Shown here: positions 1-64,000 of the stretch, one piece after another
Layout of the letters: the number at the start of each line of letters is the position of its first letter
Numbering within the stretch: position 1 is the stretch's first letter
IMG/VR virus record: IMGVR_UViG_3300005973_000002
DNA length: 64,000 nt
Origin: a virus
Lineage: Duplodnaviria; Caudoviricetes
Strand: one strand, 5' to 3'
Position numbers and translations under genes: made by a program
Notes under the pieces: model-generated
What the model was told of the DNA's origin: nothing
What the model saw: the letters and a program-made list of their open reading frames with translations, nothing else
Databases searched by the model: none

Positions 1-1
1 G

Positions 2-130
2 AAGCATATTGACGACAATGAACCTGGCGTTAATATGACTGTTGAATTCGTTTGTCAAAATTGTGACCATGTGGCAGACATCACGCTGCCCATGGGTCCA
101 TCGTTTTTTTGGCCTAATGCCCGAACATAG
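2..130 (+). CDS. C-terminal end (5'-truncated by the window) of a T4 gp26-like baseplate hub / tail assembly chaperone
   Basis: Manual translation KHIDDNEPGVNMTVEFVCQNCDHVADITLPMGPSFFWPNART*. The PG...CxxC...FF ending is typical of gp26-like proteins. Not in the ORF track. Confidence 0.65.
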   Translation, partial: KHIDDNEPGVNMTVEFVCQNCDHVADITLPMGPSFFWPNART

Positions 131-395
131 AGAAGCGGTTCTACTTGAACCATTTTTCTTGCTCGGGTACTACTTCGGCATGGATTGGGACACTTATTAT
201 TATAAGTTTCCAATCAGTTACAAACGATGGCTCATTGAGCGAATACAAAGAGAGATACAAGAAGCCGCAAAAGCAAATGAACAAGGTGGCTCGCAAGTAC
301 CGTCACGAGGCGCACATCATAATACTCCAGACATGAGAGCGCTGTCTGGCAAACATAGAGCCCAAACTCCCGCAAAGTTGAGACGGTTTACGTAG
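117..395 (+). CDS. gp51-like / tail assembly chaperone second subunit
   Basis: MPEHREAVLLEPFFLLGYYFGMDWDTYYYKFPISYKRWLIERIQREI. Overlaps the gp26-like gene by 14 nt. ATG at 117 is preferred over the track start at 42. Confidence 0.55.
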   Translation: MPEHREAVLLEPFFLLGYYFGMDWDTYYYKFPISYKRWLIERIQREIQEAAKANEQGGSQVPSRGAHHNTPDMRALSGKHRAQTPAKLRRFT

Positions 396-420
396 CTCAA
401 GGATATCCATCCTATTCAAG

Positions 421-452
421 AAAGCCTATAGTATGTAACTATAGGCTTTTTT
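421..452 (+). terminator. Rho-independent terminator-like hairpin (possibly bidirectional)
   Basis: Perfect 11-bp stem AAAGCCTATAG / CTATAGGCTTT with a 7-nt loop, ending in a T6 run 447-452. Confidence 0.7.
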
Positions 453-653
453 ATGAGCAAAACACTTTCAAATTTAGTAAAGAAATACCGACGGGCGAAG
501 ATTGGAAACAAGTTTCAGTTCCCGCATGTTAGAAAGGTTAGCCCAACACTGATATCACAGCAGGTTGTATCAGTCCAACCAATGAGTCTTCCTTCTGGTT
601 TGCTGTTCTACTTAGACTACTCCTATACAAGTGGAAGTAATAAACAGGAATGA
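453..653 (+). CDS. Stand-alone 66-aa fragment of a T4 gp23-type major capsid protein
   Basis: FPHVRKVSPTLISQQVVSVQPMSLPSGLLFYLDYSY matches the conserved gp23 segment VRRxxPxLIAxDxxGVQPMxxPTGxxFxL. Confidence 0.7.
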   Translation: MSKTLSNLVKKYRRAKIGNKFQFPHVRKVSPTLISQQVVSVQPMSLPSGLLFYLDYSYTSGSNKQE

Positions 654-689
654 GCGCCAGCATTCTATTTACTTTAAACGGAGAATGTA

Positions 690-1045
690 ATGCCAGATAA
701 TCAAAACAAAAGCCCGGATGTTGTCGGTAAAGTTGGAGATTTTATAAAAACTTGGCTTCCAATAGTAATCACCATTGGTGGTCTTGTCACAGGGTATTTT
801 GTTTTAAGGCTGAGACAAAGCACCAATTTGAACTTCAAAGAGTAGAAGTTACATCTCTAAGAAATGAGCTATCTTCCCTTAGAAATCAAATTGAAACCGA
901 TAGAAGAGAATGGCAACGTGGTGTTGAGGCCGAATTGAGGACGCTTCGTGAACAATCCATTCGTAGAGATTTTAGAATTCAATCACTTGAAAACCAACGA
1001 AGTGGAGGAAACTCTAATCCGAATGGTTTCACTCCAATAAATTAA
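690..1045 (+). pseudogene. Frameshifted transmembrane + coiled-coil protein (holin/spanin-like architecture)
   Basis: ATG 690 with GGAG SD gives MPDNQ...WLPIVITIGGLVTGYFV (TM helix). It continues as KAETKHQFELQRVEVTSLRNEL (coiled coil) in the -1 frame at about 806. Confidence 0.55.
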
Positions 1046-1289
1046 AAATATGCCAATGTAGATGGTCTGGTATATTTCTTTGCTGGGTTCTTAATTCAAT
1101 ATTTTTACCAAAAACTCTTTGACTGACATCAACCAGATGATAAATAATTTTTGGCGTTATTCTAACTGTATGTTTGCGAAGAACTATCATGGGAACTCTA
1201 CATGAAAGACAGTCACAAATGACAATCAGATCGTCTTCATAGTACCAACGTGTTTTTTGATCTAAGATACAGAGATCGCATTCTTTCAT
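1029..1289 (-). CDS. HIT-like small protein
   Basis: N-terminal CDLC and C-terminal PDHLHWHI (HxHxH triad). Confidence 0.6.
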   Translation of the reverse strand: MKECDLCILDQKTRWYYEDDLIVICDCLSCRVPMIVLRKHTVRITPKIIYHLVDVSQRVFGKNIELRTQQRNIPDHLHWHIFNLLE

Positions 1290-1840
1290 AACAAATCCAA
1301 GTAATCAAGGCCGGCATATGCACAGTCAAACCCTCTTATACTTCCATTCTTAATGTTATTTCTGAATTTACCAAGTGGCCACTTAACTACTTGCAAAAAT
1401 TCATTTTCATCAAGTTCTAATCCATCAACTTTGCGACAGTTGTGTGCAACGAACATGTGTCGCATTCCAGTAGAATATGGATTGTAATTTTGCTTACCAA
1501 GGTAATGAATCTCACCTTCATATCCGGTTTCTTCTTTCAGCTCTCGGATGGCAGATTCCATAGGATCTTCACCCTTTTCCATCCCACCACCTGGTAATTC
1601 TATACAATAGTTTTCAACACCAGGTCTAAATTGCCTTACCGTGAGAACTTTATTGTCATCTGTTACTGCAAAAATTTGGACGGAATCTTTATTGTCATCG
1701 ATAAAAAAGTTCTCGATGATGCCATTTGGTAAACGAAATGTCTTAACAATAAAGTCTTTATCGTACCCAGAAAGGTTATCCTTGATTTTATACTTTTTTT
1801 CGTTTATTTTTTTATAGTCGCCCATGATATCACTTCTCAC
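1286..1840 (-). CDS. Nudix hydrolase (ADP-ribose pyrophosphatase-like)
   Basis: Nudix box GGGMEKGEDPMESAIRELKEETGY, preceded by RQFRP...ELPG. Confidence 0.92.
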   Translation of the reverse strand: MRSDIMGDYKKINEKKYKIKDNLSGYDKDFIVKTFRLPNGIIENFFIDDNKDSVQIFAVTDDNKVLTVRQFRPGVENYCIELPGGGMEKGEDPMESAIRELKEETGYEGEIHYLGKQNYNPYSTGMRHMFVAHNCRKVDGLELDENEFLQVVKWPLGKFRNNIKNGSIRGFDCAYAGLDYLDLL

Positions 1841-1886
1841 TGTAAATAGAGTTTTATTGTCGGTTTCAACAAATTGAAACGTGTTC

Positions 1887-1892
1887 TATACT
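1887..1892 (+). promoter_or_regulatory. Sigma70-like -10 element, candidate leaderless promoter
   Basis: TATACT ends 7 nt before ATG 1900, with no SD between them. Confidence 0.35.
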
Positions 1893-1899
1893 TTCTATC

Positions 1900-2313
1900 A
1901 TGAGTAAGTTTAAAGAACTTGGAAACAGAGTCGGAGAACTCGTTGATGAAAAAAATGCTGCTTATGGAAATTCTTTTGGCGAAGCTGGAGAGTTTTTGAA
2001 GATTCTATATCCTGATGGCATCAATCCAGATCAATACACAGATATGCTTTGCGTAGTTCGAATATTTGATAAGATGAAAAGGATCGCCACTAAAAAAGAT
2101 GCATTTGGTGAAAGTCCATATCAAGACATTGTTGGATATGCCCTTTTGGGACTGAACCTCTCAGAGGGTAAAATTACAGATGCAATGATGTGTACAGTTT
2201 GCAACAAACCTATAGGTGGGAATGATGCCTTTGTAGGCACGGGTGATGACACAGGTCGCAAATTTGCGCATCAACAATGTTGCAAAACTTACAAAACTGA
2301 ACCAGAAGACTGA
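1900..2313 (+). CDS. Nucleotide-modification-associated domain 1 (DUF1599-like) protein
   Basis: KNAAYGNSF...RIFDKMKRI...ESPYQDIVGYALL pattern. Confidence 0.55.
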   Translation: MSKFKELGNRVGELVDEKNAAYGNSFGEAGEFLKILYPDGINPDQYTDMLCVVRIFDKMKRIATKKDAFGESPYQDIVGYALLGLNLSEGKITDAMMCTVCNKPIGGNDAFVGTGDDTGRKFAHQQCCKTYKTEPED

Positions 2314-2382
2314 AACTCGAAAATAAGTTAAAACTCGTATAAGCTTGTGATATGGTAACTTGACCTATATTGGAGGTTCATC

Positions 2383-4383
2383 ATGGCTAAGAAATGGAAT
2401 TTTGATCCTTTTAAAGGCTACAAAGGAAATCTTGATTGGTTGGAGAAGCGAACCATTTTCGTAACTGTGCATGGATCACAAGCTTATGGCACCTCCATGC
2501 CTGAATCTGACATTGATGTCAAAGGCTTGGCTATTCCCCCCAAGGAATATTTCCATGGTTTTGTAAAGAATTTTGAGCAAGCAGAAGGCAAGGAACCATA
2601 TGATATGGTTATTTATGGTCTTCGTAAGTTCATGAAGCTTGCTTCGAATTGCAACCCAAACATCATTGAAGTTTTATTTACCGACCCAGATGATTGGGTT
2701 GTTGACACCGTTATTTTTCGAAAACTTTGGGAGCATCGTGATCTTTTTTTAAGCAAAAAGGCTAGATTCACGTTTAGTGGATATGCAAATCAGCAGCTAA
2801 AACGAATCAAGGGTCACAAGCGTTGGCTTTTGGAGCCGCCTACACATAAGCCGACCCGAGAAGAATTTGGTCTTCCTGTTGAACGTAAGATGAGTCAGTC
2901 AGAAATCGGGGCTACGCAAAAATTGGTTGACGATGGTGCCCCATTGGCTGAAGACATTATGAGACTCTTTCACAAAGAACAGAAGTATTATAGTGCAAGG
3001 CGTGAATGGGAACAATACCAAAAGTGGAAGCGCACTCGTAACGAAAAGCGAGCAAAGCTTGAAGCTGATTTTGGTTATGATTGTTATTTGGATGACACAG
3101 AATTTTTGACGGAACGTGGTTGGCTGCCTTACGAGCAAATCACCAAAGCAGATAAGCTGGCAACGGTTCGTCAAAAAACAGGGGAACTGGAGTTCCAGAA
3201 GTTTAGCGAACGAGTCCGAAAGCCTTATAGTGGAGAAATTCTTCACTTCGAAACCCAAGATAGTCTGTGCTCTGTAACTCCCAATCACAGAATGCTGGTG
3301 TCTCCCATGTGCCGCAGCAGAAAAAACGGGTTTTCAACAAGGTATCGGCAGCAGACTGCCAAGTGGCAAATCAAAAGAGCAGATGAGCTTCTCAATGAGT
3401 ATAAAAGCCATTATCATATTCGGTTGACGGCACATCAAACCAAAGACAACACAGAAATTTCTGAAAACCTTCTTTGGATCGTGGGTACCTATGTTAGTGA
3501 AGGTTGTGTTGGGAAACGACTCAAGAACGGCGCACCATCTGTCTTGAGGTTCTCGCAAAAGGAATCCAATAGGCAGCAGGTGTTTTTGGACTCCTTGTGT
3601 GAGAGCACCGAAATGCGGAAAATCACCCATTTTCGTGAAGACAAGGGGTATAATGAACTGATTTATACCTTGGCTGACCGCAGTTTAGCCAAACAGGTTG
3701 TTGAATGGTGCGGCGAATATTCCAGGAACAAACGACTGCCACCGTGGATCACCACCCTGTCAAGTCAACAAGCAAATAGCTTGTTGAATGTCATGATTGC
3801 TGGGGACGGCACAGAGCGTAAATATAGCTCCATTTACTACACAATTTCGCAAGCTCTGGCTAATGATGTCCAGACACTTGGGGTCATTGCGGGAAGGCCC
3901 ACTAAAATTTGGGGGCCTTACGAGGACGGCATGTATCAGGTATATCTTGGCGATCCAGAGGCAACAGATTCTCTTGTGGCTACCAAATACGGTCATGTTA
4001 CTAGTGAAGAAGTTGTTGATCGCCACATTGTTTGCTTTACTGTACCTAATGAGATTTTGATCACACGTCGGAAGGGTAAGCTGGCAATTCAGGGCAACAC
4101 CAAACATGCTGGTCATCTAGTTCGTCTTATGCGAATGTGTCGAGAAATTCTTAGTGAAGGCAAGGTTTACGTTCGACGACCGGATGCTGATGAACTCATG
4201 GCTATTCGTAAGGGAGCATGGACTTATGATGAGCTAATTGAATGGGCCGACAAACAAGATAAAGAAATGCAAAAACTATACGAGACTTCTCCACTTCCTG
4301 AAAAGCCTCAAGTAGAAAAAATTGACAAGGTTTGCCAAATGCTTGTAGAAGAGGCTTTACGGCACGAGTCACTTCGGTTCTAA
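2383..4383 (+). CDS. DNA polymerase beta-superfamily nucleotidyltransferase (RlaP/Nuc-transf-like) containing an intein
   Basis: HGSQAYGTSMPESDIDVKG motif, NCNPNIIEVLF and GYD|TKHAGHLVRL. GGAGG SD upstream. The spliced product would be 327 aa. Confidence 0.88.
   Translation: MAKKWNFDPFKGYKGNLDWLEKRTIFVTVHGSQAYGTSMPESDIDVKGLAIPPKEYFHGFVKNFEQAEGKEPYDMVIYGLRKFMKLASNCNPNIIEVLFTDPDDWVVDTVIFRKLWEHRDLFLSKKARFTFSGYANQQLKRIKGHKRWLLEPPTHKPTREEFGLPVERKMSQSEIGATQKLVDDGAPLAEDIMRLFHKEQKYYSARREWEQYQKWKRTRNEKRAKLEADFGYDCYLDDTEFLTERGWLPYEQITKADKLATVRQKTGELEFQKFSERVRKPYSGEILHFETQDSLCSVTPNHRMLVSPMCRSRKNGFSTRYRQQTAKWQIKRADELLNEYKSHYHIRLTAHQTKDNTEISENLLWIVGTYVSEGCVGKRLKNGAPSVLRFSQKESNRQQVFLDSLCESTEMRKITHFREDKGYNELIYTLADRSLAKQVVEWCGEYSRNKRLPPWITTLSSQQANSLLNVMIAGDGTERKYSSIYYTISQALANDVQTLGVIAGRPTKIWGPYEDGMYQVYLGDPEATDSLVATKYGHVTSEEVVDRHIVCFTVPNEILITRRKGKLAIQGNTKHAGHLVRLMRMCREILSEGKVYVRRPDADELMAIRKGAWTYDELIEWADKQDKEMQKLYETSPLPEKPQVEKIDKVCQMLVEEALRHESLRF
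3082..4098 (+). mobile_element. Intein (339 aa) with LAGLIDADG homing endonuclease domain
   Basis: Starts CYLDDTEFLT; has block B VTPNHRML and LAGLIDADG-like VGTYVSEG and MIAGDGT; ends CFTVPNE...LAIQGN, followed by Thr. Confidence 0.92.
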
Positions 4384-4449
4384 CGTCAATAAACATAGCA
4401 CACAGCCTTCCAGGTTTTGCTGTCTACTTATTGTGGAAAAGGAGAAAAC

Positions 4450-5118
4450 ATGGAAGGCTCAATCATATTAATTGCTACCATAGCAGCATTCGTAGCTATC
4501 GGTATTTACATGCTTGTGAGGATTTTGAAGGGACCAAAATTACCAGAAGGCCATCAATTTGTAGCAGAACACAAAGGTAATAAAGCAATTGTTATAATTG
4601 ATAAAAACCTTGAAGGTGCTATCAAAAACAAAGATGGTAGTGTTATTTCTTGGGTTTTAAATGGTAAGTTTTACTATGGCAATGATCTTGCAATAAAATG
4701 TGCTAAGGCAATCAAAGCAACAGAGCTAGCTTTTAAAGAAAAAGGAGTTGAAAAGGCTGATGTGAGTGAGGTAGTATTCTTATTCAGCACAGATGCTACC
4801 TTTGAAGCGGGATCAAAATGGTGGCAAGCCTGGGCAGCAGGAGCAGCAGCGTATTCTACAGAATTGGTGGGAGATTTTAGAATTAAAGTTCTACCAATGG
4901 CTGTGATACGTACAAAATATATTAAAACTGTATCTGAAAGAGGACAGCCGGCAATACATGAGCTTGTTCATTTGCTTAATAAACAAGCTAATGGAGATTA
5001 TAGTCACAGTCACACCGATCCCAAGTTATGGCTTGGACCTGGTGGAACAGGATCAGTCGAAGGAATTGGTGTACAAAAATGGAAAGAAATCGTAGGTACA
5101 CCTGATGACCAAAACTAA
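4450..5118 (+). CDS. Membrane-anchored zincin-like metallopeptidase
   Basis: N-terminal TM helix IILIATIAAFVAIGIYMLV and HELVH (HExxH) followed by HSH. GGAG SD before ATG 4450. Confidence 0.5.
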   Translation: MEGSIILIATIAAFVAIGIYMLVRILKGPKLPEGHQFVAEHKGNKAIVIIDKNLEGAIKNKDGSVISWVLNGKFYYGNDLAIKCAKAIKATELAFKEKGVEKADVSEVVFLFSTDATFEAGSKWWQAWAAGAAAYSTELVGDFRIKVLPMAVIRTKYIKTVSERGQPAIHELVHLLNKQANGDYSHSHTDPKLWLGPGGTGSVEGIGVQKWKEIVGTPDDQN

Positions 5119-5127
5119 ATACCAGCA

Positions 5128-6009
5128 CTATTGAAGCTTCCAAACATAACCTTTGTATGATTTATTGTATTTTATTGCTAAACTAATTCCATTATATTGA
5201 CAATTGTTTTGTCGTGCGGCTTCGCTCATACTTGGCCAAACTTTGATCAGTTTGCCTGTTGGTTCAAACTGTTTAACAGGTTTAGCATTATTGTAACACA
5301 ATTTTCTATTTTCATTTAATTGTGCATGAGATGATAGCCTATCGTCGACAATATCTTTTGAATCAGGCCAGCGCCAATAAAATCCACCGACGGTTCGATG
5401 CGGATTTTGGTTGATGGAATAGGAAATATTGCGCCAACTTTTATATCCAATTCCAAGACCAGCTTGTCTGGTCGATGGCCAGTTTTTAATAACTTTACCT
5501 GTTTGAGGGCAAATTTGTAAAACTTCTTTCGAAGTTGCTTTTCCGCCTGGGTTGTACTTTCTAAGTTTTTCTTTATGTTCTTTTGTATGTTTGGTTGGAA
5601 TGATTTCCCCCGTTTCTAACTTTAGTTTACGAGTTTTTGATATTTTTTTCCTTGTTTCTTCGGGAGTTTGTGACCATGGACCTTCTTTTTGAATGACTTT
5701 TCTCTTGTGGTTCAAAAAATTTGAATCATCCCAAAATTTGTCAACATATTGTTGTTCGACAGTTCTTCTTTTCAGAGTTGTTCCTTCAATTGTTTCAATA
5801 ACTTCAAACAAAAATTCCTCTGGCTTATATTTGGACCATAAATGCAACAAATGCTTGTTATGATGTTTTCCTACATTTAATCTGCTTTGATGCTGTGAGG
5901 CTCTAACTTTGAAGCGCTTCGCACTTCCAATATAAAATTTGCTAGTTGTTAAATGTGTTATTTTATATATTCCACCTTTGTTAGCATCTCCTTTAAACTC
6001 TTTCTTCGT
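5128..6009 (-). mobile_element. GIY-YIG homing endonuclease with NUMOD3/NUMOD1 repeats; ACG at the expected start
   Basis: The frame extends 53 codons upstream of the track start as TKKEFKG...GGIYKITHLTTSKFYIGSAKRF. Two NUMOD1-like C-terminal repeats. Confidence 0.85.
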
Positions 6010-6133
6010 AATTCATCCTTGTTTTAGAGAAAATATTTTTATCTTCTCGATTGCAAGAATAATATTGTAAAGGTTACCAGTTTTCTCTTCAAACATCGAT
6101 AACTATGTGATAACGTTAGAAACATAGGTAAAA

Positions 6134-6766
6134 ATGACCAAAACTAAATACCAGCTCTTTGTGGACATGGATGGAGTCCTTGTAGATTACATGGGTGGCG
6201 TTTTGCCGACCATGAATGAATTTGTTGCAGAGGTCGCAGCAGCTCCGAATCGCTTTAAGACAGAAAAACCAGACCTTTATAAGGCTGCAAAGAAAGCAAT
6301 TGCCGAAATGGGTGGTAATGTTGATGAAGGCTACGTTGGTACTGAAATAAAATACCACGATGTCGGCAAGGGAACGGAAAAGAAAAAGGTTCGTTCTTTG
6401 ATGTACACCCTTGTTTCTAACAACTACCAGTGGTGGGTTAATCTTGATTGGATGCCAGATGGCCGTGAACTATGGAATCACATCAAAAGACATAATCCAA
6501 TTATTCTTACAGGACCCCAAGGTCCCAATTCCAAAAAGGGTAAGAAAGATTGGGTAAATCGTGAGCTTGGTCTGGGGAAAGATCGAATTATTATCACGCA
6601 TACAAAGCATGAAGAAGTTCGCCCAATGCTTAAAAAAGGAATTATGCCAGTTTTGATCGACGATCTACCCAAATACGTCGTTCCCTTTAGAAATGCGGGT
6701 GGTATTTGCATTCATCACATCAACACCGAGCAAACAATTCGAGAACTGGAAGCGTTTGGATTTTAG
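6134..6766 (+). CDS. HAD-family 5'(3')-deoxyribonucleotidase-like phosphatase
   Basis: LFVDMDGVL, ILTG and LIDD motifs. Confidence 0.8.
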   Translation: MTKTKYQLFVDMDGVLVDYMGGVLPTMNEFVAEVAAAPNRFKTEKPDLYKAAKKAIAEMGGNVDEGYVGTEIKYHDVGKGTEKKKVRSLMYTLVSNNYQWWVNLDWMPDGRELWNHIKRHNPIILTGPQGPNSKKGKKDWVNRELGLGKDRIIITHTKHEEVRPMLKKGIMPVLIDDLPKYVVPFRNAGGICIHHINTEQTIRELEAFGF

Positions 6767-7507
6767 TTACTTCTTTTTCTTTCCGGTAAAGAGGTTACTA
6801 ACCCACTTATCGAGCCAGCCTTTCTTTTGAGGGGCTGGTTTTTTCTTATTAACCTTAGGCTTGTTAAGTTTTGGTTTCGGTTCCGGCTCCTGTTGTACTT
6901 CAGGAGTGGTAACTTTGAGCCTGTTTCTGCGTTCTTCGACCCATTCTTCAACATATGGCCCAGGACATGTAGCCTTGTTTTTTCTTGCACCCCATTGCTT
7001 AGCTTCGGCATGAAAACTTAGACCATCAGGCAAATTAAGTTCGTGACGATCAACAAGCCAGTCAGTCAAGGCTTCCGCCATCTTAAACTGTTCATCAGAT
7101 GGCTGCCCAGTTTTTCCAGGGTGTAAATTTCCCTGCCACACAACGCCGACACCTTCATCATTGCAACGCTGACCGGTGTGCCACGCTCTTTCATCATCCT
7201 GAGCTAGTCTGTAGATAATCATGTTGCCATCATCATCATACTCGGGCTTATAGGACAACCAATAATGATATGGTCTGGCACCAAAGTTTCTTTTTTGAAT
7301 AACGTAACGTATTGAATTTCTAGCTCCCTCGAAGCCATCAGCACCATAAGCTCCAGAGTTGTGAAAGAAAACTCTTACGATTTTAATTCCAATTGGTCTG
7401 CGGTTTGAACGTGGGTTTGTTGGCTTTGGTAAGATGTCACTGACATCATAAATTGCAATTTTTCCTGGCAAAACAACTTCAAGTCTTGCTTCTTTTGGTA
7501 AAGTCAT
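6767..7507 (-). CDS. N-acetylmuramoyl-L-alanine amidase (Amidase_2, endolysin)
   Basis: FFHNS, PYHY, AWHTG...N, H and TCPG Zn-ligand pattern. Lys/Pro-rich C-terminal tail. AGGAGG SD. Confidence 0.85.
   Translation of the reverse strand: MTLPKEARLEVVLPGKIAIYDVSDILPKPTNPRSNRRPIGIKIVRVFFHNSGAYGADGFEGARNSIRYVIQKRNFGARPYHYWLSYKPEYDDDGNMIIYRLAQDDERAWHTGQRCNDEGVGVVWQGNLHPGKTGQPSDEQFKMAEALTDWLVDRHELNLPDGLSFHAEAKQWGARKNKATCPGPYVEEWVEERRNRLKVTTPEVQQEPEPKPKLNKPKVNKKKPAPQKKGWLDKWVSNLFTGKKKK
6813..6847 (+). terminator. Putative terminator for the HAD gene, embedded antisense in the amidase CDS
   Basis: AGCCAGCCTTTC-TTTT-GAGGGGCTGGTT stem (12 bp with G-U pairs) followed by TTTTCTT. Confidence 0.45.
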
Positions 7508-7530
7508 GTTTCCTCCTGATGTAAGTAGAA

Positions 7531-8409
7531 CTATATACCAAGCTGCTTCTTTATGTCCGCTTCAATGGCTTGAGCCGTCTTCCGACAAAGAACTTCATTC
7601 TCGCCATTCACTATTGCAATCCTATAAGTGTTCAAGTCATTATCTGCAAATGAAGAAAGTGGTTTGTTTTCTGCAATTGTATAGTGAACCTTGACTTCAT
7701 CAGTTGAATCAAAATTCAAATGCAAAGTTTTATCAGGCGAACATTGATCTTTGGCAACCCGTACTACAAAACTATATCCGGGGATGTTTTCGCTGGATTT
7801 ATTCCATGCCTTTTCGTCATACAATTTAATCATTGATGGTATGAAGTCATCACCATAAAAATCAACAAACTGTGTGGAGCATCTTAGATGAACTTCAATG
7901 ATTTTTGCTCCTATCGATTCTACATTGACAATACCGGTAAAATCATTCAAATGCTCTTGAATCCATTTGATTTCATTCTGGTGCAACCCTTTAGAAAAAT
8001 ACCAATGAGTAAAGCTACCATTTTTGTCTTTTTGGCCTGACATGGAATACGACCAAACCACCTCACCATCCAGTAACGCATAGTCAGTAGACGTGTGTCG
8101 CCCGTAAAATACTGGCATCCATAGATGCCCTGCTGTATATTCCCACTCATGACTAAACCAAACAACTTTCGCTCCAATGCTCATACCAAAGAGATTATAG
8201 ATCGGCTTGCTAAAAATAGGAAAATTGTTTGGCGTTATTCCATGAGGAAACGCTTCGTACCCCAGTTTTTGGTAAAGTTCAAGTTTATTGTATACCCAGC
8301 GATATTTTAAAAAAGTTTGATAAGCAGCAACATCGCCAGTTGGTATCAACGACTTAGGCGAATAATTTTCAAAAGATTTAGTAAAGTAGATGTCATCGTG
8401 AAGAAACAT
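7531..8409 (-). CDS. ATP-grasp-like protein
   Basis: WVYNKL, PIFSKPIYNLFGMSIG and IIEVHLR resemble ATP-grasp lysine-loop and ExxxR motifs. Confidence 0.45.
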   Translation of the reverse strand: MFLHDDIYFTKSFENYSPKSLIPTGDVAAYQTFLKYRWVYNKLELYQKLGYEAFPHGITPNNFPIFSKPIYNLFGMSIGAKVVWFSHEWEYTAGHLWMPVFYGRHTSTDYALLDGEVVWSYSMSGQKDKNGSFTHWYFSKGLHQNEIKWIQEHLNDFTGIVNVESIGAKIIEVHLRCSTQFVDFYGDDFIPSMIKLYDEKAWNKSSENIPGYSFVVRVAKDQCSPDKTLHLNFDSTDEVKVHYTIAENKPLSSFADNDLNTYRIAIVNGENEVLCRKTAQAIEADIKKQLGI

Positions 8410-8428
8410 AATGTGGCAGCATTAAGTA

Positions 8429-9319
8429 TCAAATACTTGTCCAACCCTTATATTCTTCTTGCTTTCCTCTGGCTACTCTGCTCATTACTTGAGGAATAAG
8501 TTTAATTGAAGACTTCGCACAAAACTCTTGCATATTTGTGATAATAACTACTTCACCCTCTGGATTGCGAAGCTTATATGTCTTCTGTTTTAATTTTCGT
8601 AATCTATCTGAAGCTCGTTTTTTTCGTGCTTCATCTTTTGCCCAAGAACGCTTTCGACCTTCAATTACCTTTTCTCGGTACTCAGGATCTTGCCAAAGCT
8701 TCTTATTGAGCTTAGATACAGATTTAGAAATCTTCTTACGTGTTTCCTTTGAAACCTCTTTGCCTTGAGCAGCTTTAGACAGCTTTTTACGGTACTCAGG
8801 CTTCTGTGTAAAATTTCGGATGGCCTCAACATGTTTCTCTCGGTACTCAGCGTCTTGCCAAAGCTCTTTCGTCTTCTTCGATTGAAACTCACTTTGAAAC
8901 TTACGATATTCGGGGTCTTTCCACCTTTTTTTCATTGAAATTGACATCTTCTTTCGAGTTTCTTTTGGAGTTTTTGAACGACACGAACGTCCGTTTCGGT
9001 TTGTTTTTTTGTCTATGTTATAGCACTTTTGCTGACTGTCATAGTGTTTATTGATTAGTTGTTGTTCAACTAGAAGTCTTGCTTTTTGTTCGCCCAATAC
9101 AACTTTAACAACATGAAATTCAAATGAAGACTCACCACATTTATTAAAATCATGTTGTAGAAACCGATTGGAATGTCGATTTTCCTGCAAAGCTTTTAGA
9201 TGTTCGGTAGAACGTTGCTTGAATACTTTACAGGAACCAATGTAAATGCGACCATTGGATATGTTGATTATTTTGTAGACGCCTGATTTGTTTGAATGTC
9301 CGTTGTATACTCTTTTCAT
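8429..9319 (-). mobile_element. Intact GIY-YIG homing endonuclease with NUMOD3 and WxDPEYR repeats
   Basis: GVYKIINISNGRIYIGSCK, SKETRKKIS and repeated W-x-D-P/A-E-Y-R. Confidence 0.9.
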
Positions 9320-9355
9320 ACTTTATATTTAGTATGAGAGGTAATATTTGTATAT

Positions 9356-9712
9356 TCACAACGGCCACGGTTTATTAGTCAATTGTTGAAACTGATTCTT
9401 GCTTATATTTCTTAGGCGTAGTTTATCAATTACGCTATCAACTGTTGCGCCTGGTCTATTTAACTCTTGCTGAAACTTTTTGGAACTAACAACAGCATCA
9501 ACTACTGCTTTCATTTGTTGTGGAGTTCCACGGACCTTTATGGGCAGTTTTTGTTTTCTACCAGCCTTACCTGAAATGAACGCCGCAGCACCAGCGAAAA
9601 AAATCTTACCAGCCCAGCTAAGTTTAAATTCTTTAATTGGCTGTTCATTTTCTTCGCCTTTTACTTTAATTGGCGCTTCAACAAGCATTTCTTTTTTGTT
9701 GGCGTCAGACAT
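9356..9712 (-). CDS. Hypothetical protein divergent from the tape measure gene
   Basis: 118-aa ORF with AAGGA SD. Confidence 0.7.
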   Translation of the reverse strand: MSDANKKEMLVEAPIKVKGEENEQPIKEFKLSWAGKIFFAGAAAFISGKAGRKQKLPIKVRGTPQQMKAVVDAVVSSKKFQQELNRPGATVDSVIDKLRLRNISKNQFQQLTNKPWPL

Positions 9713-9743
9713 ATTTGGTCCTTCTAAAAAATCTATTCTTGTG

Positions 9744-9749
9744 TAATTA
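9744..9749. promoter_or_regulatory. Palindromic TAATTA candidate late promoter serving divergent genes
   Basis: Lies between the starts at 9712(-) and 9777(+). The TAnTTA motif recurs before many genes. Confidence 0.5.
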
Positions 9750-9776
9750 TCACCAGTCCGAACGAAACGCTAAATT

Positions 9777-12700
9777 ATGGGTATTGAAGAGACAAAACAG
9801 TTGAATGAGTTGTTGGAAACTCAAAAAAAGCTGTACAATGAGCAGAATGCTGCTATCAAAAGTCAATTAAGCATGATGCAGCAAATGGTTAGCGTTTTGC
9901 GCTCTTTAGATTTGGAAAGAGTTGGAAGAAATATCGAAGGTCTTAATTCTGCTGTCAACAGTGCTGCTGAGTCAGTTGAAAAACTCGGACAAGGTCAGCA
10001 AACAATGCAACAAATTAATAGAGTTGCAGAAGAAATGGATGATAGTCTTGAAAGGTTGGCAGCAGGAGCTGAAAATTTCGGACAAAAATTATTAAAACTT
10101 GCCCCGGTAGTAGCTACCCTTGAGGGATTAGGTGCTGGACTTACCTTTTCCATGAATGTCATGGGAGGGTTAATAACTGTTGGCCAAAGTTTGGTCGGCA
10201 CTATGTTTAATTTAGCGGCATCGATTATATCTGTGCCGTTTAAGATGCTCAATGGCCTGATGGAAATGGCTGCTCAAGGAGGAGGGTCGGAACTTCGTCA
10301 AGCTATCGAAGATGTACGTCAAGAATTCGGTGATTTATATCAAAACGAAGCTAAGGGCGTCATGCAGTCATGGAGGCAGCTTGATCATTTTGGCGGACAA
10401 TTAGCTGAAACTGGTCTTTCTATTTGGCGTACCATGGGCAACATGGCTGAATCGCTTAAGCGTGTTCATGAGATGGCTACGCAGCTTGGACCTATATTTT
10501 CTAGTGTAACGAACGAATTTATGGGTCCAAAAGCTGTTGAGCGACTGCATGCTTATCAGAAAGGTTTGGGACTAACAGAAGAAGGCTTCCGGGCGATGGG
10601 CGAAGAAGCCGTAAGGCGTGGTGTATCTGTTCAAGAAATGGGCAGGGAAATAACCTCTATTGCATTTGCCATGGGTGAATCCTTTGGTATTAACGGCAAA
10701 CTGATTGGCCGTGAGATTGGAAACATGATTGACGACTTTGAACACTTTGGCAATATTGGTGTTCAAGAGTTGGCTCAAGTTGCTGTATACGCTCGTAAGT
10801 TGGGTGTAGAAGTTGAAAAACTTACTGGTGTGCTTGATCAGTTTGCAGATTTTGATAAGGCAGCTGAGTCTGTAGCACAACTTTCTCAGGCATTTGGCAT
10901 TCAACTTGATACTCTAAAAATGGTTCAAGAACAGGATCCAGCAGCGAACATTGAACGTTTGAGAAAAGCATTCTTTGCAGCTGGTCGTTCTGTTGAACAA
11001 ATGACAAGACAGGAGCGTGCTTTGTTGGCGACGCACACTGGCCTTGATCAAAAGACTCTTTCTCTGGTTTTCTCAGCCGAAAAACAAGGAATGACCTATG
11101 AAGACATTCAAAAGGGTGGAGAGGATGCTCAAAAACAACAGCTTTCTCAAGCTGAAGCTATGGAAAAGCTGTCCAATTCTATCGAACGGCTAGTGAAGTC
11201 GGGACAAGCGATGAAGGGAGGCTTTTTTGATATCTTCCTCCAGGGATTTATGAGGGGAATCAAGTGGACCAGAGAATTCTGGGGACTCATGTGGAATCTT
11301 CGTAGGGCTATGAGAGAAACCAGATGGGCTGGCGTGCGTGTTGGTCAGATGTTCGTTGAATACTTCCCAGGGGTAAGAGATATCCTAAAGGGTATTGCTG
11401 AGTTGTTTGATCCAAGAAGATTTAGAAAAATGCTTGATGGAGTTACCAGTGCATTTAGAACTTTCTTCAAGGCAATGTCTAGTGACCCAAGAACCGCATT
11501 ACCTGAATTGCTTAACAAACTAAAAGAAAGTTTCTTTAACTGGTTTAATACCAGTGAACCAGCCGGGCGTCAGATTTTAGAAGGGTTTAAATCATTTTTT
11601 AAAGCTGTGGGCCAAATTTTTGCTGGGTTGCTTAGGGAGGCAATGAAGGGTGCCACAAAAGCATTTAGATTCATGATTGACTTCATTAAAAACCCTAGTC
11701 AAGTTATTGGAGGAGTTACTCAAGCAACCGATGGGTTTTTAGGCTTTTTGATGGAAGTGCTTGAGCCTGCCTGGGAAGCATTGAGAGACGAATGGCCAGC
11801 ACTTAAAGAAGCATTCCTTGAATTAATGAAAACAGCATGGCAAAAGATCAAGCCGCCTTTAATAGATTTTCTAAAAGAAAATATGATTTACATATTAGGC
11901 GTTGCATTCGGGCCTGCAATTATTACTGGAGGGTTGCGTGGACTATCTACTGTACTACTTGCTGGATTGGTAAAAGCGACTGGTAAAGCAACAGCATCAT
12001 TTGTGCAAAGAGGTCCAAGTCTCGTTAGGTCTGCATTTCAAAAATTAGCAAGAAGAGCACCTGCTGGAGATGTAGCAGCTGGTGGTCGATCCGCAGCAGC
12101 TCTTACCGGTGCAACAAAAGCAGCAGGAGATGCTGCGAATGCAGCACGCCAAACAAGGGTTAGTATGGGCGATGTAGGCAAGATGGCCTTAATAGCTCTT
12201 GTAATTACTGCTGGCTTAATTGCGATTGGCGTAGCCATGGTCGAACTGGCCGATACGATACAAGAAAGAGGCATTACAACTGAGAACATAAGAAACGCTG
12301 CTGTGGTTATGATTGCAACTGGTGCAATCATGCTTGAATTGGCCGGCACCATAGCAATACTGGCTGCTGTCGGTCAAGCAATTCAATCGCAAGTTCAAGG
12401 TGTATTAATTGGTGTTGCGGCAGTTGGGGTAGTGGGTGCTGCCATGGCTTTTGGGGCAATGGGTATGATTGAGTTGTTCAAAGGCTATAGTGAAGGCGAG
12501 GTTAATAATGCAGTTAAAATTATGGGAGCTACGGCAGCATTCTTTTTGGCAGCCATTGCAGTTACCTTTGGTGCTGGAGTAATAGGAGCAATAATTTCTG
12601 CAACCTCGGGAATAGCTGCGGCCGTTGTTTTGGCTGGACTTGCAGCTCTTGGCGCCATGATGATTGGCATGACCGAAACAATAAAGCAGGTTATTGACGT

Positions 12701-14381
12701 TGTCAAGTCTGTTAGGGTCACAACTTCAGACATGAGAAGCTTAAAGGCATTCACAATTGTTTTAAGTTCGATGGGTGAATTTGCCGGCAACATTGCTCAC
12801 ATCACCGAAGCCACATCACCTGGTTTTGTTGATTTAATAAGAGGCGGTGAACCGATGACCGAACGTTTGAAAGAAACTACCAATCTTGTTCAAAGTATGG
12901 GTAGCGAGTTGCGTTCAATGGTTAGAACGGTAGTTGAACAAGCAAACATACTTGGAGGGGGTGAAGAAGATCTACGCAAAGTAGAAGTTATTGCCGGGGT
13001 GCTGACAACAATAGGAAGTGTGGCAAGAAATCTTAGACCGCCTGAGGAAATCATGGATGTTGGCTGGATAGAGCAGTTTGGAGGTGAGGACGTTTCAAGT
13101 CGCATTAGAGAAATGACAAATTATGTCACCAGCGTAGTTCAATCACTGCACAATTCTGTTATTGACATTACAAGAGAATTTAGTCAAATTGCCCAGGCAG
13201 GTGGGTTTACAGCAGAATCACTGGATGCGGCAAAAGCAATTGGAGCTATTCTTCAGTCGGTTGGTCTTATTGGCCGAGCCATGACTGTTTATATTTCACG
13301 TGAATATGCAACAACTGATCCAGATACACTGAGACGACTAGCACCTCAATTAGGTGCAGTGGTTGAAAGCATGATGTCGGCTATTGTGGGCCAAGGTGGT
13401 CACAACATTTTTTCAAGAATGGCAGGGGTGATCAGATTCATTCTTGATGGAATGAGAGACGTTTCTCCAGCTGAAGCTCGACGTGTTGAGCAATTTACAC
13501 CAATGATTCAGTCAGCATTTACAGCTATCGCAGGTATATCAACATTGCTAGGCAATGTTGGTTTAGGCGCTGCTGTGCAAGGTGACCCTGAGAGAACCAA
13601 ACAAAATATTGATCAAATGATCAGAATGGCCAATACTGTAACATATGGGGTGGGTAATAACATTAAGGGAATTATAACATCCATAGTTGAAAACTTTAGT
13701 GGTCTTGACCGTGGACAAATTTCTAATGTGAAAAGTGGAATGGAAGCTGTTAAGTCGGTCCTTGAATCAATTAGTCAATTCACTGGCATTGCCGATTCTT
13801 TGAAAGGCTTAGGAGGAGGCGCTGCCGCAGGTCAAGAGATTTTAACTGGACGAGACGCATTATCTACTGCTTTTGGAGCAATAGTCACCTTGATATCAGG
13901 AGTAGGTGATAAGATGGGATTGGAAGGTTTTATCGATGGCATCCTTCCAGGGCTCAACAACATAGGAACAAAAATAGAGCCTTTGTCTGATGCGTTACCT
14001 GATTTTATAGAAGCAATGCGTCTAACAAAGGGAGCAATCACGGCTGTCGACAGAGTCTACAGTGGAGAAGTGTTCCAAAATGTAAGCCAAATTGATGAAG
14101 CCGTGTTGACCAAAACCAAAGATGCAGTCACTTCAATGGTTACCAACATTAATGAAATTGGTCAAGCTCTAAGGGGTGTTAGAGGATTCAATATTAATTC
14201 AGAGCTGCAAGCTGTAAACAATAGATTGAATCTAGGCTCCTCGGGTAGGCTTCAAATTGCCCATCAGCCAGTTCAATTCAATGTTAGCTGGAGAATTACT
14301 CTTGATTCTGAAGAACTTGAAAAGGCACTTGTGGAAAGACAAGGGAGTACGATTCAAACAAAACGTGATACTGTAACTTGA
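9777..14381 (+). CDS. Tail tape measure protein
   Basis: 1534 aa, Ala/Gly/Met-rich and helical, with N-terminal coiled coil and hydrophobic central segments. Lies upstream of baseplate hub genes. Confidence 0.85.
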   Translation: MGIEETKQLNELLETQKKLYNEQNAAIKSQLSMMQQMVSVLRSLDLERVGRNIEGLNSAVNSAAESVEKLGQGQQTMQQINRVAEEMDDSLERLAAGAENFGQKLLKLAPVVATLEGLGAGLTFSMNVMGGLITVGQSLVGTMFNLAASIISVPFKMLNGLMEMAAQGGGSELRQAIEDVRQEFGDLYQNEAKGVMQSWRQLDHFGGQLAETGLSIWRTMGNMAESLKRVHEMATQLGPIFSSVTNEFMGPKAVERLHAYQKGLGLTEEGFRAMGEEAVRRGVSVQEMGREITSIAFAMGESFGINGKLIGREIGNMIDDFEHFGNIGVQELAQVAVYARKLGVEVEKLTGVLDQFADFDKAAESVAQLSQAFGIQLDTLKMVQEQDPAANIERLRKAFFAAGRSVEQMTRQERALLATHTGLDQKTLSLVFSAEKQGMTYEDIQKGGEDAQKQQLSQAEAMEKLSNSIERLVKSGQAMKGGFFDIFLQGFMRGIKWTREFWGLMWNLRRAMRETRWAGVRVGQMFVEYFPGVRDILKGIAELFDPRRFRKMLDGVTSAFRTFFKAMSSDPRTALPELLNKLKESFFNWFNTSEPAGRQILEGFKSFFKAVGQIFAGLLREAMKGATKAFRFMIDFIKNPSQVIGGVTQATDGFLGFLMEVLEPAWEALRDEWPALKEAFLELMKTAWQKIKPPLIDFLKENMIYILGVAFGPAIITGGLRGLSTVLLAGLVKATGKATASFVQRGPSLVRSAFQKLARRAPAGDVAAGGRSAAALTGATKAAGDAANAARQTRVSMGDVGKMALIALVITAGLIAIGVAMVELADTIQERGITTENIRNAAVVMIATGAIMLELAGTIAILAAVGQAIQSQVQGVLIGVAAVGVVGAAMAFGAMGMIELFKGYSEGEVNNAVKIMGATAAFFLAAIAVTFGAGVIGAIISATSGIAAAVVLAGLAALGAMMIGMTETIKQVIDVVKSVRVTTSDMRSLKAFTIVLSSMGEFAGNIAHITEATSPGFVDLIRGGEPMTERLKETTNLVQSMGSELRSMVRTVVEQANILGGGEEDLRKVEVIAGVLTTIGSVARNLRPPEEIMDVGWIEQFGGEDVSSRIREMTNYVTSVVQSLHNSVIDITREFSQIAQAGGFTAESLDAAKAIGAILQSVGLIGRAMTVYISREYATTDPDTLRRLAPQLGAVVESMMSAIVGQGGHNIFSRMAGVIRFILDGMRDVSPAEARRVEQFTPMIQSAFTAIAGISTLLGNVGLGAAVQGDPERTKQNIDQMIRMANTVTYGVGNNIKGIITSIVENFSGLDRGQISNVKSGMEAVKSVLESISQFTGIADSLKGLGGGAAAGQEILTGRDALSTAFGAIVTLISGVGDKMGLEGFIDGILPGLNNIGTKIEPLSDALPDFIEAMRLTKGAITAVDRVYSGEVFQNVSQIDEAVLTKTKDAVTSMVTNINEIGQALRGVRGFNINSELQAVNNRLNLGSSGRLQIAHQPVQFNVSWRITLDSEELEKALVERQGSTIQTKRDTVT

Positions 14382-14392
14382 TAGGAATATAA

Positions 14393-14560
14393 ATGACTGA
14401 AAAATTATTTGATAGACTTTTGAAAGACAAAGAATATAAGAAGCTTCTTGAGCAATTACCGGAGGATGAAAGAGTTGTAGTGATCAAATCTCTTAAAGAA
14501 ATTACAGAAAGATTTGAAAACGAAGTCTATGCTCCGCTTAAGAATTACTTGAGCAAGTAA
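14393..14560 (+). CDS. Small hypothetical protein (55 aa)
   Basis: Manual translation MTEKLFDRLLKDKEYKKLLEQLPEDERVVVIKSLKEITERFENEVYAPLKNYLSK with AGGA SD. Below the track cutoff. Confidence 0.65.
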   Translation: MTEKLFDRLLKDKEYKKLLEQLPEDERVVVIKSLKEITERFENEVYAPLKNYLSK

Positions 14561-14573
14561 TTAACACCTAACC

Positions 14574-17500
14574 ATGATTGATCGTGATGACATTCCGCAG
14601 AAAATTCTGCTAGAAAACTCTGAAGAAGAACGAAGCTCAACCTCTGAAGGTGCTTTGGTCGTATTCGAGCAAGATGATTATGCCGAAGAGACCAAGCAAA
14701 CGATCGGTGATTTCTTTAGAACAAAGTTGCAAGAAGAAAACAAACGGAGTGTTGCTCAAATCAGCGACGGGCCTGAGTTGGAAATTTTCAACGAAACAAA
14801 TCCGGAAGACTCAAACAATTCATATATCGCCAAACGACCTGATGAACAAAGAGTAGCCTTTGAAAGGCAATCACAAAGTGGATTTTTTAATAGAGATGTG
14901 GTGCCTGGTAAGGCAGTAGTTGGAATTGGCCAAAATGAAATACAGGCTTCTGCCTTATTGGACATTGTAAACGAAACTCCAGGATTCATTGCTAGTGAGG
15001 TTGAAAACACCATTGGTGAAAATGCTTCATTTGGACCAAATCAAAAGTACATTTCAAATTCAGAAAACTCCGAAGATACGTTTGTTACTGAAGAAGTCGC
15101 AGGCACAAGGCGTCACCTAATTCAAACAGAATTTGGCACTCATGGACCTCAAAAACTATTTGATAATGTCCAAGTCGAAGAAGGGATTACACCTACCCTA
15201 ACAATACAACAACTTAAAAATTTGGGCGGTCAAATTTTATTAGAAGCTTCTGGAGAAGTATTTATTCCATCGGACCCATCAAACATAGAACAAGCTTTGG
15301 CGGCCAGAGGAACTACGGCTGCGGTTCCTGGTGCTGCACGTTTAGGTTTCAAAGTTGATCGAAACAGGTTTGGAGCGTTGCAAACACTCCAAGCAAATAC
15401 AAATCCCGATCTAATCAAGCCTGGAGTGGATATAGATTTGTCCTCACCCTCACGGGGATCTTATGGTTCGTTCAACAATCCATTCGTACCATTCGATGGA
15501 ATACTCACCGGGCTTTCCAGTGCTGTTGCAGGAACACTACTGGCTATAACGTTCTCAGAAATTTTTATACTTTTATCAGAAATCCTTTCCTTTGAGAGGG
15601 GAACTGGTGAAGCATTGTCAGAAATAAACAGTATTGAAAATGGAAAGCCACCCGAAGATTCGGATACAATCGCCACCAGAAGACGACGCCTAGGTTCATA
15701 CGTTCCAAAGAGACCAGAAGAAGATCCAAATCTGGAACGTGATCCAGGAGATTTGGGATTTGCTTTATTGGGTATTGATAATGCTAATTTTTTGACAGAC
15801 ACACAATTTTCATATAGAGATGCATTGCAGCAAGGTGTAAAAATATTTTTTGGATTGAGTAATGAAAATTTTATTCCAGGCGTTGCATCAGCAGCCACCA
15901 AAATTGTAGAAACTCCGGGATATTACAATGGAATATTAAGAAGTTTGACACGTGCAGTGACGGATCCCCTGTTTGATATTGCTGGAAGTGTTGCTTCCCT
16001 TTCCGGTGAAGATCTCAGTCTTCAGGCATCTGATCCGGGAAACGTCAACCCCATTACGGGGCCATCGAGTGATCCAACAAGCTTGGTTGGTATCATAGAT
16101 GTTTTGAGAGATTCGAAGTTCTTAAAGTTTATGAATGTTCTTGCTGCGATCGGGGATATAGCTTTAAGACAAGGAACGCTCATTTCTGATATTGATTCTA
16201 TAAGAGATACTATCGAAAACCCGAATCAGCAAGAAGGCGAGCCAGAATTAATAGTTAATATTTCTTCTCTGCATAAGAAAAATCGTCTTTCCAATAGAGT
16301 GGAGCCGCAATTTAGAGGTGCGCTTGCTTGGGGTTCTAACACGGTTCGCTCTATGTTTTTATTGAATGACAAAATTACACAAGCTGAAGACATTTATAGT
16401 CCAGAGACAAGCAACTATACTAGGCTTGCAGGCAATAGAAATGTCAAATTAACAAAAGAGCGTAGATTGTCTCAAACAGAAGTCAGACTAATGGAGCGAG
16501 AACTTGATTCTTATTATGTTCCATTTTATTTTCATGATTTAAGAACAAACGAAATAATATCTTTTCATGCATTTTTAGAAAACATAACTGATTCGTATGA
16601 TGTCATTTATAATGAATCAGAAGGGTATGGAAGAATTGGTAAAGTATACAGTTACCAAAACACCGATAGAACAATAACTCTTTCATTCAAGGCCGTATCG
16701 ACAAATCCAGGTGATTTTAGCGAAATGTGGTATAAAATCAATAAGCTGGTTATGTTGCTGTATCCACAGTACACAGCGGGTCGTTCGGTGTCATTTGATA
16801 GCCAAAAATTCATTCAACCATTTTCGCAAATACCTTCATCAACTCCCTTGATTCGACTTAGGGTTGGAGATCTCATCAAGAGTAACTACAGCGATTTTGA
16901 TCTGGCAAGACTTTTTGGCATTGGAACAGAAAGTTTCCAACTTTCTGAGCAGGCAAGAGAGCAAAATGCAGAAGCGCAAGAACGATTAAGGTTAGGTCAA
17001 ACAGAAGCTCGAATACAATTTGAATTATACAATTTTCAAGTCGGAGATATTTTTACTTTTGCTCGACCAATTGATCAAGTTGGCTCCACCGTACCCCGAA
17101 GTTCGCCAGAGTCTATTATTAAAGTTATTGAAAACGAACAACAATTCAGGGAAAGGACGAGACAAAGAGGAAGACAGCGACATAACAGAACAAGGCTTCC
17201 AAGCATACCTGTTGGTGCTAGAGCCAGAGTCGTTGGTGCAGAAGCTGCTGCGCAGAAAAAATATCGTATTATATTCGTTCCTGCACTTACAGGCACTGAT
17301 GGCGGCACACAATATGAAATTGATTTCAGTGGGGAGTCGGCCGGGATGATAATTCCCGACCCTATATCTTTACTTGAAAACGCACAAAGGAACGCACAGG
17401 TCTTACAAGAAGAAGATGGCACGGCAACTGATCAGCAAATTACAGATTTTAACAACAACGAAAGTGTTAGAAACTTTTTTGCAACAACAGACAGGGATGC

Positions 17501-17882
17501 AGAAGCTGTAGATGCCAATCCAATATTCAAAGCTTTTGATTCCACGAGAGGTCAAGGTTTAGCAGGTGTAATAAAAAGTCTTGCTTTCAACTGGGACGGT
17601 GCAATTTGGGAGACTGAAGGTTTAAACAATCGGGCTCCAAAGTGGTGCACAATTGATATTACATTTGCACCGGTTTACGACATCAACCCAGGACTTGATG
17701 CCAATGGCAATATGATTGGTGCTCCTTATAACATCGGCACTATACTTGATCAAATTAAAATTACAAGAAATCGGGATGCTGAAAAGTTGGCAGCGGCCGT
17801 AAATAACAATAGGCAGGCTTCTGTTTCCCTGGACGATGAAGAGGATATAGATCCTGACGCTTTGGCTAATTTCTTAGGATAA
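14574..17882 (+). CDS. Tail tube initiator / baseplate protein (gp48/gp54, P2 gpU-like domain) with long N-terminal extension
   Basis: VPFYFHDLRTNEIISFHAFLENITDSY...YGR...Y...RTITLSF and AGVIKSLAFNW...APKWCTIDITF. Position follows the tape measure gene. Confidence 0.6.
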   Translation: MIDRDDIPQKILLENSEEERSSTSEGALVVFEQDDYAEETKQTIGDFFRTKLQEENKRSVAQISDGPELEIFNETNPEDSNNSYIAKRPDEQRVAFERQSQSGFFNRDVVPGKAVVGIGQNEIQASALLDIVNETPGFIASEVENTIGENASFGPNQKYISNSENSEDTFVTEEVAGTRRHLIQTEFGTHGPQKLFDNVQVEEGITPTLTIQQLKNLGGQILLEASGEVFIPSDPSNIEQALAARGTTAAVPGAARLGFKVDRNRFGALQTLQANTNPDLIKPGVDIDLSSPSRGSYGSFNNPFVPFDGILTGLSSAVAGTLLAITFSEIFILLSEILSFERGTGEALSEINSIENGKPPEDSDTIATRRRRLGSYVPKRPEEDPNLERDPGDLGFALLGIDNANFLTDTQFSYRDALQQGVKIFFGLSNENFIPGVASAATKIVETPGYYNGILRSLTRAVTDPLFDIAGSVASLSGEDLSLQASDPGNVNPITGPSSDPTSLVGIIDVLRDSKFLKFMNVLAAIGDIALRQGTLISDIDSIRDTIENPNQQEGEPELIVNISSLHKKNRLSNRVEPQFRGALAWGSNTVRSMFLLNDKITQAEDIYSPETSNYTRLAGNRNVKLTKERRLSQTEVRLMERELDSYYVPFYFHDLRTNEIISFHAFLENITDSYDVIYNESEGYGRIGKVYSYQNTDRTITLSFKAVSTNPGDFSEMWYKINKLVMLLYPQYTAGRSVSFDSQKFIQPFSQIPSSTPLIRLRVGDLIKSNYSDFDLARLFGIGTESFQLSEQAREQNAEAQERLRLGQTEARIQFELYNFQVGDIFTFARPIDQVGSTVPRSSPESIIKVIENEQQFRERTRQRGRQRHNRTRLPSIPVGARARVVGAEAAAQKKYRIIFVPALTGTDGGTQYEIDFSGESAGMIIPDPISLLENAQRNAQVLQEEDGTATDQQITDFNNNESVRNFFATTDRDAEAVDANPIFKAFDSTRGQGLAGVIKSLAFNWDGAIWETEGLNNRAPKWCTIDITFAPVYDINPGLDANGNMIGAPYNIGTILDQIKITRNRDAEKLAAAVNNNRQASVSLDDEEDIDPDALANFLG

Positions 17883-17886
17883 TAAA

Positions 17887-18180
17887 ATGGCCCTAAATCG
17901 CTATGCAAGAACAAGAATAATTGGACTTAATTTCCGGTATGCTACTTCTTTTGCCATACCAGCAATAAGAGAAAATATAGCAAATGGCAATATACGATTT
18001 TCTGAAATAATTTTGGATGAAAGAGTTCGTTTGGATATATTAGCTGGTGAAGCATATGGGGATGGACGACTAAGTTGGGTTATTGCAGCCGCTTCAGGTA
18101 TTGGTTGGCAACTACAAGCACCACCTGGAACGTTGATTCGCATACCAGAACTTGAAGATGTTGCACGTTACGTGGCTTAA
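17887..18180 (+). CDS. LysM-like baseplate protein (T4 gp53 / P2 gpX-like)
   Basis: RLDILAGEAYGDGRLSWVIAAASG...PGTLIRIP. Confidence 0.8.
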   Translation: MALNRYARTRIIGLNFRYATSFAIPAIRENIANGNIRFSEIILDERVRLDILAGEAYGDGRLSWVIAAASGIGWQLQAPPGTLIRIPELEDVARYVA

Positions 18181-18284
18181 ATGATACAACATATCCTAAT
18201 TTGTTAGCAGCCAGTTTAAACGTATGTAATATTTTAAATGGCAAAAGAGCGTCTACCAAAGGATATACACTTATTAGAATATAA
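18180..18284 (+). pseudogene. Relic C-terminal NUMOD1-like DNA-binding motif of a lost homing endonuclease
   Basis: Start-less frame NDTTYPNLLAASLNVCNILNGKRASTKGYTLIRI*, similar to TYPSALAAS...GKRKTAGGFHW at 51741-51923. Confidence 0.55.
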
Positions 18285-18328
18285 GCGAACAAATTTGCAA
18301 TATTGTATCTACACTATTTACCTAAGAA

Positions 18329-21300
18329 ATGATCAACCGTCAACAAAGACTCGCACAGGCAGTAAACGTGCTATCCAAATATTTTGGGATTCACACAGTA
18401 AGCGATCTTGCTGCAAGAATTGCTCTTGATCAATTTGATGGTTCGGTTAGCGATGGTCAGGGTCGAGGCGCACAAAGTCAAGGTTCTGGTGATGACCAAC
18501 GAACAACAGCAATTGCTCCTACAAATATAGAAAAAAGGCTTATAGAACTAATGTTCGACACTTCTGAAGGAGGGCGAACAATCTATCAACTTATTAATGA
18601 TCTCAATGAACAAATAAATGCCGCAGAGGATAGCGAACAATTGAGACAAGCTTTTGGAAGGCTTGTTCAAATACACTATGCAAATGGTCCAAATGGACCC
18701 ATTAGTTTGGTTGACCCCGAAGAGGTGAACGTTCCAGAACAACAAGAATCTGGTGATGGCGATTCTCCAACAATAACTGAGGTAGAACGAGTTTCGATTC
18801 GTCAAATGTTAGGTTACGGCGACAACGAAACCAGAATCAACAGCAGACCAACAGAACCTTCAAAAGAACATCCTGGGTTGTCAATTGTCTTATCTAACTC
18901 ACCCAGGGTTTCTCTTGAGAGTCAAAATGTCGGTGCTTCTACCATTTTCTTCAATGGGGTGCCAAACATTGAGTTATCAAGAGCTGTTCCGTATATTAAT
19001 ATTGACTTCTTCTTCCCAGCGCCTCCAACAGGACCAAATGATAGGATGCAAACACTTTCATTGACTAAATTTTTAGAAGGCGCTAAAGAAGTTAGGCAAG
19101 GTAGTCCATTAGAACTTATGACACAGGCAAACACCACAGAAGGTACGCTTGTGTCAACCCAGCAAGCAGAACCGGATCAGCCAGTTCCAGAAATATATTC
19201 GGTAGCTGGCATGGAATTGTTTACTTCACCACAAACCCTTGTGAATGCAGACGTATCTGCTGCACCAAGTGCAGAAAGGTCAAATCCGGTTCTTGATAAA
19301 TTCAGACCGTTAATGTCGTTACAAGATTTGACCATTTCCGTAGCACCGTCAGCAGGAATGATGGCTTTCAAACGAGGTGAAATGACAATAATTCTGCATG
19401 ATCGTTCACGTCTCCCAGAGGTTGCAAGGTTTGTTAAGCCAGATCTTTATGGACAAAATGAAATCCAAATTGAATATGGATGGTCCCATCCAGATGGCGG
19501 CCTTGTTACCACAGTAAATGGAATATCCACCTCAAGAAATGGTTCTTTAAATCCTTATGGAGATCTTATCGATGGAATGAGAGTTAAAGAAAAATATATG
19601 GTGGTAAATTCTTCGTTTAACTTTGATAGTTCAGGTCAGGTTATTATTAAATTAAATATCGCAATGCGAGGCGCAGCAGCATTTAATACTGAACTTATGT
19701 CAAGCGATAATCAAACGTTCGGAAACTTAATTCAGGAAATTGAAGAATTGCAAAACACAATTGCAGAACTCCGTGAAAGAGTTTTCCCACCAAGTACAGC
19801 TTCTACTCAAAGGGAAATTAGAGGTCGACAAATATTAGATGCAGCACAGGATGCAATGTCTCATCCCAATCTTACAAATGATCTACGTGAAGCATTAAGA
19901 GATTTTAGAAGAGCTTATCAAAATTCATCCAATCCAAGCGCAAGAGAACTTGTTCAAAGAATAGAAAGTATTTTCGGCGATGATGTACGTCGCCGTCGGC
20001 GAGGTGAAACCTTAGAACCAAGACTTTCCAGTGGCGAACCAACTGTAGTTCAAAGATTGAGAAACACAATTGCTGACAGTGTTAGAAGAAAGATGTCAGT
20101 CATTCAAAGTAGTCCTGATCCGTTTCTTGTTAATGATGCTGAAATGGGACAAAGGAGACTTTTAGCTGCCAATGAAAGCGAAGGGCTTTCTGCTGCCGAA
20201 AGTAGGCGCTTGCGTCAATTTGAGAGCAGTGCATTACAAGTTACCTTAACAAGTCAACAGCCTGTTTCTTTGGCAAAGCTACTGCTTGCATTTGTCGGCG
20301 AGCCTTTAGCGAATTCTGGCCAGTACGACGACATTCAGCTTATTTTTTATCCTTTCAATGAAAAGGCTGGTAAAGCAAATCGATTAAATATAGGAAATTT
20401 TATTGTTGATGCAGATTATTTCGCTGACGAATTGGCAAGATATAGACTTAGTCATGTTGGCAGGTCATCAGTTATGTCTCTTAGAGAATTTGTGCAATTC
20501 GTGGGAGATACCATAGTAGATGATCCAGCTGCACCTTCGTATGGCTTGAAAGACGAAAGGGGTCCGCTGTTTGAAGCTTTTGTTGACGATGATGGCAGAG
20601 TAAGAGGAACTAGAGCTGTAGACGAAGCTCCCAATCACCAAACACGCTTACAGGCCGTTTTACAAGGCGTAACGCCTGACGGCACATTTGCCGCACCTCA
20701 AATTGAACTGTATGTTGAAGCCTTGCCTCAGTTGGGTGGCACAGCTGACGGCGAAGATACATCAGCAAATAATGGAAAAACGATTCTACGGCTTCATTTT
20801 TTTGATCGGCAAAGCACATCATATGAAAGTTTAGGACGCCTCTTGAGGTCTACCAGAACCGAAACACTGCAATCTGTTGGCCGGTTCCCTCCCATCCAAG
20901 GTGGTAATACAGGTGCTATAAATATCAGACGTGATATTGCAAACACGACTTTAGCAGCTGCTGAAGCCACGGGACTTGTTCAAAAAATCCCAGCAAATTC
21001 TCCGCCTGGACAAGAACATCCTTCGCCAGTTGACGTTCAATATAGATTAATAGGCGGCCCACAAAAACTGAAAGAATTCATCATGCAAAATTCACCATAT
21101 ATCATCTATGGTGCTGCTGGTACAACAGTAAAAAATGCGCAATTAGCTTCGTTACAAGAACCTGCTTTGAATACAGTTAACCTTATCAGAAGCTTTAGAA
21201 GAGAAGAAAGCATTACACCAAACGGTGAAGATGCTGGCGGCTTACCAATGCAAATTATACCAACTCAATTGTCTGTTGAATGTTTCGGAAATCCTTTATT

Positions 21301-21571
21301 GCAATATGCTCAACAATACTTTATTGATTTTCAATCAGGTACTACAGCAGATAACTTTTATTCAGTAATTGGCATAGATCATAGTTTCAAACAAGGAGAT
21401 TTTACAACGCAAATTAGCTTTGGACCAGCGGACGCCTGGGGAGAGTATCGTTCGTTTATTGGAAGCATTCAACAAGCGCTTGATGTTCTTCGAGAAGTTG
21501 AAAACGAACAACAACAAGCTGGTGTTGATAATGATACAGGTCAATCACGACCTGGTACCGGACAGACATAA
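18329..21571 (+). CDS. Baseplate hub protein (gp27 / P2 gpD / Mu gp44-like)
   Basis: IQIEYGWSH, YMVVNSSFNF and QYFIDFQSGTTADNFYSVIGIDHSF...FTTQISF. Follows the LysM gene. Confidence 0.7.
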   Translation: MINRQQRLAQAVNVLSKYFGIHTVSDLAARIALDQFDGSVSDGQGRGAQSQGSGDDQRTTAIAPTNIEKRLIELMFDTSEGGRTIYQLINDLNEQINAAEDSEQLRQAFGRLVQIHYANGPNGPISLVDPEEVNVPEQQESGDGDSPTITEVERVSIRQMLGYGDNETRINSRPTEPSKEHPGLSIVLSNSPRVSLESQNVGASTIFFNGVPNIELSRAVPYINIDFFFPAPPTGPNDRMQTLSLTKFLEGAKEVRQGSPLELMTQANTTEGTLVSTQQAEPDQPVPEIYSVAGMELFTSPQTLVNADVSAAPSAERSNPVLDKFRPLMSLQDLTISVAPSAGMMAFKRGEMTIILHDRSRLPEVARFVKPDLYGQNEIQIEYGWSHPDGGLVTTVNGISTSRNGSLNPYGDLIDGMRVKEKYMVVNSSFNFDSSGQVIIKLNIAMRGAAAFNTELMSSDNQTFGNLIQEIEELQNTIAELRERVFPPSTASTQREIRGRQILDAAQDAMSHPNLTNDLREALRDFRRAYQNSSNPSARELVQRIESIFGDDVRRRRRGETLEPRLSSGEPTVVQRLRNTIADSVRRKMSVIQSSPDPFLVNDAEMGQRRLLAANESEGLSAAESRRLRQFESSALQVTLTSQQPVSLAKLLLAFVGEPLANSGQYDDIQLIFYPFNEKAGKANRLNIGNFIVDADYFADELARYRLSHVGRSSVMSLREFVQFVGDTIVDDPAAPSYGLKDERGPLFEAFVDDDGRVRGTRAVDEAPNHQTRLQAVLQGVTPDGTFAAPQIELYVEALPQLGGTADGEDTSANNGKTILRLHFFDRQSTSYESLGRLLRSTRTETLQSVGRFPPIQGGNTGAINIRRDIANTTLAAAEATGLVQKIPANSPPGQEHPSPVDVQYRLIGGPQKLKEFIMQNSPYIIYGAAGTTVKNAQLASLQEPALNTVNLIRSFRREESITPNGEDAGGLPMQIIPTQLSVECFGNPLLQYAQQYFIDFQSGTTADNFYSVIGIDHSFKQGDFTTQISFGPADAWGEYRSFIGSIQQALDVLREVENEQQQAGVDNDTGQSRPGTGQT

Positions 21572-21621
21572 AACCCGAGACTGATATAAACTGGTAATAT
21601 GTTGGCTTAGACTGTGGTGTC

Positions 21622-22521
21622 ATGTCCAAACCATATGATTATGAAAAAAGTGTAGCATTAATCTACGAAAATGATTCGCATCGTGGACCAGGCAAAGTGG
21701 TTCAAAATCTAAAACTTGGCCTTGAGAAGATTGGTGTTTCGGTTATTCCTGAATATAGTGGCCACCCTTGGAAGTACACAGGTTGCTTACAGTTTTGTAA
21801 GCCGCAATTAATTTCAAGTTATGCATCTACTGGACGCCCTATGCTCATGGGCCCGAACTTGTTTGTTTTACCTACCGATAATCCATCTCTGTGCAAGCTA
21901 TTCCAGCACTTTGTTGTGCCATCTGAGTGGGTGAAAAAAACGTATCAAGAATTTGATTTGATGAATGGAAAAAACATTCATGTTTGGTCTGTTGGTATTG
22001 ACACTGATGTTTGGAAACCGTCCGAGCAAGGTAAAACAGGTGATATAGATTGCATCGTTTACTTTAAAAATCGTTCCGACCAAGACCTAGCTGTTGTTGA
22101 AGCGATTTGTCGAAAATTTGATTTAAAGTATGAGCTTTTCAAATATGGCAGTTATCTAGAACAGGATCTGCATAAGTCAGCCACAACAAAAGCCAAGTTT
22201 GCTATTCTTTGCACGGGAACAGAGAGTCAAGGTATTGCTTACATGCAGTTACTTTCGGCTGGGTTACCTTGTTATGTTTTTAACAATCCACTTTGGAAAT
22301 CTGAAGACGGGAAACATACAGCAGTAGCTTCTTCTGTGCCATATTTTGACGAACGTTGCGGATACGTAATCAACAACGTTGATCTTGATCACTTCAAAGA
22401 GTTCTTAAAAAATATTGATAATTTTCATCCAAGAGACTATATCCTAGATAAACACACTCTTGAAGAAGCAGCACAAAAATACTTTGACCTGTTGAGAACA
22501 AGCAATGGCGAACAACTCTGA
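21622..22521 (+). CDS. Glycosyltransferase, GT-B-like
   Basis: GPGKV, MGPN, VPSEWV, GIDTDVWKP and ESQGIAYMQLLSAGLP. Confidence 0.7.
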   Translation: MSKPYDYEKSVALIYENDSHRGPGKVVQNLKLGLEKIGVSVIPEYSGHPWKYTGCLQFCKPQLISSYASTGRPMLMGPNLFVLPTDNPSLCKLFQHFVVPSEWVKKTYQEFDLMNGKNIHVWSVGIDTDVWKPSEQGKTGDIDCIVYFKNRSDQDLAVVEAICRKFDLKYELFKYGSYLEQDLHKSATTKAKFAILCTGTESQGIAYMQLLSAGLPCYVFNNPLWKSEDGKHTAVASSVPYFDERCGYVINNVDLDHFKEFLKNIDNFHPRDYILDKHTLEEAAQKYFDLLRTSNGEQL

Positions 22522-23371
22522 AAAACCACTAGTATCTTGCATAACCCCATCTTTCCGCATGGAGAGATACCTTAAAACCTTTCTGGATCGATTGCCGGAG
22601 CAAACTATTTTTGATCGAATACAAGTGGTGCTTGATCATAATGAACCAACTGAACAAGAACTTTCCTGGGTTAAAGAATTTGAAGAAAAGTATCCTGGAG
22701 TTATCAAACACGTTGTGGTTGATCCGGTAGAGCCAATTGGTATTTCAATGAACCGTTGCATTAATTTGGCTGATGGAGATTTTGTTGCCATTTGGAACGT
22801 TGATGACTTACGCACTCCTGATAGTCTTGAAAAACAAGCTAATGTCTTGTTAGAAAATGAAGATGTTGATGTTGTGCATGGTAACTTTGTTATTGTTAAT
22901 TCATTTCCCCATTTCAAGGGAAAGATGATTGATCATAGTCAATACAAGTTCAATCAAAAAGAATATACACGCAGTATGGTTCTTGGGCCATTTTTTATGT
23001 GGCGCAAATCTCTTTGCGACAAGGCAGGAAAATTTGACGAGCAATTGAAGTCTGGAGCTGATTTTGATCTTGCAATCCGGTTGGCAATACACGGTAAAGT
23101 TGATATAGCGCACGGAGTGCTTGGCTACTACCTTGACGAAGGCCGGGGGGCTTCAACACGTGGTGACAGCATTCAACCAATTGAACGTACCTTGATTGAA
23201 ATGAGATACGGAATATTGGATAAACTTGTTCACAGTTGGATGCCCGAAGTGAACAAAAGAAAATACATTGTAGAAAAACTAGTCTTTGATAATAAAGCAC
23301 ACCGAATTGAAGATTATGTTCCGGACTATTCAAACTTTCGGCACAGAAACACCAAGCTGGCCAAATCCTGA
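22505..23371 (+). CDS. Glycosyltransferase family 2
   Basis: PLVSCITPSF, NRCINLADGDFVAIWNVDD and DFDLAIR. Confidence 0.85.
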   Translation: MANNSEKPLVSCITPSFRMERYLKTFLDRLPEQTIFDRIQVVLDHNEPTEQELSWVKEFEEKYPGVIKHVVVDPVEPIGISMNRCINLADGDFVAIWNVDDLRTPDSLEKQANVLLENEDVDVVHGNFVIVNSFPHFKGKMIDHSQYKFNQKEYTRSMVLGPFFMWRKSLCDKAGKFDEQLKSGADFDLAIRLAIHGKVDIAHGVLGYYLDEGRGASTRGDSIQPIERTLIEMRYGILDKLVHSWMPEVNKRKYIVEKLVFDNKAHRIEDYVPDYSNFRHRNTKLAKS

Positions 23372-23380
23372 GAGGAAAGC

Positions 23381-24274
23381 ATGACAGAAAAAATGAGAAT
23401 TATGGCTTTATTGCCATTTCGAAATGAAGCCCATGTGCTTCCATCTTATTTTTCAACCGTTGCTCCACTGGTTGAAAAGATTATTGCAATTGATGATGGT
23501 TCCACAGACAATTCAGTAGAAATTATGAAAAAGGCTGGTGCTGACGTTTATTCTTGGGACAAAGAAAGAATGAAGTTCGGTTGGGCTGAATTGGGTATCC
23601 GGCAAAGACTTTTGGAGTTGGGCCGTGAGGCTGGAGGTACTCATTTTATTGTTTTAGATGCTGATGAAACGTTTACTCGCCCCTTTGTGGGAGTTTCGAC
23701 CAAAGTTTTCCGACAACTGGAGCCTGGTCAAAAAGTTTTAATGCAATGGTTAGCAATGTGGAAATCCGTTGACCATTACCGAGATGACAATAGTGTATGG
23801 AGTAACAACTATAAAGATTTCATTTTTAGGGATGATGGCGAAAGCAACTATCCAGAAGTTTGGATGCATACTCCACGAACTCCGGGTCGATTTGCGAATC
23901 ATGACCAAGATTTGACATTAAATCCAAAGTATGGTGCAGTAATGCACTTTCAATTTAGCAACTGGGATACATTTCAAATCAAACAGTGCTGGTGTCGAAT
24001 GTCTGAATTTATCAAAGATCCAGAATCGGCACAAAATGTCAATAACAAATATAGGATAACACTAGATGAAGATGCTGTAGTAATGCCACTGCCCGACAAT
24101 TGGAAAGAGGGCGTAAAACTACCAAAAATATCTTACCAAGATGACGTTTATTCTTTTTGGCGCTTAAAGGAAATAGAAAACTGGTTTGAAATTCATGGTG
24201 TAGATTTTTTCCGCAACCTAGAAATCTGGCATGTGCCACAAATTTGTGAGGTATCAAAGCGTTATGAAAAGTAA
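23381..24274 (+). CDS. Glycosyltransferase family 2-like
   Basis: PFRNE, IDDGSTD and VLDADE (DxD). Confidence 0.85.
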   Translation: MTEKMRIMALLPFRNEAHVLPSYFSTVAPLVEKIIAIDDGSTDNSVEIMKKAGADVYSWDKERMKFGWAELGIRQRLLELGREAGGTHFIVLDADETFTRPFVGVSTKVFRQLEPGQKVLMQWLAMWKSVDHYRDDNSVWSNNYKDFIFRDDGESNYPEVWMHTPRTPGRFANHDQDLTLNPKYGAVMHFQFSNWDTFQIKQCWCRMSEFIKDPESAQNVNNKYRITLDEDAVVMPLPDNWKEGVKLPKISYQDDVYSFWRLKEIENWFEIHGVDFFRNLEIWHVPQICEVSKRYEK

Positions 24275-25256
24275 AGCACTTGTTACAGGCGCCGCAGGGT
24301 TATTTGGTGCTAACTACTGCAAATATCTTTGTGATAAGGGTTATGAAGTCATTGGAATGGACAACCTGTCTGGTGGTTATCGAGACTTTGTAGATTCACG
24401 TGTAGAATTCTACCCCTGGGATATAAAACACACTTTTAGCGTCAACGAAGTATTTGAAGCACACAAACCGGACTACGTTGTTCATTTTGCGGCATACGCA
24501 GCGTGTGGATTGTCGCCGTTTATTCGTATTTTTAACTACGAAAACAACATCATTACGTCTGCCAATCTAATCAACGAAGCCATTCGCTTTGATGTCAAGA
24601 AATTCATTTTTGCGTCGTCAATGACCGTTTATGGTGATAATCCACCGCCTTTTACCGAGGACATGCCTTACAATCCCTCAGACCCATATGCTATAGCTAA
24701 AATGGCTGTTGAACTTGATTTAAAAGATGCCCACCAGCGCCATGGGTTAGATTATGCAATTGTGCGCCCACATAACGTACATGGTATATATCAAAATATA
24801 TGGGATCGCTATCGTAACGTAATTGGGATCTTCATACGAAAAGCTCTCAACGAAGAGGACTTGCTTGTTTATGGTGATGGTTCACAAATTAGAGCATTTT
24901 CGGATGTAAAATACTATATGGAACCAATTGAGAAGTTAATGTTCGAACATTCAGCAGAAACATTTAATATTGGTGCAGATAAACCAGTAACCATCCTAGA
25001 GCTTGCACAGTTGGTACAAAAAGTGGCTTTCGAATACGGTTACAAAACAAACATCAAACATGCTGAGCCAAGAAAAGAAGTTCATACGGCCTACTGTGAT
25101 CATAGCAAGGCAAAGAAACTTTTAGATTTTGAGGATAAAACCGACCTAGAAGAACTTATTCGTAAAATGTTTGTTTGGGCAGAAGGTCAACCAAACAGAA
25201 AAGTTAAAAAGATGGACATTGAACTAGATAAAAGACTTTATTCATACTGGAAATAG
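24264..25256 (+). CDS. NAD-dependent nucleotide-sugar epimerase/dehydratase
   Basis: TGAAGLFG, SSMTVYG, YAIAK and RPHNVHG. ATG at 24264 preferred. Confidence 0.9.
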   Translation: MKSKALVTGAAGLFGANYCKYLCDKGYEVIGMDNLSGGYRDFVDSRVEFYPWDIKHTFSVNEVFEAHKPDYVVHFAAYAACGLSPFIRIFNYENNIITSANLINEAIRFDVKKFIFASSMTVYGDNPPPFTEDMPYNPSDPYAIAKMAVELDLKDAHQRHGLDYAIVRPHNVHGIYQNIWDRYRNVIGIFIRKALNEEDLLVYGDGSQIRAFSDVKYYMEPIEKLMFEHSAETFNIGADKPVTILELAQLVQKVAFEYGYKTNIKHAEPRKEVHTAYCDHSKAKKLLDFEDKTDLEELIRKMFVWAEGQPNRKVKKMDIELDKRLYSYWK

Positions 25257-25257
25257 T

Positions 25258-26127
25258 ATGAAGTTTATTCACGTTCAATACGACATCATACAATCTGATT
25301 GGAAGGTGTTGCAAGTAGGCGGATCACGTCAACCGTTCCGACGTGCTAATGTTGTTATTGATCCACGTCCATGGGCAGAACGCAGCAAAACAAATTCCTG
25401 GGTTCAAACCATTCCGGAATATTTTTCCGAAAGGACTTGGTTTACGCAGCCGCTCGAAGAAACTCCTTGGCCTTTTGCTGATGAAGAGTTTGATTATGTT
25501 ATAGTTGACGATGCTATCGTTTCAACACGTGATCCGATTGCAGTTTGTCGTGAGATGGAACGGGTTGCCAAGCGTGGATATATTGAATTTCCTAATGTAG
25601 TTGCACAGCATCTACGTGGTGTTGAAGACCCAAATTATACCGGATACATCAATCATCGTTGGTTCGCTGACGTGGTGGACAATGCCATTCGCTTTAGTTA
25701 TAAACACCCTTCGGTGCATGTTAAAAAAGACTTTTGGATAGACAATCCAAAGTTACCAGTGCAGCCCTGGATTAATCCAAAGAAGGCGGTGGAAGGTCTG
25801 TTTTGGGATGCAAGTCTTCAATCTTATGAAGATTATGAAAATATGGAATTTCCAGACTGGTTCTTCGAAGAAAACACTTGGAAATATAAAGAGCAAACTG
25901 CAAATGAACAGCAGTTTAAAAACTTTTGGAAGGTTGATGAACCAATCCCAGTCATGTTGGAATGTAGACCATTTCAGGCTGGCACTTTAGTTCGAGTAAA
26001 TGATTTGCCATTTAAATTTGCCGTTTCAATGTTCACAAATAAAAATGAGCGACACATGGAAATGTTGAAATTCGAGCATTACATCGCAGAGAACATAAAC
26101 AATAAATACCATAAGTACCAACTTTAA
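25258..26127 (+). CDS. SAM-dependent methyltransferase-like protein
   Basis: WPFADEEFDYVI...DP...EMERVAKRGYIEFP. Confidence 0.6.
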   Translation: MKFIHVQYDIIQSDWKVLQVGGSRQPFRRANVVIDPRPWAERSKTNSWVQTIPEYFSERTWFTQPLEETPWPFADEEFDYVIVDDAIVSTRDPIAVCREMERVAKRGYIEFPNVVAQHLRGVEDPNYTGYINHRWFADVVDNAIRFSYKHPSVHVKKDFWIDNPKLPVQPWINPKKAVEGLFWDASLQSYEDYENMEFPDWFFEENTWKYKEQTANEQQFKNFWKVDEPIPVMLECRPFQAGTLVRVNDLPFKFAVSMFTNKNERHMEMLKFEHYIAENINNKYHKYQL

Positions 26128-26130
26128 TAC

Positions 26131-26730
26131 ATGAATTCGAAATATAAAAAAGAAAACTATGTTCACCTTGAAGATCATTGGAAAAAATATATGCCCAATG
26201 TTCTTTTTCAGCACTACAGAAAACTTTTTCAAGGCAAAATAGGAGATTTTGGCTGTAATACTGGGTTGTTTGATATCCATCTCGCAGAAATGGAAAGAGT
26301 AAACGAAGTTATTGGCTTTGATATAAATGAAGAAGCTATTAAAAAGGCAAAAGAATTTGCAGCAGTTTCACCAGTAAAATCAAAACTAAAATTTCACTGT
26401 CAAAACCTAACAGAAAAAATTGAATACGACAGTTACTTTGATTTTGTTATTTGTTTCCACACTATAGAACACATCTACCCTGAAGATGTTGATGATTGTG
26501 TACGTAATATTTTTACCTCGCTTAAAGTAGGGGGCTATGCACTGATAAATTTGCCTGATAAGCATTCATATCCTTGGGAGGAAACTCACGTATTCCATCC
26601 CAACAAAGAAGAATTATCAAAGCTCTTCGAAGTGCACGGTTTCTCTACGGTTGAAGCTTATGAAGATGAGCGAGGTGGCCAAGTTGGACACTCAAGAAAC
26701 ATCACTGCACTTTACCTAAAGGAGTTGTAA
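26131..26730 (+). CDS. Class I SAM-dependent methyltransferase
   Basis: IGDFGCNTG, GFDIN, FDFVICFHTIEH and LKVGG. Confidence 0.9.
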   Translation: MNSKYKKENYVHLEDHWKKYMPNVLFQHYRKLFQGKIGDFGCNTGLFDIHLAEMERVNEVIGFDINEEAIKKAKEFAAVSPVKSKLKFHCQNLTEKIEYDSYFDFVICFHTIEHIYPEDVDDCVRNIFTSLKVGGYALINLPDKHSYPWEETHVFHPNKEELSKLFEVHGFSTVEAYEDERGGQVGHSRNITALYLKEL

Positions 26731-27468
26731 ATGAATTTGGTGGCAAAAAATACATGGATTTTGCACCCGACTTCGGGTCATCCAAACAAAAATACGTTTG
26801 AAACACCTTGGTATAAATCTCCCATTAGAACAAAGGATGTTCCCATCTTTACGGGGTTTTTCAGGGTCGGAAATCATTATCTAATTGAATTGATTCAACG
26901 TTATTTTGAAGCTAATGTTTGGATTGATGGTAGGTTAAAGCCAGAAAACATTATATGCTTCTGGACCCATGATCATGATCATTGCTTGGAGGCTATAACA
27001 CCATGTATGTTTTTATACAGGAAAAATGTATGCCACATGATGTATTCTTTATATAAAAGTCAATATGTCGAGGCTAAAGCGTGTGATGTTAATGTAGAAA
27101 ATTTTATAAAATATAGAGTTAATGATTATAAATACAATACAAATAAATGGCTTAGGAATGCTGATTTAATAATTGAATATGAAAAGCTTGTTTATAAACC
27201 TCAAGAAGAATTTAAAAAAATTGCACAGTTTTTTGGAAAGTTATTTGTTCAAGAAAAATTTGAAAGGGTAAAGAAGGTTATCACACATGATTACGTAATC
27301 GGCAAGTGGAAGAATACGTTGCCAAACTATTTTTTTCATCGGGATGCAAACTACGTCCCTGACAGAAATAAATGGATTGAAAAATTTAAGCCCACTATTT
27401 TTAAACACTTTTTTGATGAAACGCACACTCCTGTTGGTAACTTGGCTGAATTTCTCACTTTAGAATGA
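26731..27468 (+). CDS. Sulfotransferase-like protein
   Basis: GFFRVGNHYL (5'-PSB-like), YRKN...YSLY (3'-PB-like) and IEYEKLVYKPQEEFKKIAQFFG. Confidence 0.6.
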   Translation: MNLVAKNTWILHPTSGHPNKNTFETPWYKSPIRTKDVPIFTGFFRVGNHYLIELIQRYFEANVWIDGRLKPENIICFWTHDHDHCLEAITPCMFLYRKNVCHMMYSLYKSQYVEAKACDVNVENFIKYRVNDYKYNTNKWLRNADLIIEYEKLVYKPQEEFKKIAQFFGKLFVQEKFERVKKVITHDYVIGKWKNTLPNYFFHRDANYVPDRNKWIEKFKPTIFKHFFDETHTPVGNLAEFLTLE

Positions 27469-28403
27469 TGTATGTAGCAAAATGTCCTTTGAGAATTTCT
27501 CTTGTTGGAGGAGGGACAGACCTTGATAATTTTATTAAAAAATACGGCAAAGGTTCAGTTATTAGCTTCCCTTCAACGCTTTATGTTTATGTTAGTATTC
27601 ATGATAACAACCGAAGTCAATATGTCCTAAACTATTCTAAGAACGAAGAAGTAGATGAATTATATGAAGTACAAAACACGCCTGCAAGAATAGTTCTTGG
27701 TCACTACAACACTGGACCAATTACTGTCTCGTTTCTTTCAGACATTATTTCCACAGGCTCAGGACTGGGCTCCTCTTCAGCTTACATGAATGCGCTAACG
27801 AAAGCTGTAACAATGTATAAGAGTGAACAGTTGACTGAATTTGAAGTTTGTAGACAAGCACTGGAACTTGAAAGAAAGTTCAATCCCGAGACTGGCTATC
27901 AAGATTCATATGGCTGTGGCGTTGGAGGATTCAAGCGCATCAACTTTATCAAAGATAGACGTCCCAATTTTTCGTTTTTAGATGGTGATTTTCTTAGAGA
28001 CAATTTTGACATGGCTCTCTATTACACAAAAATAACAAGAGACTCAAATGATATTTTAAAAACGATAAACACAGACCGTTGCTTGCCGCTTCTTACAATG
28101 GTTGATGATCTCGAACAAGCCATAGAAGAACAAAATACTGAAGGTTTCCTTGAAATATTCAACAGAGGTTGGGACATTAAAAAGACAACGTCACCATTAA
28201 TCGCAGATGATGAAAGGTTTCAGAAGTGGAATGAAGAGTTTCAGAAGCACAAAGATGTTCTCGGAATCAAACTTTGCGGAGCTGGTGGTGGTGGTTATTT
28301 TCTAGCTCTATGTAAGAAAGGCTGTGCGCCTAAACAAATAAATGGTTCACAAGCAATACCAATTGGAGTCAACGAAACTGGAGTAGTTGGCCAGAGGTTT
28401 TAA
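27465..28403 (+). CDS. hddA: D-glycero-alpha-D-manno-heptose-7-phosphate kinase (GHMP family)
   Basis: PLRISLVGGGTD, GSGLGSSSA, GYQD, GG and KLCGAGGGGY. Confidence 0.8.
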   Translation: MMYVAKCPLRISLVGGGTDLDNFIKKYGKGSVISFPSTLYVYVSIHDNNRSQYVLNYSKNEEVDELYEVQNTPARIVLGHYNTGPITVSFLSDIISTGSGLGSSSAYMNALTKAVTMYKSEQLTEFEVCRQALELERKFNPETGYQDSYGCGVGGFKRINFIKDRRPNFSFLDGDFLRDNFDMALYYTKITRDSNDILKTINTDRCLPLLTMVDDLEQAIEEQNTEGFLEIFNRGWDIKKTTSPLIADDERFQKWNEEFQKHKDVLGIKLCGAGGGGYFLALCKKGCAPKQINGSQAIPIGVNETGVVGQRF

Positions 28404-28912
28404 TGAACAAAGATGAATTGATAAGAGAAATAGAAAAGGTGTATTCTAAATCTGGTGCGCTTAAAAGCTTGATAGAAGACCATGAGGAAATCATTCTAAT
28501 TGGCAATGGAGCAAGTTGTGCCATAGCTAGCCACATGGCTGTCGATTACACCAAGCAATTAAAAAAGAAAGCATTTGCATTCACTGATGCTTCTAGACTT
28601 ACTTGTTATGTAAATGACTACGGTAGCAATAGAGCTTATGCACAATTTGTAAAAGAATTCGCAACTCCTGGAAAGACTTTAGTGATCCTGATCTCATCAT
28701 CAGGAAACTCCAAGAATATAACGAACGCAGCTAATCGTTGTGAGATTGATGGAGTGGCTTGGGTAGCTTTGTCTGGCAAAGATCACGACAACAAACTTCA
28801 TAGAACCAACTACATGTATAGGAAGTTAAATGTTTGGGTAGAAAGCCAAGACTACGGTGTGGTAGAATGTGTTCATCAAATTCTTTTGCACTCAATTATG
28901 GAAGTAAAGTAA
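28403..28912 (+). CDS. gmhA: Phosphoheptose (sedoheptulose-7-phosphate) isomerase, SIS domain
   Basis: IGNGAS..IASH, SSSGNSKN and VVECVHQILLH. Confidence 0.8.
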   Translation: MNKDELIREIEKVYSKSGALKSLIEDHEEIILIGNGASCAIASHMAVDYTKQLKKKAFAFTDASRLTCYVNDYGSNRAYAQFVKEFATPGKTLVILISSSGNSKNITNAANRCEIDGVAWVALSGKDHDNKLHRTNYMYRKLNVWVESQDYGVVECVHQILLHSIMEVK

Positions 28913-29619
28913 TGGCAACTTTCTGTTTTGACATTGATGGAACAATCTGCACCAATACACTTGGCAAGTATTTGAACGCAAAGCCTTATCCTGATATGTT
29001 ACGACGCATTAATAATCTGTATGACTGTGGACACACCATCATTTTTATGACCGCAAGAGGATGTGTATCTCATGTTGATTATACAGAATTGACAGAAAAA
29101 CAGCTGAATGAATGGGGATTTAAATACCACAAATTAATCACAAATCAGAAGCCGCATGCAGATTTGTTTATTGACGACCGAGCCGTAAATGTGTGCGAAT
29201 GGCGGACTTTGGGTAAAAGAATTGGTTTTGTTGCTAGTTCTTTTGATCTGATTCATCCAGGATACATTATAATGCTCAAAGAAGCCAAGACGGTTTGTGA
29301 GCATCTTGTCTGTGCTCTTCATGTAGATCCATCCACAGAAAGAGACTCAAAAAACCAACCCATACAAACACTTGAAGAGCGGCTGATGGTTTTAGAATCA
29401 ATTCGTTATGTTGACGAAGTTATTATATATAAATCAGAAGATGATTTGTACCAACTTCTTAAAGAAATTTCTCCAGATGTTCGTATTCTTGGCAGTGATT
29501 ACAAAGAAAAAGATTTTACAGGTTCAGATCTCAGTATAGAAATACATTGGCATAACAGAGACCATAGCTGGTCAACGTCAAATCTCAGGCGGAGGATCGC
29601 TAACGCCGAAAACAAATAA
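28912..29619 (+). CDS. Bifunctional HAD phosphatase + cytidylyltransferase-family nucleotidyltransferase
   Basis: FCFDIDGTIC...FMTAR...KP..DLFIDD fused to SFDLIHPGY...ER..VLESIRYVDEV...STSNLRRR. Confidence 0.85.
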   Translation: MATFCFDIDGTICTNTLGKYLNAKPYPDMLRRINNLYDCGHTIIFMTARGCVSHVDYTELTEKQLNEWGFKYHKLITNQKPHADLFIDDRAVNVCEWRTLGKRIGFVASSFDLIHPGYIIMLKEAKTVCEHLVCALHVDPSTERDSKNQPIQTLEERLMVLESIRYVDEVIIYKSEDDLYQLLKEISPDVRILGSDYKEKDFTGSDLSIEIHWHNRDHSWSTSNLRRRIANAENK

Positions 29620-29658
29620 ACTCCTGAAGTATAACCTTAGAACAACGACAGGTGTTTC

Positions 29659-30567
29659 ATGAAAAAGGTACTCGTAACAGGTGGCGCAGGGTTCATTGGT
29701 TCAAACGTTGTTGATCTTCTAGTAGAGAAAGGCCATGATGTTATCGTGGTAGATAATCTTTCTACTGGTTATACTGAAAACTTAAATCCTAAAGCTAAAT
29801 TTTGCAATTTAGATTTGCTTGACAGTAAATTGCTTTTTAAAAAAATGTTGACCGAGTTTGGTCAAATTGATGTTGTGTTTCATCTAGCTGCATTGCCAAG
29901 AGTTGAGCCGAGTATTCATGACCCCGTTGGCTCAAACGAACAGAATGTCACAGCAACACTAAACCTATTTGAAGCTTGTAGGAAAGCGGGAGTTAAAAAT
30001 ATAATCTATTCGTCTTCATCGTCAGTATATGGCGACGCCAAAAATGTTCCAACTGATGAAAACGAACCTGTTGATCCGATGAGTCCTTATGCCTTACAAA
30101 AGCTCATCGGCGATCAATATGCAGAACTGTTCTGTAGGCTATACGATATGAACATCACCTGCCTTCGTTACTTTAACGTCTATGGAAATCGAGAGCCTAC
30201 TGTTGGCGCTTATGTGCCTGTAATCGGTATTTGGTTTAGACAGCTTGCCGAAGGTAAACCTTTGACCATAACAGGAGATGGTAGACAAAGCCGAGATTTT
30301 GTTAACGTGCTTGACGTAGCGAAAGCAAATGTTATGTCTGCCGAAGCTGGATTGAGAGGATATAATGTTTTTAACATTGGTTCAGGAACTACACACGAAC
30401 TAAATTATTTAGCATTACTTATTTCTAAGAACATAACATACATTGCACCAAGGATGGAACCTAGACACACGTGTGCTGATATTTCTCTCATGAAAAACAT
30501 GATTGGATGGAAATCAACTATTAATATTAAAGCCTACATTAGAGAAAAGGTAAGAAATTTAAAATGA
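29659..30567 (+). CDS. NAD-dependent epimerase (UDP-sugar 4-epimerase-like)
   Basis: TGGAGFIG, SSSSVYG, YALQK and LRYFNVYG. Confidence 0.92.
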   Translation: MKKVLVTGGAGFIGSNVVDLLVEKGHDVIVVDNLSTGYTENLNPKAKFCNLDLLDSKLLFKKMLTEFGQIDVVFHLAALPRVEPSIHDPVGSNEQNVTATLNLFEACRKAGVKNIIYSSSSSVYGDAKNVPTDENEPVDPMSPYALQKLIGDQYAELFCRLYDMNITCLRYFNVYGNREPTVGAYVPVIGIWFRQLAEGKPLTITGDGRQSRDFVNVLDVAKANVMSAEAGLRGYNVFNIGSGTTHELNYLALLISKNITYIAPRMEPRHTCADISLMKNMIGWKSTINIKAYIREKVRNLK

Positions 30568-31299
30568 AGACTAAAACTTTACAGGATATATAAAAGAATA
30601 CGAAGATACGGAACTGTGCAATAGTTCAATTATTCTAGACTTTAATCTAGGAACCGATTCTGTTTCTTGGTTAAAAAATCACAGAGATTTTATTGAAACA
30701 TCTTATAAAAAGGGAGTCATCTATGGACATGGAGCAAGATGTTTGCAATACATGTGGAAACTGATCGTGGACCAAATGCCATCTGATTTTTCATTTTTAG
30801 AAATAGGAGTTTACAAAGGTCAAATTTTATCTTTAATTGAGTTATGTGCAAATAAAACAGAAAAAAATTCCAAAATGGTAGGGGTAACTCCACTTTTCGA
30901 TCCTGATTTTGCCAAGTATAACCGCATGCCTTATATTGAAGGAATATTTAAAAACTTTTCACTTACGATGGAAAACACGACCATCATTGATGGAAAGTCA
31001 CAAGATGAAAAGATTGTTGAAAAAGTAAATAATTTAGGTCCGTTTAATATTGTTTATATCGATGGAGATCACTCATATCAGGCAACTGTTGATGACATCA
31101 AAATTATGATAAATGTTTAAAATCGGGCGGTTTTATGATTGTGGATGATGCTAGTAATTTTAAAAAAATCCCAACTTACGCAAGTTCCTTCAAAGGAATC
31201 ATTGAAGTTTCAGAGGCAGTTAGAGATACCCTTGAGAAGGATTCATCTTATGAAGACTTGCTTACCTGTATGCATGTTCGCATTTTTAGAAAGAAATAA
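30564..31299 (+). pseudogene. Class I SAM methyltransferase (Methyltransf_24-like) broken by two single-base frameshifts
   Basis: FLEIGVYKG and YIDGDHSY, with LKSGGFMIVDD in the next frame. Breaks at about 30591 and 31100-31103. The reconstructed ORF overlaps both neighbours (ATGA and TAATG). Confidence 0.8.
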
Positions 31300-32459
31300 T
31301 GATGGAAAAGATAAAAATTGCATTCATTAAATTTTGTGGTTTGGCAGCAGGCGGAACTGAAAAGGCATTGCAAACCATTGCGGCAAATCTTCCGAAGGAT
31401 CGATTTGAAGTAGATTACTATTATTGTGACGCTGCACCATACCTTGGTTCGGATTACAAACATGCCGACACTGATCCATATAGAAAAGCTTATATGGAAA
31501 GTAAAAATGTGAATCTTGTAAAATTTAGTGTCGCCTATAAAGACGTGAGAGATTCAACACACAAATGGATCGATACTAATTTTTGGGAAATGTTTGATGA
31601 AAACAGGTATGACATCATTCAAACCGCCCGAGCAGGTCATCCAGAATATCCTTTTACTCAAATAAATTCAACTCCTCAAGTGGACTTGGTCACATTGCCT
31701 GGAATGGCTGAAAACAAAGTTAATGTAGTTAAAACTGTTCATATTTCAAAGCACCAAGCAGAAACTTGGGTCAAAGCTGGAGGAAATCCTAGTAAAATTG
31801 AAGTTATCCCACTATTTGATGAGCTTCCGACACCACCTAAATTGAACTTTAGAAAGGAATTTAAATTAGAAAATAAATTTGTGTTTGGCTTACATCAGAG
31901 AGTCGATGATGGAATTTTTTCTCCAATTCCATTAACAGCATTCAAAAAGCTTGAAGTCGAATTTGATAATGTTGCTTTCTTATTACTTGGTGGAAGCGAC
32001 AGATATAGAGAACAGGCCGCAACACTTAAATTGCAAAATTTTCATACGCTTCCTCATACCGGAGACAAGCAAAGTATTTCAAAGTTTTTAAACACATTAA
32101 ATGCCTATGCTCACGGACGTTCAGATGGAGAAACTTTCTCATTGGCTATCAGCGAGGCAATGAGTTATGGATTGCCGATAATAAGCCACGCCGCTCCAGC
32201 AATGGGCCACGTGGAGACAATAGGAGAAGCTGGAGTTGTGGTAGACAGTTTGGAAGCATATGTCAACACAATGAAAAAGCTTGTGCAGGATAAAGACTAT
32301 TACAAAATTGTTTCAAACAAAGCTGCCGAACGTTTTCAAAACCATCTTTCTTTGAATGTTAATATTGCAAAGTTCATAACACTATATGAACATGTGTATC
32401 AATCAAATCGCCTTATAAAGGCCGATGATGGCTGGTTGTCTGAATGGATAGAAAATTAA
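31299..32459 (+). CDS. Glycosyltransferase family 4
   Basis: GGTEK and ETFSLAISEAMSYGLPII. Confidence 0.9.
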   Translation: MMEKIKIAFIKFCGLAAGGTEKALQTIAANLPKDRFEVDYYYCDAAPYLGSDYKHADTDPYRKAYMESKNVNLVKFSVAYKDVRDSTHKWIDTNFWEMFDENRYDIIQTARAGHPEYPFTQINSTPQVDLVTLPGMAENKVNVVKTVHISKHQAETWVKAGGNPSKIEVIPLFDELPTPPKLNFRKEFKLENKFVFGLHQRVDDGIFSPIPLTAFKKLEVEFDNVAFLLLGGSDRYREQAATLKLQNFHTLPHTGDKQSISKFLNTLNAYAHGRSDGETFSLAISEAMSYGLPIISHAAPAMGHVETIGEAGVVVDSLEAYVNTMKKLVQDKDYYKIVSNKAAERFQNHLSLNVNIAKFITLYEHVYQSNRLIKADDGWLSEWIEN

Positions 32460-32460
32460 A

Positions 32461-33333
32461 ATGATAAAACATCAAAACGTCACACCCTGTCGTAAAAGCA
32501 TAATGGTGTTGGGGGGTTCTGGACAAATCGGTCGGCCTCTTTGTGACTTTTTGTATAGGCGAGGGTGTAAAGTATACAATGTTGATCTTGTTCTTGGCAA
32601 AGACCATGATTTAAGAAACTCACAAAATATTGCATCGTATTGGATGTCTCAAGTAGATTTTGTTTATTTTTTAGCTTTCGACATTGGTGGTTCTAAATTT
32701 CTCAAATTAAAACAAGATGACTGCACATTTTTAATGAATAATATGAAGATAATGACCAGTGTATTTGATATGCTTGAAACTCACAAAAAACCATTTGTTT
32801 TTGCCTCTTCATCAATGGCTGAAATGCCTTGGTCTCCATACGGAAATCTCAAGAAAGTTGGGGAGCATTTTACAGAATCTCTGGGTGGTGTCTCAACACG
32901 CTTTTGGAATATCTATGGACCAGAGCATGATGACATGAGAGCGCACGTCATTACTGATTTTATTAAAAAGGCAAAAAATACCGGCGTAATCAACATGTTG
33001 ACTAACGGTTCGGAAGTTAGGCAGTTTTTGCATGCTAAAGACTGCTCTGAAATTCTTTTGACACTTGCTGAACGATTTGATGAAGTTAAAAAATATAAAA
33101 AATTGGATGTTAGTAACGGAGTTTGGTCTTCTATTGGTCAAGTGGCAGAATTGGTTGCTGCTCACTACAAAGTAGATATTATAAAAGCTCCTCATGAGGA
33201 TACGGTACAAAACGACAGCAGGATTGAACCAAATTTGGACACATTGTGTAAATTTTGGAATCCAAAAAATTCAATTACATTAAAAGATGGCATTGTTGAC
33301 ATGATCAAATATTACGAGAAAAATGATGGCTGA
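32461..33333 (+). CDS. NAD-dependent epimerase/dehydratase (divergent)
   Basis: GGSGQIG, ASSS, YGNLK and RFWNIYG. Confidence 0.85.
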   Translation: MIKHQNVTPCRKSIMVLGGSGQIGRPLCDFLYRRGCKVYNVDLVLGKDHDLRNSQNIASYWMSQVDFVYFLAFDIGGSKFLKLKQDDCTFLMNNMKIMTSVFDMLETHKKPFVFASSSMAEMPWSPYGNLKKVGEHFTESLGGVSTRFWNIYGPEHDDMRAHVITDFIKKAKNTGVINMLTNGSEVRQFLHAKDCSEILLTLAERFDEVKKYKKLDVSNGVWSSIGQVAELVAAHYKVDIIKAPHEDTVQNDSRIEPNLDTLCKFWNPKNSITLKDGIVDMIKYYEKNDG

Positions 33334-34264
33334 TTTGCTTGTTACGGGCGGCACCGGAATGGTCGGGCAAGCCATTCGCAAACTTCTCCCTAAAGACTTT
33401 GACGTTGCTCTTGTTGGTTCGAAAGATTACGATCTAACCAACCCAACAAAAGCTCGAAAAATGGTTAGAGAGCTAAAACCAAAAAAAATCATTCACCTAG
33501 CAGCAAAAGTTGGTGGTGTAAAAGCCAACACTGAGAAGGTCGCAGAATTCTTTAATGAGAACATTTTAATAAACACAAATGTGCTGATGGCTGCTGACAA
33601 ATATGATGTTCAACACGTTGTCTCAATGTTGAGCACTTGTGTGTATCCAGATGTCAAGTGGGTAACCTATCCGTTGACCGAAACACAGCTTCATAAAGGA
33701 CCACCGCACGATTCAAACTTTGGATACGCTTATGCAAAAAGAATGCTAGAAGTTCAATCAAGAGCTTATAGAAAGCAAAAGGGTAGAAACTACACAACAG
33801 CTATTCCAAACAACATCTACGGACCTCATGATAACTTCGATTTAGAAGATGGACATGTGGTTCCAGCGGTTATCCGTAAGATATATGAGGCCAAACTAAA
33901 AGGAACCAATGTAACTTTCTGGGGCGATGGCTCAGCTCTCCGTGAGTTTACCTTTTCAGAAGATATTGCTGCATGTCTCCTAAAAATGGTAGGTTGTCCT
34001 ACTGGTGAAATGTACGATAGTTCAATTCCATGCAATATTGGTATATCTGTTGAAACTTCAATCAAAGAATTGGTAGAAACCGTAACTGAAATTTTTGAAT
34101 TCAAAGGCAGAATAAACTGGGACACAACCAAACCCGCTGGGCAATATCGCAAACCAAGTAGTGCCGGCAGAATTAACCATGACTACAAGCCTCTAAGAGA
34201 AGGGCTGGAAATTACTTGTGAGTGGTTTGAAAAAACATATCCTGATGTACGTGGTGTTAAGTAA
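33323..34264 (+). CDS. fcl: GDP-L-fucose synthase (GDP-4-keto-6-deoxymannose epimerase/reductase)
   Basis: GGTGMVG, AAKVGGVKAN, STCVYP, YAYAKR, PNNIYGPHDNF, HVVPA and WGDGSALREF. Confidence 0.9.
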   Translation: MMADLLVTGGTGMVGQAIRKLLPKDFDVALVGSKDYDLTNPTKARKMVRELKPKKIIHLAAKVGGVKANTEKVAEFFNENILINTNVLMAADKYDVQHVVSMLSTCVYPDVKWVTYPLTETQLHKGPPHDSNFGYAYAKRMLEVQSRAYRKQKGRNYTTAIPNNIYGPHDNFDLEDGHVVPAVIRKIYEAKLKGTNVTFWGDGSALREFTFSEDIAACLLKMVGCPTGEMYDSSIPCNIGISVETSIKELVETVTEIFEFKGRINWDTTKPAGQYRKPSSAGRINHDYKPLREGLEITCEWFEKTYPDVRGVK

Positions 34265-34291
34265 AACATTTAATTCAACTAGATAGAGACT

Positions 34292-35287
34292 GTGAACATG
34301 TACAAACCTTATGACAAACGCACTGCGCTTATTAGCGGAATAACGGGACAGGATGGTTCATATTTGGCTGAACTTCTATTAGACAAAGGCTACAAGAAGG
34401 TTGTTGGTCTAAGACGTAGAACTTCCACTTTCAACACTGAACGAGTAGAGCACTTCTATCATAATCCAAGATTTTGGATGGAGTGGGGCAACATGACCGA
34501 CAGCCATTCTTTATGGCGAGTGTTAACCAAGTGGAAACCAGATGAAGTTTACAATCTTGCAGCTCAGTCTCATGTGAGAGTTTCATTTGACGTTCCTGAA
34601 GAGACGCTTGACGTAGTTGCAATGGGAACAATGAAGCTCTTAAATGTTTGTAAAGAGATTGTTCCCGAGGCCAGAATTTATCAGGCTTCATCGTCTGAAA
34701 TGTATGGAGATAATCCTGAAACTCCTCAGAATGAGGAGACAAGAATGACTCCTGCGTCGCCATACGCTTGTGCAAAACTTTTTGCGCATAATCTTTGTCG
34801 CAACTATCGTGAAGGATATGGCATGCACATTTCTTGCGGAATTCTGTTCAATCACGAATCAGAACGCAGGGGGGAAACCTTTGTAACTAGAAAGATCACT
34901 CAAGCTGCCGCCAAAATCAAACTTGGCAAACAAGAAATTCTTGAGCTTGGTAATCTTGGTGCTAAAAGAGACTGGGGCCATGCTTCTGATTATGTATACG
35001 GAATGTGGCTAATGCTTCAACAGGACAAACCTGATGATTATGTCCTTGCTACAGGTGAAACACATACTGTTAAAGAATTTCTCGACGAAGTATTTGCTCA
35101 TGCCGGTCTTGACGTTGACAAACACGTTAGAATTAACCCGAAATATTTCCGCCCACACGAGGTTCCTCTTCTTTTGGGTGATCCAACTAAAGCAAAGACA
35201 AAGCTGGGTTGGGAGCCTAAAATCAAATTCAAAGAACTTGCTAAATTGATGTACGAGGCCGATCTTGAAAAAGAAATAGGTTTATAA
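34292..35287 (+). CDS. gmd: GDP-mannose 4,6-dehydratase
   Basis: GITGQDGSYL, NLAAQSHV, QASSSEMYG, SPYACAK, LFNHES and RDWGHA. Confidence 0.95.
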   Translation: MNMYKPYDKRTALISGITGQDGSYLAELLLDKGYKKVVGLRRRTSTFNTERVEHFYHNPRFWMEWGNMTDSHSLWRVLTKWKPDEVYNLAAQSHVRVSFDVPEETLDVVAMGTMKLLNVCKEIVPEARIYQASSSEMYGDNPETPQNEETRMTPASPYACAKLFAHNLCRNYREGYGMHISCGILFNHESERRGETFVTRKITQAAAKIKLGKQEILELGNLGAKRDWGHASDYVYGMWLMLQQDKPDDYVLATGETHTVKEFLDEVFAHAGLDVDKHVRINPKYFRPHEVPLLLGDPTKAKTKLGWEPKIKFKELAKLMYEADLEKEIGL

Positions 35288-35355
35288 CAAGTACGGATTG
35301 AACAAAAATAGCAATAACCAAGAGAATAGTAACCAGAAGGAAAGTCAAAGTATCC

Positions 35356-36933
35356 ATGACCGAATCACTACTAACTGTAGATAATGAACTTCTTGGCGAT
35401 GATCTTTTCATCAAGCCAAAGAAAAAGAAAAAGATCCTAATGTTGTCTGATCATCCGCTTGCGCCATCAGGCGTGGGTGTTCAGGCAAGATTCCTCATTG
35501 AGGGCTTAATCAACACGGGCAAATATAGTTTTCGTTGCCTTGGTGGTGCGATCAAGCACCAGGATTATAGAACAATAAAAGTAAACGATGATTTTATCAT
35601 AAAACCAGTAGATGGTTTTGGCACTCATGAGATGATTCGTAGTTTGCTTGTGACTGAAAAGCCAGATGCGCTTATTATTTTTACAGATCCAAGACAATTC
35701 ATTTGGTTATGGGAAATTGAAGATGAAATTCATCAAGTTTGTCCGATTACTTACTGGCACGTATGGGACAATGATCCATATCCTGCTTTCAACAGACCTT
35801 GGTATGAGTCAACAGATTTAATCAACTGCCTCTCTTACAAGACTTATGAATTGATCAAACCACATTTTCCTGAAAAGACTCATTACATCCCACATGCTTT
35901 TCCAAAGCATGTTTATTATGAGCTTCCAAAAGAACAGGTTGACAACCTTGCTTCTCAAAATTTTGGACCAAGAGCAAATTGGTTTAAAGCTCTTTGGGTA
36001 AACCGAAATGCAACTCGTAAATTACCAGCCGATGTTCTTAGTGCTTGGAAAGTTTTCTTAGACAAACTTGAGGCAAAACATGGTCATCGAAACGCTGTTT
36101 TGATCATGCATACAGACCCAGGTGACGCCGAGGGCCCAAATCTACTTGCCGTGGCAGAAATGCTAGGTCTTCAAAACAATGTTTGGTTTTCAACAGATAA
36201 GCTTGGTTTTGATAGAATGAATATTCTGCACAATCTTGTTGATACTGTAGTAAACGTTTCAAAAAATGAAGGATTCGGACTTTCTACTCTTATTTCTTTG
36301 CAAGTCGGCAAACCGATTATCGCCTTAAAAACCGGAGGAGAAACACGTAAAGTTGTTGATTATAGGGATGGAACTGAAATTGGAGTTGGGCTCGATCCGA
36401 TTAAACGTTGTCTCGTAGGTTCACAACTTGTCCCATATATCTATGAAGATTTTGCAGGAACAGAAGAGCTTGCAAATGCCTTCCTTACGGTTCATGATTA
36501 CACCCCTGAAGAGAAGGCCAAACTTAGAGAAAAGGCTTTGGACTACGTTGATTTTGAATACAATCATGAAGACATCGTAAGACGATGGGATGAGACATTA
36601 ACAAAATGTATCGAAAATTTTGAGTCTGGGAACACCAATAGGTGGAGCATCCAAAAAATTGAACCAGTTGTTCCTGGTCAGGGTGAAGAAGCTGTTGTTG
36701 ATAGAAATCCTAGCAGGCTCGAACAAGCAAAGCAAGCACAGATTGCAGCTGATGCAGTTAAAACTCAACAATTCATGCAAACATCATTAGGCAGTGCCGA
36801 AGCAGGTTCAACAAAGACTGTTTCGAAGGGCAGGAAGAAAGTTTCTACTACAAAATCAACCGCTAAGCCTAAAAACGACTCAGTAAAAACAACAACAAAA
36901 AAATCCAACAAAAAGAGGAAGAAAAGGAAGTAA
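35356..36933 (+). CDS. Glycosyltransferase family 4 with Lys/Thr-rich C-terminal tail
   Basis: SGVGVQ, NRNATRK and NEGFGLSTL. Confidence 0.88.
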   Translation: MTESLLTVDNELLGDDLFIKPKKKKKILMLSDHPLAPSGVGVQARFLIEGLINTGKYSFRCLGGAIKHQDYRTIKVNDDFIIKPVDGFGTHEMIRSLLVTEKPDALIIFTDPRQFIWLWEIEDEIHQVCPITYWHVWDNDPYPAFNRPWYESTDLINCLSYKTYELIKPHFPEKTHYIPHAFPKHVYYELPKEQVDNLASQNFGPRANWFKALWVNRNATRKLPADVLSAWKVFLDKLEAKHGHRNAVLIMHTDPGDAEGPNLLAVAEMLGLQNNVWFSTDKLGFDRMNILHNLVDTVVNVSKNEGFGLSTLISLQVGKPIIALKTGGETRKVVDYRDGTEIGVGLDPIKRCLVGSQLVPYIYEDFAGTEELANAFLTVHDYTPEEKAKLREKALDYVDFEYNHEDIVRRWDETLTKCIENFESGNTNRWSIQKIEPVVPGQGEEAVVDRNPSRLEQAKQAQIAADAVKTQQFMQTSLGSAEAGSTKTVSKGRKKVSTTKSTAKPKNDSVKTTTKKSNKKRKKRK

Positions 36934-36934
36934 T

Positions 36935-38233
36935 ATGACTGACGACAAAAGAAAAATTGAAAGCGCACAACTTCCTCCAATGGAAGGGTTGTTGTCGGGT
37001 CCAAGTGCACCCAAATTTAATCCAGGCACACAAACCAAAAAAGTTATTCTTAGGGCTCCTGTGCTTACACAATCGGGCTATGGTGTGCATTCTAGGCAGG
37101 TTGCTCGATGGTTGTTTGATCAAATGGACCAAAGGGATGACCTTGAAGTATTTGTTGAGCCGCTACAATGGGGTGTTACTCCTTGGGTTGTAAATACTGA
37201 TTCTTATGATGGACTTATTGGTAGATTGGTTCAGCACTCAACCCAATCAGATCATTATGATGTGTCACTACAACTTCAACTTCCCAACGAGTGGAATCCA
37301 TTTTTAGCTGATTACAACATCGGAATTACTGCTGCTGTTGAAACAGATAAGTGCAATCAGGAATGGGTAAAGCATGTAAACCAAATGGACATGGTTATTG
37401 TTCCATCAGAATTTGTAAAATCTGTAATCCACAATGCTGGTGTTGAGGTTACGACAAAAATAGTCGTGGTGCCAGAAGCATTTACAGACGCATGTTTGGA
37501 TGACGCACTTAATGTTTCTGAAAACGGAAGCTATGATACAGTGATAAATCTTTCGAACATAGAAACCGAATTTAATTTTCTGGTTTTTGGTCAATTTTGT
37601 GGCAACAATCCTGACAATGATCGAAAAAATTTAGCATACACGATTAAGTGGATGTCGGAAGTATTCGCCGAAAATCCCGATGTCGGAGTAATAGTAAAAA
37701 CAAATTTTGGTCGCAACACCAAGCTTGACAAACTAAACACAACAAATATTCTTGCAAAAGTCCTCCTTGAAACCAAAAAAGGCCCAGGGCCAAAGTTTTA
37801 CCTTCTTCACGGAAACATGTCAGATGAAGAAGTGGCAGGACTTTATCGTCATGATAAAGTAAAAGCTCTCGTTAGCCTCACAAGGGGTGAGGGCTTTGGC
37901 TTACCAATTCTTGAAGCAGCTGCTTGTGGACTTCCAGTTATTGTAACGAATTGGAGTGCACACACTGAATTTCTCGGACAAGGTAAGTATGTTAAGGTAG
38001 ATTACCGACTTAGACCAATCCACGAATCAAGGGTTGACAATAAGATTTTCTTCTCTGGTATGCAGTGGGCAAACCCTGACGAGTCGGATGCAAAAAGAAA
38101 ACTTCAGAAGTTTTACCGCAGTCCCGGCCTGCCCCAAAAATGGGCAAAGGAGCTTGCGACGAAGCTACAAAAAACGCATAGCTTTAAGGCCATCAGCGAT
38201 AGATACTCGGAAGTTCTAAAAGATATAATATAA
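36935..38233 (+). CDS. Glycosyltransferase family 4
   Basis: SGYGVHSR, RKN and GEGFGLPILEAAACGLPVI. Confidence 0.9.
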   Translation: MTDDKRKIESAQLPPMEGLLSGPSAPKFNPGTQTKKVILRAPVLTQSGYGVHSRQVARWLFDQMDQRDDLEVFVEPLQWGVTPWVVNTDSYDGLIGRLVQHSTQSDHYDVSLQLQLPNEWNPFLADYNIGITAAVETDKCNQEWVKHVNQMDMVIVPSEFVKSVIHNAGVEVTTKIVVVPEAFTDACLDDALNVSENGSYDTVINLSNIETEFNFLVFGQFCGNNPDNDRKNLAYTIKWMSEVFAENPDVGVIVKTNFGRNTKLDKLNTTNILAKVLLETKKGPGPKFYLLHGNMSDEEVAGLYRHDKVKALVSLTRGEGFGLPILEAAACGLPVIVTNWSAHTEFLGQGKYVKVDYRLRPIHESRVDNKIFFSGMQWANPDESDAKRKLQKFYRSPGLPQKWAKELATKLQKTHSFKAISDRYSEVLKDII

Positions 38234-38682
38234 TGTTGACTTGGGTTCTTACTGGCATCGTTGCATTGCTTGCAGTAACACTGGGCTTCAGTGTTTATTA
38301 CTTAATAAAATTTTCAAGAATTATCATGGTTTTTGAAGACGATATAAGTGATACTGTTTCTGCATTAAATGAAGTCGATGACACTATCAATGGAGTATTG
38401 CAAATGCAAATATTTTATGATAGTCCCGAGGTAAGAAAAGAGGTTGACAAAATTTTGGAAGAAGTTCGAATTTGCAGAGTTAAAATTTTTGGAATGATTG
38501 AACGGTTTACAGCTCGAAGTAAACAGCAATATTATTTTATCAATGATAACACTGAAATTCCCACTAGAGATGAACGAATAATTCCGAGACTTCCTGGACA
38601 GCCGCCGGATACACCAAATCCGCTACAAATGTTACAAAATGAAGGTATAGTTCTGGATGTCCAACACCAAAGAAAAGAATGA
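38233..38682 (+). CDS. Hypothetical membrane-anchored protein
   Basis: N-terminal TM helix followed by a helical region. Confidence 0.7.
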   Translation: MLTWVLTGIVALLAVTLGFSVYYLIKFSRIIMVFEDDISDTVSALNEVDDTINGVLQMQIFYDSPEVRKEVDKILEEVRICRVKIFGMIERFTARSKQQYYFINDNTEIPTRDERIIPRLPGQPPDTPNPLQMLQNEGIVLDVQHQRKE

Positions 38683-39460
38683 TGCGTCCAAAGCAAGTGC
38701 AGCTATTGGTCGCAAGACTTTAAAAAACAAACCAAAAAAAAGAAGGAAAATTTCCCGTAGAAAACCAGGCTCGAAGCCAACCAAGAAGTATTTTACGTCA
38801 GACACGCAAGATGCTATCGTAAGATATCAAAATTCAGCAGTTCAAGCTGAAAAAGATGTAATTTATGTTAAGGAAATTTTACCTGCTTTTGATGCACTGG
38901 TAGAAAATCTAATAAACGTCTACGGATTCAAGGTAATGCATGAATCCAAGCAGGACTTGAAGATAGAATGTCTTGAATTTCTTTATACAGCAGTTCACAA
39001 ATTTGATCCCACTAAGGGTTCAAAGGCTTTCTCATATTTCAATGTTGTTGCCAAAAATTGGCTAACGATCAAATCCAAGCAGAATGCCAAAAAACTAAAG
39101 CAATACATTTCTTTAGATTACAAAGAAGGCATCTCACAAACAGACTTGGATGCTATCGAACGTCAAAACATTATTCCTGGTTTTGACGAGGTGATGACAC
39201 AAGAGGAAATGAATAAATTCCTGCGTGATATAGTAGGAGAACTTGAAAAGCGAACGAGAACAGACAACGAAAAAGCAACGATTGAAGCAATTAAAATCAT
39301 CATTGATCGGCTTGATGATATTGATCTCCTTTCAAAAAGAGCGGTTCTCCTCTACATTAGAGAAATCACGGGATTGTCAAGTAAGCAACTGTCAATCGTA
39401 CTTTCGTCTCTTAAAAAACACTACAGGGAATTGCGAAAAACAGAGGAATTTTCATACTGA
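38657..39460 (+). CDS. Sigma factor-like protein (T4 gp55-like late sigma)
   Basis: Region-2-like ECLEFLY..VHKFDPTKGSKAFSYFNVVAKN and C-terminal HTH-like IREITGLSSKQLSIVL. Confidence 0.7.
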   Translation: MSNTKEKNDASKASAAIGRKTLKNKPKKRRKISRRKPGSKPTKKYFTSDTQDAIVRYQNSAVQAEKDVIYVKEILPAFDALVENLINVYGFKVMHESKQDLKIECLEFLYTAVHKFDPTKGSKAFSYFNVVAKNWLTIKSKQNAKKLKQYISLDYKEGISQTDLDAIERQNIIPGFDEVMTQEEMNKFLRDIVGELEKRTRTDNEKATIEAIKIIIDRLDDIDLLSKRAVLLYIREITGLSSKQLSIVLSSLKKHYRELRKTEEFSY

Positions 39461-39504
39461 AATTTCTAAAACGTATCAGTTGTTTGGCAATGTCATAAGC
39501 CTTA

Positions 39505-40491
39505 TTAAGGAAGTAGAGGATTATCATACTTGAACATGAAGTAGGCATCATCATCGCCGTCTTCATCTTCTATCTCTTCTTTGTCGAATGATTGCTCAAT
39601 ATCAATACTATCCCATTCATCAACCGGAATCCAATTAGTTCCGTCCCAAACATCGATATAATCAGCGTCAATTCCATCAGGAATAATGTATGCACCTGCG
39701 ACTGCGTCTTTAGAACCCAACTCGTCGTCAAATAAATCGTCTTCCAGGAATGCAGCTGGGTCGATTTTTAAGACCACAGGCACCAATCCATCTTCAAGAG
39801 GATTGTCACTATTATGCTCTGCAAATTGTTCTGCTCTGTTGAACCAAAAACTAACACCATCATCTTCTGTCAGAAAGACACCTTTCTTAGAATGAGCATC
39901 ATAACCACCAGCACCGATAGACCTAGCCATCCCCGGCCTCAATCCAGCCTCTGAGATGCCGCCTAAGCGGTTGAAGTAAGTTACATGATACAGAGGGTCG
40001 TTAATTTCCGAACCGTCTATAACCTCTTTTACAATATTATTAAAGCGTCGCTTTTTGATGGGTTGATTTCTGAAATACTCTATAATATCTTTTTCTGATG
40101 GTAGATCACGCCTACCCAACGCCACGCCTAACCAACCAATCATAGGAACGTCTCTATTTGGGAGACCTAAACCTGAACCTCGTGCATCGTTACATGGATA
40201 ACAAGACCAGGCGAGGTTCCACCTATCAAATTTGGGGCCTCCAAGAGAGCGTAGAATGATGTGTTCGACACCAACTAAAGTTTTTTCTCCACAAAAGGCA
40301 CAGCTTTTACCAACTCTTTCTTTTTTAAGTCGGCCAACTCTCCAACCTGTAGGTCTGTTCTGTTTTGATTTCAGATTTTTTAACCACTCTATGTAATCAG
40401 CAGCGTGTTTAACATCGGCCCCATCCAAACTTTCTGCAAGTTGTTGGAACTCTTCATCAACAAGCAATTCAATCAATGTTTTGATGGACAT
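39505..40491 (-). CDS. HNH nuclease domain fused to an ADP-ribosyltransferase-like domain
   Basis: CAFC...EHIILRSLGG...NLAWSCYPCN, then LYHVT...GISEAGLRP...GVFLT. Confidence 0.6.
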   Translation of the reverse strand: MSIKTLIELLVDEEFQQLAESLDGADVKHAADYIEWLKNLKSKQNRPTGWRVGRLKKERVGKSCAFCGEKTLVGVEHIILRSLGGPKFDRWNLAWSCYPCNDARGSGLGLPNRDVPMIGWLGVALGRRDLPSEKDIIEYFRNQPIKKRRFNNIVKEVIDGSEINDPLYHVTYFNRLGGISEAGLRPGMARSIGAGGYDAHSKKGVFLTEDDGVSFWFNRAEQFAEHNSDNPLEDGLVPVVLKIDPAAFLEDDLFDDELGSKDAVAGAYIIPDGIDADYIDVWDGTNWIPVDEWDSIDIEQSFDKEEIEDEDGDDDAYFMFKYDNPLLP

Positions 40492-40550
40492 AATTGATTA
40501 TAAATAGATCATTCATACTTTCATTGAAACCCACCAGCGGTTTTTCGTAC

Positions 40551-41501
40551 TCAAGAAAACACAAGTGTAAATAACTGTACGAATGTATCGACTCCCATAT
40601 CATCATTGTAAATCTTCCCAACAAAGAATACATGTTTTGACACACCTTCACTGGTTGTAAACAAACCAAAGTCAATTACATCAAGTTTCTGTAATTCATT
40701 TTGAGCACTTTCAAAGAATTGACCAACAATGTTGCTTTGGCGAGAAGTTTCAGTAAATAAGAATTCTTGGGCATAGCCCATATCTTCAAATTGCCGAATT
40801 TCACGTTCTACATCTTCAAATGTAAGAATTGGTTCTTGATTCAGGTTTATAAATTCCCCCAAAGGTTCGGCTTCTGTGGTGCCAAGCCTTGGCTTATTAA
40901 CTGGTGGAAGAAATTGGTAATTTGGAATGTGACTTAACCGTTTGTCCTGAAAAAAACCTTCAACATTATTAAGATTGGCAGTAGAAATAGAAGCTGTAGA
41001 AAATGGTCTAGTTTCTGTTATGGAAAATGTAGCTTCTTTTGGTCCAACTATAAATTGACGCTCCCTAAAATCGATTGGGTCTGGGCTTCTTAAAATGTAG
41101 AGTTTTTTAAAATTGTCAATTGAACTGTCGAGAAGTCGTTCAGAAAGACTGGCATACTTGGAACCAGTAACTACAACTGTTTCATTTTCGGATGAGGAAG
41201 ACAAAATTTGTCCGCCACGAATGATGTATCGATCCGATCCAGAGATTGGAAATCCGGTCAGCCTTCCAGAATCATCTGCTTCGAGCGTAATTGTATCCTG
41301 AGGAAGATTAGTTGCCTCAAGTTGAATTCTGTAGGTGTCATCAAGACCTCCACTAACAATCGTATCCTGATTATAGAACATGCCCGAGTCGGTAAAAGAA
41401 TAAAATTCTGCAATCAGACGACCTTGTGCAATTTGTTTACGGCCTTCCGTTGTTAGAAACGTGTCGAAGATTCTATTTTTTGAATTTAATATACCGGCGA
41501 T
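40551..41501 (-). CDS. Putative virion structural protein; probable ATC start
   Basis: The frame extends 40 codons upstream of the track ATG as (I)AGILNSKNRIFDTFLTTEGRKQIAQG. AAAGGAGG SD lies 8 nt before ATC. Confidence 0.7.
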   Translation of the reverse strand: MAGILNSKNRIFDTFLTTEGRKQIAQGRLIAEFYSFTDSGMFYNQDTIVSGGLDDTYRIQLEATNLPQDTITLEADDSGRLTGFPISGSDRYIIRGGQILSSSSENETVVVTGSKYASLSERLLDSSIDNFKKLYILRSPDPIDFRERQFIVGPKEATFSITETRPFSTASISTANLNNVEGFFQDKRLSHIPNYQFLPPVNKPRLGTTEAEPLGEFINLNQEPILTFEDVEREIRQFEDMGYAQEFLFTETSRQSNIVGQFFESAQNELQKLDVIDFGLFTTSEGVSKHVFFVGKIYNDDMGVDTFVQLFTLVFS

Positions 41502-41545
41502 GACCCTACCCTCCTTTGGGGAACTTATTAACTTTTATCTCAATT

Positions 41546-42805
41546 TTATCTCAAATCTGAAAACGGTTTCCCGCTTCTGTAATGAATGTCGTATATTCCT
41601 GAATCATCTGGGTTGTAAGATGGATTACTTGCAGTTAAGTAATCAATGTACCGATTATAAGAAGTTGTTCCGCTTACAAATTGTATTTCTATGGGATAGA
41701 ACACGCTTACATTACTATTGTTTTGATTTAAAATTGCGGAAATTGGCCTTTGTTCGAGAATGTCACGAAGTTGTCCAAATCTATCACTTCTAAATACAAC
41801 ATTAAATCTTTGCGGTAACGAATTGATGAGACCATATTTGAAACCTCTAACTATTGGTCCATAAAGTACAGCAGGAGGATTTAAAAAAAGATCAGTTTCG
41901 TCATAAAGTCCACTAGTGCTAATGTCACGATATGAAGGCAGGTTTCCCCCTAGGTGAACAAACGGACCAGTTCTGTTGTCCTCACTAGGCGCAGCAGATG
42001 CAAGGTTGCCTACTATTCTTAAACCGTCTCCCGTTCCAAACCATGCTTTTTGCAACAACTCCGAAGAAAGTCCAACACTTTCCCATTTTTTTATATCGGA
42101 ATCGCCTCTGGGCAAGGCAGCGGTCGGATGAACTGGTAAGCTGGCTACAAAATGTTTTCGATGAGAATCATTGCTGCCATACATGATAAAAGAAATAGTA
42201 TTAGAGCTAGATGGAACGGTCAACGTCCCCCCGCCAGAATCGCTAACAATTGTTAACGAGTTTATTAAAACATTGCCAGGATTGAAGATACGTGGTTTAA
42301 ATCTCAAACCTCTTTTTGATTGGAATGGAAATTCCACATGCCACCGTGATGTTGTTGTGTGACCTGGGATATTCTCCATTTTAATAAGATGCGTAGCTGC
42401 ACCAGGAACAACCCTTGGGTCTGATACTGATGGAATATTAAACTCGGCCGAACCACTTACACCATTCTCAAAAAGAGTAAATTCTCCACCGTTGTATTCT
42501 TTGTATATGTCCAAAACACCAGGAGCACATGAATCAAGATACGTTTCGTCAGATGTGCCTATGGTAACAATACGAACACTTTTTTTATTATAATTGCCTG
42601 AAACAAATCCCAACCATGTGTCGTAGAGCCACTTTTTTTCAAAAAATTGACTGGTCAAACCTGTTGAAGCTTCAGCTACAACTGCTCGACTACGTTTAAA
42701 TGTGGCAGCATCTTCAGACAAGATATTACCATTGACAGTTTGGCTTGAATAAGAACCACTGTAAGTCGGTCTAGTTTCGGTACGGTATTGATCAAAGATT
42801 GTCAT
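41546..42805 (-). CDS. Putative virion structural protein
   Basis: 419 aa, S/T/G-rich, within the baseplate operon. Confidence 0.6.
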   Translation of the reverse strand: MTIFDQYRTETRPTYSGSYSSQTVNGNILSEDAATFKRSRAVVAEASTGLTSQFFEKKWLYDTWLGFVSGNYNKKSVRIVTIGTSDETYLDSCAPGVLDIYKEYNGGEFTLFENGVSGSAEFNIPSVSDPRVVPGAATHLIKMENIPGHTTTSRWHVEFPFQSKRGLRFKPRIFNPGNVLINSLTIVSDSGGGTLTVPSSSNTISFIMYGSNDSHRKHFVASLPVHPTAALPRGDSDIKKWESVGLSSELLQKAWFGTGDGLRIVGNLASAAPSEDNRTGPFVHLGGNLPSYRDISTSGLYDETDLFLNPPAVLYGPIVRGFKYGLINSLPQRFNVVFRSDRFGQLRDILEQRPISAILNQNNSNVSVFYPIEIQFVSGTTSYNRYIDYLTASNPSYNPDDSGIYDIHYRSGKPFSDLR

Positions 42806-44721
42806 TACTCAATCACCTCGTGTACAGACTCAGACGTCAATAGTTGATTAAGCGTATCATGCTCTTCTCTGTCTTGCCTAAGAGGTGAACCATAAATAGT
42901 GATTTTAGCATCGCCTGGTAAAAAGTTAATTTCACTCAAGACCGCACCTGGCAATGCTGTTTCCCCATTTACAAAATCTGTAATTGGTTGCTGCCAGCCA
43001 ATCACTAATTGATCCGAAGGCAATAGAAGGTATGGATTGATGTGTAGAAAATTATCAGGCGTTGGTTCAACGATAGTAGTGGATGTAGATAAATCCTCGT
43101 TTATTGCTGTTGCTTGAAGTGACGCTATCTCAGATGAACGAGAGCGACCCGTAGGAAATAAAAGGCCAAGCCCATTTCGATTGCCATTCTTATAATTCAC
43201 ATATGGACCTCCGTAGTTTATAATTGCAATACCCTCTCTGTATGTTCCTGGTCCAGCTTGAAATCGCATGAGAAACCTAGATAAGTCTACCCCACTTATA
43301 GGGTCAATAACTGGAGAGTCAAATATTGAATCTTTATTCGGTGATCCGGCCAGCAATTCTAATTTAACTCTACCAGCCCAAGAAAGTGAGCTTAGATCAT
43401 TCTCAGCATTCTCATTTGACTCAAAAACAAAATCTCTTGTCATAAGTGACTTGGGGTTGTCCTCACGGAATGTTGATACATTACCAAAGTAATATGTGCC
43501 AGGGTATCGTTGAGAACTGGTGGATATATTAGCAGCGAAGCTACTAATGCCGCCCCAGGTGATAATATCTCTGTTTGTAGAAACTGTTTGCGCTGTTCCA
43601 TTGGCAGATAAAGTTACGACCGTTGGCACTTCTGTCACCAGTGTCCCGTCATCTCTCCCGAGTATTTGGTATGAATCAACATACCTATATTTCGCAAATG
43701 ATCTTTGGTTTAAAATAAAGAAATTGTTAATTGCAGCTGGTATCACAGATTGTGTTATGTGCGTAACTCCAAGAGAAGCTGTTGTCATCGTATTTGAAAA
43801 TACTGTATACGCAGCACTCAGCTCAACAACTATTTTTTCAACCAGAAAAGGTTCGGAAATATAACTTGACAAGCTCAATGTTTGTGAAGATGTTGCATGG
43901 TACTTCCCGTGGAATGGAAACCCAAATGTATTTGTTGGTCGCCCTGCGTTGTTCATAAAAGCAAAGGCTCCACTAACTGATGCACTTGTAATAAGATTGT
44001 TTGAAGCAACTATTCCCGGAGTAAAACCATACATGATATGATTTCCGAACGGAACCGGTGGAGCAATATTTGCTGCTCCTTGACTTACAAATCCGGTAGG
44101 TGTACCTGTTCCAATTCCCTGCCAGGTTTTATTAACGAAATTGTAATAAAGCATTTCATAACTCAACCCATCTGTTGCTGTGGAAGGACGAGTTGCATTG
44201 CCCCAATCTGCACCACTTACAAATAATGCTGCACCACAAGTAGAATCTACGCTTATGTCTATTTCTAATTTTGTTTTTGACCACAAAGGTTGTTTTAATT
44301 CATCACCAAAAACAAGCGGGTTAGAACCAGTTGCGTAAAAAGAATTATTGTCTGATTTCCCGTCAACAGCAGGATTGTCATAGTCTCTAAAAGGAGTCAG
44401 ACCTTGGCCAGGTGTAAAATGTGCAATCTGATCTCCCACACCCTTTCTAAGAGAGCCGGTTGTGGTGATATCTGTTAATTGTTCAGAGGGATATTTGATA
44501 AATTGACTACCCGAATTTATACCAATTCCAAGTTCTAAGTTGGAGTAACGAAGAAAGTTTATTGCATTGGTGTCATTCCATAGGACATCATAATTTCCAG
44601 TTCTGTTGTCAGAAGAGATCCTTACTTGTGATGGAAAGCTGCCCGTGGTTGCATCTTCTTGTTGAAGTTGCAACTTTGGTGGCAAACCTTTTATTCTAGT
44701 TTTTTTATTTATTCTTGCCAT
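42805..44721 (-). CDS. Putative virion structural protein
   Basis: 638 aa, beta-rich S/T/G composition, translationally coupled to its neighbours. Confidence 0.6.
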   Translation of the reverse strand: MARINKKTRIKGLPPKLQLQQEDATTGSFPSQVRISSDNRTGNYDVLWNDTNAINFLRYSNLELGIGINSGSQFIKYPSEQLTDITTTGSLRKGVGDQIAHFTPGQGLTPFRDYDNPAVDGKSDNNSFYATGSNPLVFGDELKQPLWSKTKLEIDISVDSTCGAALFVSGADWGNATRPSTATDGLSYEMLYYNFVNKTWQGIGTGTPTGFVSQGAANIAPPVPFGNHIMYGFTPGIVASNNLITSASVSGAFAFMNNAGRPTNTFGFPFHGKYHATSSQTLSLSSYISEPFLVEKIVVELSAAYTVFSNTMTTASLGVTHITQSVIPAAINNFFILNQRSFAKYRYVDSYQILGRDDGTLVTEVPTVVTLSANGTAQTVSTNRDIITWGGISSFAANISTSSQRYPGTYYFGNVSTFREDNPKSLMTRDFVFESNENAENDLSSLSWAGRVKLELLAGSPNKDSIFDSPVIDPISGVDLSRFLMRFQAGPGTYREGIAIINYGGPYVNYKNGNRNGLGLLFPTGRSRSSEIASLQATAINEDLSTSTTIVEPTPDNFLHINPYLLLPSDQLVIGWQQPITDFVNGETALPGAVLSEINFLPGDAKITIYGSPLRQDREEHDTLNQLLTSESVHEVIE

Positions 44722-45581
44722 TAGGCTCCTCTGAACAATCCTCTATAGGCGATGGAATCTGTGCCATAAATTGCCGCTTCGGGACCATAAACATCCCCAC
44801 CAGCGGTGGCTGATTTCTTACTAAACGTTTCTCTTATATCTTCACTTAAATCAAAATCCAATCTTTTTACTGCGTCAAGCATATCTTGATTATCGATTTG
44901 CAGTCTTTCTATTATCCTCTCATCTCTAGTATCATCAAATGGATCAATGTTTCTAATAATAACCGGGGTAAAACCTTCAATAATAACTGAGCCAAAATAC
45001 TCTTGACCTTCATCCAAAAAGAATCGTGGATCTGACGGTGCATTATAGTCAATAAATTGTTCTACAACATTGTTTCCGCCAAGTAAATCATCAAAACCAT
45101 TACCATCTTCCAAAGAACCCTTAACGCTACGTGGGTAGAAAGGCCCTTCGTTTGTGTTTTTACGCATTGGTATGGTGAAGGGTTCGATTATTGCTTCTTC
45201 TTCTTGTTGGGGACCATTGTTAAAAACTATTGGTAGTGGATAATTCGGATCTTCAATATACCAAACTGGATTAAATTCTGGCTGTTCTTCAAAAATACCT
45301 GAGTTTTCAAATTGTGTAAAACTTCTTGCTTGTCCAATGGTTATAACACGTATTTGATGGTCAAGACGTCCGCCCCAAATTTTTGGTTGGATTGACTGAT
45401 ATAAGTGCCTTGGCATTCGCAAGGAAACACCTTGACGAAACCTGTCAATGACAGTGGTGTCATATCCCTGCGTAGCGCCAAACTCCTGTACGGCCTGTTG
45501 GATACGTGGTCCATCAGTATCATTAAATGGTGTAAACTCACCAATTGGTAGGTTGTCATTCTCTGTAATAGTAGCAATCAT
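44721..45581 (-). CDS. Putative virion structural protein
   Basis: 286 aa with GAGGT SD, within the operon. Confidence 0.6.
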   Translation of the reverse strand: MIATITENDNLPIGEFTPFNDTDGPRIQQAVQEFGATQGYDTTVIDRFRQGVSLRMPRHLYQSIQPKIWGGRLDHQIRVITIGQARSFTQFENSGIFEEQPEFNPVWYIEDPNYPLPIVFNNGPQQEEEAIIEPFTIPMRKNTNEGPFYPRSVKGSLEDGNGFDDLLGGNNVVEQFIDYNAPSDPRFFLDEGQEYFGSVIIEGFTPVIIRNIDPFDDTRDERIIERLQIDNQDMLDAVKRLDFDLSEDIRETFSKKSATAGGDVYGPEAAIYGTDSIAYRGLFRGA

Positions 45582-45593
45582 TTACACCTCAAT

Positions 45594-46651
45594 TTATTCT
45601 ACTAACACCCAACTTTTATGATGTCGTCTTTTGCCTTGAAATACCTTGATAAGTAGGCTTCTTTCTAAATTGTGTTTTCTGCAAAATTTAGAAAGGTTTG
45701 TTATCGGTCCATAAACATTCCCATTTGGATCTTTGATTTTTATATCATAGGTTTTTTGTCTAGACTCTATAAGAGAGTTTGCAACGTGTTTTGGCATTCG
45801 CCTTCCTGTGTTTGCTTTGATAAGTGCTTTTTTTGTTTTTGACAACATTCGTTTGCCGAAATTGGGATTTTTAGTTCCGATCTTTTGGTTTCTTAACTTT
45901 TTCAGTGTCTCCTTTGAGTGCTTTTTCCCCATGTTCGCTTTAGAAATTTTTTCTTTTGTTTCATTACTCATGGGTATTTTTTCAACACCGCAATATTCTT
46001 TATTTTCTTCTAACACCCATCCCTTGTGATGTATTCGTTTACCCTGAATTACCTCAGACAAGTGTTTGTTGCATAAATTATGTTTAGCTGCAAACTTGGC
46101 TAGATTTTCTATCTTAGTAAATTTTTTTCCTTTTGGAGAAAGTAATGATGTGTAATATACTTTAGCAGCAGAATTAATTGGTTTCACATCTAACAATCTC
46201 TTAACCAGAGCTTCTTTTCTTGTAGGATTGTTTTTGTAGAATTTTTTAGGCGCTTGAGAAATTTTTTGTTTATGTACCTTGGAAAAACCATCCCGGTCCT
46301 TTGACCAACATGTTCTTTTACTAGATTTCGGCTTTTCTGAAAATTAAAGCAATTATCCCAATTTCCTAAACCAACCTGCTCTTTGAGCAATTCCTCTTCT
46401 CGGATTGTTCTCGCTAGGCGATCACCTTCAATTACTTCAACAACTTCAAACAAAAAAGCATCTTCGCCATGTTTATTGAAACTAGCTTGAAGATGTTTGT
46501 TCTGATGTTTTTGCTTCCTCAAGGAAGAGGCATGCTGCGAAGCACGCACTTGAAAACATTTAGCAGAACCAATATAAATTTTGTTGTTTTTGATGTTGGT
46601 AATCCGATAAATTCCACCTTTTTTAGAATTTCCTTTATAATCTTTTTTCAT
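45594..46651 (-). pseudogene. GIY-YIG homing endonuclease split by a -1 frameshift
   Basis: GGIYRITNIKNNKIYIGSAK in 46190-46651. The linker KPKSSKRTCWSK and NUMOD3/NUMOD1 part continue in the -1 frame from the A4 run at 46333-46336. Confidence 0.85.
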
Positions 46652-46702
46652 ACATAACTCTCAATCAAAGTTAGTACAAATCAAAGGATACGTTTTGGGC
46701 AT

Positions 46703-49700
46703 TCAGTATTTGGCAAATTCGCCGGTGATCAGTCTAAGCAGAATTGTGTCTTTCAGGGCATGTCTTGTGTTGTCTCCAAGATAGATATCCGAAAATTGAT
46801 ATTCTACTTTGCCTCGTTCCAACATATGCGATTCGACAACGAAGTTTGTCCCAAGAAAACGAGTTTTTCTTGGAACAAGTTGTTCAACAAATGTACCAAT
46901 GTTGGTATCAAACCATTTATAGAATTCAAAGAACAATTTCAAGTTCATCTTGTTGACCAACTTATTAAAGTACACCTCTCTAAGAGATTCAAGATCGGGA
47001 TAATCAGGAGAGAATAACAATTCTGGAGAGCCAATGGCATCGTTTAATTCGTCAAGTGACGCAAAAATTGTAACAATATCCTGGTCCAAGGCATCAACAA
47101 CTGAGTAGTCAATAGTAAATCTATTGTTGTCAGTCGGTGTTTCAGAGGGCGGTGTTTCATAAACAGGAGCTACTTCGGCCCATGGAGTTTCTTGTACAAG
47201 ATCAAAGTTTTGAAAACTTCGAACACGTACTTTTTCAGTAGTAGCTGCTTGATCAAATTTTGGTGAAAGATAACTAAAAAAGAACCTTTCTGGAACGATA
47301 ACGGATGAGTTAGCTGGAAAACCAGAACCAGTCAAAGTAAAGTCATTTTGCGTAAAATCAGTAAAGTAAATACGTCCCGCAGAATCGGACTGGGTAACAA
47401 TTTGGTCTGTTGAAACATCCAAACGCAAACGCTCCCAAGAGCCGGTGTTCGTTGTGTTGAAATTAAAGTTTGTTTTGGGATCGTCAACACCAACCGAGCG
47501 ATAGTTTCTAACATGTTCCTTCCACTCGTTGTCTCGCAATCCTCTCGACCAGAACCGTACTTGTGATACCTTACCGACAAAATTGGTAACTTTTGCCGTG
47601 CTGCCCACTCCAGTTGAATCTAAATCTGTCGAATTCAAAAAAGTGTCTGAAAAATTTCCCAGACTTTGAGAACCCCAAACAAGAAAAGAGCCAGAGATGT
47701 TTACGGAGCCAGTAGTGTTCTGCCATAAGCTGGTACTTGTGTCGCCATTATAGTCGTTATAGTATGCTGAAGTTACATATGATTCAAGGATTTCTCCGAA
47801 ACCTTGTCTGGCCACTCGTAAGAAATAAGACGAAGAAACCACAGAACCCACTTGATCATTTCTGTTTCTGCCAAATGAAACATACCACTGTCTACCATCG
47901 AAAATATCTGCTCCGGTGATAGACAGTGCAAGCGGATCAACACTCGCAGAAGTATTTTGTCGAACATACAGCGTAGTGTGGCCTCCTCTTACGGTCACAA
48001 GATTTGTTATAACGCTCTCCGCTGGCGATAAAGTTCCAGAAGTATGAATACGTATTAAACTTTGTGAAGTAAATCCAAAATCTCTTACGGGCATTCTATA
48101 AGTGCCCTCGTAAGTCCATGAACCTGAAGTTAAAAGCCTGTCGTCAAACGTCGGAGTGGAGCTACCAGGTTCAGGGAACCCTGGCTCTGTCCTACTGCTC
48201 GCAGTAAGGAAAGGGCTGGTTACAAAGCCACCTGAAACAAAGTCCAACATCGTGGAAAATTCATTTCTCTTGTCTCTTGCAAACGTAAGAGGGAGACGTG
48301 AAGGTCCACCGTATTCTCTGATTCTAAAATTGTTGTCAGGATCAATTCCCACAGAACGAATGAAAGATTTTATTGAATGAAGGGTTCCTTTGGAACGAAT
48401 AACATCTTGAAGATTGATCAAGATTCTTCGCCAAATCTGATTTCGAATTTCAAGCAAAGAAAGGTCGTTGGTACTAATGTCACTCTGTATGTTCTCAGCC
48501 TCAATAAACTGTTCAAGCGAACTTCCATCAAACAGTGGAGGAAGTTCGATACCTTGATTTCTTGCTAGGGATAGTAGAAATTGGTCAGGAACAGTATCAG
48601 TATTGTCATAATCTACATGATTCAAAGTGCTTAATGTTTGTATGTAGAGCTTCATCTCATCGAAGAATTTTGCCCAAGTGTACAGTAGTAACAATAGTGT
48701 TTGAGTAGCTCCAAGACGAACCGAACGTGGGTCATCTCCACTTTGTAGAGCATCTACAATAGCTCCAGTTTCCGTTTCGAGTCCTTCCTCCGATTGACCT
48801 TCGAGGAAATAATGCACTGGAATAAGTTTAGTAATGAGATTGGGATTGTCATTGTCATACAATGAAGCCGAAAGTAAGAGTCTATCTCTAAATGCAGCAA
48901 GATTTTCTTGTGAAGGAAACAAGATAGGTGAGTCAGCTATTTTTTCATATATGACAGGACTTGGTCCAGCAATAGAAGATGTCGGTACTTCACGAACTCC
49001 AAGAACCAATGAGTTGGTATTAAGTCGACCATGCAAAGAATTGGAAGAGTGATCTAAAACGATAGGCGAATTGCTGCCAGATGGTTCATTAAATTTAAAG
49101 TAAAGTACCAGGTCATCCGAAGCAAAAACAGCCTTCTCCTTAAAAAGATTTCTTTCGTTTTCAGTTCTTACAGAATGCCAAATTCTCAACTCATCTATTG
49201 CGCCAGAAAATGTAGTTTCAGGTGTAAACAGAACTGACGGACCGAAAGAAGATGTAATAGCACTTCCAGAACCAATTAACATATCTGCTGTCTGCGAAGC
49301 TATCGGACCAAATTCAATAGCTTGTGAAGAACTTGCAAAAAATCTTTGATTAACAAACCCGAATATTTTATTAACGCTTTGATTGCGGTTCCACACCCAA
49401 GCAACATGATTCCATTTTCCCTTTTCAACCTCTAGTGTTACTTGGTCGGCGTTTGTTCCAGAGAGTACGTGAAAACTCAAAGAACCAGTTGTTGTTGAAG
49501 CAGAACCAGAAAGAGAAACATAGAATCCTTGTTGACTCAACGAAGCATTTGGGTTTACATGTTTGTCTATAATGGCTGAAGCTGAATTTTCTTGGCCTGG
49601 TAGATAAATCCACATTTCTAATGTCATTGGGTCAATGTCTGGATTGATTAAAGTTTGACCCGTTCGATTTGTCGATACAGTTGGGAAGGCTGCACCGGCA

Positions 49701-50170
49701 ATATCTTTGACAGTTATAAATGTACCAGGATCATCAGGTTCCCCATTTGAGCCCGAAAAGAACAAATAACCAACATTTTTAGGAAAGTTGTCGTATGCCC
49801 ATTTCTCAAATCCAGTTAGGCTGGCAAAGAAGTTTTCAAATTCTTCTTTAGTTCCATCAAAAGGAAACTCGTTGAAAACTTTCTCAAATGCTACATTAGT
49901 TTTAACCTGAGCAGAATTAAAAAAAGTATGATTAACAAAGTTAGACCAATCAACATTTAGCTGTTGTGTATTGCGTAAACCAGTACCTTCAATTGTGTAT
50001 TTGAAACTTGATGTGTTATTGACACTGCTATCACTTAACTCATTACTACTTCTGCTGAAATTTACCGAATTGTTAGAAGGCCCATTCCTAAGTCCACGTA
50101 CAACTGTAGGCGTAAACAGACCTGGCCTGTTCAAATTTAAGTTTCGGGTATTGTTTCTCTGGTCTATCAT
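46703..50170 (-). CDS. Baseplate wedge protein (gp7 / P2 gpI-like) with LamG (ConA-like) domain
   Basis: LamG motifs MTLEMWI, KWNHVAWVW, FSGAIDELRIW. gpI-like LLSLARNQG...RSKGTLHSIKSFIRSVG. Confidence 0.7.
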   Translation of the reverse strand: MIDQRNNTRNLNLNRPGLFTPTVVRGLRNGPSNNSVNFSRSSNELSDSSVNNTSSFKYTIEGTGLRNTQQLNVDWSNFVNHTFFNSAQVKTNVAFEKVFNEFPFDGTKEEFENFFASLTGFEKWAYDNFPKNVGYLFFSGSNGEPDDPGTFITVKDIAGAAFPTVSTNRTGQTLINPDIDPMTLEMWIYLPGQENSASAIIDKHVNPNASLSQQGFYVSLSGSASTTTGSLSFHVLSGTNADQVTLEVEKGKWNHVAWVWNRNQSVNKIFGFVNQRFFASSSQAIEFGPIASQTADMLIGSGSAITSSFGPSVLFTPETTFSGAIDELRIWHSVRTENERNLFKEKAVFASDDLVLYFKFNEPSGSNSPIVLDHSSNSLHGRLNTNSLVLGVREVPTSSIAGPSPVIYEKIADSPILFPSQENLAAFRDRLLLSASLYDNDNPNLITKLIPVHYFLEGQSEEGLETETGAIVDALQSGDDPRSVRLGATQTLLLLLYTWAKFFDEMKLYIQTLSTLNHVDYDNTDTVPDQFLLSLARNQGIELPPLFDGSSLEQFIEAENIQSDISTNDLSLLEIRNQIWRRILINLQDVIRSKGTLHSIKSFIRSVGIDPDNNFRIREYGGPSRLPLTFARDKRNEFSTMLDFVSGGFVTSPFLTASSRTEPGFPEPGSSTPTFDDRLLTSGSWTYEGTYRMPVRDFGFTSQSLIRIHTSGTLSPAESVITNLVTVRGGHTTLYVRQNTSASVDPLALSITGADIFDGRQWYVSFGRNRNDQVGSVVSSSYFLRVARQGFGEILESYVTSAYYNDYNGDTSTSLWQNTTGSVNISGSFLVWGSQSLGNFSDTFLNSTDLDSTGVGSTAKVTNFVGKVSQVRFWSRGLRDNEWKEHVRNYRSVGVDDPKTNFNFNTTNTGSWERLRLDVSTDQIVTQSDSAGRIYFTDFTQNDFTLTGSGFPANSSVIVPERFFFSYLSPKFDQAATTEKVRVRSFQNFDLVQETPWAEVAPVYETPPSETPTDNNRFTIDYSVVDALDQDIVTIFASLDELNDAIGSPELLFSPDYPDLESLREVYFNKLVNKMNLKLFFEFYKWFDTNIGTFVEQLVPRKTRFLGTNFVVESHMLERGKVEYQFSDIYLGDNTRHALKDTILLRLITGEFAKY

Positions 50171-51741
50171 TATGGAATAACTTTAAATTTAAATCCCCTG
50201 TCGGTAATGGAAAGGTCACGTCCGATATCCGTCACGCACAATAACTCAAATTCATAAACTTCATTAACCGGCAGGTCTTTAAAGTAAAAGTCAAAATACA
50301 TACCATCCTTGTCAGTTGACATTCTAGTTGACGGACTCCAGGGAATAACAACTTCTTTTGTAAAGGCTTTGACTACTCGCCACCTCATATCAGGAACAAC
50401 AACAGAATCTAATTCAAGAGGAACTTTGAACCCTGGCAATTCTTGGTTGTAATCAGCAGCAAATACTCTGATTCTATCAATTTCTTGAGAATTATATTGG
50501 TCTTTCAGGTTTGTCATATTAACAACCAAATTTATATCCATAGCATTTTGTTGTTGGCCCTGAATTCTATTAAACGTTACACCATTTTTGGCGTATTGAA
50601 CAGTTTGGTCCAAACTTCTCCAAAGAACATCAAAATAAACTTGATTTGAGTTAGAAACAAAAGAACGAAGACCTTGGTCTTCAACAAGAGAAAGATGAAA
50701 TGGAGCAAAGTATATGCCGGTTTGCGGCAAACTACCAAAACTGAACTGGCTGCCTGAAAATGAACGTGACACATAAACCAGGCTTCTTGTAAGATAGTTG
50801 ATGCTCGCACTATGCGATGGACTCCAACTTGAAGTTGTAAACTTTACACTCTTGGAAGCAATTAGAGTCATTAATAAACTGTCTGATCCAGTTATAGCAA
50901 CGCTGCCAGAAAAAAAGTTTCGGTTTTGCCCACGAACAGGGTTATAAACATACAAACTTGATGAAACATCAAAAAATGGCCGTCCTCCTGGGTCGTTGAT
51001 ATAATCACTATATTCCACAACCAGTTCTGGTTTGAGGTTCTTATTAAATGCATGACGACTGCCAAAACGTTTAACAAACCTTGTTTTGGTGTCCTCTTCC
51101 TCTGGTGCCGTAAACGAAAGTCTAAATCCATTATTTGGTATAATGCCAGCAAGGCTTGCAGAAACAAGATGTGTCACATCAACTCTTAGGTTCTCGTCAC
51201 CTCGATTAAATTTCTGCGAAGAACCAAGGTATTGTAAGCCTGAGCCGATGTTCCCAGAGACAATAACATCAACATCTTCTCCAAGAGAACCGGTAGCTCC
51301 TGCACCAGGCTGACTCCAAGTTACAACTGGAGAAAGAGAAGCAGTGATCCAATTGGCAGCATCCAAATCTCTAAATGCTACAACGTCAATGCCCCGACCT
51401 TCATCAAAAGATTTTGATAATGGCAGTAACTCAACAGTGAAATTTGATGGTGTAGTTTGCCCACCATATACATCTTTTAAGACAACAGTTGCTCCGAAAC
51501 TTGCACTCGCAAAATCCAGAATACTACCTGTTAGTGCTCGAAGCTCAGAGTAGTCAAATTCAACCAGCAACCTTGTTAGTTCGGTAATCGAACCAGTAAC
51601 GTTAGCAATAGTGGTTTCATTATAAAGCTTAAAAAGATCAAGCGTGCCTGCTTGCCCAACATTTGAACCAGTTGTTCGACTGCCCGCAATGAATTTGTTT
51701 GTGATATAGGTATCTTTTGATGCTGAAAGTATTCTATACAT
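50170..51741 (-). CDS. Putative baseplate / virion structural protein
   Basis: 523 aa between the gp6-like and wedge genes. N-terminal ASKDTYI; C-terminal DGMYFDFY. Confidence 0.6.
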   Translation of the reverse strand: MYRILSASKDTYITNKFIAGSRTTGSNVGQAGTLDLFKLYNETTIANVTGSITELTRLLVEFDYSELRALTGSILDFASASFGATVVLKDVYGGQTTPSNFTVELLPLSKSFDEGRGIDVVAFRDLDAANWITASLSPVVTWSQPGAGATGSLGEDVDVIVSGNIGSGLQYLGSSQKFNRGDENLRVDVTHLVSASLAGIIPNNGFRLSFTAPEEEDTKTRFVKRFGSRHAFNKNLKPELVVEYSDYINDPGGRPFFDVSSSLYVYNPVRGQNRNFFSGSVAITGSDSLLMTLIASKSVKFTTSSWSPSHSASINYLTRSLVYVSRSFSGSQFSFGSLPQTGIYFAPFHLSLVEDQGLRSFVSNSNQVYFDVLWRSLDQTVQYAKNGVTFNRIQGQQQNAMDINLVVNMTNLKDQYNSQEIDRIRVFAADYNQELPGFKVPLELDSVVVPDMRWRVVKAFTKEVVIPWSPSTRMSTDKDGMYFDFYFKDLPVNEVYEFELLCVTDIGRDLSITDRGFKFKVIP

Positions 51742-52449
51742 TAGTTCATATCCTTGAGATAGACCCAGTGAAAACCACCTGCTGTTTTTCTCTTACCTTG
51801 ACAAGTATAAGTAATGTTTGAAGCAAATATTTGTGTTTCTTTTGAAGCTGCCAAAGCTGACGGATATGTCTTTATTATTTTTTTGTTTTCCCCAAGTTGA
51901 ACAACTGGAATTCCATTTGTCATTTTTTGTTTTTTCTAGCTAATTTTATTCTTTTGATTGTGTCTGTTTTATGTCCTCCATAACTTGGATTATTAGTACC
52001 AGACATAAGTTTTGACAATTTTTTCTTCCGGTTTGGATTTTTATCCCAATATTGCTGCAGCGACTTTTTTACCTTGGCTTTTGTTTTTTGAGGATTTTTT
52101 GACCAACAACTTCGTTCCTTTTGCGAAGTTTTTTCTTGAAATTGAAAGTATTTTACCATTTATCTTCTTTGATAAGATTGACAATATATTTTTGTTCAGT
52201 CTTAAGCCGTTCCCCTTTATCACCATCAACAACTTCCAATATTTCAAACAGAAAATTATCTGATCCCCACTTTTTCCAACTAGCTAACAAATGTTTGTTA
52301 GCATGTTTTTCTACATTTAATCTGCTTTGATGTTGCGTTGCTCATTTTTTAAAGCATTTAGCACTTCCAATATAAATTTTCCCATTTTTCAAATTTCGAT
52401 TTTGGTAAACTCCACCTTTGTTTGATTTCCCTCTAAATTCTTTCTTCAT
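51741..52449 (-). pseudogene. Degraded GIY-YIG homing endonuclease
   Basis: MKKEFRGKSNKGGVYQ...IYIGSAKCFKK*ATQH...W*NTFNF. Two nonsense codons plus frameshifts near 52130 and 51921. NUMOD1 at 51741-51923. Confidence 0.88.
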
Positions 52450-52504
52450 GATTTATCTCCGTTGTTGCAGAGATAAGCATGTCTGAGGTCTCCAGTGTCC
52501 CTGT

Positions 52505-54355
52505 CTATACCACCGTTCCAACAATATCAAAATTTTTGTAACGAAGTTCAAAAATTGAACCAGGTGGTCCAATGATGATTCCTCTGTCTGTGTTGGCACT
52601 TACATCAAATTGCACATCAGAATATTCTCTTGGGTTTGAATCTCCGACAGTGCCTGTAATATTTTTAATGTCAATGGAATTGACTGTCAAAACTCCTAAA
52701 TTGTTGAAAATAATGTTTTGAACTTCGGCAGTTACTATTGGTTGATCAATTTCAAAGTTCTTGATGTTGAAAAATTCTTTCAATTTGTTAATAACATTTT
52801 GAAGAACCTGGCTTGAATTGAACGACGGATTTACAACAATAGAAAACTCAATTTGAAAATTAATTACCTGTGCATCAAGAATGTCAATAGCGTCTGATAC
52901 AAGACGATATTCATTTAAGAATCTTTGTAGATTTAGCTTCAAGCTATCGGGAGAAGCAATCAATCGACTATTGGCATCTCTTGAGATAATAAACAACCGT
53001 GTCGCAAGTGGGTTATTTGGATCAGGTTGAATTGAAGCTCTGAATACACGACCAAAATTACTTGGCATGGTGTAAACACGTGCTAACAAATCTTCTTTTG
53101 TTACGATGCGACCCTGTGACGCCTTCACTGCGGGCACTCTTAATTTCAGTTCATCGATTGTAGGAGCATCCTCCCCGCCAGATGCGGGCGAAGAATTTTG
53201 AGCATCAATACTCTGTCTGACAAATTGTGAAACGCTTGGTGGTGGATTTTCTGGGAAACTTATTACGATTGAATTAAAGCCTCTAATTTGCCTTTCCCCA
53301 ATGTTGTGCGACAAACCTCCACCATAGCGATACTCGATTGTTAATGTTGTATTTGGAGCAATTACGCCAAGCGTGGTGGTTTTTAGCAAATTGCCTGGGT
53401 TGATTGTGAATCTTGAAAACGTTTTCTTTCCATAAAGTGGAACTGCAAATTCTGACGGATCTGGAATGATGTCATCATCGGTTGTTTGAGCGTTACCACC
53501 TCCAAATGTAAGTGTTGTTAATCTTGATTCCAAAGCAGTAGTCGTAGTAAAGCGATATGGAGCGGGAATCGGAACAAGATTTTCCGCAACTATGTCAGAA
53601 TCATCTGAACCGTTCTCAATCGCTCGAAAAACAGTATCTTGTGTAAGATGTTCTACTTCGTAATATTGGTTACCCAATGAATCACGAACCGAAATAATCT
53701 CGGTAACGTTTTCTTGCGTAAGAACAAAACGACGAAACGGAGTAAATGCCCCCACAGAGAAAGAATCCACTTGTCGAAATCCTGAAATGCAAACACCAGC
53801 AAGAGAAAGAATAAAGGTGGTAGGATTATTGTTTGAATCTCTGTTGCCGACTCTGACGGTTGCAACAAGATTGTTTGAGTTGTCTCTCTCTCTGAAATCC
53901 AAATCTTCAGTTAGTTCAAACTGTGTGCCATTTTGAGCACGAACAACAGTTCCCTGATGAATGATTGGCAAAGACTCAGGATCAGGAACAGCCGGTATTC
54001 CTGATGCGGGTACTTCTACTAAAAAATTTACAGTCACTACAGCTGGAGAAGCTCCTACAATAGGAACACCAGCATTTCTGATTATCTTTTCTATGTTAAC
54101 GTTTTCTACTGCCGTATCAATTGAAAGCTCATGAAACTGGTGATCCAAATAGAACGATTGAACATCACCTGTATATGCAGCAAAGTCAAGGAGCAAACCT
54201 CCCAGGCTTGCTTCTGAGAAATCTCTAATGACATCAGGGAAGTGTGTACGTGCGTAATTAAGCAAATCAGCTTTTAGAGAATTAAAATCTTTGTTAAGAT
54301 AGCGACGCTCCCTTACCTGCTTTAATATTTTATCTTTACTATTAACTGGTGTCAC
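52505..54355 (-). CDS. Baseplate wedge protein (T4 gp6 / P2 gpJ-like)
   Basis: YLNKDFNSLK...DFSEASLGGLLLDFAAYTGD...FYLD, YRYGGG, GGED and RIVTKEDL. Confidence 0.88.
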   Translation of the reverse strand: MTPVNSKDKILKQVRERRYLNKDFNSLKADLLNYARTHFPDVIRDFSEASLGGLLLDFAAYTGDVQSFYLDHQFHELSIDTAVENVNIEKIIRNAGVPIVGASPAVVTVNFLVEVPASGIPAVPDPESLPIIHQGTVVRAQNGTQFELTEDLDFRERDNSNNLVATVRVGNRDSNNNPTTFILSLAGVCISGFRQVDSFSVGAFTPFRRFVLTQENVTEIISVRDSLGNQYYEVEHLTQDTVFRAIENGSDDSDIVAENLVPIPAPYRFTTTTALESRLTTLTFGGGNAQTTDDDIIPDPSEFAVPLYGKKTFSRFTINPGNLLKTTTLGVIAPNTTLTIEYRYGGGLSHNIGERQIRGFNSIVISFPENPPPSVSQFVRQSIDAQNSSPASGGEDAPTIDELKLRVPAVKASQGRIVTKEDLLARVYTMPSNFGRVFRASIQPDPNNPLATRLFIISRDANSRLIASPDSLKLNLQRFLNEYRLVSDAIDILDAQVINFQIEFSIVVNPSFNSSQVLQNVINKLKEFFNIKNFEIDQPIVTAEVQNIIFNNLGVLTVNSIDIKNITGTVGDSNPREYSDVQFDVSANTDRGIIIGPPGSIFELRYKNFDIVGTVV

Positions 54356-54365
54356 TTGTTTCTCC

Positions 54366-54839
54366 TTAGATGATGAACAGTTCTAGCTCCAGCGCTTCTT
54401 CTATGATGTTTAGTTGCGTCACTGAGTAAATAAGGAAAATTCTAATTTTTCCTGTAAATTGATTATCGTCAAAATCTGCCCTTGAATCAAAAGCAACTGG
54501 TTGGACAAATGGCATCCATCTTGTAATTGCCGTGTTAATTCGAACCATCGCCTCTGTGTCGAAATCATCTTTGTTTGAATATTCTGTTAATAATGGTCGA
54601 AGGTTTGCTCCAAATTGTGTTAAGGCAATTCTCTCACCCCAATTTGTTAAAAGAAGATTTCTAAGGTTGTCTTTAATCTGATCCCTTAGTTCGGTATTCA
54701 TTTCGAATAAGGTTTTGCCACCGACCAACTGAAGCGGGGTCTTAATTCCAATTGGTATAGTGGAACGATTTCTTGTGAGAACGTTCGTTCTTTGTTGCTG
54801 GGCAATAACACCCACTCCTTTGAAACTTCGTCTTGCCAT
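54366..54839 (-). CDS. Baseplate wedge gp25-like (GPW/gp25) protein
   Basis: QIKDNLRNLLLTNWGERI...FGANL...I..AITRWMPFV. Confidence 0.88.
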   Translation of the reverse strand: MARRSFKGVGVIAQQQRTNVLTRNRSTIPIGIKTPLQLVGGKTLFEMNTELRDQIKDNLRNLLLTNWGERIALTQFGANLRPLLTEYSNKDDFDTEAMVRINTAITRWMPFVQPVAFDSRADFDDNQFTGKIRIFLIYSVTQLNIIEEALELELFII

Positions 54840-54864
54840 TTTGAATAAGTATTGCTAAGTAAAA

Positions 54865-55176
54865 TTACGACGTTGATGTTCCTGTCGGTCCTGCGGAACC
54901 AAATGCCTGCAATCTTGATTCCAAGTTTTCAACCCGGCCTTGTAAATCTTCTATTTGCTGCAACAGCGCTCTAATAACAGTGTTTACAATAGCACGTGAT
55001 CTTAATTCGGCTTCGATGCCGACGGCTGCTTCGGTCAACACCTCAGGGTTAATTCTTTGAATTCCACCCCGTCGAGCAATTTCTTCTTGAATTCTTTGTG
55101 TAATTTGCTCTGTTGAATTTTCCCACTGCTGATCAAGCTCTTGAATGAGTCCATTTAATTTGTCTCTACTAACCAT
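54865..55176 (-). CDS. Hypothetical coiled-coil protein
   Basis: 103 aa with heptad pattern LLQQIEDLQGRVENLESRL and AGGA SD. Confidence 0.65.
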   Translation of the reverse strand: MVSRDKLNGLIQELDQQWENSTEQITQRIQEEIARRGGIQRINPEVLTEAAVGIEAELRSRAIVNTVIRALLQQIEDLQGRVENLESRLQAFGSAGPTGTSTS

Positions 55177-55335
55177 ATTGTTTTCCTATGTAATGTTATC
55201 ATCAGTATTGAAATAAAACATGCCTTATCTACAAATTGTCTTTTTACATTGACTCTATGAATTTCTAGTGTCCAAATCTTTGTTTAGGCATGTTGTCATT
55301 CTCTGCAAATACAAACGAGGGTCATGTTTTATCAA

Positions 55336-57123
55336 CTATTCCCCAAATATTTTTTCTGACTTGGCTGCCTCTACAAAATCATTAGTGTCTGATGTGCCTT
55401 GCTCAACTGCTTGTGTGGCCTGTTGTTCCAATCTGGTAATCTGAGCCCTGAGAGGGCTAATTGATGTATTGGATATAGTAGTTGCAGAACCAATTGCCTG
55501 TAATGACGCAATCGGAGAGTACGGTATAGCAGTTGCTGAAGCAAATGCTATTTCTACACTTTGAACAACATTTGAAAGTGTTGACAGAAATTCATTATGT
55601 TGCAGCTGAAGCTTGTCTCTGAGTTCTTCAATTTCATCTTGTAATCGATCTACTGTATCTCTAAATTTAGACCAACGAATGTACGGTTCTCCACCTGGCG
55701 TAGGGTCTGAACCAGCACCGGCTAAATCGGCCAATCCACGACCCAATATAATTTTGGGACCATCAACATGAACACCATCTTTTGAAATGAAGAGATGGCA
55801 CAAATCTGTTTCTGATTCGCCTTCACGAACAATTAAGACAGTGCCCTCAATTCCATTATCTTCATCTTTTCTGGCTATCAATCTAATATGATCAGCCTTG
55901 TTTATAATGTAACTTTTATTTGCAGTTTGCTGAGCATCTTCGCTTGGTTGGATAATCTCATTCTTGCTATCCCCTGCTGGAAGGGAATTTTCCGTATATT
56001 CGATTTGGGTGAGGCCAAAATTGACATCGGCATTAGATTGCATTGTCACATATATTCTTGCTGCATCACGCATGTAATCTGGATCACCTTCAATCGGGTT
56101 ATCGCTTAATCGAGATACCCCACCCTGATTAAGGTACGGCGTTTTATAGGTTTCTCTCGTGCCTCTTTCGTTTTGATTTACGAATGGTGCAGTGTTCCCA
56201 TCAAAAACTTCATTAGGGTCCTGAGTGTCTTCAGGCAAGTAACGCCCTCGACCAGTGACAATGTCAATTGTTCCAGCTTGACCCTTGGCATCAGGCTCAT
56301 TGTCCAACAAAGCTCCAAGCGGCCCTCCTCTTCTATCTTCTCCAAGACAAATAAGTGTGTTATTTGAGCCTTGCAGCACAAACTCTTGAGGCCGCTTTCG
56401 CCAACGTGGAACTGGTTCTGGCGTTACAACCCTGCCGTTATCAGGGAACGAGAAATCTCTGATGCCGTCGATAGCATTTGAATATGCAGTGGCTTGCTGA
56501 ATTATTATTTCAAATGGACGTTCTTGAGCTGAGCCAGATGGTGGGATGGTAAATGTATCTTGCGTATTTCCTCCATTGGGAAATCCAGGTAAAGGCTGAT
56601 CTGAACGACGTCGGTCTCTTTGGTCTGTAGTAAAATTTCTAGGATTGTTGAACGGCTGATACCGACGATCATGGTGAGTGTAATTTACATCCTCAACTGT
56701 TCTCTCCATGCTTGCCCTTGTCAACCAATAACCAACCTGTTGACCGCCACCAGCAAAATCATTATAGACTACCTGCACTGTTTCCCCTGGTTGAACAGGC
56801 AGCATGAAATGAGAAGAGAAAAAGGGAAATAAAATTGTGTTTGTTCGTGGGATTGTACCTTGTGAATCGCTCGACAATTTTGCAATTATTGCATTTACCG
56901 GCATAACGTCGGCAAATCTTGGATTGTTAACCGTTCTTCTTATTCTGGTTAATTGATCATCCGAGAGCAAATTTGGGTCCATGATTACGTCAATCACAAC
57001 TGCTCTTTGCATTGTCGGGGTTTGCCCGAACTTTCTTGAACGAGCAATGTCCTCGCCTATCTGGTTGCTGGTTCCAGCACCAGTTAGCCGTCTCGATATT
57101 AAGCCGCCACCTGTTCTAGTCAT
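55336..57123 (-). CDS. Baseplate central spike-like protein (gp5 / gpV N-terminal OB-fold type)
   Basis: AVVIDV, PFF...LPVQPGETVQVV...YWL, PQEFVLQGSNNTLICLG and ADHIRLIAR. Lies upstream of gp25. Confidence 0.6.
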   Translation of the reverse strand: MTRTGGGLISRRLTGAGTSNQIGEDIARSRKFGQTPTMQRAVVIDVIMDPNLLSDDQLTRIRRTVNNPRFADVMPVNAIIAKLSSDSQGTIPRTNTILFPFFSSHFMLPVQPGETVQVVYNDFAGGGQQVGYWLTRASMERTVEDVNYTHHDRRYQPFNNPRNFTTDQRDRRRSDQPLPGFPNGGNTQDTFTIPPSGSAQERPFEIIIQQATAYSNAIDGIRDFSFPDNGRVVTPEPVPRWRKRPQEFVLQGSNNTLICLGEDRRGGPLGALLDNEPDAKGQAGTIDIVTGRGRYLPEDTQDPNEVFDGNTAPFVNQNERGTRETYKTPYLNQGGVSRLSDNPIEGDPDYMRDAARIYVTMQSNADVNFGLTQIEYTENSLPAGDSKNEIIQPSEDAQQTANKSYIINKADHIRLIARKDEDNGIEGTVLIVREGESETDLCHLFISKDGVHVDGPKIILGRGLADLAGAGSDPTPGGEPYIRWSKFRDTVDRLQDEIEELRDKLQLQHNEFLSTLSNVVQSVEIAFASATAIPYSPIASLQAIGSATTISNTSISPLRAQITRLEQQATQAVEQGTSDTNDFVEAAKSEKIFGE

Positions 57124-57162
57124 AACAGTATGTATATTTTACATAAGAATTCGAGATTTGGA

Positions 57163-57756
57163 CTATGAGAGAACTTCAAAAACTACGCTTTTAATCAAGT
57201 TCTTAATCTCATTAAGTTTTGCAGACAAGTTGTTGACGATTTCATCCTCATTCCAAAGTTCCCTAAGCCCATCTACATCTTTGGTTTCTAACCAAAGCTC
57301 ATGTGCAGCCAAGTATTTTTTATTGTCTTGTCCAGGAACCCAAGGTTTGAAGTCTTCGGGCATTCTTGTCCAATCGCCCCAATCGTTAAATGCGGGATGC
57401 AATGGGATTTCAAGCTTGCCGACCTCTTCATTGAATGGTATGGAATCGTTGAGCATTTTTTTAGCTACACTGGGTGTGATTACCTCCAATACTTTGACAG
57501 GTAATGAATTGACATGCCACATAACTTCCTCAGGAAAAGCATTGTCTGGTAATAACTTAGTTTCAAATACAACAACAGCACTTCTGGATTTGGCTCGGCC
57601 CAAATTTGACATTTGGACATTGGGTACAAAAGCACCACCTTCAATAACTGCAAACACGGCTCCTTTTGGCCCATAACTGCTTTGCCACAATTGACCAGAA
57701 CCAGAAATAGCCTTTGCCCCCTCTAAGTCTGTAAAATGTAGATACTTTCGCCCCAT
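57163..57756 (-). CDS. Hypothetical protein with possible ART-like N-terminus
   Basis: YLHFTDLEGAKAISGSGQL..S...AVFA resembles the ART H-x-T...I...G.L pattern. Confidence 0.4.
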   Translation of the reverse strand: MGRKYLHFTDLEGAKAISGSGQLWQSSYGPKGAVFAVIEGGAFVPNVQMSNLGRAKSRSAVVVFETKLLPDNAFPEEVMWHVNSLPVKVLEVITPSVAKKMLNDSIPFNEEVGKLEIPLHPAFNDWGDWTRMPEDFKPWVPGQDNKKYLAAHELWLETKDVDGLRELWNEDEIVNNLSAKLNEIKNLIKSVVFEVLS

Positions 57757-57781
57757 AACTGCCTTTATGTATTCTTTAGGA

Positions 57782-57787
57782 TAATTA
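57782..57787. promoter_or_regulatory. Palindromic TAATTA candidate late promoter serving divergent genes
   Basis: Lies between the starts at 57756(-) and 57793(+). Confidence 0.5.
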
Positions 57788-57792
57788 CTCTC

Positions 57793-58302
57793 ATGTCAAC
57801 AAATAAAAAAACAGATGAAGATTTGCTAGACGATTTTGAGTCTATGCTGTCAGATAAAATGGCAGAAGAAGACAAACCATATCAATATACGGAACAATCT
57901 TTTGACCCACAAGTGCCAGAAACAAGTTTTAAGCCAACACCAACTAAAGAACTTGATAAAAAAATCAACAAACAACTAAAAGACTTTAGTTCATTGCTTG
58001 ATTCTTTATCTTCACTTGAAGATAAAAAGAAGGCACTATGGAAACAGATTTATGAAAATTCTGTTACGGATCGCAAAAACGCATATATTTTGTTTGGTGA
58101 TCTCTATAAAGATGTTCACAACAATCCAAATGAGCATGCCATTCATGGCCCAACCTTAGCCAAGTATCTTGAACGAATGGAAAAATCAAATCAACAGCTT
58201 ATTAAACTTGCTGAAATGATTGATGATGTAGTTGAAGAAGAAGAAGATTTGCTTACTGATGAAGATTCTATTTACGACAGGATTCAAAAGGGACAAAGGT
58301 GA
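57793..58302 (+). CDS. Hypothetical helical protein
   Basis: 169 aa with acidic termini and a helical core. Confidence 0.75.
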   Translation: MSTNKKTDEDLLDDFESMLSDKMAEEDKPYQYTEQSFDPQVPETSFKPTPTKELDKKINKQLKDFSSLLDSLSSLEDKKKALWKQIYENSVTDRKNAYILFGDLYKDVHNNPNEHAIHGPTLAKYLERMEKSNQQLIKLAEMIDDVVEEEEDLLTDEDSIYDRIQKGQR

Positions 58303-60386
58303 TGGCGTTTTTTCTGAAAAAATTGATTAAAGAAGAAGTAAGAAAAACTTTGCGATTGCTCACTGAGGGTATCGTCCACATTGACAAACTCAAGCCAGAA
58401 GAGCTTTTAGAGTTTCTTAGAGGGTGGAATTTAGATAAGGCCAGGTTCCATGTGTCAGAAAAAATGGATGGCAATTACATGGCTTTGGGGGTGGACAATG
58501 GTCAGTTTTACTTGAGAAGCAAAAGTAAAACATTTGAGTCTGCCGATGATGTCCCAAATATATTCTTCATGAACGACTTTAGGAAATACTTCAATCTGCT
58601 TCAGTCCATTCCTTGGAATGAAATTTTTGTTAAGATGGCTACAAAGTGGAATTTTGATTTTGACGGAACGTTTGAAATCGAGGGTGAGGCCATTCCATCG
58701 TTCGACCACAACATTGTTATTTATGATGAGGCAAAAATTGGGGATGGTATCTTTCTTATTTTTAATACAAAATCTACTATGGGCAAAGAAAAAAGTGGAA
58801 GAGTTCACAATCCAGAAATGTGGCTTGACCTTGCGCAAGAGGTTAACAAATACAGCTCAGTTAAATTCTTTTCTGTACCACAGGTAAGTTTAGACGACCT
58901 GGAATTTGATAACGATCTTATCGTAAATTTAGAAGCTCTTATTCAAGAACACGGTAACTTTTTAAAAAAGCCAGCCAGAACACAAGCTGCCAAGGAACTC
59001 AAAGCCAAACTGTTGGCGACAATAGCAGAGCTTGGAAAACAAGCCAAGAGGCAAGCTCTACAAGTACCAGTATCAAGCAAATTTGGCCCGGAAGTAGAGG
59101 GCGTTGTTATTTCTGGACCAGGGGGGAAATTAGTAAAAATTGTTGACACAGAAAAGTTCACTGCCAGAAAAGAAAGAAACTGGCATTTCATTAATCAACT
59201 AATTTCGGCCGAGCGTGATTTCAAAAAAAGGATAAAAGAAAACCCACAAGATTTGGAACTACATCTGCTTGAATGGCAAGAAGAAGTAGAGGACATCCAA
59301 AAAGACTTTGATAAAAATGGGCACAAATACATAACGATCCGAAAGAAATTTGAAGATACGCAAAATGGAATTGACTTTGCATTGGGCATGATAAAAGCGA
59401 TGAAAGATCGCCTTGATGCTGGGCAAACTTCTGAGGAGGTTATTGCTGCCTTCAACAATCGTCAAGTTGTTCCCGAAAATGCGAAATCGCTTTCTGAATC
59501 AGTTTTTATTACCGAAGCTGAACTCAATGAAGGTGGAAATGTTTTTGATGAGATGAATTCTGTAGTGCCAAAATCACTTCTTGAACCAAGTATTGAAAGA
59601 GCGATGGTATTAGCCAATTTGGATGGAATTAAATTTGAAATAGTTGGCAACAAAACTAAACCATTCTTCAATGACATTGACGTTGCTATTGATGCAACGG
59701 ATTTGCTGAATTACCTTGGTCTTCCTGAAGGTACTCAAGAATTTTGGGATGAGCTGAATACTCATCTGGCAAGATCTAACGTTGAAAAATATTCAATCAT
59801 CAAGGGCCTAAAGCAGTTTCATATTTTGGTTCCACTTATTGACAGTTCCGGTGAACAGGTTAGAGCTTTCTTACCAGATGGTGAAAGCAGAAGTGACGAA
59901 CCTGCGTTAATTCAAATTGATGTGTTTGTTGGAAACTTGCAGTGGATGAAAGATATCAATTCTGGTGCGCCAGAATCAAGCAAATACAAGGCATCGTATA
60001 GGAATATGTTACTTGCGTCAATAGCTTCAGTAGTTCAATGGAGCATAGAAGGCGATTCAGACAATGAGTATTTTCGTTATGTGATGAATTTCAGGGACGG
60101 ACTAAAGCGACAGAAGATCAAAGTAATTTCACCAAGTGGCAGAAGAAAAAAACCTAAAAAGGAAAAGCTATCGGACCAAGTAGTAACTTCAAACCCTGAT
60201 GATCTTGCCAAAATTCTTTTCGGCAAAGGTGTCAAATGGTCTGACATGAATTCATTTGAAGAATTATACAATCTTCTTACAAGTAAAAAATTTCGCTTTG
60301 AAAAATTTTTACCTGAAATCATCAAGGAATTTAGAACCTCGCTAGAAAAACAAGGCATGGAAGTTCCTAAACAAGTTTCTGAATGA
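58299..60386 (+). CDS. Fusion of an ATP-dependent (RNA) ligase-like domain and a pol-beta nucleotidyltransferase-like domain
   Basis: Ligase motifs I SEKMDG, III EIEGE, IV EGVVI and V LVKIV. Then EGGNVF...GNKTKPFFNDIDVAID...IQIDVF. Confidence 0.7.
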   Translation: MMAFFLKKLIKEEVRKTLRLLTEGIVHIDKLKPEELLEFLRGWNLDKARFHVSEKMDGNYMALGVDNGQFYLRSKSKTFESADDVPNIFFMNDFRKYFNLLQSIPWNEIFVKMATKWNFDFDGTFEIEGEAIPSFDHNIVIYDEAKIGDGIFLIFNTKSTMGKEKSGRVHNPEMWLDLAQEVNKYSSVKFFSVPQVSLDDLEFDNDLIVNLEALIQEHGNFLKKPARTQAAKELKAKLLATIAELGKQAKRQALQVPVSSKFGPEVEGVVISGPGGKLVKIVDTEKFTARKERNWHFINQLISAERDFKKRIKENPQDLELHLLEWQEEVEDIQKDFDKNGHKYITIRKKFEDTQNGIDFALGMIKAMKDRLDAGQTSEEVIAAFNNRQVVPENAKSLSESVFITEAELNEGGNVFDEMNSVVPKSLLEPSIERAMVLANLDGIKFEIVGNKTKPFFNDIDVAIDATDLLNYLGLPEGTQEFWDELNTHLARSNVEKYSIIKGLKQFHILVPLIDSSGEQVRAFLPDGESRSDEPALIQIDVFVGNLQWMKDINSGAPESSKYKASYRNMLLASIASVVQWSIEGDSDNEYFRYVMNFRDGLKRQKIKVISPSGRRKKPKKEKLSDQVVTSNPDDLAKILFGKGVKWSDMNSFEELYNLLTSKKFRFEKFLPEIIKEFRTSLEKQGMEVPKQVSE

Positions 60387-61199
60387 TTAACGACGATAAA
60401 ACTGGTTGAAAACATCCTGCGTTAAGCCGTAATCAACCAAAACAGGAACTTCTCTGCCATTTCTATTGACCGCACCCCAAGAACTTATACGCATAATATC
60501 ACCAGAAGGCATTCCAAAATCTGCCATCATGGTGACAACATCGCTGAACAATTCTGATTCTTCAATTTCTTCATAGTTGTCAGGAACAGGCATTTTCCAT
60601 CCACGTTGACCTGTTCGATCAATCATGTAATTGTTAAGAGTGGCCATCCAACCATCAAACTTGTGACCAGTGAGCCGCTCCCAATCAGACTTTTTTAATT
60701 TTTTAGCTCGTTCCATTTCAATGTAAAGATAGTTGTCAGCATCATAGTCCTTGACTTCTGCAATTACATTGTAGCCAATGTGCGACACATCTACTTCGAT
60801 TTCGTTTTGCGCCTGTCCCTTTTTGTTGTTTGCAATCTTGACCACCGTGTTTGGATCTACGGCGAAAACAACACGTGCCGAGCCCCCACCAAGTTTGCCA
60901 AGATGCTCACGGGCATAAGCTACTCTTTTACGAAAGCTTGGCAGCGACTTAAATTCTTCAGTGTCAAATCCTTGAGGATAGTCTGCCTCATCAAGCCAAC
61001 CTTCATACAAAGGCTGTTCATGAAGTTCTTCAAGAGCTTCAGCAACCAAATGGCCTATCATTTCCCGTAAATCGTTTTCTGAAATGCTTTTTTCGCCTTC
61101 CTGTTCTTCATTGTCAAACAATAACAATTTTTCTTTGCCGCCAACTTTTACAGTTTTTTTATTGGCTGACTTTTGTTCTTTGGTGTGCCCATCAATCAT
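60387..61199 (-). CDS. Protein-kinase-like fold protein
   Basis: KLGGGSARVVF (Gly loop), VVKIA (Lys), QNEIE (helix C Glu), GDIMRISSWG (catalytic loop) and LVDYGL (DFG-like). Confidence 0.72.
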   Translation of the reverse strand: MIDGHTKEQKSANKKTVKVGGKEKLLLFDNEEQEGEKSISENDLREMIGHLVAEALEELHEQPLYEGWLDEADYPQGFDTEEFKSLPSFRKRVAYAREHLGKLGGGSARVVFAVDPNTVVKIANNKKGQAQNEIEVDVSHIGYNVIAEVKDYDADNYLYIEMERAKKLKKSDWERLTGHKFDGWMATLNNYMIDRTGQRGWKMPVPDNYEEIEESELFSDVVTMMADFGMPSGDIMRISSWGAVNRNGREVPVLVDYGLTQDVFNQFYRR

Positions 61200-61438
61200 A
61201 GCTCATCCTTTTCGTACGCTCTAAGAGCGTACGCTTTATGTTCCATTTCTTCAACAGTTTTTTTTAAATTTTCAATGAATCTCATTGCCATGGTAAAGTC
61301 TTTGTCTTGAAGCTTTTCTCTTATATAACCAAACAATTCTTCAACATCCTCTATTTCAGACGTGACTCCAGGTGCGCCAAGTTGTTCTTCGATAGTTTCT
61401 CGTATTATGTTCCGAAGTTCTGATTTTTTGATTTTCAT
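61196..61438 (-). CDS. Small helical protein with MKIKKSELRNIIRETIEE leader
   Basis: ATG 61438 overlaps the upstream stop (ATGA). Confidence 0.7.
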   Translation of the reverse strand: MKIKKSELRNIIRETIEEQLGAPGVTSEIEDVEELFGYIREKLQDKDFTMAMRFIENLKKTVEEMEHKAYALRAYEKDEL

Positions 61439-61845
61439 CTGAACGCCCTTTTGTTTTTCCATTCTCTTGCAGAATCATTGTCAAATATTCTCAAGACAAG
61501 ATTTACATATGCTCTTGGATCTTTACCACAACTATTCGCTTGTTCTTCTATGGCCGTTAGCAGTTTATGTGTTGCTGGATATGCACTGTAGGGTTCGAGA
61601 AGTGGCCTCATTGTATATACGACTTCATCAGCGTAATATCCATATGGATGTATATGCTGTTCGCCGAACATAGATTCGATTTCGTCAATCGTAACTTTGG
61701 CTATATGTTCCCACATTCCCGGAGCTGAATCTTCAACTTCTGGCTCAACAATAGCCTCATCCATTTCAATTTCACTCATGGTCTCAGCAGCGAGTGCTTT
61801 GACCAATTGCTCCATCGTATAGCCCATTGGGTCCGAACCGTACAT
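61435..61845 (-). CDS. Hypothetical protein
   Basis: 136 aa; TAATTA lies just upstream. Confidence 0.65.
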   Translation of the reverse strand: MYGSDPMGYTMEQLVKALAAETMSEIEMDEAIVEPEVEDSAPGMWEHIAKVTIDEIESMFGEQHIHPYGYYADEVVYTMRPLLEPYSAYPATHKLLTAIEEQANSCGKDPRAYVNLVLRIFDNDSAREWKNKRAFR

Positions 61846-61857
61846 GAAGTTAATTAT

Positions 61858-62391
61858 TCAAACGTTTTCATTATGATACTGAATCTCAAATCTATATGGT
61901 GGGCGCAAAACAAGTTCTTGGTACACTTCTTCCAATTTTTTGTTAGGCCATTGGTTCTGAATCATGTTTACTTGCTTAGCGATTCGCCTATAAAGATCGT
62001 TTATTTCGAATGGTTCGGGTTGCTTTATCAATTCTTTGACTTCAATAGCTTCATGCAAACCAATTAATCTACCGAATAAAATCTTGCATAGTTTATTAGC
62101 TTTTCTAATAGAAAAGAAGGAGCCATAATGATAGCGATAAGCATCGGCAATTTCGTTTGTTTGTCTGGTGAACAGAATATTTTGAAGTTGTACCGGACCG
62201 CCCTCTTGCATGCGTTTGATGACTGCATTCACTTCATAATCAGACGGTTCTCTCAAGAATAATCTAAGCCAAACGTGATTAATGTCTTCTATTTTGTTGT
62301 CCTTCATATATTCGTAAGCTTCTTCAACTTCAAGCTCAACGAGGAATGGATCGGGATTTGCAAACAATGACATTTCGAGTATAAATAGCAT
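61858..62391 (-). CDS. Hypothetical protein (true 5' end uncertain)
   Basis: 177-aa ORF. An in-frame SD-led ATG at 62523 is separated from it by three stops. Confidence 0.6.
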   Translation of the reverse strand: MLFILEMSLFANPDPFLVELEVEEAYEYMKDNKIEDINHVWLRLFLREPSDYEVNAVIKRMQEGGPVQLQNILFTRQTNEIADAYRYHYGSFFSIRKANKLCKILFGRLIGLHEAIEVKELIKQPEPFEINDLYRRIAKQVNMIQNQWPNKKLEEVYQELVLRPPYRFEIQYHNENV

Positions 62392-62594
62392 TGACTAATC
62401 AAACTTGGTTCCAATAAACTTGAACGATAGCACACGTTGCATTAACTTGTTTGAGTTATAATATGGAAATGTAAACTCCGCAGAGACAAATTTGGTATTC
62501 TAAAAAGTTTATATTTTTGTCATTTATTTACCTTTGTTGGAATAAGCACATTAGAATTAATTTTTCGGATTTAGTTTATTCTAGACTTGCGTTA

Positions 62595-62603
62595 TGGTAT
62601 AAT
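62595..62603 (+). promoter_or_regulatory. Extended -10 promoter TGgTATAAT, candidate leaderless transcript
   Basis: Perfect TGnTATAAT ending 5 nt before ATG 62609. Confidence 0.55.
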
Positions 62604-62608
62604 GATTT

Positions 62609-62896
62609 ATGGCTTGGAATCACGAAGAGACTACCCTTGATGGTACCAAGATTTTCAAACCTGGCGAACTCGTTCAGGTTGATCTTACAAAACACATGCT
62701 CATTGATGCAGAAAAGCCGGTAATAAATCCAGACAAGTGGATTAAAACCGACTTTTATGTTTCTGAATATGGGCCTACGCCCATTGTAATGATACTGGAT
62801 CTCAACAACCTAGAGAATTATTACCAGATTGCCATCGGAGAAAAAAAGTTCTGGTATCCTCTCAAGTATATCACTGAAGTGCCTACTGAAAGATGA
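62609..62896 (+). CDS. Hypothetical protein, possibly SH3/KOW-like
   Basis: FKPGELVQV and short beta-strand pattern. Confidence 0.55.
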   Translation: MAWNHEETTLDGTKIFKPGELVQVDLTKHMLIDAEKPVINPDKWIKTDFYVSEYGPTPIVMILDLNNLENYYQIAIGEKKFWYPLKYITEVPTER

Positions 62897-63598
62897 TTAG
62901 CGAGGACGGCCCCTACCAATGCCCATGCCTCGGGCACCAAGGCCACCAATATCCTTGCCCATCTGCACAAGACGTTGTCCTGGGCCCATCATAAACGATT
63001 TTTGCGCCTTTTCAATGTCAGCTGCCTCACGGCCTGCGGAATAAACTCCAGAGCCACGTGGTACCGCCTGAAAGAGCTTGTCAGCAGCATCATTCAATGA
63101 TTGCGAAAGGCTTTGGAGGGTGTAAGCGGCAGCCGCAAATGGTTTGCTTAGCTCTTCTTTTGTTGCCGAATCAACTTCGGCAACTTTCTGAAGCTCATAA
63201 AGATCATAAAGTTGATCAATGTAGCTATTGAGTGCTTGTTCCACTGCTCTTACATCGGTAAGTTTTGTTGCAGCAAGATTTTTTCTTGCTTTTTCAACAC
63301 CTTTTGCCATCTGCATTACGGCCCTGGTGTCTCTTTGTTGCGCTTTAGCCTGCGCTTTTTCGCCTTTTTCCTTACCCATTCTTTCCAAGTCTTGAACGCC
63401 TAGTTTTTTAAACGGACCGAAAAATTCAAGCAGTTGTTTCTTGCTGTTGATTTTCTTGTGCTCTTTAAGAAATGGTGTATTGTATAAGCAAACTAAAGCA
63501 TAGTGCGCAGCCTGTTTCTGTTCTAGTGCAATGGAGGTCGATTCTCTTTTGACAGACTCGCTGACAAGCTTACGAAGTTGTGATTTTTTGATCTTCAT
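62897..63598 (-). CDS. Helical protein with MKIKKSQLRKLVSESVKRE leader
   Basis: GGAG SD and upstream TAATTA at 63620-63625. Confidence 0.75.
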   Translation of the reverse strand: MKIKKSQLRKLVSESVKRESTSIALEQKQAAHYALVCLYNTPFLKEHKKINSKKQLLEFFGPFKKLGVQDLERMGKEKGEKAQAKAQQRDTRAVMQMAKGVEKARKNLAATKLTDVRAVEQALNSYIDQLYDLYELQKVAEVDSATKEELSKPFAAAAYTLQSLSQSLNDAADKLFQAVPRGSGVYSAGREAADIEKAQKSFMMGPGQRLVQMGKDIGGLGARGMGIGRGRPR

Positions 63599-63660
63599 TT
63601 TGTTCTCCGGAGTTAGCTGTAATTAGCTTTATTCCAACATTATTCTTATTAAGATTTGAT

Positions 63661-63993
63661 TTATCGCCCTCTTTGGCGTTCATATTCCTTAAAAGTTTCA
63701 ACAAAAACTCTATTGAGTTCAATAAGCTTTTGCGAAATTTGATTCAAGATCTTACCAAGAGCCTTTAGTTCATTTAGGAAGACAGAAACTGAAGTAACGT
63801 TTCTAGCATTTTTAAGCATTTGCTCTCCTTCGATTGCAATGCTTTTTACTTCACTGGCAGTAATCAAAATATTTCGAGCGAGATTTCTTCTTCCTACTGG
63901 CGTATCAGGATTCAAGTTCATTTCTGCCATTGGTATCTTTTTGAGTCCTGTCAATATAAGAACTTCCGTATAGCTTTTTTGCACTTTTGGCAA
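63661..63993 (-). CDS. Hypothetical coiled-coil protein (start may lie beyond the window)
   Basis: 110-aa ORF with a helical C-terminal half. Confidence 0.55.
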   Translation of the reverse strand: MPKVQKSYTEVLILTGLKKIPMAEMNLNPDTPVGRRNLARNILITASEVKSIAIEGEQMLKNARNVTSVSVFLNELKALGKILNQISQKLIELNRVFVETFKEYERQRGR

Positions 63994-64000
63994 TTCTTTT

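Follow-up and report, generated by a model that had tools for sequence, protein, structure and literature searches.

The window, by which we mean the whole 64-kb stretch of phage DNA that was analysed, begins inside a baseplate-hub gene. This gene is followed by a small ORF, a strong hairpin and the mini-gene that is the subject of this analysis. Many comparisons below were made with L087, a 40-kb IMG/VR contig found by a synteny search with a neighbouring ORF and sharing ~73% DNA identity with the window over 2.2 kb. The features of the locus are as follows.

2..130, plus strand: baseplate-hub gene of the T4 gp26 type, of which the window contains only the 3' end; 90% protein identity with L087.
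117..395, plus strand: small ORF, 92 aa from the ATG at 117, in the position held by gene 51 in T4 (T4 order 26-51).
418..452, plus strand: hairpin and U-tract running into the start codon of the mini-gene; stem of 15 bp with the A-tract/U-tract extension counted in, loop of 5 nt.
453..653, plus strand: mini-gene corresponding to the capsid N-arm and first P-domain hairpin, ATG to TGA, 66 aa.
690..1045, plus strand: gene of a membrane-anchor and coiled-coil protein, split in two frames (690-845 and 752-1045); intact, with 127 aa, in L087:5248-5631.

The identity of the truncated first gene was read from its complete orthologue in L087 (3795-4682), which matched Pfam T4_baseplate (PF12322, E=6e-23) and phrog_150, 'baseplate hub'. 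The 92-aa ORF matched no Pfam or PHROG family, while its L087 orthologue is 89% identical. Its ATG precedes the stop codon of the hub gene (128-130) by 14 nt, and this overlap is kept in L087. A run of seven T residues (104-110) is found at the overlap of the hub gene and the next ORF. A programmed frameshift joining the two genes at this run was considered and set aside as unneeded, the conserved ordinary overlap being sufficient.

On the other side of the mini-gene, the split membrane-anchor gene starts 40 nt downstream, and its split falls at a short T run; the cause may be an error in sequencing, recent decay into a pseudogene or a slippery site. Beyond this gene we observed a plastic stretch with genes of a NUDIX hydrolase, an intein-bearing nucleotidyltransferase, HNH and GIY-YIG endonucleases and an endolysin-like protein. 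The nucleotidyltransferase gene (phrog_388, window 2383-4383) carries an insert of ~340 aa with Cys as the first residue, GN/T at the end and a LAGLIDADG-like motif, all of which look like an intein in sequence; the orthologue at L087:6912-7895 (327 aa) is without the insert. The HNH and GIY-YIG homing-endonuclease genes are located at 5128-5850 and 8429-9319, both on the minus strand, in a region rich in mobile elements.

The hairpin at 418-452 had a predicted folding energy of -23.4 kcal/mol (z -5.96), and none of 200 shuffled sequences was as stable. In L087 the stem is identical and the loop is different, with an energy of -24.8 kcal/mol (z -6.03). The structure occurs once in the 64-kb window. 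It looks like a terminator, and it was not among the listings of a simple terminator scan of the window. An earlier sequence-only reading of this DNA had placed the mini-gene directly after a terminator U-tract, and a conserved 15-bp hairpin with a U-tract does abut the ATG. No Shine-Dalgarno sequence was found before the mini-gene start; the strong hairpin sits on the start codon and masks the sole AGG near it. The T4 late-promoter motif TATAAATA was not found near the mini-gene, nor was it enriched in the window. The position of the mini-gene beside late morphogenesis genes suggests late expression. The same reading had described the mini-gene as lying away from any head module. No other capsid piece was found in the 64 kb. 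The surroundings of the mini-gene are not neutral with respect to morphogenesis genes, however: it is located directly downstream of a gp26-type baseplate-hub gene and one small ORF.

Three parts can be distinguished in the 66-aa product.

456..506, plus strand: N-terminal basic helix, residues 2-18, LSNLVKKYRRAKIG, with the motif L-[VIL]-K-x-Y-[RK]; AlphaFold pLDDT ~82.
513..632, plus strand: capsid-derived module, residues 21-60, FQFPHVRKVSPTLISQQVVSVQPMSLPSGLLFYLDYSYTS, corresponding in alignments to T4 gp23 residues ~93-131.
630..650, plus strand: family-specific tail SGSNKQE (SGS, then charged residues), found in 0 full-length capsid proteins examined.

The ORF list and the translation agree with the claim of a 66-aa ORF with a VQPMSLPSG core (residues 41-49) and a basic N-terminus. 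The latter has 10 K/R versus 2 D/E residues, with KKYRRAK at residues 10-16, and the net charge of the protein is ~+8. The gp23 HMM match, the lack of which had been named as a refutation, was obtained: Pfam Gp23 (PF07068) scored 37.2 bits (E=3e-9), exceeding the curated gathering cut-off of 24.4. The match joins residues 19-62 of the mini-protein with profile positions 5-48 of 376, or 12% of the profile. PHROG 138, 'major head protein', matched as well (E=1e-7), and the core VSVQPMSLPSGLLFYLDY is identical in related 640-aa capsid proteins. The observation of a capsid segment in ORF 453-653 is thus correct, far beyond chance.

We found that the start of the mini-ORF falls at about the aligned position of the mature capsid N-terminus. 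The 66 residues contain no [LI]-x-E site for propeptide cleavage of the T4 type, and no T4-type capsid-targeting sequence was read in the mini-protein. Nor is the protein a complete HK97-type fold, which has an N-arm, a P domain with a spine helix and an A domain in ~450-650 aa. A Tat signal in the basic N-terminus was rejected, the RR pair being variable among orthologues (YRRAK, YRKAK, YRHRK). An identical 66-aa protein is encoded on five contigs in JGI/IMG, the longest of 461,086 bp.

In L087 the mini-gene has an orthologue of 68 aa in the same place, after the same hairpin, with 71% protein identity. Between the two genes the proportion of synonymous differences was 0.84 (saturated), while the proportion of non-synonymous differences was 0.20 overall and 0.12 in the core; the latter proportion ranged from 0.06 to 0.25 in the neighbouring genes. 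Differences at the first, second and third codon positions numbered 15, 11 and 38, respectively, and the synonymous and non-synonymous proportions differed with a Fisher p=1e-14. Start, stop and length are conserved among the orthologues. Such purifying selection rules out a neutral relic and runs against the neutral evolution that the earlier reading had named as an outcome unfavourable to its proposal. Its view that the ORF is not a simple relic is borne out by the orthologue in the same place, the conserved start and stop, the strong purifying selection and the membership of an old, diversified family, described below. Absence from relatives had been named as another unfavourable outcome. 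This was not what we observed, as the orthologue is present in L087, although more distant relatives lack the mini-gene.

A search with the full capsid protein of a Flavobacterium phage (tblastn) matched only positions 519-668 of the 64-kb window, and a motif scan for further capsid pieces gave nothing more. No intron or other Rfam family was found in 1-6000 (E<=0.1). A split or intron-interrupted capsid gene was rejected on these results and on the conserved position of the stop codon; a frameshift or assembly artefact was rejected given orthologues of the same architecture and the identical protein on five contigs. Judged by these sequence comparisons, ORF 453-653 is a functional gene, selected and capsid-derived.

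With respect to capsid anatomy, residues 25-58 of the mini-protein align with residues 98-131 of T4 gp23, and the joint alignment has invariant positions V99, V114, Q115, P116, M117, P120, G122 and F125 (T4 numbering). The Gol region of gp23, which we take to span residues ~93-122, is covered by the module with an identity of ~40-50%. The conserved module runs 9 residues past T4 residue 122, completing the hairpin. Residues 66-105 of T4 gp23 form the N-fist and the N-arm, which lack order in the prohead and attach to neighbouring subunits and capsomers at a later stage, while residues 132-160 form I-domain linker 1 (PMC9546572, PMC9958956). Since the end of the module, at T4 residue 131, adjoins linker 1 at residue 132, the module stops at a domain border. 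The module thus comprises the end of the N-arm and the entire first hairpin of the P domain. In T4, the N-arm takes part in contacts both inside a capsomer and from one capsomer to another, and the sheet of the P domain touches a helix of the neighbouring capsomer (PMC9546572, PMC9958956). The T4 head-length mutations A94V and G97S, which fall in this stretch, were interpreted as affecting scaffold contacts (PMC9546572). Gol itself is a 29-residue segment, the most conserved part of gp23, which as a free peptide binds domains II-III of EF-Tu; the Gol-bound EF-Tu is open to the Lit protease, which cuts it at Gly59-Ile60 (PMC3014915).

The AlphaFold model of the 66-aa protein had a mean pLDDT of 66, with ~82 for the helix at residues 2-18 and 59-67 for the capsid-derived part. 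For a related family of 106-aa proteins the N-terminal barrel scored ~80 and the capsid-derived tail ~30. The capsid-derived module may therefore be disordered alone and need a partner in order to fold, although low scores by themselves are no proof of this.

A second mini-gene, copying another part of the capsid protein, was found in L087.

L087:3538-3720, same orientation as the hub gene: C-terminal-strand mini-gene, 60 aa, FVEAGFVYAPYIPLQVTP, with the conserved capsid strand GFVYAPYIPL.

Its neighbours are a methyltransferase gene on one side and, just downstream, the baseplate-hub gene, so that the two mini-genes of L087 flank the hub gene in the same orientation. Its match to Gp23 was weak and below the cut-off (profile positions 307-331, E=0.009). 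The hexapeptide LVKTYR is present in both mini-genes of L087. An exhaustive search for C-terminal-strand mini-proteins produced seven cluster representatives of 60-94 aa, the query included; the motif L-[VILC]-K-x-Y-[RK] is present in four of these. The form L-[VIL]-K-x-Y-[RK] of this helix motif is common to the N-arm mini-protein and the C-terminal-fragment mini-proteins P0253, P0254 and P0255. The possibility that LVKxYR is a tag borne by many genes of the window was considered and rejected: only the mini-genes carry it, and the five loose matches in the window, against two expected, are otherwise unconvincing. Both copied strands are part of the P domain in the HK97 fold; from its topology we infer that they would pair with each other.

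Another C-terminal-strand mini-protein, P0256 (94 aa), begins with a twin-arginine-type leader, MKRRRFLRSLGIIGIGLTSG; such a leader raises the possibility of export for some members of the family. Both capsid motifs were also seen in non-capsid proteins of L097, an unrelated contig. Here, tandem small paralogues with a beta-barrel start of the G-x-L-V type occupy 147-2906, one of them being the 106-aa capsid-segment protein. Located 1.7 kb downstream of the 106-aa protein, a 188-aa protein (L097:3771-4337) begins with ...GYVYAPYVPLQTT, the capsid C-terminal motif here being GYVYAPYVPL.

A profile search for short relatives of the mini-protein returned 2,473 short proteins at E<=0.01. Many of these are capsid genes cut at contig ends; still, a distinct clade of mini-proteins stands out among them. 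Further members of 66-71 aa are P0002, P0126, P0132, P0167 and P0183, and a 67-aa cluster of 67 members is present in the ESM Atlas. The clade is widespread in metagenomes. Common to all its members is the module FP-x-V-R-R-V-F-P-x-L-I-A-x-x-I-V-S-V-Q-P-M-S-L-P-S-G-L-L-F-Y-L-D-Y-x-Y-G-S-G-S, after which comes a charged tail. At the N-terminus the members vary, with a basic helix in the 453-653 gene, a beta-barrel of ~55 residues, longer helices or a zinc ribbon. Among these, the 106-aa family with the beta-barrel N-terminus had a mean column identity of 84% over 17 aligned members.

Two characters separate the clade from full-length capsid proteins. Position -10 from VQPM is Ala or Gly in all 102 full-length capsid proteins examined, compared to Pro or Ser in 56 of the 66 proteins whose C-terminus lies shortly after the core (within ~17 residues of VQPM..P.G..F.LD). 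The window protein has Pro31 at this position (VSPTLIS) and ends 11 residues after the core. The second character, [ST]GS with a charged tail after YLDY.Y, is present in 47 of the 66 short proteins, with SGSNKQE in the window protein. The two go together: 48 proteins have the [ST]GS tail and all of them have Pro or Ser at -10, while none of the 181 proteins with Ala or Gly at that position (the 102 full-length capsid proteins included) has the tail. The shared residue at -10 and the shared SGS tail argue for one old origin of the clade followed by shuffling of the N-terminal parts. In databases the members are named only 'hypothetical protein', and we found no paper on the family in the literature.

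The mini-gene is absent from the more distant syntenic loci L088-L090. Only the capsid gene was matched in five large records of related phages, among them a complete one of 305 kb. We therefore regard the mini-gene as accessory. Among 50,697 deposited phage records, 191 were matched, once each; all of the 40 matches listed are in capsid genes or unannotated DNA, and the mini-gene family was not found at this sensitivity. We found no further IMG/VR loci for the 106-aa family, whose members in L097 and L099 share 95% identity; 6 of their codon differences are synonymous and 7 non-synonymous. Scans seeded with mini-proteins were swamped by full capsid genes. A broken capsid gene was also encountered: that of IMGVR_UViG_3300020576_005098 (L014:6001-7681, on the contig to which L197 also belongs), a major capsid gene, is divided into frames of 515 aa and 206 aa.

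The mini-protein is probably a molecular mimic. The sequence-only reading had offered three roles, a capsid-interface mimic, a decoy and an inhibitor, and each is consistent with the anatomy of the copied segment (N-arm, first hairpin and Gol region) and with the low-confidence model. Our preference, held tentatively, is for a fold-on-binding mimic of the microProtein kind that acts on the head assembly of the phage itself. The mini-protein consists of the basic helix, the end of the capsid N-arm with the complete first P-domain hairpin, and the SGS/charged tail, and it may be largely disordered. The gene would be expressed late. The module would fold upon binding and occupy in trans a site normally taken by the capsid segment, with the scaffold core or the capsomer edges of the phage's own head-assembly machinery as the favoured target. 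Acting jointly with the C-terminal-strand mini-protein, it could form a small sheet resembling the P domain. In this way, contacts of the capsid protein would be capped or tuned during the building of a very large head. We favour a target in head assembly because the module is a complete structural unit, because of the T4 genetics of the region, and because of the sister gene and the position flanking a late morphogenesis gene. Two points weigh against it: an accessory gene fits an arms race at least as well as an assembly factor, and, with the hairpin being buried once the capsid protein has folded, a loose peptide may mimic the nascent rather than the assembled form.

Somewhat less probable, in our judgement, is that the mini-protein is a decoy or antagonist of host proteins recognising the nascent capsid protein, with the Gol-equivalent epitope blunting abortive infection triggered by the capsid. 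Capsid proteins trigger Lit, CapRel, CmdTAC, Avs7 and other defences (PMC9712102; 10.1101/2024.02.24.581662; 10.64898/2026.01.04.697583), and the module spans the equivalent of the T4 Gol 29-mer, which as a free peptide binds EF-Tu and so enables Lit (PMC3014915). The patchy distribution of the mini-gene, the plastic stretch beside it (NUDIX gene, intein and homing endonucleases) and the shuffled N-terminal parts of the family are in line with a decoy. A module modelled with low confidence may also suit binders of unfolded chains. On the other hand, of the systems known to read a short or nascent capsid segment, both are activated by it (Gol suffices for Lit, and the capsid protein releases the CmdTAC toxin), and a faithful copy of the trigger should activate the defence rather than block it. 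No phage decoy derived from the phage's own trigger was found in the reviews consulted, and the late expression suggested by the position would be poor timing for a pre-emptive decoy. We favour the head-assembly mimic over the host-factor decoy.

We consider it improbable that the mini-protein is a ligand of EF-Tu that adjusts translation, binding domains II-III of EF-Tu-GDP and altering the elongation or folding of abundant late proteins. Gol does bind EF-Tu and inhibits its GTPase, and the gp23 of all T4-like phages was proposed to contact EF-Tu (PMC3014915). However, a role at EF-Tu would leave unexplained why sister mini-genes copy other parts of the capsid protein and why the second hairpin strand is conserved, located beyond the Gol region, and the module is only ~40-50% identical to T4 Gol. 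We give a similarly low rank to a minor virion component, a cement or internal protein whose module inserts into or docks on the capsid lattice and anchors the basic helix, for example to DNA. The net charge of ~+8 agrees with such a role, and in the 106-aa family the module is modelled as a low-confidence tail on a folded barrel, as an anchoring peptide might be. The lack of both an L/I-x-E protease site and a T4-type capsid-targeting sequence speaks against it, and it overlaps the favoured reading, as both need binding to the capsid protein. Finally, a non-functional capsid-gene remnant, a split-gene exon or an assembly artefact is very improbable: the match covers only 12% of the Gp23 profile, errors or decay do happen in the region (the gene 40 nt downstream is frameshifted) and some short database matches are plainly truncated capsid genes, but against this stand the strong selection with conserved length, start and stop, the derived characters found in 0 capsid proteins examined, the 64 kb with no further capsid piece and 1-6000 with no intron or Rfam family, and the identical protein on five contigs.

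The nearest known proteins are T4 gp23 and the vertex protein gp24 (PF07068, HK97 fold; PDB 5vf3, 6uzc, 7vs5), to which the mini-protein is homologous, its HMM match being above the cut-off. Unlike these, it has no propeptide, spine helix, A domain or I domain, so that no capsomer can be made of it; it adds its own basic helix and SGS tail and is encoded outside the head module. The T4 Gol peptide is the equivalent capsid segment and was a free short polypeptide in the Gol experiments, as the mini-protein is. Gol, however, is a part of gp23, while the mini-protein has a natural gene to itself, in which the second hairpin strand is encoded as well.

In eukaryotes, where the concept arose, microProteins are small interfering proteins that derive from the part of a larger protein engaged in interactions. 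The mini-protein resembles them in being a segment prone to interactions, taken from a larger multimeric protein and retained by selection while the rest is absent. We found no phage microProtein built from a capsid protein in the literature. The capsid-targeting sequence of T4 (IPI-III, Alt) is an N-terminal leader of ~10 residues that is removed at an L/I-x-E site. It is likewise a short head-related peptide, and the mini-protein could similarly direct a protein to the assembling head; that leader, however, is not derived from the capsid fold, and the mini-protein has no cleavage site. DSAD1 of phage SPbeta inhibits DSR2 in competition with the tail-tube trigger (PMC11087589). The likeness to DSAD1 is in the concept of a phage protein competing with a structural-protein trigger for a host sensor. 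We know of no homology between DSAD1 and its trigger, whereas the candidate competitor here is a copy of the trigger itself.

Taken more broadly, the fold-on-binding mimic could be one element of a larger system. It is possible, though less likely than not, that huge T4-like phages keep a modular set of mini-proteins, each presenting one signature peptide of the capsid, such as the N-arm with the first P-domain hairpin or the C-terminal P-domain strand, on a shared helix and jointly making a trans-acting mimic of the P domain. This set would be a new class of regulators that either tune the assembly of very large capsids or neutralise capsid-sensing immunity by way of a non-activating trigger epitope.

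The segment has several roles in T4, known or inferred: the binding of EF-Tu that enables Lit, an inferred scaffold contact and the linking of capsomers. Capsid proteins are also major triggers of bacterial immunity (Lit, CapRel, CmdTAC, Avs7 and TIR systems). A conserved, selected natural gene for the most conserved peptide of the capsid alone would offer a handle on both capsid sensing and the sizing of giant capsids. Even in plain description, the clade is a new protein family for phage biology.

Follow-up and report, generated by a model that had tools for sequence, protein, structure and literature searches.

A conserved glycosyltransferase pair and an exchangeable sugar cassette form a soluble glycan locus in a huge phage

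Why does a phage carry a long series of genes for building a glycan, and which molecule would receive the sugars? The question is raised by positions 21622-38233 of a stretch of 64,000 nucleotides of viral DNA (the window). The proteins were annotated with Pfam, NCBIfam, PDB and Atlas, and the locus was compared with those of related phages (Table 1). The original prediction of a glycan locus was confirmed and its coordinates are correct. The locus is an unbroken plus-strand run of 18 co-oriented ORFs, not 17 as first counted, and 17 of the 18 are intact. The genes are tightly coupled, as had been proposed, with spacers of -79 to +68 nt; the exceptions are two gaps of about 175 nt which flank the broken gene. 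The window's own proteins are also present on a 461-kb contig, and a phage, a huge one, is supported as the source.

Table 1. Features of the glycan locus and of its flanks.
Feature	Position	Strand	Evidence or remark
Tape-measure-like gene	9777-14381		upstream of island
Baseplate-wedge-like ORF	17887-18180		upstream of island
GT-like protein, 299 aa, virus-type, weakly GT4-like	21622..22521	+	Pfam Glyco_transf_4 E 0.002, below cutoff
GT2 glycosyltransferase, 288 aa	22505..23371	+	Pfam Glycos_transf_2 E 6e-11, above cutoff; no TM segment
GT2 glycosyltransferase, 297 aa	23381..24274	+	Pfam Glycos_transf_2 E 8.7e-9, Glyco_tranf_2_4; no TM segment
SDR1, GalE-like NDP-hexose 4-epimerase	24231..25256	+	Pfam Epimerase E 4.5e-49; top PDB match 4zrm, UDP-glucose 4-epimerase, E 1.4e-42
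Probable methyltransferase (weak call), 289 aa	25258..26127	+	Pfam MetW E 7e-7, ~45 residues
Class I SAM methyltransferase, 199 aa	26131..26730	+	Pfam Methyltransf_23/11/25, E ~1e-16
Sulfotransferase, 245 aa	26731..27468	+	Pfam Sulfotransfer_1 E 0.002 (weak)
GHMP-family heptose-7-phosphate kinase, HddA-like	27465..28403	+	NCBIfam HddA E 3.9e-25, below cutoff; PDB heptose kinases 4n3o and 3k85, E 1e-16
GmhA-like sedoheptulose-7-phosphate isomerase (SIS)	28403..28912	+	NCBIfam gmhA E 3.7e-16, below cutoff; Pfam SIS
HAD phosphatase + cytidylyltransferase-type heptose-1-phosphate nucleotidyltransferase fusion, 235 aa	28912..29619	+	rfaE domain II E 3.5e-24, capsule phosphatase; PDB 9iqw, 3elb
SDR2, NDP-sugar 4-epimerase-like	29659..30567	+	Pfam Epimerase E 4.6e-65; PDB WbpP/WbgU-type epimerases
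Methyltransf_24 gene remnant	30568..31298; listed ORF 30743-31120	+	alignment to intact ortholog
GT4 glycosyltransferase, 386 aa	31299..32459	+	Pfam Glycos_transf_1 E 8.6e-15
SDR3, divergent SDR	32461..33333	+	Pfam Epimerase E 2.7e-23; top PDB match E 1.7e-7 only
GDP-L-fucose synthase (Fcl/GMER)	33323..34264	+	PDB 4e5y E 1.5e-78
GDP-mannose 4,6-dehydratase (Gmd)	34292..35287	+	NCBIfam gmd 449.8 bits, above cutoff of 415
GT525, first anchor GT4	35356..36933	+	core residues 1-438, then Lys-rich disordered tail
GT432, second anchor GT4	36935..38233	+	canonical E-x7-E motif (E319, E327)
h149, small conserved protein, N-terminal TM helix	38233..38682	+	hydropathy 2.14, residues 1-19
Late sigma factor-like protein (gp55-type), right-hand neighbour	38657..39460	+	PHROG 234, E 1.9e-5
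gp6/gp25-like genes	52505-54839		downstream of island

The six glycosyltransferases (GTs) expected from the prediction were found (genes at 21622, a weak call, 22505, 23381, 31299, 35356 and 36935), as were three epimerase/dehydratases (SDRs at 24231, 29659 and 32461). The 21622 gene opens module A and accompanies both GT2 genes in loci L118 and L170; its product scored 0.99 in Atlas features to viral 'glycosyltransferase family' clusters. SDR1 probably starts at an ATG near 24264. The sulfotransferase-like gene at 26731 held up beyond its weak Pfam match, with an Atlas feature score of 0.97 (200/256 features shared) and structural TM scores of 0.72-0.75 to Sulfotransfer_1 clusters, viral ones among them. 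Three methyltransferase genes were identified as predicted (25258, weak but with a 62% ortholog in L092; 26131; 30743), yet the third is a probable pseudogene. Compared with its intact 92%-identical ortholog (L092:5204-5941) it has lost the 5' end with the ATG and carries a 1-nt deletion in an A-run.

The predicted heptose genes proved to be the GHMP kinase (27465), the SIS isomerase (28403) and the HAD/nucleotidyltransferase fusion (28912-29619). The DxD and HPGY motifs of the fusion are invariant through its family, which has 628 full-length homologs. SDR2 is the fourth gene of this conserved cassette and also stands behind the fusion gene in L100, L103, L107 and the bacterial loci L172 and L173. 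Together the heptose genes constitute a four-step NDP-heptose pathway. The closest relative does not have the cassette, whereas other clade members and mycobacterial polysaccharide loci carry it with the gene order GHMP-SIS-HAD/NT-SDR unchanged; in bacterial loci with this order a flippase and an initiating transferase are encoded as well. The fucose genes gmd and fcl were likewise borne out. Gmd exceeded its curated cutoff and occurs in 35 of 80 related loci, and its 120 nearest homologs are, every one, on phage-sized contigs. The 33323 protein reached 227 bits with NCBIfam Fcl, under the cutoff of 500; via the PDB it is a genuine GDP-L-fucose synthase, as the top 18 matches are all such enzymes (full-length, E 1.5e-78 to 2.6e-26). 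Calling the locus self-sufficient was an overstatement, since GDP-mannose, UDP-sugars, PAPS and SAM have to be supplied from outside it: the heptose branch alone begins at a central metabolite, and the island has no ManB/ManC, PAPS or SAM synthesis gene.

Hydropathy was used to look for hydrophobic or membrane segments in every island protein, and none was found. When flippases, polymerases and lipid-carrier transferases were sought in this way in the corresponding variable slot of 56 loci, none of 677 ORFs had three or more hydrophobic segments; the bacterial controls Wzx and Bac_transf were detected with scores of 10 and 4. The predicted lack of these three functions was thus upheld. Enzyme assignments and the solubility of all proteins also agree with the proposal that a complex fucose/heptose glycan is built in the cytoplasm. 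The data support a glycan-building system of soluble, cytoplasmic enzymes that has a fucose and a heptose branch and tailors its product with methyl and sulfate groups.

The island is not the single unit that it was taken for. It consists of a conserved two-gene anchor (35356-38233) and a modular variable cassette. This architecture with modular exchange of parts was observed across the related loci, and we hold it with high confidence. The 677 slot ORFs, 94% of them co-oriented, fall into 296 gene clusters rich in GT2, GT10 fucosyltransferase, GT47, FkbM/TylF methyltransferases, DegT aminotransferases, UDP-glucose dehydrogenases and SDRs. Related phages share cassette modules with this locus, the identities being 46-89%. 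In the closest relative (82-89% identity) precisely 26131-29619 is missing, a 3.5-kb block that starts with the methyltransferase gene 26131; L080 and L092 lack this gene.

Could the locus be a recent capture of a host polysaccharide locus that is functionless in the phage and decaying, the outcome against which the prediction was set? One of 18 genes is broken, the GC content dips slightly to 0.35 across the heptose block, and bacterial counterparts of the cassette exist. Against this, the remaining 17 genes are intact and closely packed, catalytic motifs are kept, the modules recur among related phages at the identities given above, and the nearest Gmd and fusion homologs are on phage-sized contigs, the bacterial ones being only about 51-55% identical. 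Moreover, the missing parts are exactly the membrane steps, in 56 of 56 loci. A decaying capture is largely refuted already and extremely improbable.

The anchor genes, GT525 and GT432, belong to the core genome of uncultured jumbo phages that form a very large clade. GT525 was present in 80 of 80 loci, GT432 in 79 and both together in 79. The GT525 family numbers 4,848 or more clusters (90% identity), and its top 120 matches are all on contigs of at most 471 kb. Catalytic-site residues are invariant in both proteins. In one GT525 ortholog an intein is located inside the catalytic motif, between EGFGL and STL, in keeping with a conserved core gene. AF2 models were obtained with pLDDT values of 82.5 (GT525) and 91.1 (GT432). 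For both, the nearest solved structure was 3oy2, chlorovirus B736L (E 3e-19 and 8.8e-18, respectively). The modelled GT525-GT432 complex scored 0.85 versus 0.43 for the best control, with one unrelated control protein; the mark applied was passed by 58/80 solved complexes and 2/110 mismatched pairs. The two are predicted to bind as a heterodimer. GT432 also has a weak match to PF20706, 'GT4 in conflict systems'.

The membrane-anchored h149 gene invariably lies downstream of GT432, and its TM helix is kept in 60/60 homologs. The sigma factor-like gene was found in 79/80 loci. In the 80 loci, baseplate wedge genes usually come next after anchor and sigma gene on the same strand, and in 72 of them anchor and baseplate module are linked. 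The predicted location between tail and baseplate modules is correct as the flanking genes are present in the window; adjacency to tail genes upstream is peculiar to this subclade.

Which acceptor receives the sugars? The best reading, to which we give about an even chance, is that the locus glycosylates a phage-encoded protein acceptor, most likely virion proteins. The locus would then be a virus-encoded, wholly cytoplasmic glycosylation system in two layers. In the first, the translationally coupled GT525 and GT432 would attach the first, conserved sugars to a phage-encoded acceptor, most likely at least one virion protein encoded by the late tail and baseplate genes nearby. In the second, the swappable cassette would supply activated sugars, extend the glycan and tailor it. 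Sedoheptulose-7-P would be converted to NDP-heptose by the isomerase, the GHMP kinase, the fusion protein and then the epimerase; GDP-mannose from the host would yield GDP-L-fucose via Gmd and Fcl, and UDP-hexoses would be epimerised. Four further GTs would add these sugars, and methyltransferases and the sulfotransferase would cap the product. The order of addition, and a role in shielding or adhesion, are what we infer.

Flavobacterium phage immuto and Microcystis phage Mel-JY01 have the anchor too (GT432 homologs about 33% identical), and each combines it with a different sugar cassette. The pair is 30-88% identical among phages that infect Bacteroidota or Cyanobacteria and thousands of environmental phages; such conservation over hosts from different phyla speaks for an acceptor encoded by the phage. 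The anchor-baseplate link and a chlorovirus GT as the nearest structure indirectly strengthen a virion-protein target. Against such a target, the locus of immuto and Mel-JY01 is near replication and lysis genes, away from virion genes, and in distant relatives tail-like genes are 29-130 kb upstream. The S/T-rich structural proteins invoked in the prediction lend no real support, since the neighbours contain 18-19% Ser+Thr, which is not distinctive.

Alternatively, the soluble GTs may act at the inner membrane face on undecaprenyl-linked or other lipid acceptors of the host, whose flippases and ligases would export the altered glycan; a superinfection block, or a change in a receptor or in the surface of lysing cells, would be possible outcomes. 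GT4 and GT2 enzymes like these usually use lipid-linked or small acceptors. PimA, MshA, BshA and PglA are among the structural neighbours of the anchor GTs, the order of the heptose cassette is that of bacterial surface-polysaccharide loci, and the high diversity of the cassettes would also be in keeping with phages that track diverse host surfaces. The conserved h149 beside the GT pair could point to the membrane, and the polybasic C-terminal tail of GT525 would suit binding of anionic lipid or DNA; both count against a phage-protein acceptor. Such remodelling of the host envelope is nevertheless unlikely. Host acceptors would differ between the Bacteroidota and Cyanobacteria over which the anchor is kept, and an initiating transferase, flippase, ligase or Gtr-type membrane protein was found in 0/56 loci. 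Known serotype-conversion systems of phages (GtrABC) are based on membrane proteins.

Somewhat less likely still is another cytoplasmic acceptor, i.e. non-structural phage or host proteins (for example in host-factor inactivation) or a free or small-molecule glycoconjugate. It would agree with the solubility of every enzyme, with the PF20706 match and with nearest solved GT4 structures that include the small-molecule enzymes MshA, BshA, TreT and sucrose-phosphate synthase. A multi-sugar, methylated, sulfated product which varies between phages fits an exposed surface better than an intracellular modification, and the baseplate linkage also speaks against it.

Heptose or hexose glycans on hydroxymethylated pyrimidines of phage DNA, for restriction evasion, are improbable. 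In favour of them, the alpha-glucosyltransferase gene of T4 has gene 55 as its neighbour, GT525 has a Lys-rich tail, and one distant relative possesses a divergent ThyA-like gene. Yet the combination of six GTs with methylation and sulfation goes beyond any known DNA glycan, both anchor cores are net acidic (GT525 core -11; GT432 N-domain -13, pI 4.5), and T4 DNA glucosyltransferases are not among the top 50 structural matches of either. ThyA is canonical in 2 of the 3 relatives possessing one, and no TGT/DpdA was found. A precedent for DNA as the target does exist: phage clusters with HAD, kinase, cytidylyltransferase and a GT-B enzyme, as here, put mono- and di-heptose on 5hmC and may adjoin structural genes (Pyle et al., bioRxiv 10.1101/2023.12.21.572611). 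In contrast to those, the anchor GTs have no resemblance to T4 beta-GT, and five large relatives, including two complete ones, yielded no C5-cytosine methyltransferase although the control worked. Immuto, a cultured relative which has the anchor pair and more GTs, shows dA, dC, dT and fdPreQ1 alone by LC-UV-MS/MS, i.e. no glycosylated nucleoside (PMC10516641). This disfavours DNA and indirectly strengthens the virion-protein target.

The closest analogue is capsid glycosylation in chloroviruses. PBCV-1 and NY-2A autonomously glycosylate the major capsid protein in the cytoplasm by soluble viral GTs without signal peptide or TM segment, encode GMD and GMER for GDP-fucose (PMC5408694) and, as here, employ methyltransferase tailoring. 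Their glycans combine a common conserved core with strain-specific decoration (PMC5408694; PMC7826918). The likeness extends to the GT4 protein B736L (an A546L homolog), the top structural match of both anchor GTs, at just about 16% sequence identity and itself without known function. Unlike the giant viruses of eukaryotes, whose genes are scattered, the tailed bacterial phage has one operon-like locus, a predicted GT4 heterodimer as anchor, and heptose and sulfate branches. Mycobacteriophage systems for virion glycosylation comprise a few GTs and draw on nucleotide sugars of the host, whereas the present locus has 18 genes with three nucleotide-sugar branches, an anchor found clade-wide and a cassette that is highly variable. 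The mycobacteriophage GTs modify subunits of the phages' own capsid and tail tube (Freeman et al. 2023, cited in PMC12619734). Megavirinae (mimivirus) carry clade-specific sugar-synthesis and GT clusters for rare bacterial-like sugars on virion surface structures, the fibrils (PMC10117803). Giant-virus GTs are the closest viral models to GT432, a structural match at fold level; realm and sugars differ. We know of no anchor pair shared with Megavirinae.

Bacterial O-antigen, capsule and S-layer loci have the same four heptose genes in an identical order, accompanied by genes for GT2, GT4 and methyltransferase enzymes, and their fusion protein is 51-55% identical to that of the phage; unlike any of the phage loci, they also encode a Wzx-type flippase and an initiating transferase (Bac_transf). 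GtfA/GtfB, the two-subunit O-GlcNAc transferase of serine-rich repeat adhesins, resembles the anchor, a pair of adjacent GT-B proteins (about 500 and 440 aa) with predicted mutual binding. However, the anchor GTs have no DUF1975 insertion, match the GtfA/Gtf1 profile with E 0.065-0.41 only, place GtfA/GtfB at structural rank 25 or lower (TM 0.47), and both keep invariant catalytic-site residues.

Aquatic jumbo phages with predicted Bacteroidota hosts, the 'Moraphages', have four core GT orthogroups and a sigma factor among their core genes, and a role in DNA or virion glycosylation is put forward as speculation; anchor pair, variable cassette and sugar pathways are not described there (PMC12619734). 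The new part is the context, an anchor pair in a jumbo-phage clade with a variable cassette upstream. From phage to phage the locus varies in a manner that resembles a bacterial serotype locus. Because the cassettes differ between relatives, each phage would show its own, serotype-like glycan type.

The locus at 21622-38233 consists of 18 consecutive + strand ORFs without interruption. Spacers range from -79 to +68 nt, except for two gaps of about 175 nt which flank one broken gene, and the GC content of 0.35-0.40 is near that of the remaining window. Genes were assigned by domain searches (Pfam, NCBIfam), PDB sequence searches and Atlas look-ups (table). The original prediction had the enzyme types right; its count of 17 genes was one short, and ORF calling together with an ortholog alignment revealed damage to the Methyltransf_24 gene. 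Relative to an intact, 92%-identical 245-aa ortholog in the closest relative (L092:5204-5941), this gene (30568-31298) has lost its 5' end including the ATG. It also carries a 1-nt deletion in an A-run, which could be a homopolymer sequencing error.

Genes of the glycan locus and features of its flanks
Feature	Position	Strand	Basis or place
Tape-measure-like protein	9777-14381		upstream flank
Baseplate-wedge-like small ORF	17887-18180		upstream flank
GT-like protein, virus-type	21622	+	Atlas/domain search
GT2 enzymes, two	22505, 23381	+	domain search
GalE-like epimerase (SDR1)	24231	+	domain + PDB search
Methyltransferase, weak call	25258	+	domain search
Class I SAM methyltransferase	26131	+	domain search
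Sulfotransferase	26731	+	Pfam weak; Atlas feature score 0.97; structural TM 0.72-0.75
HddA-like GHMP heptose kinase	27465-28403	+	HddA E 3.9e-25
GmhA-like isomerase, SIS fold	28403-28912	+	NCBIfam gmhA E 3.7e-16; Pfam SIS
HAD phosphatase + cytidylyltransferase-type nucleotidyltransferase fusion	28912-29619	+	domain + PDB search
WbpP/WbgU-like epimerase (SDR2)	29659	+	PDB search
Methyltransf_24 remnant	30743	+	domain search; damaged
GT4 enzyme	31299	+	domain search
SDR without assigned specificity (SDR3)	32461	+	domain search
GDP-L-fucose synthase (Fcl), genuine	33323-34264	+	18/18 best PDB matches are that enzyme
Gmd	34292-35287	+	NCBIfam above curated cutoff
GT4 enzymes, two: 525 aa (GT525), 432 aa (GT432)	35356-36933, 36935-38233	+	domain search
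gp55-like late sigma factor	38657-39460	+	downstream flank
gp6- and gp25-like wedge subunits	52505-54839	-	downstream flank

We probed 80 IMG/VR loci centred on GT525 with all proteins of the window. GT525 was present in 80/80 loci, GT432 and the sigma-like gene each in 79/80, and the small gene h149 in 62/80. The content 5' of GT525 varied: Gmd was found in 35 loci, Fcl in 29 and SDR2 in 22; the full heptose set occurred in only three of the 80 (L100, L103 and L107; 46-58% identity) and part of it in L094. In the closest relative (L080/L092; 82-89% identity) precisely the segment 26131-29619 is missing. In the 56 loci having at least 8 kb upstream of the GT525/GT432 pair, which we call the anchor, this slot contained 677 ORFs (94% in the same orientation as the anchor) that fell into 296 clusters. 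Pfam domains of 148 cluster representatives comprised GT2, GT10 fucosyltransferase, GT47, FkbM, TylF and other methyltransferases as well as DegT aminotransferases, UDP-glucose dehydrogenases, SDRs, cupins and HAD enzymes; judged by these domains, the slot ORFs are sugar genes. Sub-modules recurred in differing combinations (GT-like/GT2/GT2; GHMP/SIS/HAD-NT/SDR; MT24/GT4/SDR; Fcl/Gmd). The cultured phages immuto and Mel-JY01 have the anchor pair, and other sugar genes lie 3' of it. Because the anchor is conserved and the upstream content varied, the 16.6-kb 'island' of the original prediction, real in its gene content, is to be seen as one allele of a locus for glycan diversity that spans the clade. 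On the sequence evidence, this architecture of conserved anchor and variable modular cassette is the main novelty. A conserved, probably heterodimeric enzyme in a putative priming role, combined with a modular cassette that is highly diverse between phages and without membrane steps, was not found described in the literature consulted.

Putative enzymes for all four steps to an NDP-heptose, i.e. isomerase, kinase, phosphatase and nucleotidyltransferase, are encoded in the island. The isomerase scored under the curated equivalog cutoff and is a divergent GmhA member; the best PDB matches of the kinase are heptose kinases (4n3o, 3k85 and the WcbL-type 4usk). The fusion protein starts at an ATG overlapping the GmhA stop, and its PDB match begins at that ATG. 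In its N-domain the HAD DxD residues D7 and D9 are invariant, and the capsule phosphatase 9iqw is matched with E 5e-14. The C-domain matches rfaE domain II (E 3.5e-24) and carries the signature HPGY instead of HxGH, which is family-specific and invariant across the family. No description of an NDP-heptose pathway variant with a GHMP kinase and an HPGY cytidylyltransferase-type enzyme was found in the literature consulted. Where the promiscuity motif (F/L)xxGRSTT is expected (PMC11573728), the fusion protein has WSTS; since the motif is unmatched, the nucleotide of the NDP-heptose is not assignable from sequence. For the fucose branch, Gmd scored 449.8 bits (NCBIfam gmd cutoff 415). Fcl matched GDP-L-fucose synthases over its full length and reached 227 bits in NCBIfam compared with an equivalog cutoff of 500. 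Among the island ORFs, domain searches found neither NTP_transferase nor phosphomannomutase domains for GDP-mannose supply (ManB/ManC), nor synthesis of UDP-sugars, PAPS or SAM; all of these come from outside the island. Only the heptose branch appears to run from a central metabolite, sedoheptulose-7-P, to nucleotide activation, and for this reason the earlier term 'self-sufficient' was overstated. Overall, the gene observation was confirmed and its interpretation only partly supported. Notable besides the architecture are the predicted heterodimeric priming enzyme and an apparently complete NDP-heptose pathway next to sulfation within a phage glycan locus.

The enzymes are predicted to be soluble throughout. 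At a threshold of 1.65 for 19-mer hydropathy on the Kyte-Doolittle scale, no island protein had a hydrophobic segment; the same script detected 10 segments in a Wzx-type flippase and 4 in a Bac_transf protein of the bacterial locus L172. Across the 56 loci, 655 of the 677 slot ORFs were without a predicted TM segment and none had three or more. Likewise, no island ORF had a Pfam match to an initiating phosphoglycosyl transferase, a flippase/transporter or a polymerase/ligase, so that the earlier remark on the lack of flippase, polymerase and lipid-carrier transferase holds. In this the island differs from Wzx/Wzy- or ABC-dependent polysaccharide loci, which contain polytopic membrane proteins. 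For the fusion protein 628 full-length homologs were retrieved, and two bacterial polysaccharide loci have the GHMP-SIS-HAD/NT-SDR genes in the same order (L172:8545-11645; L173:4148-7272). Bacterial sources of the cassette were a 6.0-Mb genome with hadABC-secE-nusG-rplKA synteny, a mycobacterial arrangement, and a Mycobacterium MAG. There, the heptose cassettes adjoin flippase, initiating transferase, GT2, GT4 and methyltransferase genes. By this comparison the cytoplasmic chemistry is present in the phage versions, and exactly the lipid-carrier and export parts are missing.

Does the island represent a recent, decaying capture of host genes, the outcome which the original prediction had named as speaking against itself? 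The nearest 120 Gmd homologs have graded identities from 89% to 69% and are all located on contigs of at most 508 kb. The nearest relatives of the fusion protein (65-83% identical) are on contigs of 100-500 kb, and its bacterial homologs are 51-55% identical; the catalytic DxD and HPGY motifs are invariant in the family alignment. The nearest homologs thus are on phage-sized contigs with intact catalytic motifs, which argues against a recent capture, and a non-functional capture of a host locus is hardly credible. A contig of 318,917 bp labelled 'MAG: Candidatus Paceibacterota bacterium' (homolog entries P0175 and P0280) has close relatives of the clade-specific GT525 as well as of phage-type Gmd. 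It probably is a jumbo-phage genome that was mis-binned as a CPR bacterium.

The anchor genes are 1 nt apart. Both proteins have many invariant residues; the E-x7-E motif of GT4 enzymes is intact in GT432, and GT525 has its first Glu alone. Recent paralogy can be dismissed, for the alignment covers no more than about 120 C-terminal residues (hhalign probability 96%), i.e. the two share the donor-binding domain, and the N-terminal acceptor domains are unrelated. AF2 models had pLDDT values of 82.5 (GT525) and 91.1 (GT432). The best solved structure for both was the chlorovirus NY-2A GT4 enzyme B736L (E 3e-19 for GT525, 8.8e-18 for GT432), followed by generic retaining GT4 enzymes; the best viral models were glycosyltransferases from giant viruses and uncultured tailed phages. 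A model of the GT525-GT432 core complex scored 0.85 compared with 0.43 for the best control, the mark being one that 58/80 solved complexes and 2/110 mismatched pairs reached and which is a rough guide here because our own alignments were supplied. This supports a predicted heterodimer. Two adjacent, mutually binding GT-B subunits are also found in GtfA/GtfB. Kinship with this system was rejected, as Pfam gave no DUF1975 match, the 4pqg profile had E 0.065-0.41, and in Foldseek GtfA and SdgB ranked 25th or lower (TM ~0.47). Of the comparison only the analogy of two interacting GT-B subunits remains.

At 90% identity, GT525 homologs form at least 4,848 clusters; the best 120 family members are all on contigs of at most 471 kb. 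In a complete relative of 390,884 bp (G001) the ortholog of GT525, an ORF of 888 aa (L177:520-3186, -; G001:C1:184019-186685), contains an intein: Intein_splicing and LAGLIDADG endonuclease domains are located inside the invariant catalytic motif (EGFGL/C...HN/STL). Such placement in a catalytic motif is typical of inteins in conserved core genes; we know of no other intein in a glycosyltransferase. Most GT525 orthologs stop near residue 440. In the window's subclade only, a disordered, extremely Lys-rich tail follows (about residues 440-525, 36670-36933; ...KKSNKKRKKRK). The small protein encoded by h149 (38233-38682) has a TM helix at its N-terminus, followed by a conserved RFARIIMxxEDDxSDA segment. 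The gene comes after GT432 in 60/60 homologs examined and is absent from immuto.

Proteins of the window were also found on a contig of 461,086 bp, and the window derives from a huge phage. When the island and the baseplate module were compared with 50,697 phage records by megablast, no nucleotide-level match was obtained. The nearest cultured relatives, Flavobacterium phage vB_FspM_immuto and Microcystis phage Mel-JY01, are distant (31-33% protein identity). In 2025, 'moraphages' from aquatic habitats were described, whose core genes include four GT orthogroups and a sigma factor (PMC12619734). The island flanks contain several homing endonucleases. Just upstream of the tape-measure-like gene is an endolysin-like gene (6767-7507, -; PHROG 1493, E 9e-9), and a GIY-YIG homing endonuclease gene (8429-9319, -; PHROG 314, E 1.6e-26) is also 5' of it. 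A 1080-aa upstream neighbour matched virus-only clusters and gave no family match. The baseplate/fibre module (39505-57123, -) comprises h276, h419, h638, h286, h1155, h523 and the gp6-like gene. Most loci have it on the same strand after the sigma gene, but in the window and in the two relatives nearest to it the module is inverted, as it is in L093 and L095. Homing endonuclease genes (HNH / GIY-YIG) are inside the inverted module (39505-40491, 45594-46651). A promoter/terminator scan of 20500-40000 found fewer promoter-like sites than the shuffled expectation, and none of the T4-late-like TATAAATA motifs was positioned at an island gene start.

Which acceptor is glycosylated? The S/T-rich structural proteins invoked earlier do not help: with 18-19% Ser+Thr the neighbours are unremarkable, and this was dropped as a sign of O-glycosylation. 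We give a virion protein about an even chance. A phage-encoded acceptor is favoured because the anchor is conserved across phages with hosts of different phyla; in addition, it is found in linkage with the late sigma gene and with the baseplate module. An exposed surface would suit the product, since this is expected to be multi-sugar, methylated, sulfated and highly diverse between phages. GT4 enzymes usually have lipids or small molecules as acceptors. This, and the membrane-anchored neighbour h149 with its TM helix in all 60 homologs, would be in line with a target in the host envelope, which we consider unlikely. The closest analogue is capsid glycosylation in chloroviruses: soluble viral glycosyltransferases act on the capsid protein in the cytoplasm, GMD and GMER are virus-encoded (PMC5408694), and the glycan core is conserved (PMC7826918). 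Soluble glycosyltransferases and virus-encoded nucleotide-sugar enzymes are both present in the island. That cytoplasmic enzymes of this kind serve some other cytoplasmic acceptor is, in our estimate, quite unlikely.

DNA hypermodification is very unlikely, although a phage cluster of HAD/kinase, cytidylyltransferase and GT-B enzymes puts heptose on 5hmC (bioRxiv 10.1101/2023.12.21.572611) and the GT525 tail is Lys-rich. The cores of GT525 and GT432 are both acidic, and domain searches of the window found no hydroxymethyl-pyrimidine-forming enzyme. LC-UV-MS/MS of immuto DNA showed dA, dC and dT, while all dG was substituted by fdPreQ1, and a glycosylated nucleoside was not reported (PMC10516641). 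In family searches five large relatives lacked C5-cytosine methyltransferase and TGT/DpdA, and ThyA was canonical in two of the three relatives having the gene; a Tet_JBP search in relatives carries no information because its control was silent. T4 DNA glucosyltransferases were outside the top 50 structural matches of both enzymes. Accordingly, a lead from the synteny of T4 alpha-gt and gene 55 was dropped. G001 encodes a divergent ThyA-family protein (L176:1486-2325, -; 201 bits) in which PCAFE replaces PCH..FQF and the uracil-specifying Asn is kept. Instead of a thymidylate synthase, it may be a dUMP hydroxymethylase.

For giant viruses of eukaryotes, there is ample documentation of virus-encoded glycosylation that is independent of the host; phage-encoded glycosylation is familiar from a handful of actinobacteriophages whose gene sets are small. 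The locus is a variant of this known kind, autonomous glycosylation encoded by a virus, and would widen its known range to include an environmental jumbo-phage clade of very high abundance. Why viruses encode NDP-heptose pathways is an open question (PMC11573728), on which a pathway inside a glycan-assembly locus bears. Tentatively, and at less than an even chance, we propose a 'serotype locus' in the true sense: virion proteins would be primed by the conserved GT4 heterodimer, and a cassette open to free exchange would then build a phage-specific glycan coat, in this phage possibly of heptose and fucose, O-methylated and sulfated. The cultured relatives immuto and Mel-JY01 make this directly testable. 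If virion glycans are confirmed, the anchor pair would be a handy marker gene, and the type of surface glycan would become a factor to weigh in host range, environmental persistence, recognition by immune systems and phage taxonomy. On the serotype-locus reading, the virions of tailed phages would gain a layer of surface diversity that resembles O-antigens and is subject to diversifying selection, e.g. by host defences, grazers or adsorption to surfaces other than the host.

Follow-up and report, generated by a model that had tools for sequence, protein, structure and literature searches.

A conserved phage gene cassette with a phosphatase–nucleotidyltransferase fusion, a candidate route to a third nucleotide-heptose

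To our knowledge, the established nucleotide-heptoses fall into just two series, ADP-beta and GDP-alpha, and CDP- and UDP-beta-heptose variants were reportedly found in 2024. Viral architectures, as given in commentaries on Tang et al. 2024, are mono-domain, kinase/NT and isomerase/kinase/NT, and according to the same commentaries the phosphatase is absent in viruses. In the HddA-family kinases that have been characterised, the anomer bound and produced is alpha (PMC4691232). In phages HY126, RB69 and DLP3, an AfhE/AfhF UDP-arabinose route serves arabinosyl-5-hydroxycytosine DNA, with AfhF stripping the distal phosphate from a sugar-1,5-bisphosphate upstream of the nucleotidyltransferase step (PMC13326640). 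Here we analyse a window of 64,000 nucleotides, the whole stretch of DNA studied, from IMGVR_UViG_3300005973_000002, a giant phage of hypersaline-lake origin with a contig of 461 kb. Four of its genes appear to form a self-contained sugar-activation cassette that follows known heptose-pathway logic and yields a third nucleotide-heptose, a reading to which we assign a probability of roughly 0.55.

Gene order and distribution of the cassette

Comparison of the window with 50,697 phage records found no nucleotide similarity. A sequence-only reading had recognised three genes, for an HddA-type kinase, GmhA and a HAD/cytidylyltransferase fusion; all three lie where it had placed them, on the plus strand, and profile and PDB matches bore them out (Table 1). 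The fourth cassette gene, an SDR, lies outside the range that reading had covered (27465-29619). The order is GHMP kinase–SIS isomerase–HAD/transferase fusion–SDR, all on the plus strand; the genes are translationally coupled, with start/stop codon overlaps. The third open reading frame is listed from TTG 28834. ATG 28912 shares bases with the isomerase's TAA stop (TAATG) and is the N-terminus of the fusion in 24 of 24 aligned relatives, so it is almost certainly the true start, giving a fusion protein of 235 aa (28912-29619).

Table 1 Coordinates of the cassette features and of a following methyltransferase gene in the window
Feature	Coordinates	Strand	Basis
HddA-like GHMP sugar-1-kinase, divergent, 312 aa	27465..28403	+	PF00288, NCBIfam HddA, PDB heptokinases
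GmhA-like SIS isomerase, 169 aa	28403..28912	+	NCBIfam and PDB GmhA matches
HAD phosphatase domain, fusion residues 1-100, AfhF/TIGR01689 type	28912..29211	+	PDB 9iqw, HAD motifs
Cytidylyltransferase-fold nucleotidyltransferase domain, fusion residues 104-235, HxGY subclade	29221..29619	+	PF01467
GalE/WbpP-like SDR, probable NDP-sugar 4-epimerase	29659..30567	+	PF01370, solved 4-epimerases
Methyltransf_24 (TylF-like) methyltransferase, possible tailoring step	30743..31120	+	PF13578; cassette association tentative

The full cassette occurs in the same order in 53 of the 80 IMG/VR loci fetched, with three of the four genes contiguous in 7 more. The order recurs in the cultured Synechococcus phage SynMITS9220M01 and in the Mycobacterium-like chromosome CP023435.1, where it adjoins hadABC-secE-nusG-rplKA. 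The four-gene set is a conserved unit and not a chance neighbourhood; the cassette is common in marine and saline phages and has never been characterised. The sequence-only reading had named commonness of the fusion as half of one condition that would refute a non-standard product. The fusion proved to be common in viruses, with relatives in at least 588 IMG/VR stretches. The full-length fusion was found in none of 401 Pseudomonadota genomes searched. ESM Atlas rows scoring below 0.9 suggest that archaea, bacteria and giant viruses may have further HAD-transferase fusions.

Kinase, isomerase and phosphatase domains

For the kinase, HddA is the top NCBIfam model at 89 bits, below its cut-off of 600 (NF049969). 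The best solved relatives are the heptose-7-phosphate kinases 4n3o, 3k85 and WcbL 4usk (E 1e-16 to 4e-12, full length). The WcbL residues essential by mutation, R13, D22, S118-120, Q162 and D163 (PMC4691232), are kept as R10, D19, S103-105, Q146 and D147, and these are at least 95% conserved among 58 relatives. A PfkB homologue, the kinase type of HldA and HldE domain I, was found nowhere in the 64-kb window. The isomerase is a SIS protein, and GmhA accounts for every one of its best matches in NCBIfam and PDB (PDB entries, E 1e-10; TIGR00441, 59.6 bits versus a cut-off of 209). In the alignment, E. coli GmhA H61, E65, Q172 and H180 correspond to H, D, H and H, and the GmhA signatures NDFG and STSGNS read NDYG and SSSGNS.

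The HAD domain carries all of motifs I-IV (D7/D9, T47, K80 and D88-D89), which are invariant in 24 relatives, and matches PDB 9iqw, the D-arabinose 1,5-diphosphate phosphatase AfhF of phage HY126, in sequence and fold, at E 9e-14 and 39% identity; its match to TIGR01689 is weak (22.9 bits versus a cut-off of 162). It belongs to the AfhF family of capless HAD proteins, with a predicted sugar-1,ω-bisphosphate phosphatase activity. An identity as GmhB was rejected, BLASTP against E. coli GmhB giving a 41-residue segment at 22% identity and no significant similarity.

The three pathway enzymes all score far below curated family cut-offs, so the identity of the substrate is extrapolated. The same logic could instead run on a pentose or hexose, for example from ribulose-5-P to arabinose-5-P or from fructose-6-P to mannose-6-P, and end in an NDP-pentose or NDP-hexose. 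The low heptose-family scores of all the enzymes fit this, as do the arabinose substrate of AfhF, the closest solved phosphatase, in the phage UDP-arabinose route, and an SDR whose closest solved proteins are UDP-hexose/HexNAc 4-epimerases (6dnt at 190 bits, 4zrm and WbpP; HldD 1eq2 reaches 95 bits). Moreover, SynMITS9220M01 has a second GHMP kinase that is much closer to HddA, so the cassette kinase may act on a different sugar. We nevertheless consider a pentose or hexose unlikely: the significant SIS matches are all GmhA or DiaA and none is a KdsD-type arabinose-5-phosphate isomerase, the GmhA signatures NDxG and SxSGNS are kept, the top kinase matches are all heptokinases with the WcbL sugar-binding residues conserved, and the arabinose route has another kinase and another transferase fold (AfhE).

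Transferase domain and predicted product

The transferase domain matches PF01467 CTP_transf_like (E 3e-13). Its scores with rfaE_dom_II (TIGR02199; 85.5 bits versus a cut-off of 181.5) and TagD (65.1 bits) both fall below cut-off, as does rfaE_dom_II in all 24 relatives; the canonical viral example (L086:2564-3154) reaches 181.3 bits with the same model. Foldseek ranked HldC 5xf2 first, followed by TagD and Fom1. The domain has HPGY where the family has HxGH, reads R-D-H-S-W-S-T-S at the (F/L)XXGXSTT position and carries WSTSNLRRRI near the C-terminus of the fusion; the corresponding E. coli HldE motifs are HAGH and F-E-D-G-C-S-T-T. It falls in an all-HxGY clade nested within a clade of 99/100 support, with the HldE-II domains of E. 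coli and Woeseiaceae elsewhere. A placement among HxGH rows in a quick tree was rejected, since its forks were unsupported and the close relatives and a careful search led to the HxGY clade. In TagD, the second HxGH histidine is important for catalysis, so activity with tyrosine is an assumption.

The sequence-only reading had also described a hybrid set, and this stands: an HddA-like GHMP kinase occurs with a transferase of HldC/TagD fold, not HddC fold. An HddC-type NTP_transferase homologue was found nowhere in the 64-kb window, and a literature search found no published description of an HldC-fold transferase with a GHMP kinase as its partner. We infer from this unusual combination of enzymes that the product is probably neither of the two known activated heptoses; the heptose substrate and the order of steps are also inferred.

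Two other outcomes for the transferase must be weighed. The enzyme could be TagD-like, its product a CDP-alcohol for phospho-sugar transfer or for one that resembles teichoic-acid transfer: CDP-glycerol, a CDP-polyol or a sugar joined to CDP through a non-anomeric phosphate. A single-sequence search scores ECT and TagD above HldC, the STT motif starts with R like the RTEGISTT printed for TagD 1coz, and relatives are labelled glycerol-3-phosphate cytidylyltransferase in source databases. This outcome is nonetheless very improbable, as rfaE_dom_II outscores TagD in profile searches for all family members, none of the four cassette genes was found to encode an enzyme of glycerol-phosphate or polyol-phosphate synthesis, and it would not explain why the transferase invariably goes with a GHMP sugar kinase of anomeric type, a GmhA-like isomerase and a phosphatase of bisphosphate type.

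Alternatively, the cassette could make the ordinary product from non-orthologous parts, with the GHMP kinase, the AfhF-type HAD and a clade-X transferase replacing HldA, GmhB and HldC. The transferase evidence in its favour is that rfaE_dom_II is the top NCBIfam model for 24 of 24 family members tested and that the central DxSxxRxKxxxP...ER stretch resembles HldE-II. In addition, PfkB kinases adjoin some clade-X transferases (L085-L087, L094), and every viral enzyme set tested gave ADP-heptose, according to commentaries on Tang et al. 2024 (PMC11461863). However, the sugar motifs of HldC predicted by docking to bind beta-H1P (TNG, NSD, EXTP and KGG) and the adenine-stacking F in FEHDRSTT (PMC7993394) are not conserved: they read ASS, HVD, EDDL, LGS and R here, the HldC contacts coming from docking and not from the structure of a complex. 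The alpha-anomer as ligand and product of characterised HddA-family kinases also speaks against the ordinary product. So do two co-occurrences: a PfkB (HldA-like)-NT-cupin module lies directly upstream of the cassette in five viral contigs, where a cassette making the ordinary product would be redundant beside the HldA/HldC-like pair, and a Woeseiaceae genome retains a stand-alone HxGY transferase alongside a full HldE. We therefore judge the ordinary product unlikely.

Besides the cassette, SynMITS9220M01 encodes an HddC-like NTP_transferase and a cupin, and its second GHMP kinase is a canonical-like HddA at 287 bits. In some phages the module next to the cassette is HldA/HldC-like and in another it is HddA/HddC-like, which argues for a third product. 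On the tree, the link between HxGY and GHMP kinases involves 3 state changes and is essentially one evolutionary event; the many co-occurrences of the two reduce to about one origin and are not independent evidence of co-evolution. Of two sister fusions (L094 and L089), one adjoins a PfkB kinase and the other a GHMP kinase, so the kinase family may not dictate transferase specificity.

Under the nucleotide-heptose reading, the GmhA-like isomerase would convert sedoheptulose-7-phosphate to heptose-7-phosphate (step 1), and the HddA-like GHMP kinase, by family precedent, would phosphorylate O1 to give the alpha-1,7-bisphosphate (step 2). Next, the HAD domain at the N-terminus of the fusion would take off the distal phosphate (step 3), and the fused cytidylyltransferase-fold domain would immediately join the heptose-1-phosphate to an NMP (step 4). 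The GalE-like SDR would then epimerise the NDP-heptose, probably at C4 (step 5), and the third nucleotide-heptose so made would serve the glycosyltransferases of the phage glycan island around the cassette. In this pathway the fusion would couple two consecutive steps, phosphatase and transferase; HldE joins the kinase and transferase steps (2 and 4). An NDP-sugar product fits relatives in which the fusion is joined to further domains, a GT2 glycosyltransferase in some and a TylF-like methyltransferase at the HAD-transferase C-terminus in others (P0126, L056). A DNA-glycosylation role for the island was rejected: ORF 2383-4383 weakly matched a thymidylate-synthase PHROG and in Pfam is an RlaP-type nucleotidyltransferase only, and no support for DNA glycosylation was found in the 64-kb window.

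The non-standard product proposed by the sequence-only reading is favoured by the hybrid set, the conserved unit, the co-occurrence with both classical routes and the changed HldC contact positions, with the abundance of the fusion counting the other way. More specifically, and only tentatively, the product may be an alpha-anomeric and/or pyrimidine-linked (e.g. CDP-) D-glycero-D-heptose, 4-epimerised by the SDR. The enzyme making it, through an HxGY motif, would be the first of the cytidylyltransferase fold known to take an alpha-sugar-1-phosphate, and the product would be a widespread donor among marine and hypersaline phages for glycans of the virion or the host surface.

Significance and comparison with known systems

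If true, phage glycobiology would gain a further sugar donor from a third route, and the cassette would supply the phosphatase step for which a 2024 cross-kingdom survey, as described in commentaries, found no viral enzyme. It would also mean that the HIGH-motif nucleotidyltransferase fold works with tyrosine replacing the second histidine. As the cultured SynMITS9220M01 has the same cassette, it is directly testable. The relevance to ALPK1 raised by the sequence-only reading is weak and speculative, and medical relevance is doubtful, because the window comes from a phage of a hypersaline lake and the kinase type suggests an alpha-anomer, while ALPK1 is activated by beta-anomers.

The ADP-heptose pathway shares with the cassette its four chemical steps and transferase fold, and the cassette isomerase is GmhA-like. 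It differs in that the cassette kinase is GHMP and not PfkB, the phosphatase AfhF-type and not GmhB, and the epimerase GalE-like and not HldD-like, with motifs HxGY and R..W-STS versus HxGH and (F/L)XXGXSTT. The phosphatase/transferase fusion is not among the three viral architectures named in the commentaries on Tang et al. 2024. With the GDP-D-glycero-alpha-D-manno-heptose pathway (GmhA, HddA/WcbL, GmhB/WcbN, HddC/WcbM) the cassette shares a GHMP kinase of the HddA family whose catalytic and sugar-binding residues are the same, and its isomerase resembles GmhA. Its kinase, however, is a distant paralogue (89 bits versus 287 for the canonical-like SynMITS9220M01 copy), and its transferase has the cytidylyltransferase (HIGH/STT) fold and not the HddC NTP_transferase fold.

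The phage UDP-arabinose route resembles the cassette in its phage setting, its homologous HAD (39% identity to AfhF) and, by analogy, the trimming of a sugar-1,ω-bisphosphate before nucleotide activation. Its isomerase is, in contrast, KdsD-type, its APH/choline-kinase-like kinase is fused to a MurU-like transferase, its sugar is a pentose and its acceptor is DNA. Finally, the P-SSM2-type cyanophage module (NT, PfkB kinase, HAD, cupin, SDR) has a HAD homologous to that of the cassette, its transferase is related, and it likewise sits in a viral glycan island, but its HAD and transferase are separate genes without fusion, its kinase is PfkB (HldA-like, 148 bits), its transferase motif is the canonical HxGH, and a cupin takes the place of the SIS isomerase.

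Cassette and phage source

The GHMP kinase, GmhA-like SIS protein, HAD-transferase fusion and GalE-like SDR form a conserved cassette that is found mostly in viruses. The kinase, isomerase and phosphatase-nucleotidyltransferase fusion named in a sequence-only reading were all recovered, as GHMP, SIS and HAD plus CTP_transf_like domains on the plus strand. Gene stops overlap starts along the cassette, which lies within a glycan gene block of about 16 kb. A TTG at 28834 was discarded as the fusion start, being an ORF-finder artefact: the TAA stop of the preceding gene overlaps an ATG at 28912, which is where relatives begin. The ORFs scanned in the glycan block included no flippase or polymerase. 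Three structural-looking proteins of 1080-1534 aa adjoin the block.

The window is phage-like: among its products are a baseplate wedge protein, a protein resembling a tape measure protein, and endonucleases that are probably of the homing type. The stretch was found in five hypersaline-lake data sets and, in several metagenome assemblies, is part of contigs of 461,030 to 461,086 bp, which points to a jumbo phage genome recovered whole or almost whole as its source.

Coordinates of the cassette and of other features in the window
Feature	Position	Strand	Remarks
RlaP-type protein	2383-4383		666 aa; RlaP-type (pol-beta superfamily) nucleotidyltransferase domain, strong PHROG 388 match
GIY-YIG and HNH endonuclease genes	8429-9319 and 39505-40491	-	Flank structural and glycan region
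Glycan block	21622-38233	+	GT2 x2, GT4 x3, several SDRs, GDP-mannose 4,6-dehydratase (429 bits), 3-4 methyltransferases, weak sulfotransferase-like ORF
GHMP kinase	27465-28403	+	Cassette gene 1
SIS protein	28403-28912	+	Cassette gene 2
HAD domain fused to CTP_transf_like domain	28912-29619	+	Cassette gene 3
SDR	29659-30567	+	Cassette gene 4

Distribution of the fusion

The domain-architecture search found the HAD-transferase fusion, but not as a rarity, with at least 588 IMG/VR stretches encoding a relative. Clustering at 90% gave 644 fusion relatives, at least 120 of them full-length among the matches listed, and the 50% library held 79 representatives at E < 1e-30. These representatives include reversed transferase-HAD fusions (P0122, P0148 and P0196) as well as units joined to an N-terminal GT2 glycosyltransferase (P0125, 515 aa) or a C-terminal TylF-type O-methyltransferase (P0126, 442 aa); a TylF-type fusion also lies at locus L056 (5989-7320). 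A long fusion ORF was present in 64 of the 80 fetched IMG/VR loci; 53 keep the kinase-isomerase-fusion-SDR order, and seven more have three of the four genes contiguous. Look-alike clusters in the ESM Atlas are 98-100% viral, and the full fusion occurred in none of 401 sampled Pseudomonadota genomes. The same block is found on chromosome CP023435.1, beside hadABC-secE-nusG-rplKA, and in SynMITS9220M01, a cultured Synechococcus phage whose copy of the fusion is labelled 'hypothetical protein'; the genome note calls the genes next to it LPS heptose genes (PMC7378029).

Kinase, isomerase and phosphatase

The top family and structural matches of the kinase are all D-glycero-D-manno-heptose-7-phosphate kinases, at a distance (89 bits vs a 600-bit cut-off). 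It keeps every WcbL residue whose mutation abolishes activity (PMC4691232), each at least 95% conserved across 58 relatives, and is a distant HddA paralogue. The SIS protein matched GmhA and DiaA only, retaining GmhA catalytic and metal positions in chemically similar form together with the substrate-binding signatures.

All four HAD motifs are present in the fusion. Sequence comparison showed that the domain is no GmhB homologue; among solved proteins the nearest to it is AfhF, the D-arabinose-1,5-diphosphate phosphatase of phage HY126, whose step directly precedes nucleotide activation in a phage UDP-arabinose route (PMC13326640). The HAD domain would trim the distal phosphate off a sugar bisphosphate and, since AfhF is a sugar-diphosphate phosphatase ahead of nucleotide activation, this proposed step is a role already known for the family. 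Two commentaries on Tang et al. 2024 set out three transferase architectures and report that the phosphatase was not found in viruses; a phosphatase-transferase architecture with an AfhF-type HAD would fill that gap. Our literature search found no paper on this cassette.

The HAD domain also heads a 420-540-aa open frame in about 10 of the 401 sampled genomes. At L111 (1492-2919), a Pseudomonadota locus, the same HAD type forms a fusion with a class IV aminotransferase and adjoins NeuB and a CMP-sugar synthetase, which suggests use of the AfhF-type family in a nonulosonic-acid pathway. Two annotations in phage P-SSM2 look wrong: PSSM2_311 (6086-6430), labelled 'phosphoheptose isomerase', belongs to the AfhF/TIGR01689-type HAD phosphatases, and PSSM2_312 (6411-6767, 'cysteine dioxygenase') is a small cupin whose relatives match the mannose-6-phosphate isomerase C-terminal family and which may be the isomerase or NDP-sugar epimerase of the P-SSM2 module.

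Product and comparison with the classical routes

The cassette quite probably makes some kind of NDP-heptose. Three types of module occur in marine phages: (i) an HldA-like PfkB kinase with an HldC-like transferase, as in P-SSM2; (ii) a canonical-like HddA with an HddC-like NTP_transferase; and (iii) the present cassette. Module (i) lies directly upstream of (iii) in five contigs, and SynMITS9220M01 has (ii) and (iii) together. Since the cassette coexists with either classical route, it most simply makes another product, and we put the probability that this is a heptose donor different from both classical ones at roughly 0.55. Sugar, anomer and base are inferences, because the kinase is a distant paralogue, the association of HxGY with GHMP kinases (three state changes on the tree) is one inherited cassette and not many independent events, sister fusions lie by a PfkB kinase (L094) or a GHMP kinase (L089), and the closest relative of the phosphatase is a pentose enzyme. 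The proposed relevance to ALPK1 is speculative, because HddA-family kinases produce alpha-anomers (PMC4691232) and the sequence comes from an environmental phage.

The SDR resembles UDP-hexose/HexNAc 4-epimerases most closely and is farther from HldD, the heptose 6-epimerase. The transferase domain has a fold like HldC and TagD (model pLDDT 89), scoring 85.5 bits to rfaE_dom_II and 65 bits to TagD, both below cut-off. On the careful tree it groups with HxGY sequences only (51 rows, support 83/83), in a clade nested within a long-stemmed one of 87 rows (99/100) to which neither HldE-II of E. coli and Woeseiaceae nor the P-SSM2-type transferases belong. A Woeseiaceae MAG encodes, besides a full, canonical HldE, an HxGY paralogue that stands alone outside any glycan neighbourhood, so HxGY enzymes do not simply serve as the HldC of that organism. 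This paralogue (L009, 6016-6417), a 133-aa HMGY transferase 47% identical to the window's domain, has genes for glycine cleavage, an HhH-GPD glycosylase, a glyoxalase and a PLP enzyme around it.

HldE, TagD and ECT carry HxGH where the fusion family has HxGY, and the (F/L)XXGXSTT of HldE/HldC is replaced by R-x-H-x-(W/Y/F)-S-T-S. In BpHldC, docking proposed TNG, NSD, EXTP and KGG as beta-heptose-1-phosphate contacts, with the F of FEHDRSTT stacking adenine (PMC7993394); these docking-derived heptose and adenine contact positions are not conserved in the window transferase.

Follow-up and report, generated by a model that had tools for sequence, protein, structure and literature searches.

A conserved amphipathic N-terminal leader on variable proteins of a marine T4-like jumbo phage, a candidate address for capsid cargo

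The window analyzed here, a 64,000-nucleotide stretch of the IMG/VR virus record IMGVR_UViG_3300005973_000002, comes from an uncultured T4-like jumbo myovirus of the ocean with a genome of at least 254 kb and a T4-type head. Exact-protein look-ups added 35 kb past the window end, bringing the sequence examined to 99 kb in total. The head type is evident from an acidic scaffold-like protein of 753 aa, encoded directly upstream of the capsid gene, and from the gp23-family major capsid protein itself (640 aa, PF07068 match, 15 kb past the window end), whose N-terminal pro-region ends LLKE and is followed by TNALSLGG. With the capsid proteins of abundant marine relatives and of the cultured Flavobacterium phage immuto it shares 45-51% identity. 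An actin-like Volactin is encoded just past the window end. Parts of the window searched against cultured phages by megablast and tblastn gave no match.

A sequence-only reading of this region had singled out eight short helical segments and proposed that they form one amphipathic tag carried by diverse enzymes. All eight are present in the sequence, at the genes to which they had been assigned. The features that bear on this proposal are as follows.

39505-40491, minus strand: 328-aa HNH protein with N-terminus MSIKTLIELLVDEE (weak)
57166-57207, minus strand: last 14 residues, IKNLIKSVVFEVLS, of a 197-aa protein (57163-57756), found by proteome comparison
58302-60386, plus strand: 694-aa RNA-ligase-like fusion (PF09414, matrix rank, orthologues)
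61020-61073, minus strand: helix DLREMIGHLVAEALEELH, residues 43-60 of a 270-aa kinase-like protein (matrix rank 6)
61196-61438, minus strand: 80-aa open reading frame with the leader, here called type A (leader-profile match, BLASTP)
61435-61845, minus strand: 136-aa acidic protein with N-terminus YTMEQLVKALAAE (weak)
62897-63598, minus strand: 233-aa basic protein (pI 9.8) with a type A leader (regular expression, profile)
63661-64000, minus strand: 242-aa basic protein with a type A leader, its 3' part in the window

The N-termini at 61438 and 63598 are true protein starts, have 8 of their 9 first residues in common, and follow the consensus of the leader family in this phage, MK[IL]xKxxL[RK]xhhxE. 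In the 80-aa protein, codons 1-22 (61373-61438) encode MKIKKSELRNIIRETIEEQL, beginning MKIKKSELRNIIRETIEE, and a GAPG linker leads into an acidic helical body; an alternative in-frame ATG lies upstream at 61462. In the 233-aa protein, codons 1-22 (63533-63598) encode MKIKKSQLRKLVSESVKRE, the C-terminus is rich in Gly and Arg, and orthologues at 72% and 39% identity retain a QLRK-h-h-x-E core. A TAATTA lies 27 nt upstream of this gene, as it does before several structural genes. The 242-aa protein (L001 9210-9938) starts 390 nt past the window end with the leader MKLNKVELRKMIKGVLLEVLTE. A strict regular expression applied to all six frames of the window matched 61438, 63598 and the start of the ligase fusion only. 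With a profile built solely from other phages, 61438 scored 13.3 bits (E 0.003) and 63598 scored 6.1 bits, the best reversed-sequence decoy reaching 5.7 bits. When the 80-aa protein was compared by BLASTP with a tagged protein of 101 aa from the same phage, the leader alone aligned (23 aa, 61%, E 5e-5).

In public data, a profile search found the canonical leader, MKITKSQLKQIIKEEL..VL.E, at the head of 10,838 protein-cluster representatives (clusters at 50% identity, profile E <= 1e-3). The leader of the window phage, a putative charged amphipathic helix of ~22 residues, is by its residue pattern a local variant of this widespread form. A DNA pattern for MKITK[ST]QL[KR][EQ]I that tolerates synonymous codons matched at least 120 IMG/VR stretches and at least 169 starts of open reading frames, with ~0.002 matches expected by chance on our own estimate. 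Among the matches listed, position 12 is I in 130 of 135, position 14 is E in 133, position 15 is E in 126, position 16 is hydrophobic in 122 and position 22 is E in 52, and I-K-E occupies positions 12-14 in ~96% of these 135 relatives. Positions 20-22 repeatedly read h-x-E, with G, A or S as the next residue. Codon usage in 25 leaders of one genome is mixed (ATC 15 and ATT 8 times for I3, CAG 12 and CAA 11 times for Q7, four codons each for L8 and R6). With synonymous codons varying and the residues fixed, selection acts on the leader as protein.

Behind this near-constant start lie bodies of many kinds. By their bodies, the 145 tagged proteins among the matches listed form 83 clusters, of which 66 are singletons, and the bodies in that set span 50-600 aa and are not Cys-rich. 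Many tagged bodies are short, acidic or of low complexity. A short N-terminal sequence is thus common to proteins with an unrelated remainder, and the earlier proposal of a modular tag on unrelated proteins is borne out, for an N-terminal tag in a phage with a T4-type head, by these body clusters and by the leader-only BLASTP match. Proteins with two to four leader-plus-body modules are common, and such internal copies are as expected for cleavable polyproteins. The complete 293-kb genome of a relative (G001) has ~33 leader copies, the majority in arrays that over 100 kb separate from the head module; the array genes are packed stop-to-start, all begin ATGAAAAT, and no individual promoters were seen for the leader genes there. 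The first 40 residues of the 101-aa protein returned only the protein itself in a word-indexed homologue search, the consensus leader and a two-copy protein gave no tblastn match among cultured phages, and the sole tblastn match of one tagged protein was an uncultured 484-kb record (LR756508.1). Carriage of the leader by phage immuto was detected by profile search (immuto35A_175, _176, _190 and _198). The leader string appears in no paper that we found, nor did we find one tying a capsid-targeting sequence (CTS) to marine phages, and the literature on phage immuto reports no virion proteome.

The N-terminus of the RNA-ligase-like fusion is probably a diverged member of this family. Codons 1-22 (58302-58367) encode MAFFLKKLIKEEVRKTLRLLTE, in which L-T-E stands before G, and the leader pattern is retained in orthologues at 76% and 59% identity, with the terminal LTEG invariant. 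In a scoring matrix made from seven sure leaders (~31,000 positions scored) it ranks second among non-training positions, and its best matches are the leader of a 163-aa head-module protein and relatives. Residues 50-271 of the fusion match PF09414 (E 5.5e-5), below the Pfam cut-off. The C-terminus of the 197-aa protein ranks fourth in the matrix, by itself without significance. When the leader of the 242-aa protein was compared with the rest of the proteome, this C-terminus came out on top (34, next 26), which is suggestive of a C-terminal copy of the motif. The kinase-like gene (60387-61199, phrog_4301, with the PHROG match covering residues 89-268 only) had been counted among the tagged ones; its helix is internal, at residues 43-60. 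The resemblance of this helix to the leader is suggestive. Residues 43-268 align with paralogues in which the equivalent helix is N-terminal, and this alignment marks the helix as a feature of its own paralogue family and not as an independently added tag. On the scores obtained, the remaining segments lie at or near chance: the 61845 N-terminus resembles solely that of the capsid protein, MKTFTLEQLAEG (score 26, next 22), and the 136-aa protein is matched by neither type A profile; the HNH N-terminus is weakly like that of a 185-aa head-module protein (rank 7 in the proteome comparison) and is absent from the top 30 of the matrix ranking; and FNNIVKEVI, internal to the HNH protein, ranks 27, at chance level. 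Pfam gave no match on the 197-aa protein or on a 414-aa ART-like protein.

Leaving aside the N-termini at 61438 and 63598 and that of the gene straddling the window end, whether every segment is a chance helix resemblance, and the "enzyme cocktail" an artefact of seeing h-h-x-E in helical proteins, seems to us an even question. The segments at 58314 (in the ligase fusion), 61199, 61845, 57163 and 40491 do not rise above decoys in either profile, the top non-training matrix match lies inside the tape-measure protein, N-terminal enrichment among the ten best such matches has p = 0.07, and the kinase-like helix is inherited within a paralogue family. The motif class itself, [LIVMF][LIVMF]xE, occurs in 10.5% of internal 23-residue windows. 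Against a pure chance origin, the N-terminus of the ligase, the C-terminus of the 197-aa protein and the kinase helix take ranks 2, 4 and 6 among non-training positions (~31,000 positions scored), orthologues of the ligase retain its pattern, LTEG included, and the same motif class is found within residues 4-26 of 28 of 105 genes, a 2.5-fold N-terminal enrichment (p = 3e-6) with the excess concentrated at 58-86 kb of the extended sequence. The single tag family that had been proposed shrinks to the N-termini at 61438 and 63598, which the profile scan recovered above decoys, with the ligase as a probable addition and the others suggestive or at or near chance. The idea of a tag on enzymes fares worse. 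Within the window, secure tags sit on two small proteins, one of them basic, and not on the enzymes that had been named. Of those enzymes only the RNA-ligase fusion may plausibly bear a diverged tag; the helix of the kinase-like protein is a property of its paralogue family, and the HNH protein offers only weak or chance-level segments. Tag assignment for the window enzymes is statistically weak, and loading of these neighbouring enzymes by the leader is a weakly supported proposition.

A connection of the tag to the head, as the sequence-only reading had supposed, is upheld by the genomes of relatives, in which tagged genes lie near those for terminase, portal and prohead protease. All five large carrier contigs encode both a Peptidase_S77 (gp21-family) protease and Gp23. 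The protease is also present at 26 leader loci among the matches listed and in phage immuto (immuto35A_200), and a homologue search with the prohead protease of G001 gave at least 8,000 matches. No such protease of the window phage was found in the 99 kb read, nor any prohead protease in three short relatives. Among the leader loci listed, 69 of 120 (57%) have a terminase, T4-type portal or protease gene within 14 kb, at 12 of the 26 protease loci a strict leader gene lies no more than three genes away, terminase and prohead protease are the only recurrent enzymes near leader genes, and 25 loci encode a tubulin. In addition, a conserved gene beside the protease starts MKKSELKQLIKPVVKECIHEVLLEEG, which is related to the leader. 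Its orthologues are a 143-aa protein in G001 and, in the window phage, the 163-aa protein adjoining the scaffold gene. A leader-related N-terminus heads a conserved gene beside protease or scaffold genes in three divergent phages. Profile comparison showed no homology of this head-module protein to T4 gp67 or gp68, and co-folding it (163 aa) with the 80-aa tagged protein gave a score of 0.01, which speaks neither for nor against a pairing.

At the level of sequence, the leaders also carry L/I-x-E, the motif of a protease site. Cut-like sites in the window are I-R-E and I-E-E (61438), V-S-E (63598), and I-K-E and L-T-E (58302). A second terminal motif, RWxxLAG (type B), is identical to the C-terminus of the scaffold-like protein, which it ends in the window phage, in G001 and in phage immuto (immuto35A_203); the last of these phages carries both type A and RWxxLAG motifs. 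It is also C-terminal on two further G001 proteins, on which Pfam gave no match, and N-terminal on six accessory proteins just past the window end. In IMG/VR, KERWxKLAGL as a strict DNA pattern had only 4 matches, about the chance level, so in this form the type B leader at N-termini is specific to the lineage. To judge from its terminal placement and scaffold identity, RWxxLAG is probably a second address of the same kind as the type A leader. In being a short terminal peptide common to the scaffold C-terminus and accessory proteins it resembles scaffold coat-binding peptides and the cargo-loading peptides of encapsulins, the latter of which dock cargo inside an HK97-fold shell; unlike these, RWxxLAG is used at either terminus, with most copies outside the window.

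The closest parallel for the type A leader is the T4 CTS, carried by IPI, IPII, IPIII and Alt and removed by gp21. T4 gp21 cuts after L/I-x-E, the CTS reads MKTYQEFIAE and gp22 starts MLKEQLIAE (PMC9026906). Both the CTS and the leader are short N-terminal peptides on unrelated, fast-evolving proteins; T4 leaders end EFIAE, QLIAE or ELLRE, and the common ending (E/Q)-h-h-x-E matches the L/I-x-E cut motif. Likewise, the capsid of the window phage is of gp23 type, and proteases of gp21 type occur in its relatives. The system had been put forward as undescribed, yet its principle is that of the T4 CTS (PMC9026906), here with a leader that is new and at a much larger scale. The two peptides have no sequence homology and are alike at the level of pattern only, and the tagged bodies, which drew no Pfam or PHROG annotation, show no homology to T4 internal proteins. 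The present leader is ~22 residues long instead of 10 and nearly invariant over thousands of proteins, G001 has ~33 carriers compared with ~4 in T4, and leader phages have multi-module polyproteins and the second, scaffold-derived motif. In phiKZ, 201phi2-1 and SPN3US, a protease related to gp21 processes many head-internal proteins at Glu sites, and paralogues retain identical N-termini (PMC5694885). These phages are not T4-type, and their propeptides, 80-130 residues long with an A/S-x-E cut motif, do not form a single short tag that is portable between proteins.

The sequences establish a leader family, its modularity, selection on the peptide, a cut-site-like motif, linkage to head genes and a related N-terminus on a conserved head-module protein. 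We lean, by a little more than an even chance, towards reading the leader as a CTS-like propeptide by which variable proteins are sent to the prohead core. The leader would dock a newly made protein on the core, the capsid shell would close around it, a gp21-type prohead protease would cut after the Glu of the leader I/L-x-E and free the body inside the head, and the body would leave with the DNA at infection. These steps are inferred from T4, where they are known for Alt and the internal proteins, and would be the most likely course for tagged proteins. Several observations count against a CTS: the ~33 cargo species per genome are far above the handful of T4, the G001 arrays lie far from the head module, the phage's own protease was not found in the 99 kb, neither the leader nor the conserved head-module protein is homologous to its T4 counterparts (the CTS, and gp67 or gp68), and the tag assignment of the window enzymes is weak.

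A leader that is longer and far stricter than the tolerant 10-residue T4 CTS could mean a different, more specific partner. The leader might then be a docking helix for something other than the prohead (a host hub, an intracellular phage structure, a chaperone or protease adaptor), and proximity to head genes would merely mark where variable genes accumulate. This we consider unlikely. The strictness of conservation, the distant G001 arrays and the cytoskeletal proteins of carriers (tubulin in 25 of the leader loci listed, and Volactin) speak for it, whereas the gp21 cut motif is matched by the near-invariant I-K-E and by the recurrent h-x-E with its small following residue, a conserved protease- or scaffold-side gene begins with a leader-related sequence in three divergent phages, 57% of the listed loci include a terminase, portal or protease, and the only recurrent enzymes near leaders in those loci are head-module ones. 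Less likely again, in our view, is that the tagged proteins are prohead core or scaffold-like components, or DNA-condensing filler, and not delivered effectors. Conserved head-module proteins do begin with the leader-related sequence, many bodies are short, acidic and of low complexity, two proteins of the window region are basic with coiled-coil-like sequence, and in T4 cleavage reduces gp22, gp67 and gp68 to fragments (PMC5694885); yet 83 body clusters in 145 listed proteins, and more than 10,000 clusters overall, are too diverse for a structural role, and such hypervariability matches that of T4 internal proteins, which serve as counter-defence cargo (PMC3012670).

Two further explanations have little standing. 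Many small genes with an invariant leader and a hypervariable remainder do resemble RiPP precursor arrays, in which the leader would be recognized by a modifying enzyme such as a radical-SAM/SPASM maturase. That reading is very improbable and largely refuted. The complete G001 genome has ~33 leader genes and neither Radical_SAM (PF04055) nor SPASM (PF13186); SPASM is absent from all five carriers, the bodies span 50-600 aa and are not Cys-rich, and terminase and prohead protease remain the sole recurrent enzymes near the listed leader genes. Conservation at the DNA or RNA level, as in a translation-initiation or recombination cassette comparable to T4-type promoter-stem-loop shuffling, is scarcely credible even though the array genes are tightly packed and all start alike: the codon analysis refutes it, with synonymous codons scrambled and amino acids fixed, conservation spans 22 codons, internal in-frame copies exist, and a pattern open to all synonymous codons still gave a uniform peptide.

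The CTS-like reading can be carried further, and here we are tentative, thinking it possible but on the doubtful side. This abundant and for the most part uncultured clade of marine T4-like jumbo phages may have a two-address capsid cargo system, in which the MKITKSQLKQIIKEE... leader (more than 10,000 families) and RWxxLAG together load dozens of variable proteins into each virion. RWxxLAG would have been copied from the capsid-docking end of the scaffold, single chains of two to four leader-plus-body units could be cut apart, and the cargo loaded into the head for delivery with the DNA would include the RNA-ligase/nucleotidyltransferase fusion. If the leader does direct proteins to the head, the CTS principle of T4 would have grown from a few proteins to dozens per genome, with multi-module chains that can be cleaved and with a further address taken from the scaffold. 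Proteins might then be loaded into phage capsids by means of a short, portable tag that brings its own release site, and the cultured carrier phage immuto could serve as a test system. Finally, the leader would reveal which proteins are injected by a large-phage group that is among the commonest in the ocean, making readable from sequence more than 10,000 protein families, most likely counter-defence or host-takeover factors.

All eight segments that the sequence-only reading had proposed as a shared tag are present in the sequence, and the claim stands for the 80-aa ORF at 61438 and the 233-aa basic protein at 63598, which share MKIKKS[EQ]LR and scored 13.3 and 6.1 bits (best decoy 5.7) with a profile built from other phages only. 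This ~22-residue leader has the family form MK[IL]xKxxL[RK]xhhxE, and a strict pattern for it was matched only three times in all six frames of the window (58314, 61417 and 63577), each time at an N-terminus. Through exact-protein look-ups the sequence was extended 35 kb beyond the window end (merged total 99 kb, 105 called genes), and BLASTP within the phage's proteome joined the 80-aa protein to a 101-aa protein by the leader alone (E 5e-5).

Further leader copies in the phage
Third copy, MKLNKVELRKMIKGVLLEVLTE: start of a 242-aa gene that runs into the window (3' end, 63661-64000)
Fourth copy, MKITKSQLREMIREAINE: start of the 101-aa gene, 7 kb further on
Head-module copies: N-terminal in a 163-aa protein; internal in a 284-aa and a 164-aa protein, one each

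ORF listing and family searches assign the window, which includes a 17-kb sugar-nucleotide/glycosyltransferase cluster, to a large myovirus with a T4-type head module 15 kb past the window end. The phage's own gp21-family prohead protease was not found in the 99-kb sequence. No DNA-level similarity to the window was detected among the cultured phages searched; its genes recur on two metagenome contigs, one of 254 kb (JGI) that stops 1.8 kb beyond the window and one of 461 kb (ENA). Since the latter may be a concatemer or misassembly, the genome size of the phage is uncertain.

Structural genes of the phage (L001, L009 and L011 are stretches covering sequence past the window end)
9777-14381: tape-measure protein (ORF listing and family searches)
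52505-54839: baseplate gp25 and J-like genes (ORF listing and family searches)
Head module: two tail-sheath paralogues, five small genes, an acidic 753-aa scaffold-like protein and a gp23-family capsid protein (PF07068)
L001 3543-6753, L009 5264-5635 and 8647-9492, L011 7684-9945: RWxxLAG accessory genes and the scaffold-like gene

The sheath paralogues stand in tandem (L011 1-4465; 1019 and 1009 aa, 33% identity). Several GIY-YIG homing-endonuclease paralogues were seen (window 8429-9319, 46190-46651 with 45594-46196, and 5128-5850; L011 12108-13001), one seemingly broken into two ORFs and one immediately following the capsid gene, as segD is placed in T4. Distant from the head module, a 66-aa ORF (window 453-653) is a free-standing capsid-protein fragment, 71% identical to the phage's major capsid protein over residues 85-122 of the latter (E 4e-15). 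An actin-like Volactin (PF25216) is encoded at L001 7741-8745, 0.9 kb beyond the window. In at least 25 leader-carrying relatives a member of the tubulin/FtsZ family is encoded close to the head module (e.g. 1760-2899 of the IMG/VR locus L022).

A degenerate DNA pattern for MKITK[ST]QL[KR][EQ]I matched at least 120 IMG/VR stretches and at least 169 ORF starts; among the matches listed, conservation extends beyond the searched positions, with the consensus MKITKSQLKQIIKEEL..VL.E. A profile from 90 leaders (E <= 1e-3) matched 10,838 representatives of 50%-identity clusters, the best of them containing two to four leader-plus-body modules. The bodies are unrelated, 145 tagged proteins among the matches listed falling into 83 clusters (66 singletons). 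The leader string had no match in the literature searched. The complete 293-kb relative G001 carries the leader on about 33 genes, and a single 10-kb array accounts for 25. In these leaders the amino acids are constant and the synonymous codons mixed, which excludes both a DNA-level signal and a recent duplication.

The leader is linked to head genes. Each of the five large carriers has genes for Gp23 and a protease of the gp21 family, and the capsid protein of the window phage is ~51% identical to four of theirs and 38% to the fifth. A T4-type terminase, portal or protease lies no more than 14 kb away in 69 of 120 leader loci among the matches listed. A protease-adjacent gene begins MKKSELKQLIKPVVKECIHEVLLEEG, and its orthologues are a 143-aa protein of G001 and, in the window phage, the 163-aa protein encoded alongside the scaffold gene. 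The leader includes I-K-E and frequently an h-x-E with G, A or S as the next residue; L/I-x-E is the motif behind which T4 gp21 cleaves (PMC9026906), and leaders in the T4 record end in EFIAE, QLIAE and ELLRE.

A second motif, RWxxLAG, closes the scaffold-like proteins of the window phage (NRWQVLAGIKKVD, 753 aa), G001 (DRWALLAGLTSDK) and the cultured Flavobacterium phage vB_FspM_immuto_3-5A (immuto; SRWQKLAGIIK). Two more proteins of G001 also end in it, and in one of these a P-loop-like motif was recognized by eye; a conserved head-module protein ends in the looser xWAxLAF, and shortly beyond the window six accessory proteins begin (K)ERWxxLAGhhKE. Confined to protein termini and shared with the scaffold's end, RWxxLAG is best read, from sequence, as a docking peptide. 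The capsid pro-region contains a similar KKWGATGLLEG (compare NKWKPLLEG in T4 gp23). In immuto, immuto35A_203 (MW353176.1 125582-126823), annotated 'DNA polymerase phi-like protein', looks like a head scaffold protein, given its acidic N-terminal sequence, gp22-like N-terminus, place before the capsid gene and RWQKLAGIIK end.

For the window's enzymes the shared-tag claim is weaker. A matrix from seven sure leaders was applied to ~31,000 positions. Among non-training positions it placed the ligase N-terminus 2nd, the C-terminus of the 197-aa protein 4th and the kinase-like helix 6th, with N-terminal enrichment in the top ten of only p = 0.07; the top match, ELRSMVRTVVEQ in the tape-measure protein (residues 1044-1055, window 12903-12938), is probably chance. 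The ligase pattern, with its LTEG end, is retained in orthologues of 76% and 59% identity, and the paralogues of the kinase-like protein have a helix homologous to its own at their N-termini. For the window's enzymes, a chance resemblance to the leader and a true tag are roughly equally likely. Two other proposed segments are weak: FNNIVKEVI, inside an HNH protein, ranks 27th, at chance level, and for the segment at 61845 the N-terminus of the capsid protein is the one resemblance seen. The kinase-like protein (phrog_4301) belongs to a family of four paralogues (window 60387-61199 and L163 3242-5516, ~30 kb past the window end), all with an LKEQIRFMV-type N-terminal helix and one split into 94-aa and 138-aa ORFs.

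In window plus extension, 12 genes have the palindrome TAATTA in the 60 nt upstream of them, where 0.9 would be expected (13-fold enriched), including the tape-measure, the 163-aa head-module and two accessory genes; TAATTA or a close TAATT[AT] variant also stands ahead of the genes for gp25, the sheath and the 233-aa tagged protein. TAATTA is a candidate late-promoter core, and its presence before tail, baseplate, head-module and 233-aa tagged genes hints weakly at shared late expression.

A leader recognized by a maturase was rejected, G001 encoding no radical-SAM or SPASM domain. It is possible that the leader docks to a partner other than the prohead: it is stricter than the T4 capsid targeting sequence (CTS) requires, the large arrays are distant from head genes, and homologues of tubulin or actin occur in carriers. 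Set beside this are the head-gene proximity and the h-x-E ends, and by analogy the leader system appears to work like the CTS system of T4, whose internal proteins are a diverse set with the CTS alone in common (PMC3012670). Immuto has a 73-aa leader gene flanked by portal and protease, as well as three others elsewhere; carrying both leader and RWxxLAG, it is the obvious test system. The system is thereby likened to a known one rather than 'undescribed', as had been proposed; unlike that of T4, however, it uses a new leader sequence on a much larger scale, with several leader-plus-body units on single chains and a second motif that copies the scaffold's end.
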